From Gemmatimonadota bacterium (GTDB taxonomy: Bacteria; Gemmatimonadota; Gemmatimonadetes; Palauibacterales; KS3-K002), in NCBI GenBank assembly GCA_039586795.1, contig JBDHJS010000001.1:138328-202327 (forward strand): a stretch of DNA of 64,000 bases, read 5' to 3'. The first letter of the stretch is position 1, and each line of letters starts with the position of its first letter. This document shows, in pieces, positions 1-64,000 of this stretch. The position numbers and the translations under genes are program-made. The notes under the pieces are model-generated. The model made no database searches. It saw nothing but the letters and a program-made list of their open reading frames with translations, and had not been told where the DNA came from.

Positions 1-1223
1 AGTGGTCCCCCGATGGTAGCCGAATCGCTTTCGCCGCCCGAGACACACTAGAGCCCTCGGCCACCAGCACGCATGTCGGCGTCATCGAGATCGATGCAAG
101 CGGTGTCGCTGGCGAAGTGACCTGGGTCAGCCGGTCGCTAGACAGGAGCATCAACCAGTATCACTGGGCGTCGGACGGCGAGTCGATCTACTTCTCAGCC
201 GGAGTGCATGGCACGATTCCGATCTACCGAGCGCCGGTGGGCGACGGCGAGGTCCGCCAGGTCGTGTCCGGTGAGCGGGGCGTTCAGAGCTTCGACCTCG
301 CGGGAGAAACGTTGGCTTATTCTATCTCCGAGCCAGCGAATCCCTCCGAGATCTACGTGGCGAACGCAGACGGTGTAAACGAGCGTCGAGTGACCGATCT
401 GAACACCGGCTGGCTCTCGGGCGTCTACGTTCAGCCGCACGCGGGCTTCTGGTACAGAAGCTTCGACGGCAAGCGGGTGCAGGGATGGGTGATAGAGCCC
501 GTAGGTTACGAGCCGGGAAGCCAATACCCGCTGGCGGTGGAAATGCACGGTGGTCCGCACGTCATGTGGGGACCCGGTGAAGCGTCGATGTGGCATGAGT
601 TCCAGTTGCTCGCCGCCAACGGGTATGTCGTGTTATACACGAACCCGAGAGGCAGCGGCGGCTACGGTTACGATTTCAAGCTCCAGATCCAACGCGCCTG
701 GGGTGAGGGACCCATGCGTGATGTCCTGACCGCCGCCGATAGTATCGTGGCCCGCGGATTCATCGACGAGGATCGAATGGTGGTGACGGGCGGAAGCTAC
801 GCCGGCTACCTGACCGCCTACCTGGTGGGGAACGACCATCGCTTTGCAGCCGCCGTTGCCCAGCGCGGCGTGTATGACCTGGCGGTCTTCTTCGGGGAAG
901 GCAACGCATGGCAGTTGGTGCGCTGGGAGTTCGACGCTTATCCGTGGGAGGATCCGGATATTCTGCGTCAGGAATCTCCGATGACCTATGCGCACCTCAT
1001 CGAGACGCCGTTGCTCATCATTCACTCCGATCGCGACCTCAGGACGGGAGTGTCGCAATCAGAGATGCTGTACCGCACTCTCAAGGTTTTAGAGAGACCG
1101 GTCGAATACGCGCGGTATCCGCGTGAAGGGCACGACCTGTCTCGCAGCGGCGAACCGCTGCTGAGGATCGATCGACTGCTTCGGATACTCGAGTTCTTCG
1201 ATCGATATGCAGCTGAACATTGA
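1..1223 (+). CDS. S9 family (prolyl oligopeptidase / acylaminoacyl) peptidase, 5'-truncated by window edge
   Basis: Frame open from base 3 (WSPDGSRIAF propeller motif); HGGP, NPRGSGGYG, nucleophile GGSYAG, catalytic Asp (SDRDLR) and His (EGHDL). Confidence 0.92.
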   Translation, partial: WSPDGSRIAFAARDTLEPSATSTHVGVIEIDASGVAGEVTWVSRSLDRSINQYHWASDGESIYFSAGVHGTIPIYRAPVGDGEVRQVVSGERGVQSFDLAGETLAYSISEPANPSEIYVANADGVNERRVTDLNTGWLSGVYVQPHAGFWYRSFDGKRVQGWVIEPVGYEPGSQYPLAVEMHGGPHVMWGPGEASMWHEFQLLAANGYVVLYTNPRGSGGYGYDFKLQIQRAWGEGPMRDVLTAADSIVARGFIDEDRMVVTGGSYAGYLTAYLVGNDHRFAAAVAQRGVYDLAVFFGEGNAWQLVRWEFDAYPWEDPDILRQESPMTYAHLIETPLLIIHSDRDLRTGVSQSEMLYRTLKVLERPVEYARYPREGHDLSRSGEPLLRIDRLLRILEFFDRYAAEH

Positions 1224-1242
1224 GCAAATGTTCAGCTGCGCT

Positions 1243-3273
1243 TCACTGGGTACCTGCGATCTTCCAGGGAATGACGCCCAGCGCTCGGTACAATTCCGCC
1301 GGGTCGAATAGCACGCCATCCTTCATAACCAGCTCAACGCGTCGTATGTCGGAGATCTCCGCAAGCGGATCCCCATCAACGACGATGATGTCGGCAAGCT
1401 TTCCGGGCTCGATCGAGCCCAGCTGATCGTCACGGTTGGTGACTTGTGCCGCTTCGAGCGTCGCCATACGCAACGCATCGGCGCTCGGTATACCGGCCTC
1501 GACGTAGAGTTCGAGCTCGCGGTGCAGCGTGAAGCCGGCGAGCGCATCAGTGCCGGCCACGAGTTGAACGCCCGACTGATGTAGCTCGTTTACGAAAGCC
1601 AGCATCGCACGGAAGCCCGCCCGATACCGCTCGTCCATCCCATCAGGCACCGGAAGGCCGCCAGCCAGCATTCCCCGTCGCACCTGGGGCGGCAGGCGGT
1701 TGGCGATCAGCTTGTCGCCATCCGCCATCACACCGGGGCGCGCGTTGAACATCGACTCGAAGATCGCAATGGTGGGGTCAACCACGACATCGTTCTCTTT
1801 GAGAAGAGCGATGAATTCCTGCACGCTGTCGGCCTTCAAATCGAGTTCAGAACCGTGTTGCGCCACGGCGATGAACCTAACCGGCGTACGTGTGTCGAGC
1901 GTGTCACCCAGAAAGTTCAAGAACAGCATGTTGATGTGAGTTACCTCGTCCCATCCTTGCTCGACGGCCTGACGCGCCGTCATGAAGGCGGGGATGTGCC
2001 CGCTAACCGGAAGACCGTGGTAGTGCGAACGCTCGATGATTACGGGGACGAGCTCGGTCTTGATCGAACTATAGACTTTGATCTGTTCGTAGCCGAGCTC
2101 TGCGTAACGGTCGATGGCCTGGTTGATCTCCTCGGGCGTATCGACGAGGATCTTTGTCGGCCCGGCGAACGGTCCCGGCCCGTCCATGAAGCCGGCCATC
2201 ACGATCCGCGGGCCGATCGCGGCTCCCTTATTGAACTCCTCGCGTCTCTCCAACAGGTAGTCGATGTCGTTCGCCATGTCGCGTACGCTGGTAACGCCCC
2301 CGGCCAGGTTGAGGAGACCGCCGTCGTCACCGAGGTGAACATGCATGTCCCACAGCCCAGGCATGATGGTCTTGCCGTGAGCATCGATCAGGCGGGCGTC
2401 GGATGGGATCGCGACTTCAGCGTCGCGGCCGACGGCGGTGATTCGGTTGCCGGTGACGACCACCGTCTGCTCCTCGACCATCCTGCCGACGACAGGGTCG
2501 AACAGGTTGGCGCCAACGAAGGCGACCGGCACATCGGGGCGATCAGCAAGGGTTGCGGCAAGCCCCTGCGCACGTCCCGCCTTCGCCTGATCCTGCAACT
2601 CCACGAGCTGCGGCACGACGCTTTCCCAGCCTTCTCTGACGATATCGAGCCATCCCGTCGGCATAGCGAACAGTTCACCTTCGTCATCAAGCCAGAGACG
2701 GAACGGCGAGAAGCCGAGCCCGACGATCGCGTAGTGGTGGACGGTCTTGCGCACGCCATCGGCCTCTACGGTCAGCGAGCCGACCCGTTCGATGGAAGCC
2801 ATACCACCCGGCAGAAGCGCCAACTCTTGTCCCGATGCTGCGAGCAACGCTCTTGCGAGCACAGCCCCGTCCTCGGGCGTCGATTGGAGGGGAGCGTAGA
2901 AGACGGGTGTCGTCGGCGCCATCGACCCTTCTTCAGCGCTGCTCTTCCATGACGCGGATCCGCCTTCGACCCAGTATCGCTCCTCGACGGGCGACTTCAG
3001 GTAATCGTTACCGGTGATCTCGATGCGCGTGGGGATGCCGTTATCGTCGAGCACCAGGATCTGATCGACCGATGGACCCCGCCCGCGATCGTTGAACTCG
3101 AAGTGAGCTCGCCTACTATGAGGCGAGTCGATCCACACGATGTGATATCCGGCAGGATTCCCCTGCATGAGGACCGCATAGCGAAGCGAGTCCGCTTCGC
3201 TTGCTGAGCCGACGGAGGGCACAAGGAAACCTGGAAGCGAGAAGAAGGAGATGACGACGCCTGTGATCCGCAT
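1243..3273 (-). CDS. Secreted amidohydrolase superfamily protein
   Basis: PGLWDMHVH metal motif, AGTD, GSIEPGKLADIIVVDGDP; signal-peptide-like start MRITGVV chosen over the longer ORF start. Confidence 0.88.
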   Translation of the reverse strand: MRITGVVISFFSLPGFLVPSVGSASEADSLRYAVLMQGNPAGYHIVWIDSPHSRRAHFEFNDRGRGPSVDQILVLDDNGIPTRIEITGNDYLKSPVEERYWVEGGSASWKSSAEEGSMAPTTPVFYAPLQSTPEDGAVLARALLAASGQELALLPGGMASIERVGSLTVEADGVRKTVHHYAIVGLGFSPFRLWLDDEGELFAMPTGWLDIVREGWESVVPQLVELQDQAKAGRAQGLAATLADRPDVPVAFVGANLFDPVVGRMVEEQTVVVTGNRITAVGRDAEVAIPSDARLIDAHGKTIMPGLWDMHVHLGDDGGLLNLAGGVTSVRDMANDIDYLLERREEFNKGAAIGPRIVMAGFMDGPGPFAGPTKILVDTPEEINQAIDRYAELGYEQIKVYSSIKTELVPVIIERSHYHGLPVSGHIPAFMTARQAVEQGWDEVTHINMLFLNFLGDTLDTRTPVRFIAVAQHGSELDLKADSVQEFIALLKENDVVVDPTIAIFESMFNARPGVMADGDKLIANRLPPQVRRGMLAGGLPVPDGMDERYRAGFRAMLAFVNELHQSGVQLVAGTDALAGFTLHRELELYVEAGIPSADALRMATLEAAQVTNRDDQLGSIEPGKLADIIVVDGDPLAEISDIRRVELVMKDGVLFDPAELYRALGVIPWKIAGTQ

Positions 3274-3322
3274 GGCACTCGGGTCCTTTCGGCTGAGTGA
3301 TCCGGCCCCGCGGGTGCTGTGA

Positions 3323-4030
3323 CTACTCGGCCAATCCACGGTCGGCCATATATCCAATGATCTCTTCGATGGTCGCTTGTCCTGAATGCAGCGGCGAACC
3401 GACGAGCACAGCGTCGACCTGACCGATCATCAATGCATCGAACAGGTCTGCCACATCTCTGGCCACTCCGTCAGCGATGACCTGCCTGCGGAACGCTGAG
3501 CCTACGCTTTGCAGCAACTCGAAATCGAAGGGGGCCGCTTGCGGATCCGGATCTGCCGATTCGACGATCAGTTCGCCGGCGCCCTGGGCTTCGATTACGG
3601 CCGCCCACGTTGCAGCATCCCATTCCGTATCGCTTCCATCTCGCGCCTCCATGACTCGCCACACGGATCCTTCGGGCCGGACTATCATCGCGACCGCGAC
3701 CGCGTCACCCCCCAGTTCCGTAGCCAGTCGGGCGATCAGGTCGGGGTCCAGCAGCGCCGAGGATTGAACGACGATTCCGTGCGCTCCGGCGGAGAGGAGA
3801 GGGGCGACTTCGGAAGGATCCGACGGCTCGACGCGATACGAGAAGCGGCTCGAAACACAGGACGCAAGGTCTCGCGAGAGCGCTTCCAGAAGTTCGAATG
3901 GCGTTTGCCGTGCGTCGAACAGCAACCTGTTGGCGCCGGCTTCGGCGTAGGCTGCGGCGACTTCAACCGGATCGGCGGATGCGACCCTTGCGTCCTGGCC
4001 AAGCGCCAGCGACGGAATGACTCGTTCCAA
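3323..4030 (-). CDS. HisF/HisA-like TIM-barrel protein, divergent (catalytic Asp residues apparently lost)
   Basis: RVIPSL, DPVEVAAAYAEAGA, PDLIARLA..LG..AVAVA, GAGELI, GFDFELL-like segment and VDAVLVGS.LH.G..TI.EI all align with HisF; TTG start. Confidence 0.8.
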   Translation of the reverse strand: MERVIPSLALGQDARVASADPVEVAAAYAEAGANRLLFDARQTPFELLEALSRDLASCVSSRFSYRVEPSDPSEVAPLLSAGAHGIVVQSSALLDPDLIARLATELGGDAVAVAMIVRPEGSVWRVMEARDGSDTEWDAATWAAVIEAQGAGELIVESADPDPQAAPFDFELLQSVGSAFRRQVIADGVARDVADLFDALMIGQVDAVLVGSPLHSGQATIEEIIGYMADRGLAE

Positions 4031-4033
4031 CGC

Positions 4034-4885
4034 CTACTGGGACTCCTCTTCCTCCGGTTCGATCTCTAGCGGCACATTCTTACGGATTCGATGACTAAAC
4101 AGAGTTATCTCTCTGAAGCCGGCGTTGTGCAGGGTGCGAGCCCCGACGTCGAGCCCCTGATCAAAACTCGAAGGCACGTGACTATCCGTACCGATGGTGA
4201 CCGTGGCGATCTGAGCTTCCTTGGCGAGCTGGAGGACATCGAGGCCCGGATAGGGTTCCGCTGGCGCCTGCACGACGCCCGAAGTGTTCACCTCGATACC
4301 AATCCCCTTGGCGACGAGTTTGTCCAGCACACGTCGGACTTGCGACTCAAACGGTCTGACTTCGAACGCGCCGTAGTACTTGGTGCCGTAACGCTTCACC
4401 ATATCGAAGTGACCGACGACGTCGAAGCCGCCCCAATCCACCATCTCGTCCAAAGCCTCGAAGTAGAGGCCATAGGCATCCGAAACATCGCGATCCTTGA
4501 AATAGCTACCCACCGCGCCACCGGATATCTGGTGACCGTCCACAATGTGCACCGATCCGATAATGAGATCGAAGTCAACCGAGTCGACGAGCGCGTCGAG
4601 CGTCTCGACCCATTCCGGACGGTACTCGAGCTCGGCGCCCAACAGAATCCGCATATCCGGATACTCGGGCTGCAGCCGTTCGATCTCGTGCTGCAACTGT
4701 TCGTAGCGTTGCCGGGCGTCAACGAGATCGAGGACCCAATCACCGTGGTCGGGGCTCAGAACTTCGGCGTGGTTTGTGAAGCAGATCTCATCGAAGCCGA
4801 GATCGAACGCGACCTCGCAGACCTCGGCCGTGCTTCCGCGACCGTCGCTCGAATACTGGTTGTGGAGATGATAGTTGATGCGCAC
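4034..4885 (-). CDS. PHP-family histidinol-phosphatase (HisJ/HisK-like)
   Basis: YHLHNQYSSDG, FTNHA, IIGSVH, VVGHFD, IEVNTSG, IGTDSH; GTG start. Confidence 0.85.
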   Translation of the reverse strand: MRINYHLHNQYSSDGRGSTAEVCEVAFDLGFDEICFTNHAEVLSPDHGDWVLDLVDARQRYEQLQHEIERLQPEYPDMRILLGAELEYRPEWVETLDALVDSVDFDLIIGSVHIVDGHQISGGAVGSYFKDRDVSDAYGLYFEALDEMVDWGGFDVVGHFDMVKRYGTKYYGAFEVRPFESQVRRVLDKLVAKGIGIEVNTSGVVQAPAEPYPGLDVLQLAKEAQIATVTIGTDSHVPSSFDQGLDVGARTLHNAGFREITLFSHRIRKNVPLEIEPEEEESQ

Positions 4886-4889
4886 GGCA

Positions 4890-5546
4890 CTAGCTCTGGT
4901 TGACAACGGCGACGGCAACGCCGTCGCGCGTTGGAACGATTATCGAAGTGAGTCTCGAGTCTTTGGCCAGCATTCGATTGAACTTCTGGATGCTCAAAAC
5001 ACCCGGATCTTCGCTGTCCGTTTCCACGACTCGCCCACTCTTGAACGCATTGTCGCCGATCACAAGCCCACCCGGCCGTATGTTGGCGATAGACCACTCT
5101 AGGTACTGCGGGTAATTCTCCTTGTCCGCGTCGATGAAGACGGCATCGAACGGCCCCGCGGCCGCCAGCTCATCGAGCAAGTCGAAGGCGACACCTTGCC
5201 AGACCTCCGCTCGATCGTCCAGGCCGGCGCGAGCGACAAATCGCCGCGCAAGCTGAGCCCTATCCGGCTCCATCTCCACGCTGATCAACCGGCCGTCGGC
5301 GGGCAGCGCCCGGGCCATCCAGACCGCGCTGTAACCTCCGAGGGTCCCGAGCTCGACGACCGTGCGTGCTCCGATGGCCCTCAGAAGAACCTGCAGCAGT
5401 CGCCCTTCCTCCGCGTCGATGTATATGGCGGGCATGCCCAGCTCGACCATCTCGCGGCGCAAATCCTCCAGGACCTGGTCCTCAGGTGCAAAGAGCTCGG
5501 CAACGTAGCGGGAGCATTCCTCACGAGTAATCTCGTCCGTAGTCAC
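4890..5546 (-). CDS. Class I SAM-dependent O-methyltransferase (CCoAOMT/TrmR-like)
   Basis: VELGTLGGYSAVW, FDAVFIDADK..YP.Y, IGDNA; start position approximate. Confidence 0.9.
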   Translation of the reverse strand: MTTDEITREECSRYVAELFAPEDQVLEDLRREMVELGMPAIYIDAEEGRLLQVLLRAIGARTVVELGTLGGYSAVWMARALPADGRLISVEMEPDRAQLARRFVARAGLDDRAEVWQGVAFDLLDELAAAGPFDAVFIDADKENYPQYLEWSIANIRPGGLVIGDNAFKSGRVVETDSEDPGVLSIQKFNRMLAKDSRLTSIIVPTRDGVAVAVVNQS

Positions 5547-5568
5547 CACCTCCGAAGCGCGACGAGCG

Positions 5569-6963
5569 TCAATCGCTGGCCGGGACGTAACGACCGGCCT
5601 GGTATCTTTGGGCGGATGAAACCCACACCCGTACTTTCGGCGCCGTGGCGACGCGTGGCCGCTCCGAACTGGCCTGAAGTTGCGTGGCCAGAGCATCCGG
5701 GTCGGCGGCGGCCAGCTCTCCCACGGAATTGACGCCCGAATCCCACAACAGCCTGGCGTTATCGACGCCGATTCCCCTCAAGATTATGAGCTGTGCGGCG
5801 CTGACCCAATCCTGTGCATCGGCTGCGGGCGCGCCGGTGGCAGCGGCCACGGCCTCGGGATCCGCTCCGGCCAGCGCGAAGAGATCGACATAGGGAGTGT
5901 CGGCGAGGCGCTCGATCTGAGCGGGGTTGGCAAGCCACATCTCGCTCAATCTTGGCCGAAGCGAGTCGGTGTTCCAGCGATCCATGCCGAAGAGGACGGC
6001 GATGGAGAATACGATGGCGCCGACGACAGCCACCACCGAGCGACCAGGTCGTGGACTGTGCTTGGGTTCGTCGCCTTCATCCTCGGGCACAGCGACGCGA
6101 AGCAGGACGAGTGTCTGGTACATGACGAAGCAGTCGAGGGCGAAAACCGGGAAACCGAAGAACCCGAGCAGCGGCATCTCGAACAGCTTGAAGTTCTCGA
6201 AGCCTGGAACGGTGTAGATCCACTTGCTCCGTGATTCGATGTTGTAGAACTCCCAGAGCAAGCCGATGAACAGGCCACCTGTAAGAAAACGAAGCAGTCG
6301 GCCGGGACGTCCCCGGGATAAGTCACCGAGCAGAGAGCGACTGGGGTCGCGGCTGTAGTTCCACGGCTCGAGCAGCAGCGTCAACGCGCCCCACACCATC
6401 GGGAAGAAGGCACGCGGCCAAGCCATGCTCAGCAGCGCGAACACGACACCGCCCAGGAAGAGAACCAGCAGCCCAGATCGACTAACAGCGAACGTGGGCC
6501 AGCGCAGTTTGTCGTACAGACCTCTGGTGTCAAGCAGGCGCTCGGCCAGGAAGATCGCGGGAAACACTGTCGCAAACGACACCGCCGTACCCAACCATCT
6601 CACGAGCCGGTCAGGTGGCAGATTGACGTAGTACCAGTTCGCCAGTCGAAAATTGACGAGCTCGAAGAAGAACCAGGCGACGGCCGACCAAAAGAGAAGC
6701 GAAGCGGCGAAGCGCGGTCGCGATAACACATAGTAGCGTCCGCTGTGCGCGGCCTGAACCGCGTCGAGCAGCAGGATAGTCGGGTACCAAGCGCAGATAT
6801 AGAAGAAGTTCACGAACGGCCACACCCTGTTGAGCATGAGCACGGCGGCCGTGACGAGGAAGAGCAAAGCGGGCACTCCGACGAGCCACGGTGACGGGCT
6901 AACTGCCGCCTCCCGCGAACTGCCGACCGAACCCGGAGCCATCGTTCCGCTAGTGCTACTCAT
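5569..6963 (-). CDS. Multi-pass membrane protein with C-terminal helix-hairpin-helix (DUF4332-like) domain
   Basis: Several TM segments, LWEFYN...KWIYTVP...FEMPLLGF motif, C-terminal LRGIGVDNARLL..SGV.SV.ELA. Confidence 0.7.
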   Translation of the reverse strand: MSSTSGTMAPGSVGSSREAAVSPSPWLVGVPALLFLVTAAVLMLNRVWPFVNFFYICAWYPTILLLDAVQAAHSGRYYVLSRPRFAASLLFWSAVAWFFFELVNFRLANWYYVNLPPDRLVRWLGTAVSFATVFPAIFLAERLLDTRGLYDKLRWPTFAVSRSGLLVLFLGGVVFALLSMAWPRAFFPMVWGALTLLLEPWNYSRDPSRSLLGDLSRGRPGRLLRFLTGGLFIGLLWEFYNIESRSKWIYTVPGFENFKLFEMPLLGFFGFPVFALDCFVMYQTLVLLRVAVPEDEGDEPKHSPRPGRSVVAVVGAIVFSIAVLFGMDRWNTDSLRPRLSEMWLANPAQIERLADTPYVDLFALAGADPEAVAAATGAPAADAQDWVSAAQLIILRGIGVDNARLLWDSGVNSVGELAAADPDALATQLQASSERPRVATAPKVRVWVSSAQRYQAGRYVPASD

Positions 6964-8750
6964 CAGTCGGTGGATTCCTCCTCGATCAGCGAGTCCAGGC
7001 TGGCCAAACCTGGATCCGCGAAGACGACACGACCGCCTACGATCGTAGCGAGGACTCGTACGTCCTTTATTGCGCCTGGTGCGATGGCCGTGAGGTCGTT
7101 ATCGACGATCGTGAAGTCTGCGAGCTTTCCGACCTCGATGCTCCCCTTGATGTGCTCCTCCCGGGCTGCGTAGGCGTTGTTAATGGTGTAGGCACGAATC
7201 GCGGTCTCTACATCAACACGCTGCTCGGGGAACCAACCCTCAGCCGGTTCGCCGTCGAGCGTCTGGCGCGTCACGGCGGCGTAGATGCCGAGTAGCGGCT
7301 TGGCTGGGTACCAGGCGGCGTTGGTGCCGGGCCAATCGGAACCGAACGAGAGGACGGCGCCACCTTCCTGAAGCGACTTGAACGCATACGCGCCCTTGCA
7401 CCGCTCGTGTCCGATCCGCTCTTCCATCCATCGCATGTCGTCGATGGCATGGTACGGCTGAACCTCCGCGATGACGCCGAGCTCCCCGAACCGTTCGAAG
7501 TCGTCCTCTTCAACTACCTGCGCGTGGATCATCCGAAACCGATGGTCGCCTGGACCGTTACGCTCGATGGCCGCCTCGAACCAATCGAGCAGCGTGTCGA
7601 CGGCAAGGTCGCCGATGGCATGAACCTGTGGGGTCAAGCCCACGGAATCGGCGCCGCGGATCAGTTCGGCGATGCCGGGCGGCTGGAGGACCATGGTGCG
7701 CCAGATACCGCGCTGGTCGGGCTGGTGGTCGTACGGCTCCCGGAAAAGGGCGCTGGAGTTGCCCATGATGCCGTCCACGAAGCCTTTGAGGCCACCGACC
7801 TTCAAGTACTCATCGCCATACCCGTGAGTGATTCCGACGGCGGCCAAATGCTCCCACATGTCCAGCGTCGGTCGCGCGTAGATCCGGACGGTGAGTTGAT
7901 CCCGATCTCTCAAGTACTGAAAGACGCGCATCTGATGGGCGCGCGTGATATCGTGAATGCCGGTCACACCGTTCTCGGCCAGACGCTCCAAGGCGACGTG
8001 AGCTTCCATCACGCGCTGCTCGAACGACTTGGGCGGTACGACGCTGCGCACCAGGTCGACGGCGTTACCCGTCAGGATTCCCGTCGGCTCGCCGGTGGAC
8101 GGATCGCGCTCGATGACGCCGCCCACTGGGTTGCGCGTCCGGCTCGTGATCCCGGCGCGCTCCAATGCCAGTCCGTTAGCCAGATATTCGCTGCCATCCC
8201 ATCGACTGAGCAGTACTGGCGTCTCGGGCGTCAGCTGGTCGATCATTTCGCGATGCGGCTTGAAGCGCTCCTGCGAAGCGTCTCCCGCCTCCCGGCCAGT
8301 CGAGCCCATTTCCCATTCCTCATAGGCTCCCCAATCGCCGTCGAGAATCCAGGCGCCATCCGGCAAGCGGTCGCGAGCACCCTCCACTCTCTGAGCCAGC
8401 ATTTCGGCATCCGAGACGTCGAGCAGGTTGATGCCGAGAAGCAGTCGGGCCGCGTAGTCGAAATGCGTATGGTTGTCGATGAAGCCGGGGATCACAAAAG
8501 CCCCGTCGAGATCGATGACTTCGGTAGTCGATCCTTGGTGGCGTGAGATTTCATCAGCGCTGCCGACGGCGATGATCGCATCGCCTCGCACGGCGACCGC
8601 TTCGGCTCGTGGCATCTCCTCATTCACCGTGTAGATCAGACCGTTTGTGAAGATCAGATCCGCGGTCTCATCCTGCCGCGATGAAATCGTCAACACAGGG
8701 ATAACGACTACTGCGCCCGCAACCGCCATCAGCAACAGGGAGTTTCGCAT
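6963..8750 (-). CDS. Amidohydrolase 3 family (YtcJ-like), exported
   Basis: PGFIDNHTH, KGFVDG, VHAIGD, RMIHAQ, FGSDWP, GSIEVGKLAD. Confidence 0.92.
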   Translation of the reverse strand: MRNSLLLMAVAGAVVVIPVLTISSRQDETADLIFTNGLIYTVNEEMPRAEAVAVRGDAIIAVGSADEISRHQGSTTEVIDLDGAFVIPGFIDNHTHFDYAARLLLGINLLDVSDAEMLAQRVEGARDRLPDGAWILDGDWGAYEEWEMGSTGREAGDASQERFKPHREMIDQLTPETPVLLSRWDGSEYLANGLALERAGITSRTRNPVGGVIERDPSTGEPTGILTGNAVDLVRSVVPPKSFEQRVMEAHVALERLAENGVTGIHDITRAHQMRVFQYLRDRDQLTVRIYARPTLDMWEHLAAVGITHGYGDEYLKVGGLKGFVDGIMGNSSALFREPYDHQPDQRGIWRTMVLQPPGIAELIRGADSVGLTPQVHAIGDLAVDTLLDWFEAAIERNGPGDHRFRMIHAQVVEEDDFERFGELGVIAEVQPYHAIDDMRWMEERIGHERCKGAYAFKSLQEGGAVLSFGSDWPGTNAAWYPAKPLLGIYAAVTRQTLDGEPAEGWFPEQRVDVETAIRAYTINNAYAAREEHIKGSIEVGKLADFTIVDNDLTAIAPGAIKDVRVLATIVGGRVVFADPGLASLDSLIEEESTD

Positions 8751-8833
8751 GGTTCCCGTCCTGCCCGGGGTTGATAGGAATGGATAGTGGCACTTAATGT
8801 AGGCCGAAATCTGGCCTTCAACAGGGCGGCTCC

Positions 8834-10048
8834 ATGAGACGACGCGACTTCTTGATCGGGGCCGGCGCTGCCGGCGCCGGTGTGGCTCTGTACGGTCGAA
8901 TGCCCTTCGGCGCGGCCATGTCGGTGGACGAAGAGACCGACGTACAGGGTATCGACCCTCTACCTTTATCCGCCTACAAACAGCGAATCGAGCGCGCGGG
9001 CTCGCTCATGGCGCAGATGGGATTTGCTGCTCTGTTTTGCGAGCCCTCAACGACATTCAATTACTTGATGGGGGCTAATTTCGGGCGTAGCGAGCGCCTC
9101 ATCGCCCTTGTTCTGGCATCTGACGGCGAGCCGATAGTTGTGGCGCCGCAGTTCGAGGTTGAGCGCGTCGAGCGTAGGGTGAAGTCAGTGTCCGACATCC
9201 GTGGATGGGAAGAGGACGAGAGCCCGTTCGCGCTCGTAGCCGACATTCTCTCGGGACAGCGCCCGGGCAAGATCGCCGTCGAGCCCAGTGCACGTTTTGG
9301 AATGGCGAACCGGCTCCAGGAGGCGATGCCGGACTGGGAGGTTGCGGACGGAACGGCGATGTTCGTGCAACTGCGTATCGTCAAGTCTGAGCCAGAGCTG
9401 GCTTTGATCCGCCGAGCCATCTCGATCACCGAGTCCTCGATCGCCGCAACGTTCGCCGCTCTCGAGCCGCGGCTCACCGATCGCGAAGTGGCGGGCGTGC
9501 TGAGCGGCGAGATGGCCCGACGCGGAGCGCGTGGCGGCGGTCTGGTTCAGTTCGGACCGACCAGCGCCCTGCCCCACGGTGGCACGGAGGGTCGAGCGCT
9601 AGAATCGGGCACTGTGGTTCTCATCGATGCCGGCTGCCGAGTCCACGACTATGCGTCGGACATCACCCGGATGCACTTCTTCGGCGACGACCCTGACGTC
9701 GAATACCGGGAGGTGTTCAACACCGTGTTCTCCGCTCAGAGCGCGGCGTACGAGGCGGGCAAGCCCGGCATGGGGTGTCAGCAGCTGGATCGGATAGCGA
9801 GGAACGTGATAGAGGAGGCGTCATACGGCGAGTATTTCACTCACCGCCTGGGCCACGGCATGGGCATGGACGGTCACGAGCCGCCCTACCTGGTGGAGGG
9901 GAATACCCGCCAACTGGAACCGGGAATGGTGTTCACGATCGAGCCGGGCATCTACCTGCCGGGACGCTGGGGAGTCCGCATTGAAGACGACTTTGTCGTG
10001 CGCGACAACGGACTGGAGGCACTGAGCTCGCGTGTCGCGCCGATATGA
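8834..10048 (+). CDS. Xaa-Pro peptidase (M24B) with Tat signal peptide
   Basis: MRRRDFL twin-arginine signal; LIDAG, YASDITR, HRLGHG.G.DGHE, TIEPG, GVRIED. Confidence 0.93.
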   Translation: MRRRDFLIGAGAAGAGVALYGRMPFGAAMSVDEETDVQGIDPLPLSAYKQRIERAGSLMAQMGFAALFCEPSTTFNYLMGANFGRSERLIALVLASDGEPIVVAPQFEVERVERRVKSVSDIRGWEEDESPFALVADILSGQRPGKIAVEPSARFGMANRLQEAMPDWEVADGTAMFVQLRIVKSEPELALIRRAISITESSIAATFAALEPRLTDREVAGVLSGEMARRGARGGGLVQFGPTSALPHGGTEGRALESGTVVLIDAGCRVHDYASDITRMHFFGDDPDVEYREVFNTVFSAQSAAYEAGKPGMGCQQLDRIARNVIEEASYGEYFTHRLGHGMGMDGHEPPYLVEGNTRQLEPGMVFTIEPGIYLPGRWGVRIEDDFVVRDNGLEALSSRVAPI

Positions 10049-10109
10049 CGGTGGGGGATGCTTGACGCGGTGTAATGGGTTCGAGATATTCGCGCCGCGG
10101 CCCTTTTGG

Positions 10110-10165
10110 TAGACGATAGACAGTAGACAGTAGACAGTAGACGGTGGACGGTGGACGGTGGACGG
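10110..10165 (+). repeat. Tandem heptamer repeat, 8 units
   Basis: TAGACGA, (TAGACAG)x3, TAGACGG, (TGGACGG)x3, read directly. Confidence 0.9.
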
Positions 10166-10204
10166 TCGTGGCGGCGGCGGACAAACGGCAAGGATAGGAG
10201 TGCG

Positions 10205-10465
10205 ATGAAGTTCGAGGTTTCTACTCATATGTCGCCGGAGAAGGTGCTCGAGCAGGCTGAAGCCTACTACGCCGAGCATACCGGGATGACAGTTGCCGAG
10301 CGGGCAGCGGATCGGCTGGAGCTCACCGGCGCGATTGGCAGCGCAGTCATCAAAGCGTATCGGGATCACGGACACACAACGGTTTACGCCGAAACGAACC
10401 GAGGAGTCGGTCTGGACGTCACGGATCAGACGCTTCGGTTCCTGCACCAGATCCCGCACATATAG
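10205..10465 (+). CDS. Small hypothetical protein (86 aa)
   Basis: ATG preceded by AGGAG RBS; globular composition. Confidence 0.7.
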   Translation: MKFEVSTHMSPEKVLEQAEAYYAEHTGMTVAERAADRLELTGAIGSAVIKAYRDHGHTTVYAETNRGVGLDVTDQTLRFLHQIPHI

Positions 10466-10502
10466 CAATCGAAGCAAACTGCTGAAGGACGTAACTCCAA
10501 GA

Positions 10503-10784
10503 ATGGCTGGCGAGATGCTAAAGATAAGAGTGATCGTGCCGGACACGTGGACCGAGAAGAAGGTTGAGCTGCCGACGGATACGGCGGTGGGCGCGATAAA
10601 GGAACAGTTCCTCGCTGAACTCCTCGGAGCCAGCGATGTCGATCCAGGCGACTACTACGTGGAGTATTTCGAGAAGGAAGTCCTGGATGAGTCGACCACG
10701 CTGGCCGATCTCGGGGTGGCAGAGAACGGCGTGATATCCCTCCGCCCTTACGACATGGATCATCCGCCGCCGTTCAAAGGCTGA
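10503..10784 (+). CDS. Small ubiquitin-like (beta-grasp, EsaB/YukD-like) protein
   Basis: KIRVIV...KVELP.D..VG.IK...Y.....EVLDES.TLADLGV.ENG.I.L pattern; 93 aa. Confidence 0.6.
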   Translation: MAGEMLKIRVIVPDTWTEKKVELPTDTAVGAIKEQFLAELLGASDVDPGDYYVEYFEKEVLDESTTLADLGVAENGVISLRPYDMDHPPPFKG

Positions 10785-10877
10785 AGATTCTGGGATTCTG
10801 GGTTTACGAGATTCAGGGCGTCTGGGAGCGGGTTCGCGGCTGAACCTGCGGCCAGACCGAATCGCCGAACCCCCGAT

Positions 10878-11609
10878 TCACCCAGGGCGCTGGCGACGCG
10901 AGTGGATCGCTGAGACGACCGGATAGGGCAGCGCTTTCATAACCCAGGCCATCAGGCGCCAGCGCCGCGTCACGTAGACGTGGCGTTTCTTCTTCTTTAT
11001 CGCCCCGAAGATCTGCTCAGCCGCCTTCTCCGGGCTCGCCACCCAGAACATGTCCTTTCGGCCCTGGGTCATCGGTGTCTCCACAAAGCCGGGCTTGACA
11101 TCGGTGACGGTCACGTCGACTCCCCGGCCATTCGCCTTGAGGCGTAATGCCTCGAGATAGACGGCGTCAAACGCCTTCGATCCTGAATAGGCGGCCCGCA
11201 GCCCCCTGATTGCCGCTATCGAAGTAATCCCGACGAGGTGGCCTGCGCCCCGTTCGACAAAGTAGTCGAGCGCCCGGCTGGCCATCGCGGCAAAGCCCTT
11301 CACGTTGACCTCAATGATCTCGAGCTCCTCATCCCAGTTCGGGTCGTGGTGGCCGACGCCGGAATTGACCACGATGAGCTCGACATCGCCCATCTCCTCG
11401 ATGAGCTCGACTAGACGGTCACGGGATTCCTGAGCCTGAGTCAGGTCAATAACCTTGACGTAGCTCTCTGTAGGTAGCTCGCTGGCCAGTTCCTGCATCA
11501 GAGGCTTGTTTCGACCGGCCAGTCCCAACTCGTAGCCGTTCTGGGCCAGAACGATTGCCAGGGCCCGTCCGATGCCGGTACTGCTACCGATGATGATCGC
11601 TTTCTTCAC
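10878..11609 (-). CDS. Short-chain dehydrogenase/reductase
   Basis: IGSSTGIG, VVNSG, YSGSK (YxxxK), VKPGFVETPM. Confidence 0.93.
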   Translation of the reverse strand: MKKAIIIGSSTGIGRALAIVLAQNGYELGLAGRNKPLMQELASELPTESYVKVIDLTQAQESRDRLVELIEEMGDVELIVVNSGVGHHDPNWDEELEIIEVNVKGFAAMASRALDYFVERGAGHLVGITSIAAIRGLRAAYSGSKAFDAVYLEALRLKANGRGVDVTVTDVKPGFVETPMTQGRKDMFWVASPEKAAEQIFGAIKKKKRHVYVTRRWRLMAWVMKALPYPVVSAIHSRRQRPG

Positions 11610-11627
11610 TAATATGCCCTTGTTGAA

Positions 11628-11750
11628 TGAGCGTTAGTTGTTGAGTGATCTAAGATTATTGCCTGCTGATCGACCTTTGAAATTGGGCTCTCGCAGGCCT
11701 GAGCGTCCAGAGGTCAACTTGGGTTCACAATCCTCAACACCTAACGCTCA
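11628..11750. repeat. Intergenic inverted repeat (18-bp arms, 17/18 match), related to 61998-62090
   Basis: TGAGCGTTAGTTGTTGAG at 11628 and CTCAACACCTAACGCTCA at 11733. Confidence 0.8.
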
Positions 11751-11821
11751 ATCCTCAATCATCACGGTATTGCACAGCCCTCTACGCGCGTCCGGGCCCA
11801 TATGCTAGATTCAACGGCACC

Positions 11822-13267
11822 ATGAACAGCTTTGAAGAGCTCAAGCTCGATTCTGACCTCCTGAAACGACTCGAGGAGCTTGGCTACCGCCAGCCGACGG
11901 CGTTCCAGGAAGAGGCCATCCCGGCGATCGCCCGGGGTACGAGTGGCGTGGGCGTCGCGTCCGCAGGCTGCGGCAAGACTCTGGCCTACGGACTCGGGCT
12001 GGCCGGCCGTCTCGACATAGGAGACCCGGACCCGCAAGTGCTCGTGCTTCGCCCGACGGACGATCAGGCCGTCGCGACCGCAGACGCCTTACATCGGCTT
12101 CTCGACATCCGCGGATTAGAGATCGTCAGCCTCAGCGCCGGGCCGCAGCATGGGGCCCAGCTCGCCGTGGCTAGTCCCGCTGCCGCTCTGAACGCGCTCC
12201 AACACTCCGCGATCAAGTTGAGCGCCGTTCGGTCGCTGGTCGTGGACGGCGCTTCGTCGATGCTCGAACTCGGTGCGAGTGAGGCCCTGGAAACGCTGAC
12301 GGCGCAGATCCCGAAGGACGCCCAGCGCGTGCTGCTGACCAGCCGAATGACACCAGAGGTCGAGGGGTGGATCGATCGGCACGCGCGCCGAGCGCGCCAA
12401 TTCACCTACGCGCCAGCGGAGCCGAAGCCTCTGGCCGGCGCCGACGTACAATACTGGTCCGCGCCGCGAGACTTCTGGCTGCCAGCACTCCTGGGTGTCC
12501 TGACCGAGATGCACAAAGGCGGTGATCGGGTCGTGAGCATCCACTGCCGTCGACCATCTGAGGCGCTGGATCTCACAAACCGACTCCGCGTACGCGGGGT
12601 CAGCTTCGCCAGCGCACCCGAGGAGCCAGGTATTTGGATCGAGGCCGGCTTTCCCGGCCCCAGTCCGCGGGGTTCCCTCTCCGTCTCGTGGGGCGTTCCA
12701 CCAGACTACGTCAGCTTCCACGCCCGTGCAGCTGATTCGGAACGAGCCCTGATCTTCCTGGAGCCTTCTGAGTTGTCTCACCTGCACCGCTTGGCCGAAT
12801 TGGCATCAGTGAGGCTGACCGCCCTGCGGTCCGACCCGCCACCGGAGGCGGCCCACTCCGTTCAGCAGACCCGCGATGAGCTCCGCGAGGCCGTTCGGGA
12901 GCGAGATCTGGAGCCCTATATGCTACTCCTGGAGCCACTGCTCGAGGAGTACACGCCTTCGCAGATCGCCGCTGCCTCCATCGCCTTGCTCCGCGATCGG
13001 GCTCCGGTGACACCGGAAGAGCCTCTGCCGGCGTGGACGCGCCTGTACTTCAACGTCGGCCGCCGGGACAACGTCCGCCCAGGCGACCTGGTAGGCGCGA
13101 TCACCGGCGAGACCTCAATCGGCGGCGATGCCATTGGCCGTATCGAGATACGAGACAACTACACGTCTGTGGAGGTAGCGGCTACGGTGGCTGAGAAGGT
13201 GATAAAAGGGCTGGCGTCCGCGACGATACGGGGTCGACCCGCTAACGTAAGGCTACTAAGGGAGTAG
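11822..13267 (+). CDS. DeaD/CsdA-like DEAD-box helicase homolog with degenerate motifs and C-terminal DbpA-type RNA-binding domain
   Basis: Q motif GYRQPTAFQ, motif I AGCGKT; DEAD replaced by DGAS; C-terminal RLYFNVGRRDNVRPGDLVGAI..IGRIEI. Confidence 0.85.
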   Translation: MNSFEELKLDSDLLKRLEELGYRQPTAFQEEAIPAIARGTSGVGVASAGCGKTLAYGLGLAGRLDIGDPDPQVLVLRPTDDQAVATADALHRLLDIRGLEIVSLSAGPQHGAQLAVASPAAALNALQHSAIKLSAVRSLVVDGASSMLELGASEALETLTAQIPKDAQRVLLTSRMTPEVEGWIDRHARRARQFTYAPAEPKPLAGADVQYWSAPRDFWLPALLGVLTEMHKGGDRVVSIHCRRPSEALDLTNRLRVRGVSFASAPEEPGIWIEAGFPGPSPRGSLSVSWGVPPDYVSFHARAADSERALIFLEPSELSHLHRLAELASVRLTALRSDPPPEAAHSVQQTRDELREAVRERDLEPYMLLLEPLLEEYTPSQIAAASIALLRDRAPVTPEEPLPAWTRLYFNVGRRDNVRPGDLVGAITGETSIGGDAIGRIEIRDNYTSVEVAATVAEKVIKGLASATIRGRPANVRLLRE

Positions 13268-13281
13268 AACTGTGCGGATCA

Positions 13282-13315
13282 GGGGAAGAAGGCCCCTACA
13301 CGGACCTCCTTCCCC
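13282..13315. terminator. Imperfect hairpin between convergent genes
   Basis: GGGGAAGAAGG...CCTCCTTCCCC; no clear U-tract. Confidence 0.45.
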
Positions 13316-13328
13316 CGGGTCCTTGGAC

Positions 13329-13616
13329 CTACATGTTGACCCCGTCCTTCAGGCCTTTTCCGGGACGGAAGGCCGGTGATGTCGACGCAGGAATCTGGAT
13401 CCGTTCGCCCGTACGCGGGTTGCGACCCATGCGCGCGCCACGCTTCCGGGTCTCAAACGTCCCAAACCCGGTGATCTGGACCTTCGCACCCGACCTGAGC
13501 GCTCCGGCAATGATGCCGCCCGTAGCGTCAAAGAGTGCGTCCACCGCGCGCCCGGCGTCGGCCTTGCTGAGGTTTGTCGCGTCAGCAAGCTTGTCGGTAA
13601 GTTCGGTCTTGTTCAC
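13329..13616 (-). CDS. hup: HU family DNA-binding protein
   Basis: MNKTEL, VQITGFGTFE, RMGRNPRTGE.I.IPA, P.FRPGK.LK; GAAAGGAG RBS. Confidence 0.96.
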   Translation of the reverse strand: MNKTELTDKLADATNLSKADAGRAVDALFDATGGIIAGALRSGAKVQITGFGTFETRKRGARMGRNPRTGERIQIPASTSPAFRPGKGLKDGVNM

Positions 13617-13819
13617 CACGAAACTCCTTTCAAATAGGTGAATTTTGATCGACGACAAGGGCGAAGTTGGCTCTACTGTATAGAGTAAACCGCGGATTCG
13701 TCAAGGGAAAAGCTAGGCAACATGCGGATGATCGCCGCTTGGCGCCCGGCAAAGCCGGCGTGAAGGACGGGACCTCCAACGCAACGTCGAGTCGTTAACT
13801 CACTGTTTCATAATAACTT

Positions 13820-13853
13820 ACGGTGCCCACTCCAGGTTCGGCGTGGGCACCGT
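13820..13853. other. 11-bp-stem hairpin downstream of the cohesin operon (possible terminator)
   Basis: ACGGTGCCCAC-N12-GTGGGCACCGT. Confidence 0.5.
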
Positions 13854-13939
13854 TTGTATACAACATCACGTTTTTCGCGGACCGGCTGCCTGAGGCCGGA
13901 AATCGCCGAAAACCGGCTTCCAGCGCCGTTTTCAGCCCA

Positions 13940-15070
13940 TCACTGCACCGTGAAACTGCCCAGGAAGGGCCCCAGTCCGGTCAACGTCCCGCCTTGCGGA
14001 TCGGAGAGCACGACCGCGTTCGCGGTCAGAGTATGGCCGCCCGTGGCCGCCCCGCCGGCGACGGTCACCCAGACATTGACGATCGCCCCCTGCCCTTCTG
14101 TTACGGCATCTCCGCCGCTGTCGAACAGAAGGACTCGGACCTGGCCCGCCTGTATCTGGTTGAACGGCGTGCCATCCATGCTGGCGGCGCGTCCTGTCAC
14201 GGTAACCGAGTCCACCGAGGCAATGACCGCGGGATCGAAGAGCATATCGAATTGGACCCCGCTAACGCTGTCGGCGTTGGCCAGAGCTATGGCGACCGGA
14301 ATCCCGGTGGCGCCGGCGCTACCGCTGGCGTCTGTGAGGACCAGGCTCGGCGTATCGGCAGTGACCGTGAAGTTCTGGGTGGCGAGAGTGGAGCTGTTAC
14401 CCGCCAGGTCACTAACCTGAGCGCTTATCACGTTGCTGCCGGCGCGGAAGATGAGGGTGTCATCAACCGTGGTGGTCGCCTCACTTCCGGTGACGGCGAA
14501 CATCGGGAGGAGGCTCGTACCCGCCGTATATACTATCGATGTCGTGCCGTCGCTCCTGTACACACCGCCCACTTCGAGGCCGCTGGTAATAGACAGCGAT
14601 GAGCCATCGATACCGCTGCCACCATCGTTGAAAGCGACGGTTATGTCGAATCCCGTCTGACCCGCGGTCGTCGCTCCTGCCAGCGGTTGGTTGATCGAGA
14701 TGGCCGGCGGTGTCCCGTCATGGAGCACCTGCTGCGTCTCGCTGGCCTGATTGCCGGCGGCGTCGCGAGCGCTGACGCGGACCTGGTTCGATTGGTCGGC
14801 AGCCAGCGTGACCCGCACCGAGAAGCCGCCACTGTTGGTGGCCGTTCCGGTCGCCGTGTCCACCGGAGTCTCGACGGTGACCGATGCTCCGGGGTCCGTC
14901 GTACCGGTGACGTTCGGCATGAGCTGGTTCGTCGGGCTGGTCACCTGATCTACGGTGAGCGAGATCGTTGTATCGCCTGGCCCGGAGGGGCTGGTGCTGC
15001 ATGCGATCGTGATCCCCGCCACGACTAGGGCGACTAGGATGAACAGAACGGCCTGACGGTGCGCTGCCAT
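13940..15070 (-). CDS. Lipoprotein with Ig-like domains and C-terminal cohesin-like domain
   Basis: Lipobox ITIA-C; Ig-like ARDAAGN / VSDLAGN / DGTPPAISI; cohesin-like VAIAL.N...VSGVQFDMLFDP...GQVRVL...G.GAIVNV. Confidence 0.75.
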   Translation of the reverse strand: MAAHRQAVLFILVALVVAGITIACSTSPSGPGDTTISLTVDQVTSPTNQLMPNVTGTTDPGASVTVETPVDTATGTATNSGGFSVRVTLAADQSNQVRVSARDAAGNQASETQQVLHDGTPPAISINQPLAGATTAGQTGFDITVAFNDGGSGIDGSSLSITSGLEVGGVYRSDGTTSIVYTAGTSLLPMFAVTGSEATTTVDDTLIFRAGSNVISAQVSDLAGNSSTLATQNFTVTADTPSLVLTDASGSAGATGIPVAIALANADSVSGVQFDMLFDPAVIASVDSVTVTGRAASMDGTPFNQIQAGQVRVLLFDSGGDAVTEGQGAIVNVWVTVAGGAATGGHTLTANAVVLSDPQGGTLTGLGPFLGSFTVQ

Positions 15071-15156
15071 TGGCTTCCCTCCTGAGGCTACCGTCGCTCT
15101 TGAGCGACGGGGCCGTGGGCGATGACGGTCAAACGATCGTCGAGTCTAACCTCATG

Positions 15157-16125
15157 TTACAGCCGCGCCGCGAGAGATATGTGCGTCTCGTCACCCAACT
15201 GGTTGACGCCCAACTCGCGCGCGATGTCGAAACGGAATCGGCCGAGGGCAAGTCCAACGCCCACGGTACCGCCCGTGTTAGTGTCGATTAGCGTTTCCGC
15301 GATGTAGCCGCCGCGCAGAAACAGAATCCCGGCAGCTCCGAACTCGGCGCCAAAGAACTGACTCCCCGCCGACAGGTCGCGAAGTGCGTGCTCGAGGTCG
15401 ACCGCCAGCAACAGACTGAAGCGTCCTTCGGGCTGCAGGTGGCTGAGCACGTCATAGCTGGCGCCCAGTCGCAGCCTACCGGGTAGTGGGCTGGGCTCGG
15501 CGCCATCGATGCTGAGTCCCCGGCCGACGTTGAGTACGCTGGCGCCGATGTCCAGGGGCAGACTGACCGCCGGCCGCCACAGCAAGCCAGCGTCGAAAGC
15601 GAAGGTGTCCCCGGTCAGGTCGCCGCTGAGCTCACTACGCACCCACTTTGCCGTGAGGCCGATTCCGAAACGCGGTAGAATCTGGCGGCCGTACGAGAGG
15701 CCGAGCACGAGATTGCTCGGCGTGATAGTGCCCAGAGGCACGTCTGGCGAACTCGACAGCGTGATCTCGCCGAAGCTCTGCACGTTGGCGGAAACAGCGA
15801 AGACACCCGCTGACCCTACCGGCACGGCGACGGCAAGGTTGTTGAACCTGAAATCGAGCGGCCCGTCGTAATGCGATGCGAGCGGCTCGAAGTAGTCGAT
15901 CGTCCCGAGCGTCGCCGGGTTCCAGGGCACGCCCTGCAACTCACCGCGGATCGAGGCCGCAGCTCGCCCGATGCCCACCATGCGGGCACCCATCGGGGCC
16001 GTGAGGAACGCAACTTCGTCCTCGAATCCCTGAGCACCGACGGCGTCCGGCAGGCCCAGACCAGCCAGCAGCAGGGCCGCGCAGATCGAGCGTCGTCGGA
16101 GGGTAGCTGCGCTCACGAGCCGCAT
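15157..16125 (-). CDS. PorV/PorQ family outer-membrane beta-barrel protein
   Basis: FL..P.GAR.VG.G.A, WNPA.L, GLSYG, G.T.K, AFDAG.L, LP..LRLG, LRGGY. Confidence 0.8.
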   Translation of the reverse strand: MRLVSAATLRRRSICAALLLAGLGLPDAVGAQGFEDEVAFLTAPMGARMVGIGRAAASIRGELQGVPWNPATLGTIDYFEPLASHYDGPLDFRFNNLAVAVPVGSAGVFAVSANVQSFGEITLSSSPDVPLGTITPSNLVLGLSYGRQILPRFGIGLTAKWVRSELSGDLTGDTFAFDAGLLWRPAVSLPLDIGASVLNVGRGLSIDGAEPSPLPGRLRLGASYDVLSHLQPEGRFSLLLAVDLEHALRDLSAGSQFFGAEFGAAGILFLRGGYIAETLIDTNTGGTVGVGLALGRFRFDIARELGVNQLGDETHISLAARL

Positions 16126-16141
16126 CGTTCGTTCGTCTGCC

Positions 16142-18691
16142 TTAGCGGTTCGACACGATGAGTTTGCGCGTCTCGACCACAGTGCCAGCCCGCATGCGCA
16201 TCACGTAGAGTCCGGCGCCGACCAACGTGCCCCGATCGCTTCGCCCGTCCCAGCGAATTGCGTGACGACCTGGCGCGAGGTCCTCGGCCATCACCGTGCG
16301 TATCTTCTGGCCACGCACGTTGAAGACCTCCACGACCACGTGCACCGTTCCGCTTGAGCCGACGATTCCTGACTCACCCGACAGGGATGGCGTCGTTGGC
16401 TGCGGAATCTCCAGATCGAGCTGTGTACCCGATAGTCCGATAGGGTTCGGGTAGGGCTCGCTCAACCGGAACCGGTTCGGCATCGTTGTCAGCGTTGCCG
16501 TTCCCACGTTCGCGCTCCGGACGATGCCGAGCAGATCGGCGAGGCGCATCTGTGTCAGCTCGAGACCCGGGTCCTCGTCGTCGGAGCCCTGCATGAAGAC
16601 GGGCAGGCGCATCAACGGCCCTTCTCCGGCTGCGAGCACGTCGCCGGCCTCACCGTACACGAGCACGATCAGCTCGCCGCCGAGGTCGCGAGACTGTAAC
16701 CGGAAGCCGTTCGCCCGGTCCGTCAGCTCCGGTGTGCCTACCCGCACCCGGCCAGGATCGTACTCGATGCGCGCCTGGATCCCGGCTGTGCCGGTGCCCA
16801 GGTCTGCCTCGAGCATCACGGTCCTCTGGCCGGTGATCGGGTCGACGGGCGCCTCATCGAGGCGCGCGACTCCTCGCACGCTCGTTGCCGCCGGGGCAGC
16901 GGCGAGCAGCTGAGCAGGTCCAGGGCCGAGAATCAGGTTGACGATGCACACGACGTCGCCGATATCCAGCGAGGTATCCGGTGTGCAGTCTGCCGAGACA
17001 AACTCCAGCGCCGTGGGTGTGCTGATCTCGAGGATGAAGTCGACCAGCAGGACCACATCTGCGACGTTGATCACGCCGTCGTCGTTGATATCACCCAGGG
17101 TAGTCGGGATGACCTGACCGAACCACGTGCCCCATGTGCTGCTGGGGTCTTTCGCGTATTCGGCGAACATCCAGATGCGATTGCCGGCAGTGGGGTCGAG
17201 GGCGATTCCGTTGTAGTCACCCCACCGGTTCCGCCCGTCACTCGCCGTCCTTACATAGTTCGCCTCGCCCGCCTTCAATTCGGCGCTTGGCTGAAGCGCG
17301 ACATCGGTCGGCGTGCGACCCGTGTACCGGATGCCGATATACTCATCGGTACACGACTGGTTGTAGACGATCACCATGTTGCTGGCGGAGTCCGCCATGA
17401 TGGCCGGGTAGTAGAGCCAGCAGTCATCGCTGCCGAACGAGACGTCCTCCAACACCGTTGGTCCGGTAACGTCGATCCGCACGTAGCGCGCGCGCGCGAA
17501 CTGACCCGTGGCATCGGCTACGCTGTGGGCAGTCCATATCGAGCCGTCACGGTAGACGGCGTTCCGTACCCGCGGGCCGCCGACATCGATGGCCGTGGTC
17601 GAGCCGCCCAGTTGGTCAGCGTCGGGCGGCACGAGACGCGACGTGGTCGCGACGTTCGTTGCCGTCAGTGTCGGCGTAGGGCTGGTGGGATTGGTGAGCG
17701 ACCAGAGCGTCATCGTCGTGCCGGTAACGAACGGCGAATCATTGATCAGATACTCGACGCCCGGCGTGCCGAAGGTATGAGCCGGTCGCACCGTGAACAC
17801 CGAGACTGTCGTGAAGCTTGGATCGCGCAGGTCCCAGAAGTCGGTCCATGTGACTGCGGGACATGCCGGGTCGTAAAGTGTCGATTTAGGGAGGATGCGG
17901 AGCTTTACGTAACGGAATATTCCGTTGGTCCAGCTGAACTGGTTTCCGGAGATGTAGACGGCGTCCTGGTCGAACCCAACGCCCTGGTAGTCGATACCGG
18001 TGGAGTCCGGGGTCGTGCCGTTCGTGTTGCCCGGCATCACCCAGTTGCACCAGTTGCCGTTGGGGTCGGAGTCATCGGACACCGACACGAGGATCTCGGA
18101 GAACGACACGAAGTCGCCGGCGATCCACACCATGACCCAACGGTCGGCAAAGTGATCGTAGAAGACCTTCGGGTCGAACGCGTTGTTGGTCGGTGACACG
18201 TTGGAGTACCACGACCGTGCGTTTACCTGCTGGAGATTAGTGCCCGTCTTGTCAAAGATGGCGAATACCGTGTTCACGAGGCCCATCAAGTGATTGGGAC
18301 CGGCCGCCACGATCGGGTCCGGCGGAATGAATGAGGTTTGGTTAATGCCCGAAAAATCGGTCACGAGACCGGGCGCCCGAGCACCGGTTGGAGCTCGGAG
18401 CATGAGCAGTCGACTCAGATCATCCTGCTCGTTCGAGCCGACGGGCGCTGAACGCATCAGCCCAATCGGATCGGCCCTCAGATCGATGTGGTGCTTGGGA
18501 GCGCGCCAGATGTCGAACGGCGCCGACGGCGCCATGGCTGGAAACGACCCGGTGCTGGTGACCATCCCCGCCGCCGACGTGCCCTGCGCCGGGCCTTGAG
18601 AGGTCTGGGCAGTCGTCTCAGCGGGTAGCGCGATGACTGTCAGCCACGAAAGGACGATACCGACTGCTACCGCGTTTGCTCTCTTACCCAT
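16142..18691 (-). CDS. Secreted protein: unknown N-terminal beta-rich domain + dockerin + cohesin-like domain + FlgD-Ig/T9SS-type C-terminal domain
   Basis: Signal peptide; dockerin GDINDDGVINVADVVLLVDFIL...ADCTPDTSLDIGDVVCIVNLIL; TAGIQARIEYDP; PYPNP...VFNVRGQKIRT...WDGRSDRG..VGAGLY. Confidence 0.82.
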   Translation of the reverse strand: MGKRANAVAVGIVLSWLTVIALPAETTAQTSQGPAQGTSAAGMVTSTGSFPAMAPSAPFDIWRAPKHHIDLRADPIGLMRSAPVGSNEQDDLSRLLMLRAPTGARAPGLVTDFSGINQTSFIPPDPIVAAGPNHLMGLVNTVFAIFDKTGTNLQQVNARSWYSNVSPTNNAFDPKVFYDHFADRWVMVWIAGDFVSFSEILVSVSDDSDPNGNWCNWVMPGNTNGTTPDSTGIDYQGVGFDQDAVYISGNQFSWTNGIFRYVKLRILPKSTLYDPACPAVTWTDFWDLRDPSFTTVSVFTVRPAHTFGTPGVEYLINDSPFVTGTTMTLWSLTNPTSPTPTLTATNVATTSRLVPPDADQLGGSTTAIDVGGPRVRNAVYRDGSIWTAHSVADATGQFARARYVRIDVTGPTVLEDVSFGSDDCWLYYPAIMADSASNMVIVYNQSCTDEYIGIRYTGRTPTDVALQPSAELKAGEANYVRTASDGRNRWGDYNGIALDPTAGNRIWMFAEYAKDPSSTWGTWFGQVIPTTLGDINDDGVINVADVVLLVDFILEISTPTALEFVSADCTPDTSLDIGDVVCIVNLILGPGPAQLLAAAPAATSVRGVARLDEAPVDPITGQRTVMLEADLGTGTAGIQARIEYDPGRVRVGTPELTDRANGFRLQSRDLGGELIVLVYGEAGDVLAAGEGPLMRLPVFMQGSDDEDPGLELTQMRLADLLGIVRSANVGTATLTTMPNRFRLSEPYPNPIGLSGTQLDLEIPQPTTPSLSGESGIVGSSGTVHVVVEVFNVRGQKIRTVMAEDLAPGRHAIRWDGRSDRGTLVGAGLYVMRMRAGTVVETRKLIVSNR

Positions 18692-18825
18692 GTCACGCTC
18701 CAAGCGATTCTCTGTTTGTGTCCGTCAAGCTCGTACCAACGCCTGACTCTACTGTAGTCCTATCAGCTCCGCTGCGGCGCGTTTTGCGGCACACACAGCG
18801 CGCCAATACCCGGAACCCGCTGATG

Positions 18826-19338
18826 CTAGCGGGCGCCAGAATCGAATCTCATTTCGACCTGGGTGTATTCTCCCGGCCGAACGGTGAAAGGCAGGGGCTG
18901 AGCGCGGGGCTCGTGGACGAGCTGGGCGCTCTCCGGAATCAGTATGTAGTCACCGGGATCGAGCGAAAGTCGGAATCTCCCGTCTTCGCCGGACGAGATT
19001 GTCGCAACCGTATCACCGGATTCTGAGTGGCGGACCACCAAGCGAGTGCTGTACGGCCGGTCCGGGCAGTCCTGACCTTCCTCTTGGGCGGGACAGCGAG
19101 GCCCCAGAGTGACCAACCCCTGGACACCCGATTCCGAATCACTCTTGTTCGTCATCGCGTCCGCCGTGATCAACTCGTTTGCCGTGCCAGCCGTCTCATC
19201 GAGGTTCTCTTCCCCGGCAGCGCTCGGTTCTTCTACGGCATCCGGTACGTCTGGCCGCTCTTCGTCCCCCGACCGGCATGCGGCCAATCCAACCAGTAGA
19301 GCGAGGGCCAGTACTGGGCCGAGTTTTGGGAGCATCAT
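18826..19338 (-). CDS. Lipoprotein with carboxypeptidase-regulatory-like beta-sandwich domain
   Basis: Lipobox LAA-C; GP.CP......CPD.PY; DGRFRLSL.PG.Y. Confidence 0.7.
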   Translation of the reverse strand: MMLPKLGPVLALALLVGLAACRSGDEERPDVPDAVEEPSAAGEENLDETAGTANELITADAMTNKSDSESGVQGLVTLGPRCPAQEEGQDCPDRPYSTRLVVRHSESGDTVATISSGEDGRFRLSLDPGDYILIPESAQLVHEPRAQPLPFTVRPGEYTQVEMRFDSGAR

Positions 19339-19528
19339 TCCTCCGCGTGGCCTTCACGAACTGGAACGGCTACCAACTACGCCCCAGCCTACAGGGACGA
19401 ATGAGAACAGGGAGAGCGACAAGGTTTGCCGGCGACTACGGTCGCGGCGCATAAGTAGATCTCAATATAGTGCAAGCGTCGTTTCGGGACAGGGCCCGAA
19501 ACGACGGCGAAGGGGACAGGGAAGGTGC

Positions 19529-20134
19529 TCAGAACCAGGTATCGACCGTACCGGCGATCTTCTCGTAGCCCACAAACTTACCGTCCGCCACGGACAGTCG
19601 GCCGAGGAAGTCGTGCCCGAACCGCGTACGAATGAAGTGCTCAATCGGCTCGCCGACGAAGGCGGCCACGAGACCCGCGATGACGCCTGCGTGAGTCACG
19701 AGCAACACCGACTCTTTCCCGTGGCGTGACTCCAGCCTCCTGGTGAACTCAACCGCTCGAGCCTGCACCTCATCCCAAGATTCGCCGCCCGGGTAGCGGA
19801 ACTGGCCAAGCACGGCTTCCGTGGGCACGCGCTCGCGAACCTCCTTGAAGGAGAGACCCTCGAACTCGCCGGCATCGATCTCCGAGAGCGCGACCTCGGT
19901 CTCCAGTGGGATCTGTTGCTGCAACGTGTCGAGCACGAGGGCAGCCGTTCGCTGCGTACGGGCCTGGGGGCTGACGTATATGCGGGAGAGGTGGAGACCG
20001 TTGAGGTGCTCGGCGACCTGGATGGGGTGTTGCTTTCCGGCCTCGGTGAACGGTGAGTCCCCACGGCCCATCAGGATCTGCCCGACGTTCGCCTCGGTCT
20101 CACCGTGCCGCATGATGTAAGCATTGAGTGTCAT
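19529..20134 (-). CDS. Histidine phosphatase (phosphoglycerate mutase-like) family
   Basis: RHGETEAN, SP..R..RT, EID.G.FEG, PGGES, LVTHAG. Confidence 0.92.
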   Translation of the reverse strand: MTLNAYIMRHGETEANVGQILMGRGDSPFTEAGKQHPIQVAEHLNGLHLSRIYVSPQARTQRTAALVLDTLQQQIPLETEVALSEIDAGEFEGLSFKEVRERVPTEAVLGQFRYPGGESWDEVQARAVEFTRRLESRHGKESVLLVTHAGVIAGLVAAFVGEPIEHFIRTRFGHDFLGRLSVADGKFVGYEKIAGTVDTWF

Positions 20135-20163
20135 GAGACCAATCCTAATCATCATTCTCGGCT

Positions 20164-20441
20164 TGGGAAGTAGGAAGAGGATAGACGATAGAGGATAGAC
20201 GACAGCCGACAGCCAACGCTCGACGCCCGAGTAAACATCTCGCCGACCGACGCCCGATGACCGACGTGCGTCGGACGACGTTCTCGAGTATCGAGGGTCG
20301 GCTGATGATCGCGAGCGTCGAACGTCGAGCGTAGGGCGTCGATCGCCGAATAGGATTCGGGCGTCGAGCGGTGGCTGTCGGCTGTCGGCTGTCGAAATAG
20401 TCCCGGACGTCGAGCGCCGGCTGTCCGCTGTCGGCTGTCGA
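20164..20441. repeat. Intergenic heptamer-based composite repeat with inverted arms
   Basis: AGGATAG/ACGATAG/CCGACAG units; GACAGCCGACAGCCAACGCTCGACGCCCGA is near-complementary to TCGGGCGTCGAGCGGTGGCTGTCGGCTGTC. Confidence 0.85.
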
Positions 20442-20545
20442 GTAATCCCTTCCTTTTTCGGCCCTTGCTCAGAGCCTGAATCTCTCCTACGTTGCCGCGC
20501 TTCCTCAAGCGAAATTCCCACATGTGCACGCGTCAGGAGAGCGAT

Positions 20546-22012
20546 ATGCTACACACGACGATCATTGCGCTCTACGTCTTGCTGCTGTTCGGCGTGGCGC
20601 TGGCGAAATCGCGCAAGATCAAGACCCAGGACGACTTCATGGTGGCGGGCCGGCACGTGCCGGTACTGCTGTTGGTCGGCACGCTGGTTTGCACGTGGAT
20701 CGGCTCGGGCAGTCTGTTCGGAGGGGCCGGGCTGGCCTTTCGAAACGGCTTCTCGCAACTGTGGATGAGCGCCGGCGCCTGGGTGGGCATCGCCGTTGTT
20801 TATTTCCTGGCGCACCGTGTGCGCCGGATCGCCCAGTATACCGTCCCGGACGTGCTGGAGAAGCGTTACAACAAATGGGCGAGGATCCTGGGCACGATCG
20901 CCGTGATCATCGCCTACGTGTCTATCGCCGGGTACCAGTTCCGGGGTGGCGGCCGGTTGCTGAATATCATCACGGAAGGTGGGATCAGCCCCGAGACCGG
21001 CGCCCTGATTACCTGCATCGTGATCATCGTCTTCACACTGCTCGCCGGCATGGTGTCGATCGTATCGATCGACTTATTCAATGGCATCGTGATGACGGGG
21101 GCGATCCTGCTTGCGGTGCCATTCGCTCTGGACGCGGCGGGAGGTTGGACCGAGGTAACGACGACGCTACCAGCCGACCACTTTCAGGTCTTCGGCAGCA
21201 GGGATTGGCTGTGGGCGGTTGGGGTCTTCTTCCCGACGTTCTTCTTGCTGCTGGGTGAGAGCAGCATATACCAGAAGTTCTTCTCCGCCGAAAGCGAGTC
21301 CGCTGCACGCAAAGCGGTCATCGGCATGATCCTCGGTGTGGTGATACTGGAGACCCTGCTGGCCGCCGTGGCGGTCATCGGATCGAGCATCTATTGGGCC
21401 GACTCCGCGTTCGCGGATTCCGCAGTCACCGAGACCATCGTTCTTCAGCTGGCGGCGACCAACCTGCCCGCGCTGATGGGGGCGCTGCTGCTGGCGGGCG
21501 GCGTGGCGATCATCCTGTCGACCGGAAACACGTTCCTGATGATCCCGTCAACGAATCTGACGCGGGATATCTACCAGCGTTTCATCAATCCGGAAGTCGG
21601 CGACAAGGCGATCATTCGCTTTCAGAGAATCATGATCGTGGTACTGGGTCTGAGCGCGCTTCTCATGGCAACCCAGTTCACGACGATCCTGGCGATGGCC
21701 TTCACCGCGTACACGATGGTGGGCGCCGGCATTACTCCGGCTTTACTCGCCTCGTTCCTGTGGAAGCGCACGACGACGGCGGGCGGCGTGGCCTCAATCG
21801 CCTCCGGTATGGGTGTGACCCTGTTCATCACAATCGTAAATTGGTTCGCCGAGCGCAGCAGCGGCCACCCGTGGCTCGAGACCGACTACATCATCATTCC
21901 CGCAGCCAGCGCGTCGATTATCGCGTTGGTCGGCGTCAGCCTGTTGACACCCAAGCCACCGGCAGAAAAGTGGGAGCCTTTCTACGCCGCCGGAAAGGAG
22001 ACGGTCTCGTAG
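20546..22012 (+). CDS. Sodium:solute symporter (SSS) family transporter
   Basis: DFMVAGR, TWIGSGS, YTVPD.LEKRY, many TM helices, ILST.N, TRDIY; AGGAGA RBS. Confidence 0.93.
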   Translation: MLHTTIIALYVLLLFGVALAKSRKIKTQDDFMVAGRHVPVLLLVGTLVCTWIGSGSLFGGAGLAFRNGFSQLWMSAGAWVGIAVVYFLAHRVRRIAQYTVPDVLEKRYNKWARILGTIAVIIAYVSIAGYQFRGGGRLLNIITEGGISPETGALITCIVIIVFTLLAGMVSIVSIDLFNGIVMTGAILLAVPFALDAAGGWTEVTTTLPADHFQVFGSRDWLWAVGVFFPTFFLLLGESSIYQKFFSAESESAARKAVIGMILGVVILETLLAAVAVIGSSIYWADSAFADSAVTETIVLQLAATNLPALMGALLLAGGVAIILSTGNTFLMIPSTNLTRDIYQRFINPEVGDKAIIRFQRIMIVVLGLSALLMATQFTTILAMAFTAYTMVGAGITPALLASFLWKRTTTAGGVASIASGMGVTLFITIVNWFAERSSGHPWLETDYIIIPAASASIIALVGVSLLTPKPPAEKWEPFYAAGKETVS

Positions 22013-22023
22013 CGTAACGACAG

Positions 22024-22116
22024 GCGAGCGTCGAACGACGAGCGTCGAATGTCGATCGCCGAAGAGGATTCGGTCGTCGAGCGGTGGCTGTCCGCTGTCG
22101 GCTGTCGAAAAAAGTC
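22024..22116 (+). repeat. ~92-bp direct copy of 20311-20402
   Basis: GCGAGCGTCGAACG...GTCGATCGCCGAA.AGGATTCGG.CGTCGAGCGGTGGCTGTC.GCTGTCGGCTGTCGAAA in both copies. Confidence 0.88.
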
Positions 22117-22140
22117 GGCCGTCGCTGAAAGCGACGGCCG
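22108..22140 (-). terminator. Rho-independent terminator for the PspA-like gene
   Basis: CGGCCGTCGCT-N3-AGCGACGGCCG stem; T6 tract follows on the minus strand. Confidence 0.7.
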
Positions 22141-22168
22141 TCCTAATAACTCAGAGTAGAAGCCGGGC

Positions 22169-22858
22169 CTAGTCTTCTTCGATTTCCTTCTTGAGCTCGA
22201 GCAGCCGGCGCTCGATCTCGTCCGCCTCTTTCGCCGCCTCTAGCTTGCGCAGCTCCATGTCAGTTTCGATATGCTCAGACGGCGTCCGTTCGCCCAGAGC
22301 TTCGGCAAGCTCGCGTTCCGCAGCCGCCATATCCTCTGCCATCTCGATGTCTTCTTCGGCGCGCTCGTACCGCTTCAGACTGCTCTCCGGCCCGCGGATC
22401 GCCTCATCCAGCTTGCGCGCCGTCGTCGTCCGACGCGAGCGCGCGAGAAGAGCGCTACGGTTGCGCTCCGCATCTTTCATCTGCTCCAGTTTGAGCTCGT
22501 ACTCGTCCTGGAGTCGGCCCAGTTCCTCGCGCATTTCGTCCGCCTGGCGACGCAGTTGCTCGGCATGATCCAGCGCGTCGCGTGCCGCCTCGGTAGCGCT
22601 GTGAGCTTCGTCGGACCGGCCGGCGGCCTGGGCTTCCTTGCCCTTGTTGTGCGCCAACTCCGCGCGCTGAACCTGCTGGCCCGCACGCCGGTCCGCCTCT
22701 CGCACATCCTTCTCGAGGCGTGGGATGCGGGCGCGCATCTGGATCAGCTCATCCCGCATCTGATGGAGGAGGCGGTCGAGGTCGTCGCGGCTGAGGGGCC
22801 GGTCAGCCTCTTTGCGCTCGAGAGCGCGCTCGATCTTCTGTCGAAATCGTTTGAACAT
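22169..22858 (-). CDS. PspA/IM30-like coiled-coil protein
   Basis: MFKRF N-terminal amphipathic helix, all-helical charged sequence, L.ARS and EIERRL.ELK C-terminus. Confidence 0.6.
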   Translation of the reverse strand: MFKRFRQKIERALERKEADRPLSRDDLDRLLHQMRDELIQMRARIPRLEKDVREADRRAGQQVQRAELAHNKGKEAQAAGRSDEAHSATEAARDALDHAEQLRRQADEMREELGRLQDEYELKLEQMKDAERNRSALLARSRRTTTARKLDEAIRGPESSLKRYERAEEDIEMAEDMAAAERELAEALGERTPSEHIETDMELRKLEAAKEADEIERRLLELKKEIEED

Positions 22859-22911
22859 GAAGGCAATCTAAGGCCCCTTGCGGAGAGAATCGAGGCGAGC
22901 TAGTTTGCCTG

Positions 22912-22937
22912 AACATATGAGCGATTCTTCATACGTT
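22912..22937. promoter_or_regulatory. ArsR/SmtB (CzrA-type) operator-like inverted repeat
   Basis: AACATATGA-N8-TCATACGTT at the start of the ArsR gene. Confidence 0.65.
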
Positions 22938-23315
22938 TCCGACCGGAAGGCCCGCGATCCGCAACACCGCGGCGAACTCCACCTCGTCGACCCGGCGGCT
23001 GTCGAGGCCGTCCGCGCCGTGCTCTGCAACGAGGACGAGCTCACGCTGATCGCCGACACCTTCCAGATCCTGGCCAGCCCAACTCGACTACAGATCGTCA
23101 GAGCGCTATCCGGGCGCGAGCTCTGCGTCGGCGACCTGGCGGCGGCCGTGGATGCCAGTCCCTCGGCGGTTTCCCATCACCTCCGCCAACTCAGACAGAT
23201 GCGGCTAGTGCGCCACCGCCGTGACGGGAAACTGACCTACTACTCGCTGGACGACGAGCATGTAGCGCGTCTGTTCGACCTCGGGCTGGAGCACGTTAGA
23301 GAGGAGTTAGACTGA
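22917..23315 (+). CDS. ArsR/SmtB (CadC/CzrA-like) metal-responsive repressor
   Basis: F..LASPTRL.I, ELCVGDLA, SAVSHHLR.LR, YYSLDDEHV...EH alpha5-type metal site. Confidence 0.93.
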   Translation: MSDSSYVSDRKARDPQHRGELHLVDPAAVEAVRAVLCNEDELTLIADTFQILASPTRLQIVRALSGRELCVGDLAAAVDASPSAVSHHLRQLRQMRLVRHRRDGKLTYYSLDDEHVARLFDLGLEHVREELD

Positions 23316-23316
23316 A

Positions 23317-25521
23317 GTGGCCAGTCGCCAAACGCAGCCCGCCACGGAGCTGGTGCTGGGCGTGCCCGACATGGACTGCGCGAACTGCGCACGTCGAATC
23401 TCGGAGCGCTTGGAAAAACTCGACGGCGTTTCAAAGGTCGACACACGCATCGTCGCGAAGGACGTGCGAGTCGAGTTCGATCCCGCGCTCACCGCGGAAG
23501 GCACGCTGGAAGATGCGGTGCGCTCGCTGGGCTACACCGTGGAGCGAGACGGGCGTGAGTCTCAAACGGTTGAGCGACAGACCCTCTGGAGAAGCGCGGA
23601 AGCATTTCGTACCTACGCATCAGGCACAGCGATCGCGCTAGGTCTTCTACTCCGCCTGCTGGGTGCCAGTCCACTGCTGGCAACCGTTTCCGCTCTCCCG
23701 GGAATACTCTGGAGGCTGGATGTCGGCGCGGTGTTGTTCGTTTTCGCCGCCCTGATCGGCGGATTGAATTTCTTCTCCAAGGGATTGCGAGCCGCGCGGA
23801 TGGTGCGGCTCGACATGAACTTCCTGATGACGGTGGCCATCTTCGGCGCGCTGGCAGTAGGCGAGTTCGTGGAAGCTGGAAGCATCGCCTTCCTATTCGG
23901 GCTCGCCGAGTTGTTGGAGCGCCACTCGGTGGAACGCGCGCGACGCTCCATCGAGCAACTACTTAATCTGGCCCCTGCAACAGCACGCGTGCAGCGCAAC
24001 GGCGAAGTGTTGATCGTCCCTGTCGAGACATTGGAGCCGGGAGACATCGTGCAGGTTTTGCCCGGCGAGAAGGTCCCGATCGACGGAGTGGTTCTGGACG
24101 GAGTATCAGCCGTGGACCAAAGCCCGATCACCGGCGAATCGATGCCGGTCAACAAGTCGCCGTCAGACACGGTTTACGCCGGAACGATGAACCACCAGGG
24201 TTATCTGGAGATCGAGGCCGCAAAACGGGCCGGCGATACAACTCTTGCGCATATCATCCATCTGGTGGAGGAGGCTGAAGCGTCCCGCGCACCGAGCGAA
24301 CGCTTCGTCGATGTATTCGCCCGCTACTATACGCCTGCGGTTACGATCCTCGCCGTTACCGTCATGCTCGTACCACCGCTGGTTATCGGCGCGTCGTTCT
24401 CCACATGGTTCGTGCGCGGACTAACGTTGCTCGTCATCTCTTGCCCCTGCGCGCTGGTAATATCGACCCCGGTAGCGGTAGTCAGCGGGATCACCAGCGC
24501 TGCCAGAAACGGAGTCCTGATCAAGGGCGGCGTACATTTGGAAGCGCTGGCCGGTGTGCGCGCTGTGGCGTTCGACAAGACCGGAACACTTACCAAAGGC
24601 GAGTTGCGGGTGGTCGACATGGTGGTCGCCGAAGACTCGGAATTGGCAACACAGGACTTGCTAGCCATCGCCTCGGCGATCGAAGCCCGATCAGAGCATC
24701 CCATAGCGGAAGCGATCCGTCGACAAGCGGAAGAGCTCGATGCGAACTCTCAGACCCCGGTCTCCGATTTTGAGGCAGTCCCTGGCCGTGGCGCCCGGGC
24801 GCGATTGAATGGCTCTCTATTCCAGATTGGGAGGCCTGAGTTCTTCGGAGACCTTGTCGAGGCCTGGCGCTCAGAACTGGACCAACAGGCGGCAGCCGGT
24901 AACACGCCGATCTGCGTGGGCACCGAATCTTCTATCCTGGGCCTGATCGCCGTTGCTGATAGCGAGCGCGAAGAGGCGGCGCGAGTCATAGAGATGCTTC
25001 ATGGTCTCGGAGTCCAGCGTATCGTGATGCTGACCGGCGACCACGAAGCCACAGCGCGGACGCTCGCCGAGAAGCTGGGGGTGGACGAGTTCCATGCCGG
25101 CCTGCTGCCCGGTGAGAAGGCCGTCAAGGTGCGCGAGATGGAGGAGCAGCTGGGAGCCCTGGCGATGATAGGCGACGGAGTGAACGACGCCCCGGCGCTG
25201 GCCGCGGCCACGATCGGCGTTGCCATGGGAGCGATGGCCAGCGACGTGGCTCTCGAAACCGCTGACGTGGCCATTATGACGGATGACCTCAGCTGCCTGC
25301 CCTACCTGTTTCGACTTGCCCGAAGGAGCCATGCCGTGATCCGCGAAAACATCTTCGCGTCGATCGCCATCAAGTTCTCCCTGGCCGCTGGAGTGATACC
25401 TGGATGGGTAAATCTGATCACAGCTGTGCTGGTGGGAGACATGGGCGCCTCGCTCGCCGTCACCGGGAACGCCCTGCGCCTGGCTCGACTCGGCCGTCGA
25501 TCGACTTCGGAGGACAAATAG
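23317..25521 (+). CDS. cadA: Heavy-metal P1B-type ATPase (Cd/Zn/Pb, CadA/ZntA-like)
   Basis: MDCANC HMA domain, TGES, SCPCAL, DKTGT, SEHP, GDGVNDAP. Confidence 0.93.
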   Translation: MASRQTQPATELVLGVPDMDCANCARRISERLEKLDGVSKVDTRIVAKDVRVEFDPALTAEGTLEDAVRSLGYTVERDGRESQTVERQTLWRSAEAFRTYASGTAIALGLLLRLLGASPLLATVSALPGILWRLDVGAVLFVFAALIGGLNFFSKGLRAARMVRLDMNFLMTVAIFGALAVGEFVEAGSIAFLFGLAELLERHSVERARRSIEQLLNLAPATARVQRNGEVLIVPVETLEPGDIVQVLPGEKVPIDGVVLDGVSAVDQSPITGESMPVNKSPSDTVYAGTMNHQGYLEIEAAKRAGDTTLAHIIHLVEEAEASRAPSERFVDVFARYYTPAVTILAVTVMLVPPLVIGASFSTWFVRGLTLLVISCPCALVISTPVAVVSGITSAARNGVLIKGGVHLEALAGVRAVAFDKTGTLTKGELRVVDMVVAEDSELATQDLLAIASAIEARSEHPIAEAIRRQAEELDANSQTPVSDFEAVPGRGARARLNGSLFQIGRPEFFGDLVEAWRSELDQQAAAGNTPICVGTESSILGLIAVADSEREEAARVIEMLHGLGVQRIVMLTGDHEATARTLAEKLGVDEFHAGLLPGEKAVKVREMEEQLGALAMIGDGVNDAPALAAATIGVAMGAMASDVALETADVAIMTDDLSCLPYLFRLARRSHAVIRENIFASIAIKFSLAAGVIPGWVNLITAVLVGDMGASLAVTGNALRLARLGRRSTSEDK

Positions 25522-25767
25522 AACCGGGCAGACTACCGGTTCCTCGCAAATTGGCCCCAACCAGCATTCCGGTAGCCTGCCCAGGATAGTTCAAATCCGG
25601 CAGTATTTTCGCCCTCACCAAAGTGCACGCTTCATGCCAACCTCGACGGTGAAGCAAAACCCGTTGCGGGATCATTGATTCTCCGCACGCGCCTGCCCTG
25701 AGGGGGTCCCGCTGGAGGGCGTAATGTCTCAGATGGGGACGCGGGGCTGCGCCCGAAAGTCCCCAAA

Positions 25768-25799
25768 TATCAACAGCTTACGGCGGGCACAGCTCTTGC
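25768..25799 (+). promoter_or_regulatory. IHF site plus sigma54 -24/-12 promoter
   Basis: TATCAACAGCTTA (matches WATCAANNNNTTR) then GGGCACAGCTCTTGC (GG-N10-GC), ~115 bp upstream of the CDS. Confidence 0.7.
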
Positions 25800-25915
25800 C
25801 ACATTTAACTTGATGAAACCGCTTCCGACCCGCAAACAGGCGGATTTCGGGCAGGCAAAAGAACACTGGGCCGGCTAAACGGCCGGAGCTTGCTAGCAGA
25901 ATTGCAGCCGCCAAG

Positions 25916-28741
25916 ATGATCGAATCCAAGACCGAGATCGTAGCGCGCCGTTTGCTCACAGCCGCCTCCGCGTTCACCGCGCTGCTGCTGTCGCTGTGCG
26001 CACCAGGGAGCGTTGGCGCGCAAACCAACGACCTGTGCCTGATGTGCCACTCGAATCCGTCATTATTCGAGAGCAATCCGCGGGGCACGGCGCTTGTGGT
26101 CACACAAGAAATGCTCGGCGGCTCGGTGCACAGCCAGGTCGGCTGCACCGATTGCCACCAAGGACTGGCGTTCCCACATCCGGAGGAGATTCCGCCGCCG
26201 ACGTGCGGCCTCTGTCACGACGATCAAACGGTTCAACACGGCGAGTCGCTTCACGGGTTGGCGCAGGCGCGGGGTGACACATTGGCACCGAGCTGCTCGT
26301 ACTGCCACGGCACGCACGAGATGCTCGGTCACTTGAATCCGCAGGCGCCGACCTACGTTTTCAACATCCCGCTGCTGTGCGGTCAATGCCATCACGAAGG
26401 GACGGAGGTAACTCTAACGCATGACATCCCGCAGGATCAGATCCTTGAGAACTACTCGCTTTCGATTCACGGCGAGGGTTTGTTTCGGCAAGGACTGACC
26501 GTGACGGCGGTCTGCACGTCCTGCCACACATCGCATTTCATCCTACCTCACACGGACCCCCGCTCCAGCATTCACGAATCGAACGTGCCAGCGACCTGCA
26601 CCCAGTGTCACGCGCTTATCGAAGAAGTGCATCAACAGTTCATCGAAGGGCGACTGTGGGAAGCGGAACCCCACAAGATTCCGGTCTGCGTGGACTGCCA
26701 TTCACCGCACAAGATTCGGCGAGTGTTCTACGACGCGGGCGTCGCCAACCAGGACTGTTTCGGGTGTCACTCCGATCCGCGCCTGACGATGGAGCGGGAC
26801 GGACAAGCGATCTCGCTGTACGTCGATGAGCAAGCGTACAGTCTCTCCATGCACTCGGGTACGGGCTGCGCCCAATGTCATACAGACGTGGCGCCATCTC
26901 TGTTGGCACGACCCTGCTCTACTTCCGTGGCTACGAACGTAGACTGCGCGATCTGTCACCCCGTGGAAGTCGAGGCACACAATGGCAGCATCCATGGTCA
27001 GCTGGTGGCGGAGGGCGATCCTGATTCGCCGGCCTGCCTGGATTGTCACGACAATCACGCCACGCTTGGCCAGTTGTCGCCGGCGTCACCGACTTACCCG
27101 CGCAACGTTCCGGACCTGTGTGCCCGGTGCCACCGGGAAGGTGAGCCTGGAGCGCGTCGCCTGACCCATGATAGTCCGCTGAACATCATCAACAAATACG
27201 AGATGAGCATCCACGGTAAGGGGCTACTCGAGAGCGGCTTGGTGGTGACGGCGACCTGCTCAAGTTGCCACGGCCCGCATCATGTGCTACCGGCCGAAGA
27301 CCCGGCGTCGTTAGTGCACAGAGACAATGTTACCGGCACCTGCGGTACCTGTCACCACGGCATCGAGGAGATCTATCAGGAGAGCGTGCACTGGGTAGGC
27401 AGGGAGGAATTCGACCCGTCGGAGCACGAACACGACCTGCCGACTTGCGAGAACTGCCATACATCGCACACGATCAGCCGCACGGACCGCACCGATTTCC
27501 GCCTATCGATGATGGATCAGTGCGGCCGCTGCCACACGGAAGAGTCGGAGACGTTCTTCGACACGTTTCATGGCAAGGTATCCCGCCTGGGAGACGCGGG
27601 CGCCGCCAAGTGTTACGACTGCCACGGTACGCACAATATCCTGCCGACCACCGAGCCCGGGTCCACCTTGAGCCGGCGGAACATCATCGAGACGTGCGCT
27701 CAGTGTCACCCCGGCGCCAATCGCAAGTTCACGGGCTACCTGACGCACGCCACCCACCACGACGCCGAGCGGTATCCCTTCCTGTTTTGGGCGTTCTGGG
27801 GGATGACGGCGCTGCTGGTCGGCACTCTGTCGTTTGCCACACTCCACACGCTCGCCTGGCTATTCCGCATGTGGCGGTCACCGGGCGAGTGGGTTCGTCA
27901 CAAGCCGGTAGAAGGTGAGGCGCTGTACCGACGTTTCACGACGTTCGAGCGCTCACTTCACCTGACGATGTTGATCAGCTTCTTCGTGCTGGCGATCACC
28001 GGCATGATCTTGAAGTTCTCGTACACCGGGTGGGCACAATCGCTGGCGAGCTTCGTCGGTGGATTCGCAACTACGGGAGTACTCCACCGTATGGGCGCGA
28101 TCGTGCTGATCACCGTCTTTATGATTCACTTGATCGACGTCTTCATGCGAAAGCAGGCATCGAAGCAGAACTGGCGCGAGTTCATCTTCTCCGACAGCTC
28201 GCTCATGTTCAACAGAAACGACCTGCGGGAGTTTATCGGTTCGATTAAGTGGTTTCTCGGCTGGGGATCGCGGCCCAAGTATGGACGCTTTACCTACTGG
28301 GAGAAATTCGACTACTTCGCAGTCTTCTGGGGAATGTTCATCATCGGGTCGACCGGATTGCTGCTCTGGTTCCCCGAGCTGTTCACGGTGATTCTGCCAG
28401 GGTGGACCGTGAATGTCGCAACCATCTTGCACAGTGACGAAGCGCTGCTGGCCGTGGCGTTCATCTTTACCATCCACTTCTTCAACACGCACTTCCGACC
28501 GGACAAGTTCCCGATGGATCCCGTCATATTCACCGGACGTGTCCCTGTCGAAGAGTTGAAGCACGATAAACCGCGCGAGTACGAGAAGCTGGTTGAAGCG
28601 GGTAAGCTGGAGGAGTACCTGGTTCACCCATATCCGAAAAAGATGCAGCGACTGTTTCGCGTCTTCGGCTTCTCCGCCCTTGCCGTGGGTCTGATCGTGA
28701 TATTCTTGATACTCTACTCGATGCTCAGCGTCTACATGTAG
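25916..28741 (+). CDS. 19-heme cytochrome c fused to FdnI/HydC-like cytochrome b (CbcL-like quinol:cytochrome c oxidoreductase)
   Basis: Signal peptide; 19 CxxCH; C-terminal TM domain with RF...ERSLH, LHR.GA, IHL, YGRFTYWEKFDY, LHSDEALLA, IHFFNTH. Confidence 0.88.
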   Translation: MIESKTEIVARRLLTAASAFTALLLSLCAPGSVGAQTNDLCLMCHSNPSLFESNPRGTALVVTQEMLGGSVHSQVGCTDCHQGLAFPHPEEIPPPTCGLCHDDQTVQHGESLHGLAQARGDTLAPSCSYCHGTHEMLGHLNPQAPTYVFNIPLLCGQCHHEGTEVTLTHDIPQDQILENYSLSIHGEGLFRQGLTVTAVCTSCHTSHFILPHTDPRSSIHESNVPATCTQCHALIEEVHQQFIEGRLWEAEPHKIPVCVDCHSPHKIRRVFYDAGVANQDCFGCHSDPRLTMERDGQAISLYVDEQAYSLSMHSGTGCAQCHTDVAPSLLARPCSTSVATNVDCAICHPVEVEAHNGSIHGQLVAEGDPDSPACLDCHDNHATLGQLSPASPTYPRNVPDLCARCHREGEPGARRLTHDSPLNIINKYEMSIHGKGLLESGLVVTATCSSCHGPHHVLPAEDPASLVHRDNVTGTCGTCHHGIEEIYQESVHWVGREEFDPSEHEHDLPTCENCHTSHTISRTDRTDFRLSMMDQCGRCHTEESETFFDTFHGKVSRLGDAGAAKCYDCHGTHNILPTTEPGSTLSRRNIIETCAQCHPGANRKFTGYLTHATHHDAERYPFLFWAFWGMTALLVGTLSFATLHTLAWLFRMWRSPGEWVRHKPVEGEALYRRFTTFERSLHLTMLISFFVLAITGMILKFSYTGWAQSLASFVGGFATTGVLHRMGAIVLITVFMIHLIDVFMRKQASKQNWREFIFSDSSLMFNRNDLREFIGSIKWFLGWGSRPKYGRFTYWEKFDYFAVFWGMFIIGSTGLLLWFPELFTVILPGWTVNVATILHSDEALLAVAFIFTIHFFNTHFRPDKFPMDPVIFTGRVPVEELKHDKPREYEKLVEAGKLEEYLVHPYPKKMQRLFRVFGFSALAVGLIVIFLILYSMLSVYM

Positions 28742-28772
28742 GCACGGAACCGTCTACATGTAGGCACTGAAC
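28729..28772 (+). repeat. 22-bp tandem duplication (1 mismatch) spanning the stop codon
   Basis: CGTCTACATGTAGGCACGGAAC followed by CGTCTACATGTAGGCACTGAAC. Confidence 0.9.
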
Positions 28773-28779
28773 GTTGACG

Positions 28780-31056
28780 TCAGTGTCCAGCCCGCGCCCA
28801 CGCTACAACTGCCTGTCCCAGAGATATGCCGCCATCGTTGGGCGGCACCTGCCGGTGGGTGAAGACCTCGAAGCCGGCGTCGTCCAGACCGTCGACCATC
28901 AGGCGCGTCAGCAGCGAACTCTGGAAACAGCCTCCGCTCAGCATCACGCGATTGAGCTTGTGCTTGTCGCGGATCAGCTTGCATGTGTCGAGGGTGAAGG
29001 ATGCCACGGTGTTGTGGAAGGCGTTGCTGATCCACTTCACGGGTCGTCCAGCTCGATACTCACACCAGAGGGCGCGCAACGTGGCGGCGGGGTCGATGAC
29101 CCAGCCGTCACCTTCGCGGATGATGTCGTAGGGGAAGTAATCATCCCCCTGCGGGTCGGCGATGGCTTCCAATTCGACGGCTGGCTGGCCTTCGTACTCC
29201 GCCTCGCGGCGCAAATCCAGCAGCGCGGCCGCGGCGTCGAAGAGCCGACCGCATGACGAGGTGAGCGGCATGTTGATCTCCGCGTCAAACTGCCGCCTCA
29301 AGATGATGCGCTCGCCGATGGGGATCGAATCGATGAAGGGCCTGAATTCGGTTTCCGGGATGCCACGACAGAGGCTCCAGATGTAACCCGCCGCCATCCG
29401 GTACGGCTTCTTGATCGCAGCCTCACCGCCGAGCATCGGAGCGTACTTCAAATGCGCCACACGCTCGAAGCCCTTCCAATCCGCGACCAGCAGTTCACCG
29501 CCCCACACAGCGCCGTCCGTACCGTAGCCTGTTCCGTCGAACGCGATCCCAATAACAGGCTCGCTGATTCCGTGCTCGGCCATCACGCTGACGATATGCG
29601 CGTGATGGTGCTGCACGGCGACCCGTAGCGCCTGGCCAGCCGGGTAGTCGTAGGCAACGCGCGTCGACAAGTAGTCGGGGTGCGAGTCGTGGGCGATGAC
29701 CTGCGGCTCGACTCTGAACAGATTTCGATACGTCTCGAGCGCCGAATGAAAGTGTTCAAGTGTCTCGAGGTTTTCGAGGTCGCCGATGTGCTGGCTTAGA
29801 AAGGCCTTGGAGCCTTTGACGAGACAGAACGTGTTCTTCTGTTGAGCGCCTACGGCAAGAACATCCTGCGACGACTCAAAGGGCAGGTCGATTGGCGCAG
29901 GTGCATAGCCACGCGCTCGACGAATCGGTACGACGGCATCGCCCAGGCTTCGCACCACGGAGTCATCGTAGCGGGCGTGAATGTCCCGGTCGTGGAGCAA
30001 GAACTCATCGGCGATTTCGCCGAGTCGCTCAATCGCCTCCTGGTTGCCGATGGCAATCGGTTCCTCGCTAAGGTTGCCGCTCGTCATCACCACGGGGCCA
30101 TCCATCGCCCGCATCAGCAGATGGTGCAGCGGTGTATAAGGAAGCATGACGCCCAGGGTATCCAGGCCGTAAGCGACGTCCTCGGCAATTCCTGTATCGC
30201 GTCGTCGCTTAATCAGCACGATGGGGCGCTCGCGGCTTTCCAGCGCCTGCAACTCGGCGGGACGGACCTTGCACAGACGTTTCGCCCACGCGGCATCGGG
30301 CACCATAAGGGCGAATGGCTTTCCAAATCGTCGCTTACGATTCCGAAGCTCGGCGACCGCCTCCGCGTTCATTGCGTCGCAGGCCAACTGGTAGCCGCCC
30401 AATCCCTTGATCGCAACGATTTGGCCGTTCTTCAGGCAATCGACGCAAGCCTCGATGACGTCCTTCGACGCCGCTTCGGTGTCAGTACCTCCGCTAAGCC
30501 AGATCTTCGGCCCGCAGACCGGGCACGCCACGGGCTGCGCGTGGAATCTTCGGTCCTGCGGATCCTCGTATTCGCGACGGCAATCCTCGCACATAACGAA
30601 CCCACGCATTGTGGTTCGTCTGCGATCGTAGGGGAGTTTCTCGATGATCGTGAAGCGAGGACCGCAGTGCGTGCAGTTGGTGAACGGATAGCGATAGCGC
30701 CGTTCGGACACATCTAGCGTTTCGGCAAGGCAATCGTCGCAGGTCGCGCTGTCCGGTGGAATCGACTGCCAGCCCTCGTCCTCGGTGCTCTCGACGATCT
30801 CGAAGGTGGCATAGCCGTGAAATGTCTTGTTCTCGCTGAGGATTTCGTCAATCCGACACAGAGGAGGAGCGTCCGCGCGAAGTCCTTCTAGAAACGCCCG
30901 CAGCGCGCCTTCATCGCCGTCCAACTCGATTTCCACCTGGGCATTCGTGTTTCGGACCCAGCCGGTCAGGCCGTGACGTTTGGCCAGCTGGTAGATGAAG
31001 GGGCGGAAGCCAACGCCCTGGACGATCCCGCGGACGCGGACACTCAGTCCTTGCAC
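28780..31056 (-). CDS. hypF: Carbamoyltransferase HypF
   Basis: GIVQGVGFRPF acylphosphatase domain, Zn fingers (CDDC...CTHCGPR; CEDC...CPVCGP), QHHHAH, DGTGYG, PPNDGGISLGQ. Confidence 0.97.
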   Translation of the reverse strand: MQGLSVRVRGIVQGVGFRPFIYQLAKRHGLTGWVRNTNAQVEIELDGDEGALRAFLEGLRADAPPLCRIDEILSENKTFHGYATFEIVESTEDEGWQSIPPDSATCDDCLAETLDVSERRYRYPFTNCTHCGPRFTIIEKLPYDRRRTTMRGFVMCEDCRREYEDPQDRRFHAQPVACPVCGPKIWLSGGTDTEAASKDVIEACVDCLKNGQIVAIKGLGGYQLACDAMNAEAVAELRNRKRRFGKPFALMVPDAAWAKRLCKVRPAELQALESRERPIVLIKRRRDTGIAEDVAYGLDTLGVMLPYTPLHHLLMRAMDGPVVMTSGNLSEEPIAIGNQEAIERLGEIADEFLLHDRDIHARYDDSVVRSLGDAVVPIRRARGYAPAPIDLPFESSQDVLAVGAQQKNTFCLVKGSKAFLSQHIGDLENLETLEHFHSALETYRNLFRVEPQVIAHDSHPDYLSTRVAYDYPAGQALRVAVQHHHAHIVSVMAEHGISEPVIGIAFDGTGYGTDGAVWGGELLVADWKGFERVAHLKYAPMLGGEAAIKKPYRMAAGYIWSLCRGIPETEFRPFIDSIPIGERIILRRQFDAEINMPLTSSCGRLFDAAAALLDLRREAEYEGQPAVELEAIADPQGDDYFPYDIIREGDGWVIDPAATLRALWCEYRAGRPVKWISNAFHNTVASFTLDTCKLIRDKHKLNRVMLSGGCFQSSLLTRLMVDGLDDAGFEVFTHRQVPPNDGGISLGQAVVAWARAGH

Positions 31057-31057
31057 G

Positions 31058-31729
31058 CTAGGTGCTCCGTCTACTCTCCTCGATTCTCTCCGTCAGCCAG
31101 TTCTGCCACTCGTCCAAGCCAGCTCCAGAAAACGATGAGGTTGAGAATACTCTCAGGTCAGGATTAACCGATCGAGCGTTCTCGATCGCCGCATCCGCGG
31201 AGAACTGCAGGTGCGGAATTAGATCCGTCTTGGTCAAGATGAAGGCGCTGGCCCTCTTGAACGCCGCGGGATACTTGAGAGGCTTGTCCTCGCCTTCGGT
31301 TACGCTCATCAACACAACCTTCACCGATTCGCCAAGGTCGAACGAAGATGGGCAGACCAGATTGCCCACATTCTCTATGAAGAGAAGATCCAGCCGGTCA
31401 CGATCGATGGCCTCGAGGGATCGCGTAACCTGTTCAGCGTTCAAGTGGCAGCCGCCTCCCGTCTCGATTGCTTCCACAGGCACCCCGTGACGTATCAATC
31501 GCTCGGCATCATTGCGCGTCTGGACGTCACCCGCCACGACCGCCAGCCGCAGGTGGTCTTTAAGCCCATCGATGGTCTTTTCGAGCAATGTCGTCTTTCC
31601 CGACCCCGGCGACGAAATCATGTTGATGCAGAAGATGCCCCGAGCCGTAAGGTCACCACGGATGTGCTCGGCCAGCTGATCGTTGGCACTAAGGACCTTC
31701 TGTTTGACGTCCACGCGCTCGGCGCTCAT
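31058..31729 (-). CDS. hypB: Nickel-incorporation GTPase HypB
   Basis: SSPGSGKTTLLE, TGGGCHL, ENVGNLVCP, EGEDKPLKYP. Confidence 0.97.
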   Translation of the reverse strand: MSAERVDVKQKVLSANDQLAEHIRGDLTARGIFCINMISSPGSGKTTLLEKTIDGLKDHLRLAVVAGDVQTRNDAERLIRHGVPVEAIETGGGCHLNAEQVTRSLEAIDRDRLDLLFIENVGNLVCPSSFDLGESVKVVLMSVTEGEDKPLKYPAAFKRASAFILTKTDLIPHLQFSADAAIENARSVNPDLRVFSTSSFSGAGLDEWQNWLTERIEESRRST

Positions 31730-31735
31730 CGCGTC

Positions 31736-32074
31736 TCACTCCACTTCCAGGTAGCTGACCTGCAGGGTTTGGCCCCCCGACACACCTTGCGCCACAGCCT
31801 TGCACTCCGGGCACTCGAACGGAGCGCGCAGAACCTCGAAACGCAGGCCGCACTCCAGACACGCTGCCAGGCCCGGTTCGCGCTCGATCTCCAGATGCAC
31901 ATCGCCAAAGCGATCCTTGAGCACAACGTCCAGGCAGAACCTGAGCGATTCCACCTCGACACCAGAGAAGACGCCGACCACAACGCCCAACGCCGTCATG
32001 CGGGTCTCGGACGCCTTGGCCAGCTCCCCCTCGCAGATCGAGCCGATTTCCAGGGCCAGCGACATCTCGTGCAC
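31736..32074 (-). CDS. hypA: Nickel metallochaperone HypA
   Basis: MHEMSLA, two CxxC (CLEC, CPEC). Confidence 0.95.
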   Translation of the reverse strand: MHEMSLALEIGSICEGELAKASETRMTALGVVVGVFSGVEVESLRFCLDVVLKDRFGDVHLEIEREPGLAACLECGLRFEVLRAPFECPECKAVAQGVSGGQTLQVSYLEVE

Positions 32075-32099
32075 GCGATCACCTTAGTAAGATTGGCCC

Positions 32100-32165
32100 G
32101 CAAGGGTCAGGCCGCTGAGCGGCGGAAACCCAGGTGCTGTAAACCCTTGCTGTTAAAAGAAATAT
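32100..32165 (-). promoter_or_regulatory. sigma54-type promoter of hypA with upstream IHF-like AT-rich site
   Basis: Minus strand CGGCCTGACCCTTGC (GG-N10-GC, 32114-32100); CAA-N4-TTA near 32139-32150. Confidence 0.55.
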
Positions 32166-32226
32166 GGATTCTCGTTCGCGGCCACGACAACCCCGGTGCG
32201 GCGGGGCGGGACATTCCGCGACGCGG

Positions 32227-32967
32227 CTAGCCCCGCAGGAACCACTGGAAGCCGATCATCGCCAGTAGCGAGGCGGTGACCGCGGTGGCGACGGTACGAC
32301 TGGGGGCGTCCGCCAGGGCTTCTGGGATCAGCTCGGCGAAGCTCATCCAGATCATGGCGCCGGCGGCGAATCCGAGCCCCACCGGCAGGACGGTGGCAAA
32401 CGCAGCGACGAAAAGGAATGCGGGCACCGCCAACAGAGGCTGTGGAAGACTCGAGAAGATGCTCCAGGCGGCGGCCCGTCGCACCGGTTCGCCGCGTGGT
32501 ACGAGCACGAGGCTGATGGCGAGTCCTTCGGGAATATTGTGCACCGCGATGGCCGTCGTGATGAAGACGCCGAGGGCCTCTCCACCGCCGAAGGATACGC
32601 CGACGCCTACGCCTTCGGTGAACGAGTGCACGGTCATCACGCCGATGATGAGCAGAGCCCGGCCGGCATCGACGCCTCGCAGCGTGCCAAGCTGCAGCTC
32701 GCCGTGGCCGTGGAGCCAACGCGTGCTCGAGGCGATGAATGCCACGCCCAACAGCGCACCAGCAATCACCCTCATCAGACCCGCATTCAAACCCTCGTAG
32801 ATGAGGCCGAAGCTGGCAGCGATCATCAGGCCGGCGGCTACGGAGTTAGCCATTGCCAGCCACGTCCGGGTCATGCGCGGCAAGAAGAGGAATGGCACGG
32901 CCCCGAGCCCCGTGGCGAGCGCCGTTACGACGGCGAAGATGAAGACAGTTAGGGGTGTGATTGGCAT
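32227..32967 (-). CDS. ZIP family metal transporter (ZupT/GufA-like)
   Basis: MTVHSFTEG, IAVHNIPEG, GFAAGAM...ELIPE. Confidence 0.92.
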   Translation of the reverse strand: MPITPLTVFIFAVVTALATGLGAVPFLFLPRMTRTWLAMANSVAAGLMIAASFGLIYEGLNAGLMRVIAGALLGVAFIASSTRWLHGHGELQLGTLRGVDAGRALLIIGVMTVHSFTEGVGVGVSFGGGEALGVFITTAIAVHNIPEGLAISLVLVPRGEPVRRAAAWSIFSSLPQPLLAVPAFLFVAAFATVLPVGLGFAAGAMIWMSFAELIPEALADAPSRTVATAVTASLLAMIGFQWFLRG

Positions 32968-33075
32968 GACTTGGATTCACCTGCGATCCGGGTCACTGTC
33001 AGGCTTCGGGGGGATACGGCAAAGGCGCGCCCCCGCAAACCGGGAGCGCGCCATGACGCCAACTCGTCTCTTCGC

Positions 33076-33465
33076 CTAGGCTGGACTGTGGCAGAGCGTG
33101 CAGTATTGATTGTCCCTGCCCTCGTGGTCCGCCGGCGGAGGTTTTACACCGCCATCCGTGTGGCACATGGAGCAACTTTCCTGCCCCTCCACGGCGTGGG
33201 GCATGGCAGGGGGTGCGGTCGTCTGCACCGCGGCATCCGTCGCGTGACACCACAGGCAAACGTCAACAGGCATGCCCTTGTGCGCCTCAGGGGCCGGCTT
33301 CATGCCGCCCTCGGGATTGTGGCACATCAGGCATTGCTCCTGCCCCTCCACCGCGTGTGCCATAGCCGGCGGCGTTACCCATCCCTCCTGCCAGGCGAAG
33401 GCGCCAAGAAACGCGATCGCCGCCAGCAGAACCAGTGAGAAAGCAAACGAACGTTTGTGGTTCAT
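33076..33465 (-). CDS. Small periplasmic tetraheme cytochrome c built from two diheme repeats
   Basis: Signal peptide; CLMCH, CLWCH, CSMCH, CTLCH; PPAM.HAVEGQE.C.MCH present twice. Confidence 0.88.
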   Translation of the reverse strand: MNHKRSFAFSLVLLAAIAFLGAFAWQEGWVTPPAMAHAVEGQEQCLMCHNPEGGMKPAPEAHKGMPVDVCLWCHATDAAVQTTAPPAMPHAVEGQESCSMCHTDGGVKPPPADHEGRDNQYCTLCHSPA

Positions 33466-33804
33466 GTTTCGCTCCCTTGTTAAACCACAGTATAAGACAC
33501 TTCGGGCGCGCACGAGTTTCCTCTGACCACTGCCTATGCCTGCGAAACCTTAGGTGTGTTGACCTTTTCAGGCAAGGGGCAAGTGGCCGAAACACAATAA
33601 CTGTTACAAATAGTCACATGTGTGGCAGAATAGCGACCCCGAGGGAGTCTCTATGACAGGCCAGGCATAGACCAATGAAAAACCGAAACTCAAGTCCGCT
33701 CGCTCGCCCACACTGTCGTCCTCTCTCACACTGCTCGGAGAAGAACAACGCCCGGCTCCATCACTCTACAAGCGGGTGCTGGGCATATCGATAGGTTCGC
33801 GGTT

Positions 33805-35019
33805 CTACTCGCTGTTCTGCAGACTCTGCAGAAAGGCGGAGATGTCGGCGAGGTCTTCAGCCGAAAGTTGGGGCCAAGCGGTCTCCTGCAGATCCGGCGC
33901 GGCATCCATGATGACCGCGTGGTTCCACAGCATCGCTATGGCATCCGCCGGCGACTCGAGGCCAGTGAGCTGTGTGAAGTCGGTGGCGCTGATTCCGCCC
34001 GTTCCCTGGAGCGAGTGACAGCCAAGACATCCCTTGTCGCGAAGCGTCTGCGCTCCGCGCTCGTCGTCACCCGGCTCCGCGAAGTACTCGACGGAGTAGA
34101 GATAGGCGACGAGGTCGGCCATCTCGACGGCGCCGACTTGTGGAAGGCTCAACCCCTTCTGACGGGCTGCTGCCTGCATCTGCGCCCGTTTGTTCCACAT
34201 CGCGGCAGCGAATTCCGTGAGGCCCCACTGACGTCCCTGGGCCGCCAGGTCGGGCGCAACGTAGCCGCCCACGCCCTGAACGGCATGGCATTCGTCGCAG
34301 CGCTTCTCCGCGAAAACGACCCTGCCCGATTGTGCGCGGCCGGGCAGGACGTAGAGTCTTCCCTCGATAGGAACGGTCGAGACGGACTGCAGGTAGGCGA
34401 TTAGATCGAGGATATCCGATCCTTCGAACATCGGCCGCTCAACGCCGGTGAGCTCCATGGCCTGGCTCATCATGGCGCTGTGGTTCCACATGGAGGCGGC
34501 AGCGATGATCGGTGAGCCATAGCGACCGAAGTGGTCGAGCTCCGGGCCGGCGTCGCCGCCGTAATCGCCGATTCGGTGACAGACGAAGCATTTCTTTTCC
34601 GTGTAGAGCTTCTTGCCGGCCGTCACGTCGCCCGGTGCATCGAAGTAGTCGAGGGTAAAGAGAAAACCGATGAGGTCGTCCGCCTCGTCGGCATTGAGCT
34701 CAGGGTATTGTATCCCCTGGACTCTCATACCGTCGACCATGGCGGGCAGATGATTCCAGACATTCGCCGCCAACTCGTAAAACGAGCGTCTTCGGGGGAT
34801 GCGGGCCAGATCGGGCGCCGACGTGCCGCCGATCCCGTTCACGGCATGACAGCGGATGCAGCCTTTGGACTCAAAGACCTCCGAACCCGCAAGAGGATCC
34901 TGCATTGGCTCCGTCGCCTGCCCAACTGCGACCCGAGGAGTCAACAAGACACCCAGGCCAGAGCCCAATGCGAAGATCGTGGCGTTGGATCTGATAAAAC
35001 GGGAAAGAACGGTAACCAT
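33805..35019 (-). CDS. Cytochrome c with four tandem class I monoheme domains
   Basis: CIRCH, CFVCH, CDECH, CLGCH, each in a G..VF..K.C..CH....G...APDL...A..MWN(H)..M...DL..YL type repeat. Confidence 0.88.
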   Translation of the reverse strand: MVTVLSRFIRSNATIFALGSGLGVLLTPRVAVGQATEPMQDPLAGSEVFESKGCIRCHAVNGIGGTSAPDLARIPRRRSFYELAANVWNHLPAMVDGMRVQGIQYPELNADEADDLIGFLFTLDYFDAPGDVTAGKKLYTEKKCFVCHRIGDYGGDAGPELDHFGRYGSPIIAAASMWNHSAMMSQAMELTGVERPMFEGSDILDLIAYLQSVSTVPIEGRLYVLPGRAQSGRVVFAEKRCDECHAVQGVGGYVAPDLAAQGRQWGLTEFAAAMWNKRAQMQAAARQKGLSLPQVGAVEMADLVAYLYSVEYFAEPGDDERGAQTLRDKGCLGCHSLQGTGGISATDFTQLTGLESPADAIAMLWNHAVIMDAAPDLQETAWPQLSAEDLADISAFLQSLQNSE

Positions 35020-35145
35020 GATCCCCCCAGCGGTCTCGACGGCGCGGGGCTGGGTCTGAGGCGGCCCGCTTGCCGTCGCGGTGAGTGGTTCCGTAGGTAT
35101 ATACGAAATTAAGGCGTTGTTGGTTTGGGAGCCAGCAATTGATGT

Positions 35146-35180
35146 GAAAAGTCGCCGGACGCGACTGGCGTCCGGCGACT
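35146..35180 (-). terminator. Rho-independent terminator after the nonaheme gene
   Basis: 13-bp stem AGTCGCCGGACGC/GCGTCCGGCGACT followed by TTT on the minus strand. Confidence 0.75.
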
Positions 35181-35206
35181 CGCTTGTGCCTCTAGATTCT
35201 CGTACG

Positions 35207-36055
35207 CTATCCGCCCGGATTGAGCGGATCGCCGAAGTGGCAAAGGCCACAGAACGCAGGGTTCTTGTTCTGAAGCTTCTGAGCGTCGAATCCAGGGCCG
35301 TGGGGGTTGATGCGGCGGCCGAGCTTGGCCGAATGGCACTGCAGACAATACTGCTGCGCGTGGCACGCCTGGCAGCTTTCCAGACCCTGCCTTGCCGCCT
35401 GCCCATGACCGAACTCGAAGCCTCCGTTCCTGTTGTGGTATCCAGTGTTCGTCCTCAGGTCTCTGCTCGCCCGACCGAGCCCCGAGTGACACTCCAGACA
35501 AAAAGCCTGCGGGTTATGGCAGCTGGCGCATTCCGTTTCCTGATTGAACGCCGCTGTCGCGTGGTTCTGCATGAAGTTGAACGGGTGGTATAGATCGACG
35601 TCACGCCGCTGTGAGGCGGCCCGCGGCCGCTCCAGCGTCTCGGCGCCCAGGTGGCAAACCTGGCACTGCTGCTCGACCACGTGACACACGGCGCAGCTTC
35701 CGGTGGCCGAGGCCGCCAGTGCGCGGTGGTCATCAAGGAAGAACAGGGTGTGACTCGGCGGGGCCGGGAACGTCAGGCCCGCGACATAATCCGCTACCGC
35801 CGGATCCGAGTTCAGTGCCTGAATCTCCGGCACATCCTGAGCGTTGACATGACAGCCGCTACAATACTCACGAGCATGGCAGACCGAACACATCTGGATA
35901 TTGGATTGGGCCTGTCCGCCGTGCGCCGATAAGAATTCGGCGGTCTGGTGGTTTTCCGGCTTAGGCATCTGCCCGGTCTGCGCGAGTCCGAGCTGGACCG
36001 TCGCCGCCACCAGCAGAGCCGCTAGTGTCGCAGAGAAAGTAGCACGGTGCCTCAC
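35207..36055 (-). CDS. Periplasmic nonaheme cytochrome c
   Basis: Signal peptide (GLA-Q); 9 CxxCH, mostly in CxxCH-N4/5-CxxCH pairs; start overlaps the porin stop (GTGA). Confidence 0.9.
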   Translation of the reverse strand: MRHRATFSATLAALLVAATVQLGLAQTGQMPKPENHQTAEFLSAHGGQAQSNIQMCSVCHAREYCSGCHVNAQDVPEIQALNSDPAVADYVAGLTFPAPPSHTLFFLDDHRALAASATGSCAVCHVVEQQCQVCHLGAETLERPRAASQRRDVDLYHPFNFMQNHATAAFNQETECASCHNPQAFCLECHSGLGRASRDLRTNTGYHNRNGGFEFGHGQAARQGLESCQACHAQQYCLQCHSAKLGRRINPHGPGFDAQKLQNKNPAFCGLCHFGDPLNPGG

Positions 36056-37563
36056 GGTGTCCTCCCGGGTTCAGAACCAAGGTAGTAAGAAAAGCCAACA
36101 GCGCTGCGCCACTGGCTCCAGTCCTGGATGGCCTGGTCGCCGCGATTGTCGTGATCGTAGCGGTCGACGGAGAACCAGACCGTACCCTGCCGTGTCCGCC
36201 AGCGGAGGTCAAGACCCAAGCCCCACACTCGACCCTGGTTCAGCCGAAACTCCTCCAACTGCTGCCAGGCGCTGAATCGCCCACCCAGCGTAAGCTGGTC
36301 GTGGGGCTTCATGGCGACGCGAAGATCGCCCGAGTTGAGGGCGGCGCCGAACCCATGGTTTCGCCAGTACCCGCCGTCGAATGACCACATCTCGTTCAGA
36401 ACCCAGGTCCCCCGAATCCCGAATCGATAGTCGCGGTCGGTAGTCGTGAAGAAGGCCACCTCGGCGTCCGTCTCTTCGTACTGTCTCCGCTCCAGCCAGA
36501 GCTTGAAGCTTAGATTCGGCAAAGGCCTGATCGCGGTGGACAGGTTCCAGCCGTTGTAAGCGACCGGGCTGAAGGCGTACCAGATTTCCTGGAGGCTGAA
36601 GACCGGCCGGTAACGCAGGTAGCCGCCCTCAGCGTAGAACATCGGGTTGATCTGCCACCCGGCTCTCAATCCCGCCTTGCCCCAATCGCCGTAAGCCAGA
36701 TCGTAGTCGGCGTGGCCCAGCAGAGAGACCGCCGGAATAACGTACCAGCTTCCCTCGAAACCGATCCGCTCCGTGGCGATATAGTCGCTCTGGCCGGTGT
36801 ACTGGCGTTGGTAGACGACCTGCAGCGACGAGCTGGTCGAGGGCCGCGCCGACGCCCTCAGCCCGATCAGCCAGCCGTTGTCACTTGGCTTCAGGTCGCC
36901 GAGCGGATCGAAAATGCTGGAGTTGATCGGCACGGGTATGCCGCGCGCCAGAGCTCGTCCGCCGTACAGCTCGACCTGGGTCCACCACGGGTTGAAGCGG
37001 ACGAGTGCCGAGCCTCCGTCATAGCCGAAGAAGCCGAGGCCATTGACGGTGTAGTCCCGGCCCAGCCGGAACCGATACTGTCTACGGTTGAGCTCCGCAT
37101 AAGCGTTTAGCACGGCGACTTCCGGCTCGACTGGCCAGAAGTTCTCGTCTGCGCCGAACGCGGTCTGAAAGCGCGTGTTCGCGTAGAACCGCAGGCCCTC
37201 CACACCGAATCCGAAAACGTTGAGATCGGCGTCGAGCACTGATGGGTAAGTCTTCAGTGTCGGACCCGATCCGTAGTAGTAGCAGTACTCCGAGCCTGTG
37301 GGACACGTGACGAAGATGTTATCTGCCTTGAAGCGACCGTCGTTGGTAACTCGGACATCACTGATCGGCACGCTGTCACGCTGGAGCGACTGCCCTTCGA
37401 CATACTGTACTCGTGAGGAGATGCGCATTCGCCACTGCTGCGCCTGGAGCGCCGATGCGCTCCAGAGGCACCAGGCAACGGCGACGCCGGTGAACGCGAC
37501 CGCTGTTCTCGTGAACCGCAGTCGGGTCCCGGCACACCTCGATGCTTGGCCTGAGACCCTCAC
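36052..37563 (-). CDS. Outer-membrane beta-barrel protein (putative cytochrome-conduit porin)
   Basis: Signal peptide (LQA-Q); ~460-aa mature chain of aromatic/Gly-rich alternating strands (FRLGR, FDGGYW, GLGLDLRW, AVGFSYYLG); lies between multiheme genes. Confidence 0.78.
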   Translation of the reverse strand: MRVSGQASRCAGTRLRFTRTAVAFTGVAVAWCLWSASALQAQQWRMRISSRVQYVEGQSLQRDSVPISDVRVTNDGRFKADNIFVTCPTGSEYCYYYGSGPTLKTYPSVLDADLNVFGFGVEGLRFYANTRFQTAFGADENFWPVEPEVAVLNAYAELNRRQYRFRLGRDYTVNGLGFFGYDGGSALVRFNPWWTQVELYGGRALARGIPVPINSSIFDPLGDLKPSDNGWLIGLRASARPSTSSSLQVVYQRQYTGQSDYIATERIGFEGSWYVIPAVSLLGHADYDLAYGDWGKAGLRAGWQINPMFYAEGGYLRYRPVFSLQEIWYAFSPVAYNGWNLSTAIRPLPNLSFKLWLERRQYEETDAEVAFFTTTDRDYRFGIRGTWVLNEMWSFDGGYWRNHGFGAALNSGDLRVAMKPHDQLTLGGRFSAWQQLEEFRLNQGRVWGLGLDLRWRTRQGTVWFSVDRYDHDNRGDQAIQDWSQWRSAVGFSYYLGSEPGRTP

Positions 37564-37593
37564 AATGTCCTCCCGGTACCTGGTTTATCGGTT

Positions 37594-37620
37594 CCCGGTC
37601 CGCGCGGTGCGCGGACCGGG
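37594..37620. other. Intercistronic 12-bp hairpin
   Basis: CCCGGTCCGCGC-GGT-GCGCGGACCGGG; related hairpin at 39310-39342. Confidence 0.7.
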
Positions 37621-37639
37621 CAATTTCGTGCATCTCCTG

Positions 37640-39127
37640 CTACGGCAGACCGTACGAATCCTGAACGGCAGCGATCGAAGCAGCGAGAATCGACTTGAGC
37701 CACTCCGGCGAGTGAACGCCGTTACCGCTGGCCTTGTGCGCTGATACGCTGACGCCGAACACGTTGAAACCAGACCACCATAGACGATCCGACGTGAAGG
37801 CGAGCTGAGCGTTCCATAGCGCACCCTCCGCCACCGTAATCAGTTGGTCCGACGGATCCAGCTCAAGCGTGTCACCCTGCGCTACCACCATGGGCAGCAG
37901 GCCGGCGTCGGCAACGTCCATTGTGTCATTGGCGTTCGAGTCGACCCACAACTGGTCGAGCAACGCGTTGATCTCGTCCCACGTCTCGTTGTACTTGTCG
38001 ATCGGGTCTGCGTGGCAGCCCTCGCAGGCGGTCCAGTCGCGCTCATCGTCCGCACAATCGTGCTCGCCTGAGGGAATCCCGTTCTCGTCCAAGCAGGGGA
38101 TCGCTTCGAACAGATGGCCCACCGATTGGAAGAGGAAGTCGCCCGCTGAGTCCGAGACCTCGAACATGTTGACGTGACAGGTGACGCAGACTTCTGGGTT
38201 TAGCACCGGGCTGGCGTGCCAGTGGAGGCCTGGGTCTTCGAAGCCTGCCGGGATCCAGCCCACGTCCTCATTGAGCACCAGCAGCCCCTGCGCCGCGTGC
38301 GGGCCACGACGATTCGGCGGCGTGCCACGGTTCGCGTGACAGCGGACGCAGAGGTGATCCGTAGTTGAAGTCGAGATCTCGGCGCGCAAATTCGCCTCGA
38401 AGTCGGAGCCGTGCGGATCATGGCAGACCACGCAGACGATCGGCTGGAGAGCGTCCGGGATGAACTTCTCGATGTAGTCCGACGTTTCGAGGAATTTTAT
38501 CTCCAGCGACTTGCGGCCTTCGTGGCATTGGTTGCACCCGTCGCGGCCAGCTGGGTACGAGTTCAAAGTCCCGTGCCTCGACGTCCGCCACTGTTCCACG
38601 AACGGGTGGTGCGTGCCGGAGTGGCATTCACCACAGCCCGTCGTCGCCGCCGTGTCCGCCGTGATCGACGCTAGCGGCTGCGTCGTGGTCGGCGAGTTGA
38701 TGTGATCCCAACCCGAGCTGTGGCAGTTCTCGCATTGGACATCTAGGTAGCGGGGATCGCCGCTTCTTGCGACGGTTGGATCGTTGGTTGCCAGATAGCC
38801 GCTCGCTCCCGTGTCCGGGTTGCCATTCTGGTTGGTCGTGTGGCAACCCTCGCAGAACGCTTGCGCGCCGGGGTTAGCCTGTAGCGTCTCCCAGGCATGT
38901 TGGTGCCCGGTGTCAGACCACCCAGACTGGAAGGTTGCGTGACAATTGCCGCAGGTGGTGAGCTGCGCTTCGGCAACAGCGTAGCCTAAGTACAGCGACA
39001 CTGTGTCGGGCGGAACCGTGCCGTCGGCAAAGGTAGACTCGTCGCTACACCCCACCGCGAAAACCCCCAGCAGGGCCAGCAACGCGACCCACCTCAGGCG
39101 CTCTCTTACTGTAGCTCTCTCACTCAC
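37640..39127 (-). CDS. Nonaheme lipoprotein cytochrome c (paralog B)
   Basis: Lipobox AVG-C; 9 CxxCH; helical C-terminus with GNGVHSP..L..IL..SI; TGGAGG RBS. Confidence 0.9.
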   Translation of the reverse strand: MSERATVRERLRWVALLALLGVFAVGCSDESTFADGTVPPDTVSLYLGYAVAEAQLTTCGNCHATFQSGWSDTGHQHAWETLQANPGAQAFCEGCHTTNQNGNPDTGASGYLATNDPTVARSGDPRYLDVQCENCHSSGWDHINSPTTTQPLASITADTAATTGCGECHSGTHHPFVEQWRTSRHGTLNSYPAGRDGCNQCHEGRKSLEIKFLETSDYIEKFIPDALQPIVCVVCHDPHGSDFEANLRAEISTSTTDHLCVRCHANRGTPPNRRGPHAAQGLLVLNEDVGWIPAGFEDPGLHWHASPVLNPEVCVTCHVNMFEVSDSAGDFLFQSVGHLFEAIPCLDENGIPSGEHDCADDERDWTACEGCHADPIDKYNETWDEINALLDQLWVDSNANDTMDVADAGLLPMVVAQGDTLELDPSDQLITVAEGALWNAQLAFTSDRLWWSGFNVFGVSVSAHKASGNGVHSPEWLKSILAASIAAVQDSYGLP

Positions 39128-39372
39128 AATCCGCCTCCAGAAGAACGGGTGAAAGATGAATGCTGGATGTGAGACTCGGTTTATGGCGACTGTTGTGGTC
39201 GGGTCGAAACAGCACCCGCCTGGTTACAGACAACCTTCAGGCCCTTCGTCTCGATTCAAGATATGATGGCGAATCCCGTTCCCTCTCTTCAGCCATCAAA
39301 AGCGTGACAGCCCGGTCCACACCTTCAGGGCACGGACCGGGCTATGCACACATACTTAATCAGTCTCCCCGC

Positions 39373-40851
39373 CTACGGCGTGAAGTACCAATCGTTCACG
39401 GCATCAATCGATGCGAGCAGCAGCTCGATCAGGTAGTCCGGGTTGTGCACCCCGTTACCGCTCATCTTGTGGGACGAGAACCGGATGCCGAACACATAGG
39501 AGTTGCCACCCCACCACAAGCGGTCGTCCGTGTAGGCGACCTGCCCATTGAACAGTGCGCCCTCCGCAACCGTCACCAAATCGTCGGACGGATCGAGTTC
39601 CACCGTGTCACCCAGCGCGACCACCATGGGCAGCAGGCCCACATCGGCCACATCCATAGTGTCGTTCGCATTAGAGTCGACCCAAAGGATGTCGAGCAGC
39701 ACGTTGATCGAGTCCCACACTGCGTTGTAGTCCGCGATCACCGAGGCCTCATCCGTGTGACACGTCGTGCAGGCGGTCCAGTCACGATCCTCATCGGCGC
39801 ACGGTCCCTCTGTGGGAATGCCCTGGGCATCCAAACATGGGATCGGCTCGAAAAGGTGGCCCACGTTGGTGAAGACGTGATCGCCCGCCGTGTCCGTGAC
39901 CGAGAACATGTTCACGTGGCAGGTCACGCAGAGGCCCTCGTTCAGGATCCCACCGTGCGCGTGGATGCCCGGATCCTCGAAACCAGCCGGGATCCAGCCC
40001 ACGTCGTCGGCCAGCACCAGGAACCCCTGCCCTGCGTGCGTCCCGCGTGTCGACGGAGGCACCGCGTGCCGCGAATGACAACGAACGCACAGGTGGTCAA
40101 ACGACGCGACGTCGATCGGAGCCCGCAGGTTCGCGGCGTAGTCTGTCCCGTGCGGGTCGTGACAGACCACGCAGAGAATCGGGTAGAGGTTGTCCGGATC
40201 GGATTTCTCGACGTAGTTGGACGTCTCGTAGAACTTGACCTCCATCGCCACCCGGCCTTCGTGGCAGGCGTTGCAGCCATCACGGCCAGCTGGGTAGGAG
40301 TTCACTTGCCCGTGCCGCGACTCCTGCCATTGCTCGACGAACGGGTGATGTGAGCCGTTGTGACACTCTCCGCAGCCCGTCGTCGCCGCCGTGTCCGCCA
40401 CGATCGAGCAGAGCGGCGCGTTCGTCAGGTCCGGATCGGCAGCGTGCGTCGCGCCCCCGCCGTGGCAGCTCTCGCACTGCACGTCGTGGAACACGGAGTC
40501 CCCGCTGGCCAGATAGCCGACATCCGTCGTATCCGGGTTGCCCGCCTGGTTCACCGTGTGGCAACCCTCGCAGAACTCCTGTGCGCCGGGGTTGGCCTGC
40601 AGAGTCTCCCAGGCATGCGCATGACCCGTCGTCGCCCATCCGGACTGGTACGTCGCGTGGCACAGGCCACAGGTCGTGAACCCCTCATCCTCGACGAGGT
40701 CCGTGTAGCCCAGGTAGCCTTGCCCGCCCTGCGGCGGAACGATTCCCGGGTCCTCACAGGCCGGACAATCGTCGTCGCAAGCGACGAAGCCCAGGGCCAG
40801 GACCAGCGGCACAGCGAGCAGCCAAGTTCTCCTTGTAGCTCTCTCTCTCAC
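39373..40851 (-). CDS. Nonaheme lipoprotein cytochrome c (paralog A)
   Basis: Lipobox FVA-C; 9 CxxCH; GNGVHNPDY..ELL..SI; long blocks identical to paralog B. Confidence 0.9.
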   Translation of the reverse strand: MRERATRRTWLLAVPLVLALGFVACDDDCPACEDPGIVPPQGGQGYLGYTDLVEDEGFTTCGLCHATYQSGWATTGHAHAWETLQANPGAQEFCEGCHTVNQAGNPDTTDVGYLASGDSVFHDVQCESCHGGGATHAADPDLTNAPLCSIVADTAATTGCGECHNGSHHPFVEQWQESRHGQVNSYPAGRDGCNACHEGRVAMEVKFYETSNYVEKSDPDNLYPILCVVCHDPHGTDYAANLRAPIDVASFDHLCVRCHSRHAVPPSTRGTHAGQGFLVLADDVGWIPAGFEDPGIHAHGGILNEGLCVTCHVNMFSVTDTAGDHVFTNVGHLFEPIPCLDAQGIPTEGPCADEDRDWTACTTCHTDEASVIADYNAVWDSINVLLDILWVDSNANDTMDVADVGLLPMVVALGDTVELDPSDDLVTVAEGALFNGQVAYTDDRLWWGGNSYVFGIRFSSHKMSGNGVHNPDYLIELLLASIDAVNDWYFTP

Positions 40852-40961
40852 AGTCGCCTCCAGAGAAACAAAGGTTGATACGAACTACGAAAGTAGAAAA
40901 TAGAACAAATTCAGGCGCTGAATCCGCCAAACTGGAAACAAAGCATCAACCGCATATCGGA

Positions 40962-41020
40962 TGCACTAATCAGGCCGAAGCTGACACACGAGCTAACCTC
41001 TTCAGGAGTAATGGGTTAGC
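40962..41020 (-). promoter_or_regulatory. sigma54-type promoter of the porin-cytochrome operon with upstream palindrome
   Basis: Minus strand CGGCCTGATTAGTGCA (GG-N10-GC, 40977-40962); GCTAACC-N15-GGTTAGC at 40992-41020. Confidence 0.5.
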
Positions 41021-41335
41021 CAAGGCGTCCCTGCCGAGCAGGGGTTCGGCAAGGGGCAGAGTGTCACAAAGAGGGGCTAATCAGCGAGGAATCATTCTCA
41101 ACATTGATAGTGGCGCCGCTCCATTATATGAAGACAGTGAGACATCTGGCAATAGGCTGGCGTGCTTCCCACGGCCGTCCGGGCTAGCCGCTCGTGGAGC
41201 TGGGATCCCCCCTATATGCCGGCCCCGACACAATCTTTTCACGACCCTGGCCAGCGCTGGCGCCATGCAACGGCATGGTGTAGAATAGGGACGCACATCG
41301 CAAATAAAACTCAAGTACTTAGACAGGAAGGCCCC

Positions 41336-41920
41336 ATGCGGAAACTGATTACGCTGGCGTCACTGGTAGGTATCGCCGTGGCTGCTGGCTGCAGCGGCAC
41401 GGCCACTGGCGGAGGCGCTTCGATGCCGCGCCACGTTCCACAGCCCGAAGATGCCGTCAACCCGATTATCCTGAAGTTCGAGGGCGGTTACAGCCACGTG
41501 GACGTCACCAACGTGGTGATCAGTGCGCTGACCTCCCAAGGGATCGAGCTGTTCCAGCAGCGGCCAGAGGACGGTCTGGTCGAGACGCGTTGGCTGGACA
41601 CGGGAACCTGGGATCCGACGAAAGCCGCGATGAATCTGCCGGCGAACGAGCGCAGAGTGACCTTCCTGTTCCAGGCCGGTCGCGGAGTGGACCCAGAGAC
41701 TCAGGAGGTCTACGGGATGGGCCTGGTAGCGCTGGCCTTTTATCAGCCCGACCCGAACCGGGCGCGCACCCAGCCGCGGACGTATCGGGAGAACGTGCCC
41801 ACGTCGCACGCCGGGTATCAGCTGCTTCTACGGGTACAGTCGGTGATCAACCAGAAGCTCACCGCAGAAGGTATCCCGTTCGAGATGATTCAGCCGAAGA
41901 GCATTGGCGGCGAGGAATAA
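41336..41920 (+). CDS. Hypothetical lipoprotein
   Basis: MRK + hydrophobic stretch + AAG-C lipobox; DGLVETRW segment. Confidence 0.75.
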   Translation: MRKLITLASLVGIAVAAGCSGTATGGGASMPRHVPQPEDAVNPIILKFEGGYSHVDVTNVVISALTSQGIELFQQRPEDGLVETRWLDTGTWDPTKAAMNLPANERRVTFLFQAGRGVDPETQEVYGMGLVALAFYQPDPNRARTQPRTYRENVPTSHAGYQLLLRVQSVINQKLTAEGIPFEMIQPKSIGGEE

Positions 41921-41948
41921 GGGCACTCGAAGAGCAACAAGAAAAAGT

Positions 41949-41990
41949 GGAGAGGACGCTTGGGTTATGCGTCCTCTCCCTTTTTGTTTT
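41949..41990 (+). terminator. Rho-independent terminator (probably bidirectional)
   Basis: GGAGAGGACGC-N9-GCGTCCTCTCC then TTTTTGTTTT; A-tract on the other side. Confidence 0.85.
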
Positions 41991-42085
41991 GCAGTCTGTT
42001 GAACACTGAATATTGTACACCCATCACGGAACGTTGAAGGGACCTTCAAACGTTGGACGGTCTCTGTCCGATGTTCAATGTTCGG

Positions 42086-43060
42086 CTAGCCGCCTCTGCC
42101 GTCCGTGCTCTGAGTGACCATGTTCTTGCCGGCGTGTTTCGAGGCGTAGAGCGCGCGGTCGGCGTTGGCCACCAGCCCATCGTAGTCCTTGCCATCCTGC
42201 GGAAAGCAGGCCACACCAAGCGAGATCGTTGCTCCAGCGCACTTCTCACAAGCCGCGACTTCGGCGCGCAACCGTTCTGCCAAAGCACCCGCCTCGTCTC
42301 GATCCGTCTCGGGTAGCATGATGACGAATTCATCTCCACCCCACCGACAGACCAGATCGCTGCCCCGCAGGTGCGTAACCAGAGTGCGGCCGATGGCCGT
42401 CAGCGTATAGTCGGCCTCCACATGGCCCAGACTGTCGTTGATGTCCTTGAAGTTGTCGACATCGACGAAGACGACGGAGAACGGCCGCCCTGTGCGGTCG
42501 CTGCGCTTGAGCTCAGCGGCGAGCGCCTCTCTGAAGCGACGAGAGTTGCCCAGCCCGGTCAGCGGATCGGTGATCGCCTGCTTCTCGATCTCGGTTTGGA
42601 ACGCGCTGAAGTAACCGTCCGCCAGCGCGAACAGGACCCGGTCGATGCAGCGGTTCAGGCGGCTCATTAAGTCGAAGAACGGCCTGTCGCTCTCCCGAAA
42701 GCTCTCCCGAGAAGCGAGGATGAGCTGCTGACGAAGACGCATGTAGGCGTCCATAGCGGTGCTGAGCGTGCCACCGCCCTGCACGTGCTTTTCAGCGATC
42801 CGCCGACCGATCTTCTGGTTTTCGCCTTCACCCAGGAAGCTGCGATAGGATCGGGGATTCTTTAGAACCTCCACGATTCCGGCGACCAGGCTTTCGACTT
42901 CAGCTTCGAGGCCCTGAATGGGAGACGGCTCGCCGCGGTCCTCCGCGCGGCGCTCAAAGGCCTTAGCCCACCGTTCCGCCAGTTCCGCGGTGTCTACTTC
43001 CAGCGCGTCTGCGGCCTTGCCGAAGACAGCTTCTCGAGCACGCTGGGGAGATGGAGCCAT
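42086..43060 (-). CDS. Diguanylate cyclase with N-terminal helical (RsbRD_N/globin-like) domain
   Basis: DPLTGL.N, DVDNFK.IND.LGH, I-site RGSD, RWGGDEF, ADRALY.SK. Confidence 0.92.
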   Translation of the reverse strand: MAPSPQRAREAVFGKAADALEVDTAELAERWAKAFERRAEDRGEPSPIQGLEAEVESLVAGIVEVLKNPRSYRSFLGEGENQKIGRRIAEKHVQGGGTLSTAMDAYMRLRQQLILASRESFRESDRPFFDLMSRLNRCIDRVLFALADGYFSAFQTEIEKQAITDPLTGLGNSRRFREALAAELKRSDRTGRPFSVVFVDVDNFKDINDSLGHVEADYTLTAIGRTLVTHLRGSDLVCRWGGDEFVIMLPETDRDEAGALAERLRAEVAACEKCAGATISLGVACFPQDGKDYDGLVANADRALYASKHAGKNMVTQSTDGRGG

Positions 43061-43196
43061 TCGGCTCTCCATTCGCGATAGGTTTGCAGTTTTCTTTTGC
43101 GGCGGGCTGTTTGAACGGTTGTTCGTCAGGAAATAGAACACCTTTCCATATCGGTGGTCAAGCGCTGTGTTCTCGTCATACACACCACACAATACC

Positions 43197-43961
43197 TCAC
43201 CAAAGGGCCCCGCCGATCACGCACAGGAGCGCCCCCACCTGCGTCGCGAGGAAGTTGACGGCATCGTTGTCCAGGCCCGGGAGACCAGATATGCGCTCAG
43301 CGGTCGCGGGACAGTCCGCGTGCCGCGCTACTTCCGGGGATGAGCCGCACTCAGGGCACCTGTAACCGGCCTGTGGCCCGGCGCCGAGAAGCGAATCAAA
43401 GAGCGAGCCCGCCAGACCCGATATCGCCACCACCAATGCACACCGAAGGCCCCCCTCACCAAGCAGCCAGGCCCCGGCCGCGCCCACCGCACACGCACCG
43501 ACAGCCGACCCGACGGTTCCGGGTAGCGAGATGGCACCGGATGTTCCGGGTTCTTGCACCTCAAAGGTCAGAATCGAGCGCGGCCGCGCCCCGGAGCGCA
43601 CGCCGATCTCCGTGGCCCAGGTGTCCGCTGTGGCGGCGGCGAGCGCGCCGAGAAAGCCCAGCCCCGCCAGCGGGTGGAACGGGATCATGACGGCGGCGAG
43701 AGCGGCGACCGAGCCATTGGCCAGGACCTGCCGAGCGCCGCGCCGGCTGCGTTCGTTGCCACCCGATAGGGCGGAGAGAGCGCTCGAGCTCACGAAGAAG
43801 AACACGAGGATGGCGGCTGCGTTCAGCCCCCCGAACCCGAACACGGCCGCACCGACAGCGGTACCGGCGATCGTCCCACCACGGTCGAGGGCCCCTAACC
43901 GCCATGCGCCGACGGACACTATCGCTGCAGCTGCAAACGCTATGAGGGCTTGAAGCGCCAC
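43197..43961 (-). CDS. DUF92 (TMEM19-like) membrane protein
   Basis: R.ARQVLANG, ATADTWATEIG, GTSGAIS..G, DSLLGA, DNDAVN. Confidence 0.9.
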   Translation of the reverse strand: MALQALIAFAAAAIVSVGAWRLGALDRGGTIAGTAVGAAVFGFGGLNAAAILVFFFVSSSALSALSGGNERSRRGARQVLANGSVAALAAVMIPFHPLAGLGFLGALAAATADTWATEIGVRSGARPRSILTFEVQEPGTSGAISLPGTVGSAVGACAVGAAGAWLLGEGGLRCALVVAISGLAGSLFDSLLGAGPQAGYRCPECGSSPEVARHADCPATAERISGLPGLDNDAVNFLATQVGALLCVIGGALW

Positions 43962-44047
43962 TCGTCGTCTCTTCTTCCTTCGCTACGTTGACCGCTGCCG
44001 TTTCTCGCGACCTTGCGATAGGACAAAGGGAGCTTATTCTCGGATCG

Positions 44048-45532
44048 ATGTCTGAGTCGCGCAATGACTCCGCCCAACCCGCCTATCGAACTCGCTGGAT
44101 TATCGCCGGGCCGATCGTCTTCTTTTTCTTGCTGTTGGGGCCGCAGCCCGAAGGCGTGACGCCGCAAGGTCAAGCAACGCTGGCGATGGCGGGTTGGATG
44201 GCCGTCTGGTGGCTAACCGTGGCCATCCCCCTGGCGGTGACCGCGTTGCTGCCGCTCGTCTTGATCCCGGCCCTCGGGATCGGAACAGCGGCCGCCGCCG
44301 CCGGCCCGTACGCCAACCCGGTGATCTTCCTTTTCATGGGCGGTTTCTTCATCGCCGCCGCCATGCAGCGCTGGGATCTACACCGTCGTGTGGCGCTGGC
44401 CGTAGTCAGGCGGACCGGAACATCCCCGCGCCGTCTGGTTGCCGGCTTCATGATCGCCTGCGCGTTGTTGAGCATGTGGATGTCGAACACGGCGGCAGTA
44501 CTGATGATGATGCCGATCGGCATCGCGGTGTTGAGCCTGATACCCGCCGTGCCGACCGAAGGTAAGACGGGATCGGAGCGGCTCGGCGTAGCGCTGATGC
44601 TCGGGATCGCCTATGCCGGCTCGATCGGCGGTGTATCAACGCTGATCGGTACGCCGCCCAACGCCGTTCTTGCCGGTCTGGCCGACGAACTGCTGGGCGT
44701 CGACGTATCGTTTGCCAGGTGGATGACCATCGGACTCCCGGTCAGCGCGGCGATGCTGATCGCATGTTGGGCGCTGCTCTGCTTCGTCCTGTATCGGCTA
44801 CCGGGGCGATCGATCGCCGGCGCCGACGAGGTCATCGAGGCGGAGCGGGCGAAGTTAGGGCCGTGGCACTCGGCAGAACGGGCGACGGCCATCGTCTTCT
44901 TACTAGCGGCGCTGTCCTGGATTCTTCGATCGCCGAAGCAAATAGGCGTGATTACGATTCCCGGCATCCAGACGCTGCTCCCGCAGGTCGGCGACTCGAC
45001 GATCGCCATCGCTGCCGGGCTATTGCTCTTCTTGTGGCCTGCCCGAGACCGGTCGGGACGTAGAACACGCGTCCTTGACTGGGGAACGGCTGCGAGAATA
45101 CCGTGGGACATCCTCGTGCTGTTCGGCGGCGGCCTCTCGCTTGCCTCCGCCTTCGCATCGACGGGGTTGACGGGGTGGCTGGGCGGGGAGCTCGCCGTAA
45201 TGGCTGGCCTTCCAGACCTCCTGATATTAGCGGCCGTGGCGACGACCTTCGTGTTCCTTACCGAGATCACGTCGAACACGGCAACTGCCACTCTCGGACT
45301 GCCGGTTATGGCGGCACTCGGCCCGGCGGTGGGAGTGGAGCCGTTGGCTCTGATGGCGGCGGCGGCGATGGGAGCATCGATGGCCTTTATGCTGCCGGTC
45401 GCGACGCCTCCGAACGCCATAGTATTTGGGACCGGTTACATTCCGCCGGCTGAGATGCGGCGAACGGGTTTCTGGTTGAACTGGATCGGGATAATCGTGA
45501 TTACCGCGGCGATAGGTATTGCTTTTGGGTGA
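44048..45532 (+). CDS. DASS/SLC13 dicarboxylate-anion symporter
   Basis: LSMWMSNTA, TLIGTPPN, TEITSNTAT, FMLPVATPPNAIV. Confidence 0.94.
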   Translation: MSESRNDSAQPAYRTRWIIAGPIVFFFLLLGPQPEGVTPQGQATLAMAGWMAVWWLTVAIPLAVTALLPLVLIPALGIGTAAAAAGPYANPVIFLFMGGFFIAAAMQRWDLHRRVALAVVRRTGTSPRRLVAGFMIACALLSMWMSNTAAVLMMMPIGIAVLSLIPAVPTEGKTGSERLGVALMLGIAYAGSIGGVSTLIGTPPNAVLAGLADELLGVDVSFARWMTIGLPVSAAMLIACWALLCFVLYRLPGRSIAGADEVIEAERAKLGPWHSAERATAIVFLLAALSWILRSPKQIGVITIPGIQTLLPQVGDSTIAIAAGLLLFLWPARDRSGRRTRVLDWGTAARIPWDILVLFGGGLSLASAFASTGLTGWLGGELAVMAGLPDLLILAAVATTFVFLTEITSNTATATLGLPVMAALGPAVGVEPLALMAAAAMGASMAFMLPVATPPNAIVFGTGYIPPAEMRRTGFWLNWIGIIVITAAIGIAFG

Positions 45533-45536
45533 CGTG

Positions 45537-46163
45537 ATGAGCGAAGCGACCGGCAGAATAGACGCCAGATTGCCTCTCGCGCTGCTGCGGGCGATACAAC
45601 AACAGGATACGCCTCCGCAGTTGATGCCGGAGGAGAATCCCCAGCAATTCTTCCCCCATCGGCTGGGGCTGAGCGGCGTTGTCGACGTCCAGATCAGCGA
45701 GTTTCGAAGGCTGGCCAGGTTGCGTCGTAGCGTAGACCAAAAAAGGGTCGAGGCACTTCTCGAGCTCATCGCGCGCCGCTCGGATGCCAGCGACGTGTTC
45801 ACCGATGCCGGTCGCCAGCTCGCCCGCTACCATTTTTCAGGTCCGCTCGGCGCCTTCCGGCGCCTCAGGCGTCGGCTGCCGCAGGCATTTCGCCGACGTG
45901 CCGCGCTGAAGGCGTTGCGAAAGGTACACCACGCCTTCTTGGTCGCCTCGCAGTCTTCCGTCCAGAATGATCCGATAGAAATCCACGCCACCGATGCGCT
46001 CACCGCGCGAGTCGGCGAGTACGGCGGCGCCTGCAAGATGTACGGCTCGCTAGCCGCGGGGCTGCTGGAGGCATCGGGAGTCGGGCCGGTGCGGGTGACG
46101 CACTCGGAGTGTCAGCGGTTGGGGGCGAGGAAGTGTGTTTGGGTTGTCGAGGAGGGCAAGTAG
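45537..46163 (+). CDS. Hypothetical protein with C-terminal V4R-like motif
   Basis: C..YG....GLLE...VRVTHSECQRLGARKCVW. Confidence 0.55.
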   Translation: MSEATGRIDARLPLALLRAIQQQDTPPQLMPEENPQQFFPHRLGLSGVVDVQISEFRRLARLRRSVDQKRVEALLELIARRSDASDVFTDAGRQLARYHFSGPLGAFRRLRRRLPQAFRRRAALKALRKVHHAFLVASQSSVQNDPIEIHATDALTARVGEYGGACKMYGSLAAGLLEASGVGPVRVTHSECQRLGARKCVWVVEEGK

Positions 46164-46240
46164 GGAATGGGGAGTAGAGTGTAGCGGGTAGGGGGTAACT
46201 CTCAACTCCCCACCCCCTACGCCCAACCCACAACACTCAA
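46161..46240. repeat. Degenerate heptamer array, G-rich half followed by complementary C-rich half
   Basis: TAGGGAA TGGGGAG TAGAGTG TAGCGGG TAGGGGG ... CAACTCC ... CAACCCA CAACACT. Confidence 0.65.
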
Positions 46241-47121
46241 TGAAGCTCACTCGGCTCGACATGCACTACCACGTCGGCGAGCCCCAGCTCTCCCTCCAAC
46301 CGCCGCTCTACTTCGTCAGCAATAATGTGGGCTTCCCGAACGTGTGTATCCGGACGAACCCGGACGGTTAGTTCCGCGAACCCTTCCCCGGGTCGACCGC
46401 GGGATCGGATACCAAAAACGCCTTCCACTCCATCGACAGAGGACGCTAGGGCCTGAATCTGGGCCGGGTCAACGGCACGTTCATCGACGAGCACGGGGAT
46501 CGTCATCTTGAGGATCTCCCAGCCGCTGTAGGCGACGACGCCGGCAACCAGGATGGCGAGCAAAGCGTCGGCCTGCTCGAAGCCGATTCGCACGAGGCCA
46601 AGACCGCCCAGCACGGCGAGGGTCACCCAGACGTCGGCCCCTGTGTGGCGCGCGTCCGCCATGAGCAGCTCGCTGCCCAACTGTTTGCCGCGTCGTCGCT
46701 CGAAGATGGCGATCGCCAGGTTCACCGGGACCGTGGCCGCCAGTATGATCATGGCCAGCGTATCGACCTCTGGTGGCGGCGCGCCTCTCAACAGCCTGGT
46801 GATCGCCGTCTTCAACAACTCGTAGCATGTCACGGATAGGAGGCCAGCGATGACGACGGCTCCTAACGTCTCGAACTTGCCGTGACCATAGGGGTGGCGT
46901 TCATCAGGGGGCGCGGCAGCGAAGTAGACAGCCGCCAGGGCGATGAGGTTATTGAGCGCGTCGGTCCCCGAGTGGGCCGCATCGCCGAGTACGGAGATCG
47001 AGCCCGTCATCAGGCCGACGCCGATTTTTACCGCAACCAGAGCGGCGTTGGCGAAGAAGATCCAGACGAGGATCCTTCGCACTCGCTGTACCCGTACCTC
47101 GCCGCCGGCCACGGCCATCAT
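46237..47121 (-). CDS. Cation diffusion facilitator (FieF-like)
   Basis: DAAHS.TD, PPD.RHPYGHGKFE, ADARH..AD, AH.IAD.VE, VVHVEP. Confidence 0.94.
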   Translation of the reverse strand: MMAVAGGEVRVQRVRRILVWIFFANAALVAVKIGVGLMTGSISVLGDAAHSGTDALNNLIALAAVYFAAAPPDERHPYGHGKFETLGAVVIAGLLSVTCYELLKTAITRLLRGAPPPEVDTLAMIILAATVPVNLAIAIFERRRGKQLGSELLMADARHTGADVWVTLAVLGGLGLVRIGFEQADALLAILVAGVVAYSGWEILKMTIPVLVDERAVDPAQIQALASSVDGVEGVFGIRSRGRPGEGFAELTVRVRPDTHVREAHIIADEVERRLEGELGLADVVVHVEPSELH

Positions 47122-47651
47122 TTTCGTCGGCGGCTGAACAGCCAGCCGCGCTGGATCGTGCGTGGCTCCTCGACCGTCACGAAGGCGCTATCATCCCAGT
47201 GGCTCACCTCGTCGAGCACCTGTCGCAGCGCACGGCGCGGGACGACGGTCGAGATGATCTCGACCCGGCCTTCTCTGCCTCGGCCTAGCATCTCGGTCAC
47301 GCCAAAACCGAGAGCTCGAAGCGCTTCCGCGATCTCTATCCCAGTCTCGCGTGATACGATCCGAACATCGGCAAGGCCCAGCGCCAGCTTCTCTTCGATG
47401 GTCATCCCGACGAATGTGCCCGCCGCAAATCCCGCCGCATAGCCGATCACCAGCCAGACCGAGTCGAGATTGCGGACGACGGTGCCCACGGCGACTATCC
47501 AGATCAGGATCTCTACGAAACCGAGAGCTGTCGCGAGCAGTTTGCGTCCTCGGACTGCACTGATCAGTCGGAAGGTGGCGATGGAGACATCGCAGATGCG
47601 TAATAAGAAAATGAGAAGCGGACCTACCGGTCCTGCCAAAAGTAGCTCCAT
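47118..47651 (-). CDS. UPF0316 (DUF5698/DUF2179) membrane protein
   Basis: IF..RICDVSI.T.R, GF.E..IW, YA.GFA.G..VG..IEEKLALG. Confidence 0.9.
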   Translation of the reverse strand: MELLLAGPVGPLLIFLLRICDVSIATFRLISAVRGRKLLATALGFVEILIWIVAVGTVVRNLDSVWLVIGYAAGFAAGTFVGMTIEEKLALGLADVRIVSRETGIEIAEALRALGFGVTEMLGRGREGRVEIISTVVPRRALRQVLDEVSHWDDSAFVTVEEPRTIQRGWLFSRRRK

Positions 47652-47743
47652 TGCAGACTCGGTTCGAGCCGACTTGCGTCGGGCGTGTTCAGGTGCGAGC
47701 AATATGATTCTAACTCGAACGGCCTACAAGACGAAGTAGGGGG

Positions 47744-49330
47744 ATGAACACGACACGAAAGCGGCTTCTCGCCCGCGAGCTTCCGGCCGCCTCAGGGTCT
47801 GGAACGACGACCGGGGCCATTGACGTCGATCTGGCAGTCAGCCGTGTTCGACTGATTGCGATGGCGATGACCGTGGTTTCGGTATTCGAGCTCCTTCTCG
47901 GCGTCCTCATCTACAAAATCGCGCCTGAGTTCTACTACGGGGGAGCCGAGGCCGGTATTCCGCTGAGCTTCCTGATGATACCGTTTTCGCTCGTCATCAT
48001 CGCGCTGCTCTCGACCGAGCGAATCCCCAAGCCGGTCCGATTCGGCCTGGCCATCACCTACGTGCTGTCGATGGCCGTGCTGCTCTCGGCCGCTGAAGTC
48101 AGTACGGCTTGGTGGGTCGACGGTCGTCGGCACAGCGGCTTCCCTTGGGTGAGCGTTTGGATTCTGCTGGTTCTCATCGTCGTTTCCATCCCCTGGCGTA
48201 GAAACACGGGTCGCGCGCTCCTTCTGTCGGCCATCCCCCCGCTGACGCTGTTCAGCGGCATCAAGTGGTTCGGCGTACCTGAAGCTCCCGCCATCACCTA
48301 CCTCGATTTCACGATTCCCTGCGTCCTCACAGCGGCGCTCGGCGTAGTCATATCCCGCATGATGTATCGATTGAGAAGACAGGCGCAGGAAGCGGAACGG
48401 CTTGGCAGCTATACGCTCGAAGAACAAATCGGCAGTGGCGGCATGGGCGAGGTCTGGCGCGCCAGCCACCGTATGCTCGTGCGCCCCGCCGCGATCAAGC
48501 TGATTCGGCCGGAGAAGCTGAAAGAAGCGATGGGCGGAACGGCAATCGCGACAATCGATCGCTTCCACCTCGAAGCCCAGGCTACGGCCAGTCTTCGCTC
48601 ACCACACACCGTCGAGCTTTACGACTTCGGGGTTTCCGATGACGGGACCTTCCATTACGTCATGGAGCTGTTGGATGGGCTCGACCTCGAGAAGCTTGTC
48701 AAACGATTCGGCCCGCTGCAGCCGGGTCGGGCCGCCTTCCTACTGGAGCAGGCCTGCGACTCACTGGCCGATGCCCACGCGAACGGTCTCATCCACCGCG
48801 ACATCAAGCCGGCTAACCTCTATGCATGCCGCGTCGGACTGCAAACCGACTTCGTGAAGATACTCGACTTTGGCCTGGTCAAATGGACCGATACGGGCGG
48901 CGAGAGCCTCGCGCTGACTGCTGAGCAGGCCGTGATGGGGACGCCAGCGTTCCTGGCACCGGAAGTGGTCGCCGGCGAGCCCGCTGATCACCGTGCGGAT
49001 ATCTACAGCTTGGGCTGCGTTGGCTATTGGCTGGTTACCGGGCAGCTCCTCTATGAAGCGGAGGGCGCGCTGGCCATGGCCGTCGCCCACCTCAATAATG
49101 AGCCCGTACCGCCATCCGAACGATCGGAGGTTGAGATACCTGAGGAGTTCGAGGACATCATCATGGACTGTCTGGCCAAAGACCCCGCGGATCGACCTCA
49201 GACCGCAGCCGAGTTGGGTGCCCGCCTGTCCAGATGCGAATGTCGCGACTGGACGAGAAGCGACGCCCGCGAATGGTGGGACACTCACCTTCCAGCTGAC
49301 CAGATGCTCTGGCGTGATGAAACCGGGTGA
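47744..49330 (+). CDS. Membrane-anchored Hanks-type Ser/Thr protein kinase
   Basis: N-terminal TM helices; IGSGGMGEVW, AIK, HRDIKPAN, DFGL, GTP.F.APE. Confidence 0.95.
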   Translation: MNTTRKRLLARELPAASGSGTTTGAIDVDLAVSRVRLIAMAMTVVSVFELLLGVLIYKIAPEFYYGGAEAGIPLSFLMIPFSLVIIALLSTERIPKPVRFGLAITYVLSMAVLLSAAEVSTAWWVDGRRHSGFPWVSVWILLVLIVVSIPWRRNTGRALLLSAIPPLTLFSGIKWFGVPEAPAITYLDFTIPCVLTAALGVVISRMMYRLRRQAQEAERLGSYTLEEQIGSGGMGEVWRASHRMLVRPAAIKLIRPEKLKEAMGGTAIATIDRFHLEAQATASLRSPHTVELYDFGVSDDGTFHYVMELLDGLDLEKLVKRFGPLQPGRAAFLLEQACDSLADAHANGLIHRDIKPANLYACRVGLQTDFVKILDFGLVKWTDTGGESLALTAEQAVMGTPAFLAPEVVAGEPADHRADIYSLGCVGYWLVTGQLLYEAEGALAMAVAHLNNEPVPPSERSEVEIPEEFEDIIMDCLAKDPADRPQTAAELGARLSRCECRDWTRSDAREWWDTHLPADQMLWRDETG

Positions 49331-51032
49331 GCAGCTGAGCTTCGAGCTTCGCTCAATCGATGGGGCGGGCTACGGCGCCTACAAACGCCTCGCCGGCGCC
49401 TACGACTTTCAAGATTTCACTCTACACATCGACTACGTGCAGGGCGACCCGTTCGCGACGCCCAGCCGCCTGCGCGCAGTCTTCTCATCAGACGTCGCAT
49501 CCTTACCCGGTGATCTCATCAGTCACGATGTGCGCCGTGTCGCCGCCGCTGACTTCTTGAACCGACAACTGTCGACGGCGTTGTCCGGCGTGAGCAGGTC
49601 CCGCGGTACAGGTAAGAGCGGCATCGTTTGCATCCTGCGGCCGGGCCAATGCATCCTCGAGCGCACCAGTCTGCAGGTCACGGCGAGCGGTGATGTGATC
49701 GCGCGCTTCACAGCCGGCCTGCCGGCGAGCGGCCGACGCATCTTGGGGCGTCAGGCCGACGAGATGGTGACATCGGCCATCCCGGGGGCTCTGCGCGACA
49801 TCCTGGCCCCGGCTCTTGGGGATATCGACGCGATGCATCGCCACGCCGAACTGGCCGAGGACTCGGCTGCGCTCCGGAAACAACTCGACGGTCGCGGACT
49901 CGTCGCTTTCATTCGTGACGGAGCCATCTTGCCTCGTCTGAGCGGAGTGGACGATCGGCCGTTGCCGAGCGCCGATGCCATAGCCTTCCAGTCCCCGGAC
50001 GACCTACGCGTCACGCTCAACACACCCAATCAGGGCGAGGTCCGTGGGCTGGGACTCCCGCGCGGGATCACGCTGATCGTCGGCGGAGGCTACCACGGGA
50101 AATCCACACTGCTCCGCGCCATCGAGTACGGCATCTACGAGCACATTGAAGGCGACGGGCGTGAGCTGTGCGTGACGACCGCAGACGCCGTGAAGATACG
50201 AGCGGAAGACGGGCGCTCCGTGGCCTCGGTGGACATCTCGAATTTCATCAGCGGGCTGCCGCGCGGCGAAGATACCGCTCACTTCACCACTCCCAACGCC
50301 AGCGGCTCCACCAGCCAGGCGGCGGCGATCTGCGAAGCGCTCGAGGTTGGTGCCCGATGCCTGCTCATCGATGAGGATACGAGCGCGACGAACTTCATGA
50401 TCCGAGACGCTCGCATGCAGGCACTAATACATGACGCGGATGAGCCGATCACGCCGTTCATCGGCCGTGCCCGACAGATGTACGAGGAGCTCGGCGTCTC
50501 GACGGTTCTGGTGGTAGGCGGCGCCGGCGACTACTTCGATGTCGCGGACACCGTGATCGGAATGCGCGCCTACGTTCCGCAAAACCTAACGGCTGGAGCT
50601 GCCGACATCGCGGCGCGCCTCCGCACCGATCGCATCCACGAAGGCGGCCCCTGGTCAACGCTGCGACCGCGCTACCCGGATCCTTCGAGCATCAAGACGC
50701 AGAAGGGCAGAAAACCGGTGTCGATCAAGGTACAGACGCCGACGCGCGTCCTGTTCGGCACGGAGGAGCTGGACCTGGCAGCGCTTGAACAACTCGTGGA
50801 GGATGCGCAGGTCCGGGCCATTGCCCAGGCCATCGCTCACGCCATCGGCCGTCATATAGATGGACGCCGTACGTTTCGGGAATCGCTGGAGAGCTTGATG
50901 GTGAGTATCAGAGAGGACGGTCTCGACGCCATCGATGCGAGGCAGGTCGGCGATCACGCCGAGTTTCGCGTCTACGAGTTGGCGGCTGCGCTGGGCAGGC
51001 TCAGGTCTTTAAGAGTGAGATCGGCTCCCTAG
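49317..51032 (+). CDS. ABC-ATPase domain-containing protein (predicted ATPase of the ABC class)
   Basis: VQGDPFA.PS, GGGYHGKSTLL, KIRAEDGR, ASGSTSQA, LIDEDTSATNFMIRD. Confidence 0.9.
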   Translation: MKPGEQLSFELRSIDGAGYGAYKRLAGAYDFQDFTLHIDYVQGDPFATPSRLRAVFSSDVASLPGDLISHDVRRVAAADFLNRQLSTALSGVSRSRGTGKSGIVCILRPGQCILERTSLQVTASGDVIARFTAGLPASGRRILGRQADEMVTSAIPGALRDILAPALGDIDAMHRHAELAEDSAALRKQLDGRGLVAFIRDGAILPRLSGVDDRPLPSADAIAFQSPDDLRVTLNTPNQGEVRGLGLPRGITLIVGGGYHGKSTLLRAIEYGIYEHIEGDGRELCVTTADAVKIRAEDGRSVASVDISNFISGLPRGEDTAHFTTPNASGSTSQAAAICEALEVGARCLLIDEDTSATNFMIRDARMQALIHDADEPITPFIGRARQMYEELGVSTVLVVGGAGDYFDVADTVIGMRAYVPQNLTAGAADIAARLRTDRIHEGGPWSTLRPRYPDPSSIKTQKGRKPVSIKVQTPTRVLFGTEELDLAALEQLVEDAQVRAIAQAIAHAIGRHIDGRRTFRESLESLMVSIREDGLDAIDARQVGDHAEFRVYELAAALGRLRSLRVRSAP

Positions 51033-51304
51033 CGGCGCCCCAAACGCACTACGGGGCGCTTCTCTTCCTTATCCTCCTCGCCTTCCTTCCTGGGGACCAT
51101 CAGCCGGCCCGTATCCCAGCCGCGAGACGGCGCTCCGCCCCGGAAGAACATCCGGTTTATCCACGTCGCCCGTAGCCGGTCTTCCGACTGCCACTGCGTC
51201 GGCTTCTTGGGGCCATTGGCACCGGGCATGCCGAGCCCGATCCAGATGCCCAAAGCGAACACGAGGACCGCGCCCGCAATCTTCGCAATCAGAATGATGT
51301 CCAT
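51029..51304 (-). CDS. Small hypothetical membrane protein
   Basis: Single N-terminal TM helix; fills the gap between genes. Confidence 0.6.
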   Translation of the reverse strand: MDIILIAKIAGAVLVFALGIWIGLGMPGANGPKKPTQWQSEDRLRATWINRMFFRGGAPSRGWDTGRLMVPRKEGEEDKEEKRPVVRLGRR

Positions 51305-51360
51305 AGTTCTGATTACAAAGCTATGCAGGCGCCGGTTCCATCGGAAGGCATACGGGCAGC

Positions 51361-54060
51361 CTACTCCGAGCGCAGCGCCGCAATAGGATCGATGCGAGCC
51401 GCCCGCGACGCGGGCAGCGCGGCGGCTACCACAGAGACCAATAGCAACGTCAGACCAACGCCTATAAGCACCAACGGGTCACGCGGCGATGTCTCATACA
51501 GAACCGGCTGCAGTGTACCCGCCGCAACGAAAGCGATAGCCAGGCCGATCGCCAGGCCAATCGCAGTGAGACTCAACGCCTGCCGCATAACCAGCTTCAC
51601 GATTCCACCGCTTGAAGCGCCCAACGCCGTGCGCACGCCGATCTCGTGGGTGCGCTGGGCGATGTTGAATGCGAGCACGCTGAACAGACCGAGCCCCGCC
51701 ACCAACAAGGCGAGCAGCCCGAAGACGGTGAACATCGTGGCGCCCAGTCGAAAGTACCGGAGCTTCGGGTCGATGATATCCTGCAGCGGCGCGACCACGG
51801 CGTACCTGACAGCTTCGTCATCGGCCATCAGCTCGCGCCGCACCATGGCGGCCAGCTGATTCTGGTCGCCGGTACCTCGAACGAAGAGTGCGACGGGCCA
51901 AAGATCATTGGCCTGGGTGAGGGGAATGAAGTAGACCCACTCCTGCCGCAGAAGATTGTGATGGCGACGGTTGGCGACCACACCCACGACGTACGTGCAC
52001 TCCGCGTTGTCCGAGCCGATTTGCAGGCATTTGCCCAACGGATCTTCGTCACCCCATAGCCCGCGAGCCATCGCTTCGTTGACCACAGCCACCCTCATCG
52101 AACCCGCATAATCGGCTTCGCTGAAGTCGCGACCGCGCAGTACCGCCGACCCCATCGTCGCGAAATAGTCCGGCCACACCGCATCGATAAACGGGCCGGG
52201 TCGGGCCACCGAAGGCAGCGAATCGAAACCCGGCACGTACAGATCGGCGATCGATCCCCACATGAACGGGATGCCGCCACCAACGCTGGCTCTCTCTACT
52301 GCCGGCATCGCCCGCAGACGCTCCAAGCCCCGCTCATGGATGCGGTTCACTTCCTCCCTGGCGGGATCGCCAGCCTTGAGCTCGAGCCTCGCCACCAAGA
52401 CGCCGTCCGGTACGAGACCCAAGTCGATCGATTCCGCACGCTGAAGACTTCGTACGACGAGTCCGGCACCGACCAGCAACACGACCGACAGCGCCCCCTG
52501 GGCAACGAGCAACGCCAATCGTGTTCCCGAGCGGCGTGCACGACCCTCTCGCGCGCCCTCTTTAAGCTCGGACGTCAGACTTGGTCGGCTGGCCTGCAAC
52601 GCCGGGACCAATCCCGCCATCAATCCTGTGAGCAGCGCCAGCGCCGTGGTGAACACCAGCACCCGCGAATCGACCGGTGAATCGACCCAGGCGACATCTG
52701 GCAGCAGAACGGTCCGCACGACCTCGCCGCCCCACCACGCGATCAATAGGGCGGCAGCGCCTCCGAACATGGCCAGCATCACGCTGTCGGTCAGCAGCTC
52801 GCCGATCAGGCGACGGCGCGAGATCCCCAGCGCTAGACGAACCGCGATCTCTTTCTTGCGACGCGCGGCTCGTGCGAGCAGCAGGTTCGCCACATTGGCG
52901 CACGCGATCAGCAGCACGACGAGTGAGACGCCCGCCAACCACCGCGAGACGATGGATTCCTGCGACGCCTGCGGACCCCGCGCCGTCTGGATCGGGCTCA
53001 CCGCGATCCTGGCATCACCCCTGCCGTATCGTCCCGCATCGATCACCTCCGCTCGGCCTGCTCGATGAAGGTGCGTCGCCTCCGCCGCAGCGGCGGCGAG
53101 ATCGACGCCGCTGTTCAGCCGAGCGATGATATGCAGCCAGTACGATGTGCGGCGGTCTCTGCGGTTATCGCTTCCCGCTTCGACGAAGAACGCTTCAAGT
53201 GGCAGCCATACGTCGACGGCATCGAGCTCCAATCCCGTGAAGCCCTCCGGCGCCACGCCGATAACCGTATAGCTCCCCCTCCCACAATCGAGCGCGCGGC
53301 CCAGAACGGAGGCGTCGCCACCGAACTGTCGTTGCCAGTAGCCGTAGCTGAGGACCGCGACCTGAGACTGGCCAGGCTGGTCCTCCGCCGGGCCATAGAA
53401 CCGGCCCAGCTGAGGCTGAACGCCCAGAAGCTGGAAGAACGTTCCGCTGGCCAGCCCGACGCTTACACGCGCGGCACCATCGCCGCGACCAATCGTCCAC
53501 TCGTCCTGGCTGTAAGCCGCTACTGACGCGAAGCTCTCCGCCGCTTGCCAATCCGTGAAGTCGGGGTACGACAGATACGTGAAATCGAACGCCTCTCCAC
53601 TGTTCCAATGGCCATGCGCTGACAAACGCCGCACCTGACCCGCATCCGCCACGTGGGCTGGCGGTTGGAGAAGCAGGCGGTCGATGATGCCGAACATCGT
53701 GGCATTTGCGCCGATCCCCAGTGCCAGCGTAGCGATAACCGCAATTGTGAATCCAGGCGATCGACCCATTCCGCGTAGCGAGTAGCCCACATTCTGCCGG
53801 AACACGAACAGCGACTCGGTCAACCGATCCATGTTGACCTTCTTGCGATCCGTTCGCTCCAACGTCTTCCGGTATCGCCGAACATCGCCGAACCGGCGGT
53901 ACGCTTCGGTGCGGGCCGCAGCCGAAGTCATCCCCTGCGACTCGAGTTCCTCGATCGTCATCTGGAAATGAAAGTCGAGTTCCTCTTCCACATCCGTCTT
54001 CACGTCACGACGTATCCCGGCAACGCGGAAGACTCGGCGCAGCCCGTCGAACGTGCTCAT
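51361..54060 (-). CDS. ADOP-type duplicated ABC permease (MacB_PCD/FtsX x2)
   Basis: EEL.FH prefix domain, LALGIGANA.MF, LLIACANVANLLLAR, QRTHEIGVR.ALGA, IDP..ALRSE. Confidence 0.94.
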   Translation of the reverse strand: MSTFDGLRRVFRVAGIRRDVKTDVEEELDFHFQMTIEELESQGMTSAAARTEAYRRFGDVRRYRKTLERTDRKKVNMDRLTESLFVFRQNVGYSLRGMGRSPGFTIAVIATLALGIGANATMFGIIDRLLLQPPAHVADAGQVRRLSAHGHWNSGEAFDFTYLSYPDFTDWQAAESFASVAAYSQDEWTIGRGDGAARVSVGLASGTFFQLLGVQPQLGRFYGPAEDQPGQSQVAVLSYGYWQRQFGGDASVLGRALDCGRGSYTVIGVAPEGFTGLELDAVDVWLPLEAFFVEAGSDNRRDRRTSYWLHIIARLNSGVDLAAAAAEATHLHRAGRAEVIDAGRYGRGDARIAVSPIQTARGPQASQESIVSRWLAGVSLVVLLIACANVANLLLARAARRKKEIAVRLALGISRRRLIGELLTDSVMLAMFGGAAALLIAWWGGEVVRTVLLPDVAWVDSPVDSRVLVFTTALALLTGLMAGLVPALQASRPSLTSELKEGAREGRARRSGTRLALLVAQGALSVVLLVGAGLVVRSLQRAESIDLGLVPDGVLVARLELKAGDPAREEVNRIHERGLERLRAMPAVERASVGGGIPFMWGSIADLYVPGFDSLPSVARPGPFIDAVWPDYFATMGSAVLRGRDFSEADYAGSMRVAVVNEAMARGLWGDEDPLGKCLQIGSDNAECTYVVGVVANRRHHNLLRQEWVYFIPLTQANDLWPVALFVRGTGDQNQLAAMVRRELMADDEAVRYAVVAPLQDIIDPKLRYFRLGATMFTVFGLLALLVAGLGLFSVLAFNIAQRTHEIGVRTALGASSGGIVKLVMRQALSLTAIGLAIGLAIAFVAAGTLQPVLYETSPRDPLVLIGVGLTLLLVSVVAAALPASRAARIDPIAALRSE

Positions 54061-54407
54061 GCCGTTGCCTCCGATCCCGCGGCGCCGAGGATCTTGAACA
54101 CCGCTTCCGCGTAGCGCGTCCACGTCTTCTCGCTGGCCGCAAGCTCTCTCTGGCCCGCCTTTGTCAGTCCGTAGAACTTCGCGCGCCGGTTGTTCTCCGA
54201 TACACCCCATTCCGCTTCAATGAATCCGCGCTTCTCCATCCGGTGCAACGACGTGTAAAGCGCCCCTTCTTCGATTTGTAGCGCGGCGTCCGACGTGTCT
54301 CGGATCCAGCGTGCCACGGCGTATCCATGTCGCGGCCCGAAGATCAACGACTTGAGGACCAACAAGTCCAAAGTCCCCTGCAAGAGCTTTAGCTCATCTT
54401 GTCCCAT
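54057..54407 (-). CDS. PadR family transcriptional regulator
   Basis: LLQGTLDLLVLK, HGY, EGALY..LHR.E, WG.SENNRRAK.Y. Confidence 0.95.
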   Translation of the reverse strand: MGQDELKLLQGTLDLLVLKSLIFGPRHGYAVARWIRDTSDAALQIEEGALYTSLHRMEKRGFIEAEWGVSENNRRAKFYGLTKAGQRELAASEKTWTRYAEAVFKILGAAGSEATA

Positions 54408-54555
54408 GTTCCCCTCAAATGTTTATCCCTCAATTGTTGATGGGAAAATACGACAGAACTCCACCGCGGTCAAGCATCAGTGATTGGGGCTGGAGATTTG
54501 GGCTTTGAGCGTTTGGTATTGGAGCCGTTGAGGATTTGCCGGTCTCGGGGGACTT

Positions 54556-55797
54556 CTAGCGAACCTCCACCGTATCCTCGAAGATCGAGAATACGCTCTC
54601 CTGAGCCTGCCTGTGCGCATCGCTTATCAGGGTTCGGGACGTGTCGCTCAGGGCCGCGCCGAGCATTCCGCGGAACACGCGCTCGTAGAACGCATCAGGA
54701 TAGACGATGACGCTACCCCGGGCGTAGCTAGCGCCGTCGGCGGTACTCGCCATGACCATCAAACTGCTGTCGGGCGCCAGGCGCGTGTCTGACAGCTCGA
54801 TCCATACCCCGCCCCGAGCTTCCACGCTCCGCTTGATCCAGGCCTCGGCGGTCGCGCCTGGGATCGGTCTTCGGTCTCCATCGAGCATCTCTACCGTTAC
54901 GAGCACTTCCGGGGTCACGTAGGTCGGAAAGCGGTGGCCGGTGCCCGTATTGGTGACACGAAGCGAGATGTCGTCCGAGCCGCGCATCCATTCCACGGTC
55001 ACACCGCTTGCGACCATCGTGGAGTCGTGAACGCCGCGCCAAAGATGTCGGCGGTCCGGCATGTGACAGGTTTGACAGATGATACCCTGGGAGGCGTAGC
55101 GACTCCCTCGCCACTCTTCATAGGTGTTCTGCAGCGACTTTCCATTGGGCGCCGGGAACGCGAACTGATGACAACCCGAGCAGAAGCGCGAGTCTTCGAA
55201 GAACGTGGTGCGAGTCGCTCCGCCGTGGGGCGAGCCATCGGGCGCCGGGTCCAGCGAACCGTCGCGGCGCGGCGGACCGTAGCGTTGCCATCCGCGCAGG
55301 TGACAGGCGGCGCATACGATGCCCTGCCGCTGGAGCGGCTTATCGAAGTGCGGGTTCGAAACCAGCGCGCCGGCACTATCGGGCACTAACGCAGACTGTT
55401 CGGAAAGGGGTGCGTGGCAAACCAGGCACGCGCGAACCTGGTCGTACGTACCGAAGTTCACCAGCTGTCCTGATAGACCCGGAGAGTACGCGCCGGAGTG
55501 AAGCGTCGTCCCCCAATCCTGGAACTGCTGGGGGTGGCAGGTCCCGCACGTTTCGGGCTGCAGCGATGTCTCCAGCGGGTTGAGTCCTTCGGGCGGCGCT
55601 CCCTGCAGCGGGATAGGGCGGTCCCAGTAATGAGCGACGAAGTCGCTGCTATCGGCGAACGACCGCCCCTCAACCGGAACGGAATCGGCCGAATCGTCGG
55701 AACACGCGGCCGCCACTCCAATGATCACCGCAACAAAGGTGAGCCCGGCCGAGATCGACCGGGCTCTTCTGTCTATGCGTCCTGGTGACGCCATCAC
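54556..55797 (-). CDS. Pentaheme cytochrome c lipoprotein (c554-like N-terminal motif)
   Basis: Lipobox AAA-C; CGTCH...W..T.H, CLVCH, CAACH, CSGCH, CQTCH; V.N.GTGH.FPT. Confidence 0.85.
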   Translation of the reverse strand: MMASPGRIDRRARSISAGLTFVAVIIGVAAACSDDSADSVPVEGRSFADSSDFVAHYWDRPIPLQGAPPEGLNPLETSLQPETCGTCHPQQFQDWGTTLHSGAYSPGLSGQLVNFGTYDQVRACLVCHAPLSEQSALVPDSAGALVSNPHFDKPLQRQGIVCAACHLRGWQRYGPPRRDGSLDPAPDGSPHGGATRTTFFEDSRFCSGCHQFAFPAPNGKSLQNTYEEWRGSRYASQGIICQTCHMPDRRHLWRGVHDSTMVASGVTVEWMRGSDDISLRVTNTGTGHRFPTYVTPEVLVTVEMLDGDRRPIPGATAEAWIKRSVEARGGVWIELSDTRLAPDSSLMVMASTADGASYARGSVIVYPDAFYERVFRGMLGAALSDTSRTLISDAHRQAQESVFSIFEDTVEVR

Positions 55798-55818
55798 AGA
55801 TGTGACCTCGCTCGAGAG

Positions 55819-56442
55819 CTAGTTTCCTCCGCCGCCCCCGCACGGGTTACAGGGATTGGCCCCGGCGCACGGGTTGCACGGGTTCATCGCGCATGGGTTA
55901 CACGGATTGGCCGCATAACCATCCTGCAGCGATTCCACGTATGACGTCAAGGCCGCCAGCTCGACGGAATTCCACTCGAGCGGCTCGTTCTCCATCGGGA
56001 TCACCATGCAAAGCTGTACCATCTCAGCCGCGGTGACCTCGTCCATGCCGGCGCGCTCGTGCGCCATCGCAACGTAGTGCGGGTAAGGCTCGGCGAAGCT
56101 CGCATTCATCATGCCGGTGCCGTTCACATGACAGGTCGAGCACGAGGTGGCGCCGGACGAGCTCAGAGACTTGTCGCTCCAAAGCGTCTCTCCCATCGCG
56201 ACGAGCTCGCCGCTCGAGTGGCCACCGCTGTTCAACTCGCGGTCACCCTGCGTCACCTTTTCGCCTAGCGACTTCACTGCACACGGGTTGCACGGGTTGG
56301 CCGCCGCGCAAGGATTGCACGGGTTGGCCGCCATGCACGGATTCGAGGCGGCCGACTGCGTCTCCTGCTCCCCGCCGCTACACGCGGCTAAGAGGAACAC
56401 GGACGCGGCGATCAGCCAGCCGCTGTTCTGGGCTTTCAACAT
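55819..56442 (-). CDS. Monoheme cytochrome c lipoprotein (TsdA/SoxA-like domain) with N- and C-terminal Asn-Pro-Cys repeats
   Basis: Lipobox LAA-C; CSTCH; YPHY..MA...VT..EMVQLCM..PM...L...S.EL.AL..YV; 11 NPC triplets; AAGGAGG RBS. Confidence 0.8.
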   Translation of the reverse strand: MLKAQNSGWLIAASVFLLAACSGGEQETQSAASNPCMAANPCNPCAAANPCNPCAVKSLGEKVTQGDRELNSGGHSSGELVAMGETLWSDKSLSSSGATSCSTCHVNGTGMMNASFAEPYPHYVAMAHERAGMDEVTAAEMVQLCMVIPMENEPLEWNSVELAALTSYVESLQDGYAANPCNPCAMNPCNPCAGANPCNPCGGGGGN

Positions 56443-56664
56443 ACTGCCTCCTTCGCGATGTGGGTGGACTGGAGATCGTGATCCAGGGGCCAGACCGTCC
56501 CTCCAAGCGCCTGCACGCCACCTGGCGCACACACGGCGAAGGGGCTGATAGGCTGCGGTCGGTTGGGGCCACGCCGAGGATCTCGCAACACCGATCATTC
56601 TGAGGCACAGAACCGTAGGGGTAGGGCTGCGGTTCCCAAGCTATTTCAACGTTGAGAACAGACG

Positions 56665-57027
56665 CTACTCGCCGTAGTAGTGGCAGGCCGCAGCGCACGT
56701 CTCCGCCACGGAAACGCGATGAAGGTGGGCGAGCCGGATTTCGAGTTGGCGCCAAAGCCAGCCGCAGAGATGTTCGGCGGTCGCGTTCTCGAGTCCGGGG
56801 ACGTCATTGAGGGTCAGGTGGTCGATCTGGTCGATGACGGGTTGCACAGCCGTATCGATCTCTCCGTAGTCCAGGAGCCAGCCCGTTTCCGGGTCCACGG
56901 GTCCGCGCACGGCGATTTCCACTTCGTACGAGTGACCATGCAGCTGCCGGCATTTGTGCCCCGCGGGGGCGTTGGGGAGGAAGTGCGCGGCGGAGAAGTA
57001 GAACTTTCGTGTGAGCTCGACCTGCAT
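56665..57027 (-). CDS. queD: 6-carboxytetrahydropterin synthase
   Basis: FSAAH.LP, KC..LHGHSY, DH..LND, N.TAE, V.ET. Confidence 0.93.
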   Translation of the reverse strand: MQVELTRKFYFSAAHFLPNAPAGHKCRQLHGHSYEVEIAVRGPVDPETGWLLDYGEIDTAVQPVIDQIDHLTLNDVPGLENATAEHLCGWLWRQLEIRLAHLHRVSVAETCAAACHYYGE

Positions 57028-57028
57028 G

Positions 57029-57667
57029 TCAGACTCCAGGTGTTTGAGAGCTCCAGATGATCTTGTGGAGCTGGGTCTGCAAGCGAACCGGCGCGTTGTC
57101 GTCCATGATCCATTCGGCAAGCTGCTCGAGCGTCAGGCCGTCCCAGACAGGACCGAATAGTAGTTTTCTACCTGCGAGATTCTTCTCCTCGATGATCTTT
57201 AGTGCCCACTCGTAGTCCTGACGGTCGTTGATGGCAAACTTGATTTCATCGTCGGAGCTCAGTTTGTCGAGATTCTCCCACAAGTTCTTGTCCGCTTCCC
57301 CGGAGCCAGGACATTTCACGTCCACGATCTTGATGACCTGCGAGGGCAAGACACCGATATCGAGGCTGCCGCTCGTCTCGCACAGGACGGTGCAGCCTCG
57401 GTCCAAAAGGGCGTTCGCCAGTTTGCCGACGTCCTTTTGAAGAAGGGGTTCGCCGCCTGTGATCTCCACCAGCTTGCAGCCGCGTCCGAGCTCCTCCACC
57501 TGACTTACGATCTCATCGACTGTCATCTCACGTCCGCCGTAAAAGGCGTACTCTGTATCGCACCAAACACACCGCAGATGACAGCCCGTGGTGCGAACGA
57601 AGACGCAAGACAACCCTGCCCAGCTGGACTCACCCTGAATCGACAGAAAGATCTCGGTGATCCGCAC
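57029..57667 (-). CDS. queE: 7-carboxy-7-deazaguanine synthase (radical SAM)
   Basis: EIF.SIQGE, FVR..GCHLRCVWCDT, TGGEPLLQ, ETSG, QLHK..W. Confidence 0.93.
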   Translation of the reverse strand: MRITEIFLSIQGESSWAGLSCVFVRTTGCHLRCVWCDTEYAFYGGREMTVDEIVSQVEELGRGCKLVEITGGEPLLQKDVGKLANALLDRGCTVLCETSGSLDIGVLPSQVIKIVDVKCPGSGEADKNLWENLDKLSSDDEIKFAINDRQDYEWALKIIEEKNLAGRKLLFGPVWDGLTLEQLAEWIMDDNAPVRLQTQLHKIIWSSQTPGV

Positions 57668-57676
57668 GTCGAGACT

Positions 57677-58843
57677 CTAGTTCTTGATCAGTTTGTAGAG
57701 CACGACGTACTCCACATCCAGTTCATCATACATGTGACCGAGCACGAAATCGCTACCGATCTGGTCTACATCGATATCCGGCATCTCAACGGAGCCAAGC
57801 ATCTTTAGGTCCGCATCGAACACCGTCCAGCGCCGGCGATCGGCCCAAGGGAACGAGTAGTCTTCGACCCACAGATTCCCGTCCGCATCAACAACGATTC
57901 CCCCGTGAGCAGGAAGAAGCTCCGGGTATTCGAGCTTGTCCAGCTCCGCTGCAACTCGAAGCTTCATGTTTTCGCCATCGATGCCGCTAAGCTCATAGGC
58001 CCGATACGCCGCGATGTGTTCCTCGGTCAACTGCCGGTCTTCGGCGGGCCAGCGTACGATGGCCTGCAACGCACCCCGTTGGCCGTATCGAGATACCTCC
58101 CGCGATTCCTGCGTACCGACGAAGAAGGCGTCGGAGATTACGGCGAACTCAGTCCGACGGCCCAACGGCGCGACCGAAGCAGACAGAAACTCGCGGCTGA
58201 CAAAGGTCGGAAGCGAATCGCATACGGCGCCGTCCGTATCGACGCGATACGTCCGTGCCGGCAGCCGCACGCGGCCCTGGCCGTCGTAGCTGGACCAGTC
58301 GATGTCCTCGCCAATCAGCAGCGTCCCGTCGGAAAAAGCTCCGTGCAGACTGCCGCCCCCGTTTGCGAGTCGGGCCGATCGCGCGAACGTGCCATATGAA
58401 TCAAAGATGGCGATCCTGGCCAATCGTTCGTCGTGCGCGACGATCGAGTCTTCGCCCAGCGCGATGATCGACCAGAGTCCAATGAACTCGCCGGGCCCCT
58501 CACCTCGACCACCTGCGCTCTTCAGAAAGCGCCCGCTCGTATCGTACCAGCGAAGCTCCTGGGTTCCGTTGTTCGCCACGACGATAGCGCCATCCGCCAA
58601 CCGCACCGAACTCCATGGACGAACGAGCAGGTATTCCTCGTCGCCCTCCACCGCGCCGATGGTCAGGAGCGGCGCGGCTGACAAACGCCAGCCCTCTTGT
58701 GGTTGCCAGGCAGGTCCGCTGCTCTCGACGATCGTGACACCCGCGCTGTCCCGAACCGCGAAGGTGCTCGGCACGGTTTCGGCGCCGCTGCAACCGGCAA
58801 CCACGGCTAAGAGGAAAACTGCGGAATGGCCCGCGCGGTTCAT
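57677..58843 (-). CDS. 6-bladed beta-propeller lipoprotein
   Basis: Lipobox VAG-C; VRDSAGVTIVE; G.GEGPGEF; VDADGNLW; DELDVEYV..Y. Confidence 0.8.
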   Translation of the reverse strand: MNRAGHSAVFLLAVVAGCSGAETVPSTFAVRDSAGVTIVESSGPAWQPQEGWRLSAAPLLTIGAVEGDEEYLLVRPWSSVRLADGAIVVANNGTQELRWYDTSGRFLKSAGGRGEGPGEFIGLWSIIALGEDSIVAHDERLARIAIFDSYGTFARSARLANGGGSLHGAFSDGTLLIGEDIDWSSYDGQGRVRLPARTYRVDTDGAVCDSLPTFVSREFLSASVAPLGRRTEFAVISDAFFVGTQESREVSRYGQRGALQAIVRWPAEDRQLTEEHIAAYRAYELSGIDGENMKLRVAAELDKLEYPELLPAHGGIVVDADGNLWVEDYSFPWADRRRWTVFDADLKMLGSVEMPDIDVDQIGSDFVLGHMYDELDVEYVVLYKLIKN

Positions 58844-60072
58844 TGCTTTATCAGCTGATATAGCTCGACGTACTCGACATCGTACTCGTCCCACGTGTAG
58901 CCGAGCACGTAGTCGCTGCCGATCTGGTGCACGACGAAGGGCCCCGGCATGTCGACGGTACCCAGCATGCGAAGGTCCGGGTCGAATACCGTCCAGCGCC
59001 GAAATGTCTCCCAGCGCGGATGGTATTCCTCGATCCACAGGTTACCCTCGGCATCCACGACCAGATCTCCGAAGGCGGGAAGCTGTTCGGGGAATTCCAT
59101 ACCATCGAGCGACTCTTCGGCGCGTCGCCTGGAGTTCTCGCTTCGCGTCTGGCCGACGTAGAAGGCCCGGAAATCCGCAATGAGGTCCTCGGTGACCTGG
59201 CGATCGGGTCCCGTCCAGCGGAGCAGCGTTGCGAGGTTCCCGTCGAGTTCGTAGTAGCCAACCTCAAAGTCATCCTGCGTACCGCAGTAGAAGCCGTCAC
59301 CGAAAATTTCCATGGGTGTTTCGCGGCCGAAAGGTGGAGGGCCAAGGCTCACGCCTCGATCGATCCTCATCTCGAACTCGCGTGCCGGAAAGACGGGCAG
59401 TGAATCGATGATCACCCCTTCGCGGTCGAGGCGGTACGACCAAGACGGCTGGCGCATGCGCCCTTCGTTTGGCCTGTTCGACCAGTCGACATGCTCGGCC
59501 TTCAGAAGCGTACCGTCGGGGAATGCACCCTTCAGAACGCCCCCCGGTTGCTGCGGTCGAGTCGACGTGACGAAGACACCATCACGATCAAAGAAGACGA
59601 TATTGGGAGGGTTGTCGTCCCATGCGACGATCGTGTCCGCACGGTGGCGGTAGATCCATACCAGGTTGTTGAACTCGCCTGGCCCACCGCCCTCACCGCC
59701 GGCCGTTTTCAAATAACGACCTCCCGCGTCGTAGAAGCGGATCTCCTCTGTGCCCGAGTTAGATACGACTATCGTACCGTCATCGAGGCGCAGTGCGCCC
59801 CGCACACCGAGCAACAGGTACGCGTGCTCTCCCTCTACCTGGCCGATTCGCACGGATGGCTCGCCCGAGAGACGCCACCCTTCTCCTTCTCCCCAAACCG
59901 GGCCGGTGTTTTCGATGATCGTTATGCCGGCGCTATCGCGCACCGCTACGGATGGCTCTTCGAGGACCGGCTCCCCGCATCCAAACGCAACCGCAACAAC
60001 ACAACCGGCTGATACATCACGCCGTATCCGCCTTCTTACCGCAGCCACCGTCACGTCCGCCCTTCGGCGCAT
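58840..60072 (-). CDS. 6-bladed beta-propeller lipoprotein (paralog of the downstream gene); start uncertain
   Basis: AFG-C lipobox; VRDSAGITIIE; GGEGGGPGEF; DEYDVEYV. Confidence 0.78.
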   Translation of the reverse strand: MRRRADVTVAAVRRRIRRDVSAGCVVAVAFGCGEPVLEEPSVAVRDSAGITIIENTGPVWGEGEGWRLSGEPSVRIGQVEGEHAYLLLGVRGALRLDDGTIVVSNSGTEEIRFYDAGGRYLKTAGGEGGGPGEFNNLVWIYRHRADTIVAWDDNPPNIVFFDRDGVFVTSTRPQQPGGVLKGAFPDGTLLKAEHVDWSNRPNEGRMRQPSWSYRLDREGVIIDSLPVFPAREFEMRIDRGVSLGPPPFGRETPMEIFGDGFYCGTQDDFEVGYYELDGNLATLLRWTGPDRQVTEDLIADFRAFYVGQTRSENSRRRAEESLDGMEFPEQLPAFGDLVVDAEGNLWIEEYHPRWETFRRWTVFDPDLRMLGTVDMPGPFVVHQIGSDYVLGYTWDEYDVEYVELYQLIKQ

Positions 60073-61945
60073 GTTCGTCCAGTATCTCTTGTAGCTCATC
60101 ACCTTCGATGACTTCCTTCTCGAGCAACCGCTCCGACACGACGTCGAGCGCGGTGCGTTCTCTTGTCAACAGCACCTCTACCCGGTCGCGCTCCTCGTCA
60201 ACGATGCGTCTGACCTCGCGGTCGATCTCCTGAAGCGTCTCTTCGCTGTGCTGATCCTGTTCACCCGGCATCGTCTGTCGCCCACCCAGCATATTCGGCA
60301 TGCGATTCTCGTACGTGATGGGGCCCAGCGAATCACTCATTCCGTATTCCATCACCATACGACGTGCGATGTCGGTGACACGGCTCAGGTCGTTCTGAGC
60401 GCCCGTGGAGATCTCATCGAACACGATCTCCTCCGCTACACGGCCGCCCAACAGCACAGCGATACGATCGAGCAGCTCGGCACGAGTCAGCAAATAGCGG
60501 TCTTCCGTGGGCAATTGCTGGGTATAACCCAGCGCGCCAATACCACGTGGAATGATGGAGATCTTATGAACGGGATCGGCGTGCTGGACGCACTGCGCGA
60601 CTATGGCGTGACCCGCCTCGTGGAAGGCGACGATCCGCTTCTCGTCCTCGTTGATCAACCGATTCTTCTTCTCGAGGCCGGCCACGATTCGATCGGTTGC
60701 CCGGTCGATGTCGTCCATGGTCACGGCGTCAGCTCCGCGACGCGCGGCCAACAGAGCCGCCTCGTTGAGCAGGTTGGCGAGGTCGGCGCCGACAAACCCG
60801 GGAGTGCGCCGCGCTACGACCTCGAGATCCACTTCTGGTGCCAGCTTGATGTCCTTGGCGTGGACCTCGAGAATGGCCAGCCGGCCATTCTTGTCCGGTC
60901 GATCGACCAACACATGGCGGTCGAAGCGGCCCGGACGCAACAATGCGGGATCGAGCAGTTCGGGTCGGTTCGTGGCAGCCATGATGATGACCCCGGCACG
61001 TGTATCGAACCCGTCCATCTCGACGAGCAGCTGATTCAAAGTCTGCTCTCGTTCGTCGTGGCCGCCTACGGGGCCGCCGATGCCTCTAGCCTTGGCCAAA
61101 GCGTCCAGCTCATCGATGAAGATTATGCACGGCGCTTTCTCCTTCGCCTGACCGAACAGGTCACGCACTCGTGCTGCTCCTACACCGACGAACATCTCGA
61201 CGAACTCCGAGCCGGAGAGACTGAAGAACGGCACGCCTGCTTCTCCGGCCGTCGCTCGAGCCAGCAGTGTCTTGCCCGTGCCAGGTGGGCCCACCAGCAG
61301 GATGCCCTTGGGGATCTTGGCGCCCAGGCGCGAGAACTTCTCTGGCGTCTTCAGGAATTCGACGACTTCCTCTAGCTCCTCCTCAGCTTCTTCGACACCT
61401 GCCACATCGTCATACGTCACACCGGTGTCGCCCTCCGCCCTCAGTCGCGCCTGCGACTTGCCGAACGTCATGACCCCCTGGGATGGGTTCATGCGCCTCA
61501 GCATGAAGAACCAGAGGGCGATCAGAAGGCCGAAAGGAATGATGAAGCTGAGCAACCAGCCGATCCCCGTGGACGTACTGCCATCGTATTCGACCCCTTG
61601 CTCTTCCAGCAATTCGATCAACCCGGGGTCGTCCTGTACCGGCACCGCCGTCCACGCTTCCGGCGCGCCGGCGGCTCTAGCTCCCTCGGTGGACTCAGCG
61701 GTGACCCGGGTGTCGCCTACGGTCACCTTCTGCACCTCGCCGGCGGCGATCTTCTCCTTCAGCTGGCTGTAGCTGATCTCCTCGCCGCGCTGGCCCGAGG
61801 CCAGGTAGTTGAGGGAGATCAGGAGCAGAAGGGCGACGATGACCCAAGCGGCGCTTATGCCGGCGCGTCTGCCGAACGGTCCGGGCAGGCCCTGGCGCTC
61901 GGGGTCGGTTCCTTTTGGCTTTTGGTCCTTTTGTTGTTCAGGCAT
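60017..61945 (-). CDS. ftsH: ATP-dependent zinc metalloprotease FtsH
   Basis: Two TM helices; [39 protein letters not shown]. Confidence 0.97.
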
Positions 61946-61997
61946 AGTACTCTAATCTGTGCATCTATGTCGCGATGACAAATGGTCCGGTGAAATG

Positions 61998-62090
61998 CTC
62001 AACACCTAATACTCAACGTCCAATCCTCACCCGGGCTTCCCCCGTTTCGCCTTCGCCCTTGGGACCTGATGATTGAGAGTTAGGTGTTGA
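61998..62090. repeat. Intergenic inverted repeat of the same family as 11628-11750
   Basis: CTCAACACCTAATACTCAA ... TTGAGAGTTAGGTGTTGA. Confidence 0.78.
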
Positions 62091-62138
62091 AGATTTCGCT
62101 CATCTCACGTCAGAGGACACCCAACGGCAATTGCACGT

Positions 62139-63944
62139 CTAACCTATGACCGAGCGAGCCTCGTCGTTTCTAAACTGCCGAGCGTATAACCGCGCGTACA
62201 GTCCATCGAGCTCCAACAGTTCCGAGTGCGTTCCCTGCTCCACGATCTTGCCTTCCTCCAGCGCCAGCACTCGATCCGCACGCTGGACCGTGCTCAGCCG
62301 ATGTGCGATGATCAGTGTGGTCCGGCCCTGCATCAACTCCTCGAATGCTTCTTCGACTAGCCGCTCGCTTTCCGTATCGAGGCTACTGGTCGCCTCGTCG
62401 AGCACGAGGATCTCCGGGTCCTTTAGGAGGACGCGAGCGATGGTGATCCGCTGACGTTGGCCGACCGACAGCTTCACGCCGCGTTCGCCGACCAGCGATT
62501 CATATCCATCCGGGGTCCGTCTTATAAACTCCTCCGCATGCGCCGCGCCGGCGACGGCTTCGATGTCACGCTGAGCCGCCCCCTCGCGTCCGAACGCGAT
62601 GTTCTCCGCAATCGTGGCGCCGAACAGCATGGGCTCCTGCGGCACGATGCCGACGTTGGTGCGTAGTTCCTCCAGTGACAACTCCTTGAGATCGATGCCG
62701 CCCAGGGTGACAGAGCCTTTGGTCGGGTCCCAGAACCGGGGCACCAGGCCAGCCAGCGTTGACTTCCCGGCCCCGCTGGGGCCGACGAGCGCCACCACTT
62801 CGCCCGGCGCGATCTCCACCGAGACTTCTTTCAGCGCCCAGGGAAGATCTTCTTCGTAGCGGAACCACACGTTGTCGAAGCGAAGCGGCCAGCCCCGACC
62901 GGTCGAGAGCGGCTTCGGATTTGAGGGGTCAGCCACTGTGGGCTTCTGAGCCAGCAGTTCGAACACCCGCTCCGCCGAGCCCTGCGCTTCCTGATAGCCG
63001 CCCCATAGCGACGCCAGCGAGGTGATCGCCGCCGCGACCATCACGGCGTACAACAAGAACGAGACGAGCTGGCCGCCGGTGATGTCGCCAGCCAGCACCA
63101 TGCGTCCGCCCTGCCAGAGCACCGCCACGATACCGCCGAACGTCACGAACGTGATCACCCCGAAGAAAACGCCCCGTGTCAGCGCCCGCCGCAGCGCCGC
63201 GCTAAGAGCGGCATTGATTCCCTCGGCGTAACGTCGCGATTCCACCGGCTCGCGCACGAAGCTCTGCACGGTTCGGATCTGGACGATCGATTCCTCCGCC
63301 ACCGTATTCGCTTCCGCGATCTTGTCCTGCACCTCCGTGCTCGCGCGCCTCAGTCGCCGTCCAAAAACGAACGCGAAAAACACCACAGCCGGCGCAACCG
63401 CCAGGGTCGTGAAAGTCAGCTGGCGATGCATGAACGTCAGCAACGTCAGCGCGCCGAACAGGTAGAGCGTTTGTCGCAACAGCTCTGATATCTGGTAGGA
63501 AAGGACGCCCTGCAGCCGAACGACATCCGATGTGAGGCGGCTGGTCAATTCCCCGGTGGTTCGCTCGGTGAAGAAATCCGGCGACAGCGTGAGCAGGTGG
63601 TCGAACAAGGTCTTGCGAATACTCGCAATGACTTTTTCGCCGGTCGAGCCAAGCAGGTAGACCTGACAGAAGTTGAACAGCGCCTGGACGCTGAAGAGAC
63701 CGAGGAGGAGAAGAGCGATCTGATTGAGCTGCGTCCGGTCCATCTCAACGAACGCCGCGTCCATCAGGTGACGAACGACGAGAGGAAAAGAGAGACCGAT
63801 CGACCCGCTGGCCAACAAGAAGAACGTCGCCAGTAGCAGCGCCCAACGGTGAGGACGCAGCTGCGGCCACAGGCGCCGGAAGACAAAGAGGGGCACCTGG
63901 ATCGGCGGTATCCTGAGCTTGGTTTTCGTAACGTTTTCGGCCAT
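62139..63944 (-). CDS. ABC exporter, fused permease/ATPase (MsbA-like type IV)
   Basis: 6-TM domain; GPSGAGKST, VPQE, LSVGQRQR, LVLDEATS.LD, IAHRL. Confidence 0.94.
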   Translation of the reverse strand: MAENVTKTKLRIPPIQVPLFVFRRLWPQLRPHRWALLLATFFLLASGSIGLSFPLVVRHLMDAAFVEMDRTQLNQIALLLLGLFSVQALFNFCQVYLLGSTGEKVIASIRKTLFDHLLTLSPDFFTERTTGELTSRLTSDVVRLQGVLSYQISELLRQTLYLFGALTLLTFMHRQLTFTTLAVAPAVVFFAFVFGRRLRRASTEVQDKIAEANTVAEESIVQIRTVQSFVREPVESRRYAEGINAALSAALRRALTRGVFFGVITFVTFGGIVAVLWQGGRMVLAGDITGGQLVSFLLYAVMVAAAITSLASLWGGYQEAQGSAERVFELLAQKPTVADPSNPKPLSTGRGWPLRFDNVWFRYEEDLPWALKEVSVEIAPGEVVALVGPSGAGKSTLAGLVPRFWDPTKGSVTLGGIDLKELSLEELRTNVGIVPQEPMLFGATIAENIAFGREGAAQRDIEAVAGAAHAEEFIRRTPDGYESLVGERGVKLSVGQRQRITIARVLLKDPEILVLDEATSSLDTESERLVEEAFEELMQGRTTLIIAHRLSTVQRADRVLALEEGKIVEQGTHSELLELDGLYARLYARQFRNDEARSVIG

Positions 63945-64000
63945 GGAACTCCAAATGTATCGTCGTAGCCCCTCCCTGTCTTGCCCTACATCTCCTGCTC

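Follow-up and report, generated by a model that had tools for sequence, protein, structure and literature searches.

Six c-type cytochromes and a predicted outer-membrane β-barrel, encoded together in a window of 64,000 nucleotides (the whole stretch of DNA that was analysed), probably (about 0.6) form a porin-cytochrome conduit that links the quinone pool with extracellular acceptors. Such a conduit would be a protein wire by which electrons of respiration cross from inner membrane to cell surface in Gemmatimonadota, a phylum for which the literature searched contains no characterised extracellular electron transfer (EET) system, as the preliminary description of this DNA had supposed. The same description took the host to be apparently Gemmatimonadota/FCB-like, and the record titles of the 80 related loci that were kept concur: 77 name this phylum and three read 'uncultured bacterium', in agreement with the source names.

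The whole 64-kb window was scanned in six frames for stop-to-stop orfs of at least 80 aa, nine of which contain at least one CxxCH motif. Six of the nine lie in the region under study and have 19, 4, 4, 9, 9 and 9 motifs (54 in total), exactly the counts reported before, whereas just 7 motifs, spread over the other three orfs, lie outside it; from amino acid frequencies, we estimate a chance expectation of far less than one motif in ~3,900 residues. The bounds of 25768 and 41020 previously given for the region need revision, the likely starts being 25916 and 40851. The features are as follows.

25916..28741, + strand: 19-heme c-type cytochrome with a predicted C-terminal cytochrome b-like membrane domain, 941 aa (19 CxxCH; stop-to-stop orf 25817-28738)
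28780..31056, - strand: hypF, carbamoyltransferase (Pfam HypF_C_2, zf-HYPF, Sua5, acylphosphatase)
31058-31729, - strand: hypB, nickel insertion (PF02492)
31736-32074, - strand: hypA, nickel insertion (PF01155)
32227..32967, - strand: ZIP-family metal transporter, position beside the hyp genes conserved (PF02535)
33076..33513, - strand: small tetraheme cytochrome, two di-heme repeats (4 CxxCH; likely start ATG at 33465; stop-to-stop orf 33079-33549)
33805..35019, - strand: class I cytochrome c, four monoheme domains, signal peptide (four PF00034 domains; stop-to-stop orf 33808-35454, 4 CxxCH)
35207..36055, - strand: predicted periplasmic 9-heme cytochrome, 282 aa, ~29 aa per heme (9 CxxCH and signal peptide; stop-to-stop orf 35210-36070)
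36052..37563, - strand: predicted outer-membrane β-barrel, unnamed Gemmatimonadota family, 503 aa (AlphaFold2 fold and structural matches)
37640..39127, - strand: 9-heme lipoprotein cytochrome A, 495 aa, OcwA/OmhA-like, predicted at the surface (lipobox LGVFAVG-C; CSDES after the lipid Cys; stop-to-stop orf 37643-39223, 9 CxxCH)
39373..40851, - strand: 9-heme lipoprotein cytochrome B, 492 aa, tandem paralog with 63% identity to A (CDDDC after the lipid Cys; stop-to-stop orf 39376-40884, 9 CxxCH)
41123..41152, - strand: promoter-like site upstream of lipoprotein B, a lead only (TTGCCA, 18 nt, TATAAT; 11/12 matches)
41333..41920, + strand: small divergent lipoprotein, family without name (lipobox VAAG-C)

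The GC content is even over the 64-kb window (0.59-0.64), and the cluster is therefore not a foreign island. Two promoter-like sites were found in the region against a mean of 1.8 in shuffled sequence, which is not above expectation. The small lipoprotein at 41333..41920 has no Pfam match, and its matches in the atlas are unnamed lipoprotein clusters only; it is kept beside the cluster in near relatives (8 of 80 loci, with L011, L012, L016 and L018 also having it), and its membership in the system is uncertain.

The genes hypF, hypB and hypA and the ZIP transporter (28780-32967), absent from the preliminary description, also lie inside the region. The ZIP transporter has 80% identical orthologs in the same place at five of the 80 loci. 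In a genome of the same genus (G001), a complete NiFe uptake hydrogenase operon, hyaABCD (small subunit, large subunit, cytochrome b and protease) with hypDE, occupies the position between the ortholog of the 19-heme gene (cyt19b) and hypF; accordingly, the hyp genes of the window are likely, from this gene order, to be leftovers of a hydrogenase cluster and to lie outside the conduit. Both hydrogenase subunits are encoded within 8 kb of the barrel gene at 7 of 97 loci. Searches of the window's own genome, which is 97.8% complete, gave no match to the NiFe hydrogenase large subunit or to hypD, and the same hydrogenase-less layout is present in two other genomes (G015 and G023).

Gemmatimonadota conserve a core trio made up of the barrel, the 9-heme periplasmic cytochrome and a lipoprotein cytochrome. 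Of 301 genomes sampled, 133 have the barrel. Among 41 relatives, 21 have both the barrel and the 9-heme gene, adjacent in every case, 19 have neither, none has the 9-heme gene only, and the one with the barrel only (G021) is a 65% complete genome in which a contig end truncates the match. Of 80 loci, 73 have the 9-heme gene and 65 a lipoprotein cytochrome gene no more than 8 kb from the barrel, which bears out the expectation that these genes co-occur in related genomes. Contigs from RNA runs of three studies contain exact pieces of the barrel, 9-heme and both lipoprotein genes, and one set (X16) adds the 19-heme gene; these pieces establish presence in the RNA libraries rather than transcription.

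By sequence, the barrel orf (36052-37563) matches nothing in Pfam, NCBIfam or PDB. An AlphaFold2 model built from a 39-sequence alignment (mean pLDDT 83.5, pTM 0.73) is all-β over residues 43-496, with 22 long strand elements, two of them ~24 residues long, and predicts a barrel of ~22-24 strands that lacks a plug domain of its own. Foldseek matched the model to outer-membrane barrels only, MtrB (6r2q_B) ranking eighth with an E value of 2.2e-9, and VIA-align returned FimD (Z 18.6), TonB-receptor barrels (Z 17-20) and MtrB (Z 16.2, rmsd 4.8 over 354 residues); the top structural matches are outer-membrane barrels of 22-26 strands. The three programs thus agree with the initial reading of this orf as a β-barrel. 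The family, which 796 cluster representatives match at E<=1e-3, looks confined to Gemmatimonadota, as the kept loci and the named homologs all belong to that phylum or are unclassified.

The TGA stop codon of the barrel gene overlaps the GTG start codon of the 9-heme gene (GTGA), with GGGAGG just upstream, an arrangement by which the two genes are predicted to be translationally coupled. In an alignment of 15 orthologs of the 9-heme protein, nine histidines beyond those of the motifs are conserved, a number that would allow bis-His ligation of every heme; the predicted role of the protein is that of the wire inside the barrel. The NCBIfam model for DmsE/MtrA does not match it, and neither it nor the barrel has a detected sequence relationship to Mtr or any other solved protein, so it is from their architecture that we infer a complex.

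Both 9-heme lipoprotein orfs have a lipobox, of which the lipid Cys27 is invariant across 34 aligned homologs, and two close relatives have the A/B pair on their contigs too (P0089/P0093 and P0090/P0094). Among 120 listed homologs, about half have 8 CxxCH motifs and about half have 9; a recognisable lipobox is present in 91, of which 93% have D/E at position +3 and 75% at +4, compared with 25% and 27% of 231 crude lipoprotein candidates in the genome background, 22 of which are acidic at both positions. In lipoprotein B the residue at +2 is Asp, in E. coli a signal for retention in the inner membrane. The acidic motif resembles the surface-export signals of Bacteroidetes lipoproteins (SDDDD and SDDFE, PMC5080379), a resemblance that suggests surface exposure. 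Two points count against reading it as an export signal, namely that the signal it resembles is one known from Bacteroidetes and that B has Asp at +2.

The lipoprotein family profile matches best, among PDB entries identified from PMC9250108, OcwA (6i5b, E 6.6e-16) and OmhA (6qvm, E 3.6e-12), and more weakly MtrA (E 1.2e-7), cytochrome c554 (4e-5), octaheme nitrite reductase (9e-5) and HAO (3e-4); by profile, then, the lipoprotein cytochromes are homologous to the Gram-positive surface reductases OcwA and OmhA. A match to PF22113 (MtrC domains II/IV) is below cut-off. The AlphaFold2 model of the lipoprotein is poor in the heme domain (pLDDT 56.7) and has three long C-terminal helices, a feature described for the OcwA/OmhA superfamily (PMC9250108).

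The 19-heme fusion has a signal peptide, Pfam domains C7, c3 and paired-CXXCH in two heme halves that are 42% identical to each other, and 5-6 hydrophobic segments between residues 622 and 934. Its matches to cytochrome b families are weak (PF01292, 25.9 bits with a cut-off of 30.1; TIGR01583, E 6e-10), staying under curated cut-offs, but it has the domain order and six-helix b-type domain of the CbcL/MtoC/MtrH family and is predicted to be a quinol oxidase or quinone reductase of this type. Table S2 of PMC6295460 (2018) lists in the family a Gemmatimonadetes protein, MAF27600.1 (951 aa, 19 motifs, 6 helices), with the same heme count and near-identical inter-heme spacing. By this shared layout the inner-membrane fusion is not new; the preliminary notion of an analogous but differently built EET pathway is partly supported, by the predicted barrel, the organism and the co-occurrence. 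The fusion lies near the outer-membrane module in the examined stretches of G015, G023, G001 and G026, directly adjoining the barrel in the last, but its link to the module is looser than the single island proposed earlier implies, as no fusion was found in the examined stretches of G016 and G012.

The small tetraheme cytochrome (Pfam C7 and paired-CXXCH), found at 14 of 80 loci, has a hydrophobic segment at residues 22-40 that looks uncleaved and may be a membrane anchor. Of the three periplasmic cytochromes described beforehand as soluble, the class I and 9-heme proteins have the signal peptides expected, but the tetraheme protein may be membrane-anchored instead. The class I cytochrome, whose longest orf extends to 35406 with a likely start at 35019, is found at 18 of 80 loci and has three paralogs elsewhere in the genome (contigs C80 and C97), those on C80 adjoining Rieske/cytochrome b-like genes. 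As a rule, class I cytochrome c domains have a high potential and deliver electrons to oxidases. The presence of one in the set fits electron uptake as well as export.

In the proposed conduit, the 19-heme/cytochrome b fusion would exchange electrons with quinol at the inner membrane, as has been proposed for CbcL and MtoC, and its heme domain of ~560 residues would extend far into the periplasm. The small tetraheme and the four-domain class I cytochromes might act as the periplasmic relay, and the 9-heme cytochrome would sit inside the plug-less barrel like MtrA in MtrB. One or both lipoprotein cytochromes, with their acidic motif resembling an export signal, would be exported to the outer face of the cell, where binding to the barrel would let them hand electrons to minerals, humics or partner cells. 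Given a conduit at all, the odds of an outward (reducing) direction are slightly better than even, because the solved proteins most closely related to the lipoproteins are terminal reductases and because a quinone-feeding H2-uptake hydrogenase lies beside the cluster in the same-genus genome and at seven more distant loci; as no NiFe hydrogenase was found in the window's genome, the latter argument draws on relatives.

The same features weigh against a conduit that works inwards, since terminal reductases are again the lipoproteins' nearest solved relatives and the recurrent neighbour, an uptake hydrogenase, is itself an electron source. Under inward flow, the electron source would be Fe(II), Mn(II), reduced humics, a cathode or a partner cell; the class I cytochrome c would lead electrons on to terminal oxidases or enzymes of denitrification, and the 19-heme fusion would drive some uphill into the quinone pool, as proposed for MtoAB-MtoC. 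It is unlikely, but the four-domain class I cytochrome in the operon, of a type generally linked to high-potential acceptors, favours it, as do the paralogs beside Rieske/cytochrome b-like genes. Also in its favour, members of the CbcL/MtoC/MtrH family are known from organisms that reduce Fe(III) and from others that oxidise Fe(II) (PMC6295460), and the order's relatives are described as facultative aerobes and denitrifiers (PMC10469786). Carbon-fixation genes are not reported for the order in PMC10469786, so lithoautotrophy on Fe(II) is improbable, though mixotrophy may occur.

Less probable again is that there is no trans-membrane wire, the lipoproteins being periplasm-facing multiheme reductases of the octaheme nitrite reductase, MccA or OTR kind, for which nitrite, hydroxylamine or sulfur compounds would be the substrates, with the other cytochromes feeding them and the barrel serving as a channel for substrate or product. 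The superfamily does include true enzymes (NrfA, octaheme nitrite reductase, HAO and MccA), some members reduce nitrite or NO in vitro, OcwA itself among those reducing nitrite (PMC9250108), and the lineage is rich in nitrogen-oxide respiration (PMC10469786); the weaker profile matches to octaheme nitrite reductase, HAO and cytochrome c554 and the Asp at +2 in B point the same way. This reading is weakened by the far better matches to two cell-surface proteins, by the strong enrichment of the acidic motif over the genome background, and by the barrel, which is plug-less, coupled to a bis-His 9-heme protein and much wider at 22-24 strands than a small-solute channel needs; small anions would presumably not require a dedicated 22-strand pore. 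That the cytochrome genes are a decaying remnant, no longer a working pathway after loss of the hydrogenase genes, is very improbable: hypA, hypB and hypF have indeed stayed behind in a nearly complete genome, but the reading frames of the seven genes are intact and retain every heme motif and the conserved histidines, relatives also keep the hydrogenase-less layout, and exact pieces of the genes recur in RNA libraries of three studies.

Among known systems, the porin-cytochrome (Pcc) complexes of Geobacter, reportedly described by Liu and colleagues in 2014, resemble the proposed conduit in architecture: OmbB-OmaB-OmcB likewise unites in one cluster a porin-like barrel with two multiheme cytochromes, one of them periplasmic and the other a lipoprotein. 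The Geobacter pathway is served by the quinone-linked cytochrome b/multiheme fusion CbcL, which has nine hemes compared with 19 in the window's fusion. The family heme range of 3-23 in PMC6295460 includes the latter number, and no member is biochemically characterised according to that paper. Geobacter Pcc barrels have 18-22 predicted strands and their periplasmic cytochromes 5-14 hemes in Shi et al. 2014 (PMC4245776); the heme range includes the 9-heme cytochrome, and the window's barrel reaches or slightly exceeds the upper end of the strand range. Of the Geobacter-related NCBIfam models, that of decaheme GSU2203 alone gives a match, with a score far below cut-off, and the lipoproteins, unlike those of Geobacter Pcc, belong to the OcwA/OmhA clade.

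The mechanism proposed here, in which a wide barrel encloses a cytochrome wire and a lipoprotein cytochrome at the surface forms the cap, is that of Shewanella MtrCAB (PDB 6R2Q), with MtoAB and PioAB. MtrB is a structural match of the barrel model and MtrA a weak match of the lipoprotein profile, as noted above, but no sequence match relates the barrel to MtrB or the 9-heme cytochrome to MtrA. MtrB has 26 strands and a chain of 649 residues, compared with ~22-24 strands and 503 aa here, and MtrA has 10 hemes rather than 9. The best solved relatives of the lipoproteins, OcwA of Thermincola potens (6I5B), which also has nine hemes in ~500 residues, two of them five-coordinate, and OmhA of Carboxydothermus ferrireducens (6QVM), are cell-surface terminal reductases of Gram-positives, whereas those of the window belong to a diderm cell, carry a lipid anchor and have a barrel gene as neighbour. 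The set is likely a variant of the porin-cytochrome conduit, for which we infer direction and surface exposure.

Closer to home, a 45-heme cassette of other Gemmatimonadota genomes has a barrel of the same family (30-35% identity) and the same gene order of lipoprotein cytochrome, barrel and periplasmic cytochrome. The window's set lacks the 18-21-heme gene that the cassette has between lipoprotein and barrel, and its 9-heme periplasmic cytochrome is 42% identical to the C-terminal half (residues 225-459) of the cassette's 16-heme form. It differs further from the cassette in having two lipoprotein paralogs together with class I and tetraheme cytochromes.

A six-frame scan of the window found nine open reading frames with CxxCH motifs. 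Six of these lie within 25.8-40.9 kb and carry 19, 4, 4, 9, 9 and 9 motifs, which agrees with the 54 motifs on six cytochromes counted in the preliminary description; the rest of the window holds seven motifs. The affiliation of the organism with the Gemmatimonadota, proposed at the same time, is likewise upheld by the names of homologs and by the titles of related loci, of which 77 of the 80 kept are titled Gemmatimonadota and the other three 'uncultured bacterium'. The genes of the region are arranged as follows.

25916-28741, + strand: 19-heme protein with a signal peptide and C-terminal hydrophobic segments
28780-32967, - strand: hypF, hypB, hypA and a ZIP transporter
33076-33513, - strand: small tetraheme cytochrome
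33805-35019, - strand: cytochrome with four class I cytochrome c domains
35207-36055, - strand: 9-heme protein with a signal peptide
36052-37563, - strand: predicted barrel orf of 503 amino acids, no family match
37640-39127 and 39373-40851, - strand: 9-heme lipoproteins A and B, with 63% mutual identity

The stop codon of the barrel gene overlaps the start codon of the 9-heme gene as GTGA, with GGGAGG immediately upstream. GC content is level throughout the window; for this reason, and because synteny is kept across genera, the idea of a horizontally acquired 'island' was rejected. A promoter and terminator scan of the region gave a count no higher than the shuffled expectation. Metal-homeostasis genes are found around the cluster (22878-25521, 32227-32967 and 46237-47121): the 19-heme gene is directly preceded by genes for an ArsR-type regulator and a heavy-metal P-type ATPase, in an order shared with the searched genomes G001 and G015, and the ZIP transporter and an exporter of the cation-diffusion-facilitator type complete the set. 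The small tetraheme gene and the four-domain class I gene, each single in the window, are each tandem-duplicated in G001 (locus L099, 19138-19998), while the lipoprotein gene, present in two copies in the window, is found in one copy in most genera.

The anatomy of this cluster fits a porin-cytochrome conduit best, a reading that is given a probability of about 0.6. The 19-heme fusion would oxidise quinol, the periplasmic cytochromes would then relay the electrons, the 9-heme protein would carry them across the outer membrane inside the barrel, and they would leave the cell through OcwA-like surface lipoproteins.

Two assumptions made in the preliminary description, that 36052-37563 encodes a beta-barrel and that the genes co-occur in related genomes, both stood, the second of them for the barrel gene and the 9-heme gene. 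The AlphaFold2 model of the barrel, built on an alignment of 39 homologs (mean pLDDT 83.5, pTM 0.73), has strands that span residues 43 to 496 in 22 long elements, two of them of hairpin length, and contains no plug-like element. Foldseek matched the model to outer-membrane barrels only among PDB structures, FimD with an E-value of 4.7e-11 and MtrB (6r2q_B) at rank 8 with 2.2e-9. VIA-align gave Z 17-20 for 22-strand TonB-dependent receptor barrels when the barrel part alone was aligned, 17.5-18.6 for the usher barrels FimD and PapC, and 16.2 for MtrB (rmsd 4.8 across 354 residues); many porins of 16-18 strands scored lower, at about 12.7-15.9, in an independent search of all representatives. 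Judging from its model, the barrel is of a wide, plug-less kind with a predicted 22-24 strands. To our knowledge, wide barrels of such a kind in known proteins are always filled by something else. A word-indexed search listed 87 homologs of the barrel, nearly all without Pfam domains, and the profile of 39 homologs, run against 1.84 billion proteins, retrieved 796 cluster representatives with E<=1e-3; with the same profile, a PDB sequence search returned nothing useful. The Atlas search found unnamed Gemmatimonadota clusters only, the nearest named ones being generic beta-barrel and porin families whose score of 0.92 is to be taken as a lead only. One in-frame TGA lies inside the match to the barrel in each of three contigs from other genomes (G137:C26, G026:C3 and G292:C9); the match in G292:C9 is in three pieces, suggesting that the gene is broken.

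Among 41 relatives, the barrel gene is present in 22 genomes (19 of 24 within the window's own family) and the 9-heme gene in 21, in every one of them directly beside the barrel gene. The single genome with the barrel gene only is 65% complete and its match ends at a contig end; none has the 9-heme gene only, and 19 have neither. Of the 80 loci from public collections, 73 have the 9-heme gene within 8 kb of the barrel gene and 65 have a lipoprotein cytochrome there, the misses being mostly short contigs. In a sample of the phylum, the barrel is encoded by 133 of 301 genomes, representing 68 of 126 genera, and is nearly absent outside the class; in genus g13, the match is confined to one genome out of 16. 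Distant members, with barrel identities of 30-35%, have a longer form of the cassette, in which a lipoprotein with 8-9 hemes and a protein with 18-21 hemes are followed by the barrel and then by a periplasmic protein with 16 hemes, the C-terminal half of which aligns with the 9-heme protein of the window. The nine CxxCH motifs of the latter and nine further histidines are conserved in 15 orthologs, enough for bis-histidine ligation of every heme, and with about 29 residues per heme there is no space for a catalytic domain. PDB sequence searches with this protein and with its profile detected no solved relatives.

The lipid cysteine of the lipoprotein cytochromes is invariant in 34 aligned homologs. 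The profile of the family matches OcwA (6I5B, E 6.6e-16) and OmhA (6QVM, E 3.6e-12) in the PDB, then MtrA (6R2Q chain A, E 1.2e-7) and, less strongly, cytochrome c554, octaheme nitrite reductase and HAO. These two best matches serve as terminal reductases on the surface of two Gram-positive iron-reducing bacteria, and have been grouped in one clade of the NrfA/HAO/c554 superfamily (PMC9250108); detectable homology and nine CxxCH motifs place the lipoproteins in the same OcwA/OmhA clade, for which a core of nine or eleven hemes is the mark. The AlphaFold2 model of lipoprotein A is poor in the heme domain (pLDDT 56.7). A recognisable lipobox is present in 91 of the 120 homologs listed, and aspartate or glutamate occupies position +3 in 93% of these 91, position +4 in 75% and position +5 in 49%, compared with a genome background of 25% at +3 and 27% at +4 among 231 crude lipoprotein candidates, 22 of which are acidic at both. 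Lipoprotein A begins CSDES from the lipid cysteine, and the commonest forms in the family are CTDDE, CTDTE and CTDEE. The lipoprotein export signal of Bacteroidetes, which drives surface exposure, consists of a polar residue with acidic residues after it, as in SDDDD, SDDFE or K-(D/E)2 (PMC5080379), and Gemmatimonadota have been grouped with Bacteroidetes in the FCB superphylum (PMC9769843). Lipoprotein A and its family appear to carry this type of signal (a polar residue at +2, then at least two acidic residues), and from the likeness of the acidic motif at +3 to +5 the lipoproteins may be exposed on the cell surface. Lipoprotein B reads C-D-D-D-C-P-A-C from its lipid cysteine (40750-40851, - strand), which gives an extra CxxC pair; among the homologs listed, the extra CxxC occurs as CDDDCPA in two and as CSDDCPA in one.

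In the 19-heme protein, 19 CxxCH motifs lie between residues 41 and 598, in two heme halves with 42% identity; between 622 and 934 the chain then has five or six hydrophobic segments. Its matches to TIGR01583 (formate-dehydrogenase-gamma, E 6e-10) and PF01292 (Ni-hydrogenase cytochrome b, 25.9 bits) are weak, both below the curated cut-offs. This is the layout of CbcL/MtoC/MtrH, namely 3-23 N-terminal CxxCH motifs followed by an FdnI/HydC-like cytochrome b with about six helices. A Gemmatimonadetes protein with 951 amino acids, 19 motifs and six helices (MAF27600.1) is listed as a CbcL/MtoC/MtrH homolog (PMC6295460, Table S2), and its inter-heme spacing is nearly equal to that of the 19-heme protein. 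With this shared layout, the 19-heme fusion is a member of a known family that is biochemically uncharacterised; even for CbcL, activity as a quinol oxidase or quinone reductase is described as uncharacterised (PMC6295460). The linkage of the fusion to the outer-membrane module varies: it is located past the hyp genes in G015, G023 and G001, and directly beside the barrel gene in G026, whereas the stretches fetched from G016 and G012 showed no copy of it. A paralog-level relative of the fusion is found within a few kb of the barrel gene in some distant loci, for example directly upstream in L052, L057 and L095.

Next to the 19-heme gene, the window retains hypA, hypB and hypF (28741-32074), but neither a NiFe large subunit nor hypD was matched in its genome, which is 97.8% complete. 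In G001, a genome of the same genus (locus L099, G001:C10:98001-118000), a block of 8 kb occupies exactly the place where the window has a gap of 38 bp between the 19-heme gene and hypF, and encodes a maturation protease, a cytochrome b, the large and small NiFe subunits, hypD and hypE. Both hydrogenase subunits are encoded within 8 kb of the barrel gene in 7 of 97 loci, which belong to other lineages, and the hydrogenase-less state (no large subunit) is common to G015, G016 and G023. The hyp genes of the window are read as probable leftovers of a lost uptake hydrogenase, and the recurrence of hydrogenase genes near the barrel gene hints at H2 as an electron donor for the pathway, in the past or, among relatives, up to the present. 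The idea that the neighbouring hydrogenase uses the 19-heme fusion as its missing cytochrome b was rejected because the G001 operon encodes a separate cytochrome b (L099, 8131-8787), which shares 37% identity with the one in locus L094. Candidatus Kutchimonas denitrificans, a named relative among the loci (L046), belongs to the order Palauibacterales (PMC10469786), for one member of which hydrogen-driven metal respiration was proposed from hyaABCD alone and no conduit was named (PMC10469786).

Electrons may flow in either direction: kinship of the lipoproteins with reductases and the hydrogenase neighbourhood speak for outward flow, the class I cytochrome c in the cluster for inward flow through the same conduit. 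The main alternative to a conduit is that the lipoproteins are multiheme enzymes facing the periplasm and the barrel is a channel for their substrate. This alternative is weakened by the width and plug-less interior of the modelled barrel, by the translational coupling of the barrel with the 9-heme protein, and by the acidic motif of the lipoproteins.

Three studies provided four RNA-library runs, labelled as sediment, marine sediment or seawater metagenomes, whose contigs contain exact pieces of the barrel gene, the 9-heme gene and both lipoprotein genes; in one of the runs (X16) there is also a piece of the 19-heme gene, a gene outside the stretch used for finding the runs. These pieces indicate presence in the libraries, as contigs show neither strand nor level and DNA may be carried over into RNA libraries. 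The neighbouring 15.4 kb (41200-56600), searched at 97% likeness, gave no exact full pieces in X11, X16 and X20 and four in X17, a comparison that carries no expression weight because the runs were selected for containing the cluster and absent cover in contig data is uninformative.

A second small redox cluster is located at 54556-59038 on the - strand. It encodes a 5-heme lipoprotein of 413 amino acids with CSDDSAD from its lipid cysteine (PF22113, 33 bits), with an exact piece of its gene in run X17. The other products are a SoxA/CCP-like protein with a single heme (55819-56598), a radical SAM protein (57029-67) and a beta-propeller protein with six blades (57677-59038). The whole genome has 39 orfs with at least three CxxCH motifs, 319 motifs in total. 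Its multiheme regions include C13:13748-25016, where genes for 18-, 17- and 13-heme proteins precede that of a 524-amino-acid signal-peptide protein that may be another barrel; C79:66171-80563; and C80:26138-38181, with 9-, 21- and 9-heme orfs and, between orfs that look Rieske- and cytochrome b-like from their N-terminal sequences only, a paralog of the four-domain class I cytochrome. A paralog of the cytochrome b fusion that has 11 hemes is encoded at C23:163207-165162.

Taken jointly, and tentatively, these components might constitute an external respiratory wiring specific to Gemmatimonadota, made of parts without sequence kinship to Mtr: a barrel of 22-24 strands that has no plug, a new wire of 9-16 hemes, and OcwA-type reductases that are lipid-anchored and flipped outward by a Bacteroidetes-like signal. 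Its ancestral form would have been a single locus with a hyaABCD-type uptake hydrogenase, in which solid Fe(III) or Mn(IV) could serve as the oxidant for H2; H2-dependent metal respiration is the physiology that the hydrogenase neighbourhood in relatives suggests. Gemmatimonadota are one of the common phyla of soil and sediment. If the joint reading is true, the part that a phylum abundant in soil and sediment takes in the redox cycling of minerals has been overlooked. The conserved, apparently phylum-restricted cassette would be a concrete and clonable candidate for mineral reduction or oxidation by its members.

A full-text literature search found no characterised extracellular electron transfer system in Gemmatimonadota and no description of the cassette. 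The texts found make general mentions of multiheme proteins, Cyc2, three MtrABC operons, DFE-like genes and one CbcL homolog in the phylum, and the inner-membrane part, the family of the 19-heme fusion, is already catalogued. A cluster like DFE_0461-0465 of Desulfovibrio ferrophilus was reported by FeGenie in marine Gemmatimonadota (PMC11316326), but was rejected as a model since such clusters have NHL beta-propellers and no porin (PMC9769857). As in porin-cytochrome conduits, the gene of an outer-membrane barrel adjoins that of a periplasmic multiheme cytochrome. The lipoprotein multiheme cytochromes encoded beside them have a lipobox and an invariant cysteine and may be exposed on the surface. 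No sequence kinship with Mtr was detected: the barrel has no Pfam or NCBIfam match, its profile does not match 6r2q_B at E<=10 in the PDB sequence search, and its likeness to MtrB is that of the general barrel fold, below the FimD and TonB-receptor barrels; similarly, the 9-heme protein stands apart from the MtrA/DmsE decaheme family, having nine hemes, no match to TIGR03508 and a profile that misses 6r2q_A. OcwA-type terminal reductases have so far been known from Gram-positive cell walls. The cassette would join this Gram-positive type of reductase to a diderm envelope, and would be a third, independently built solution next to Mtr and Pcc.
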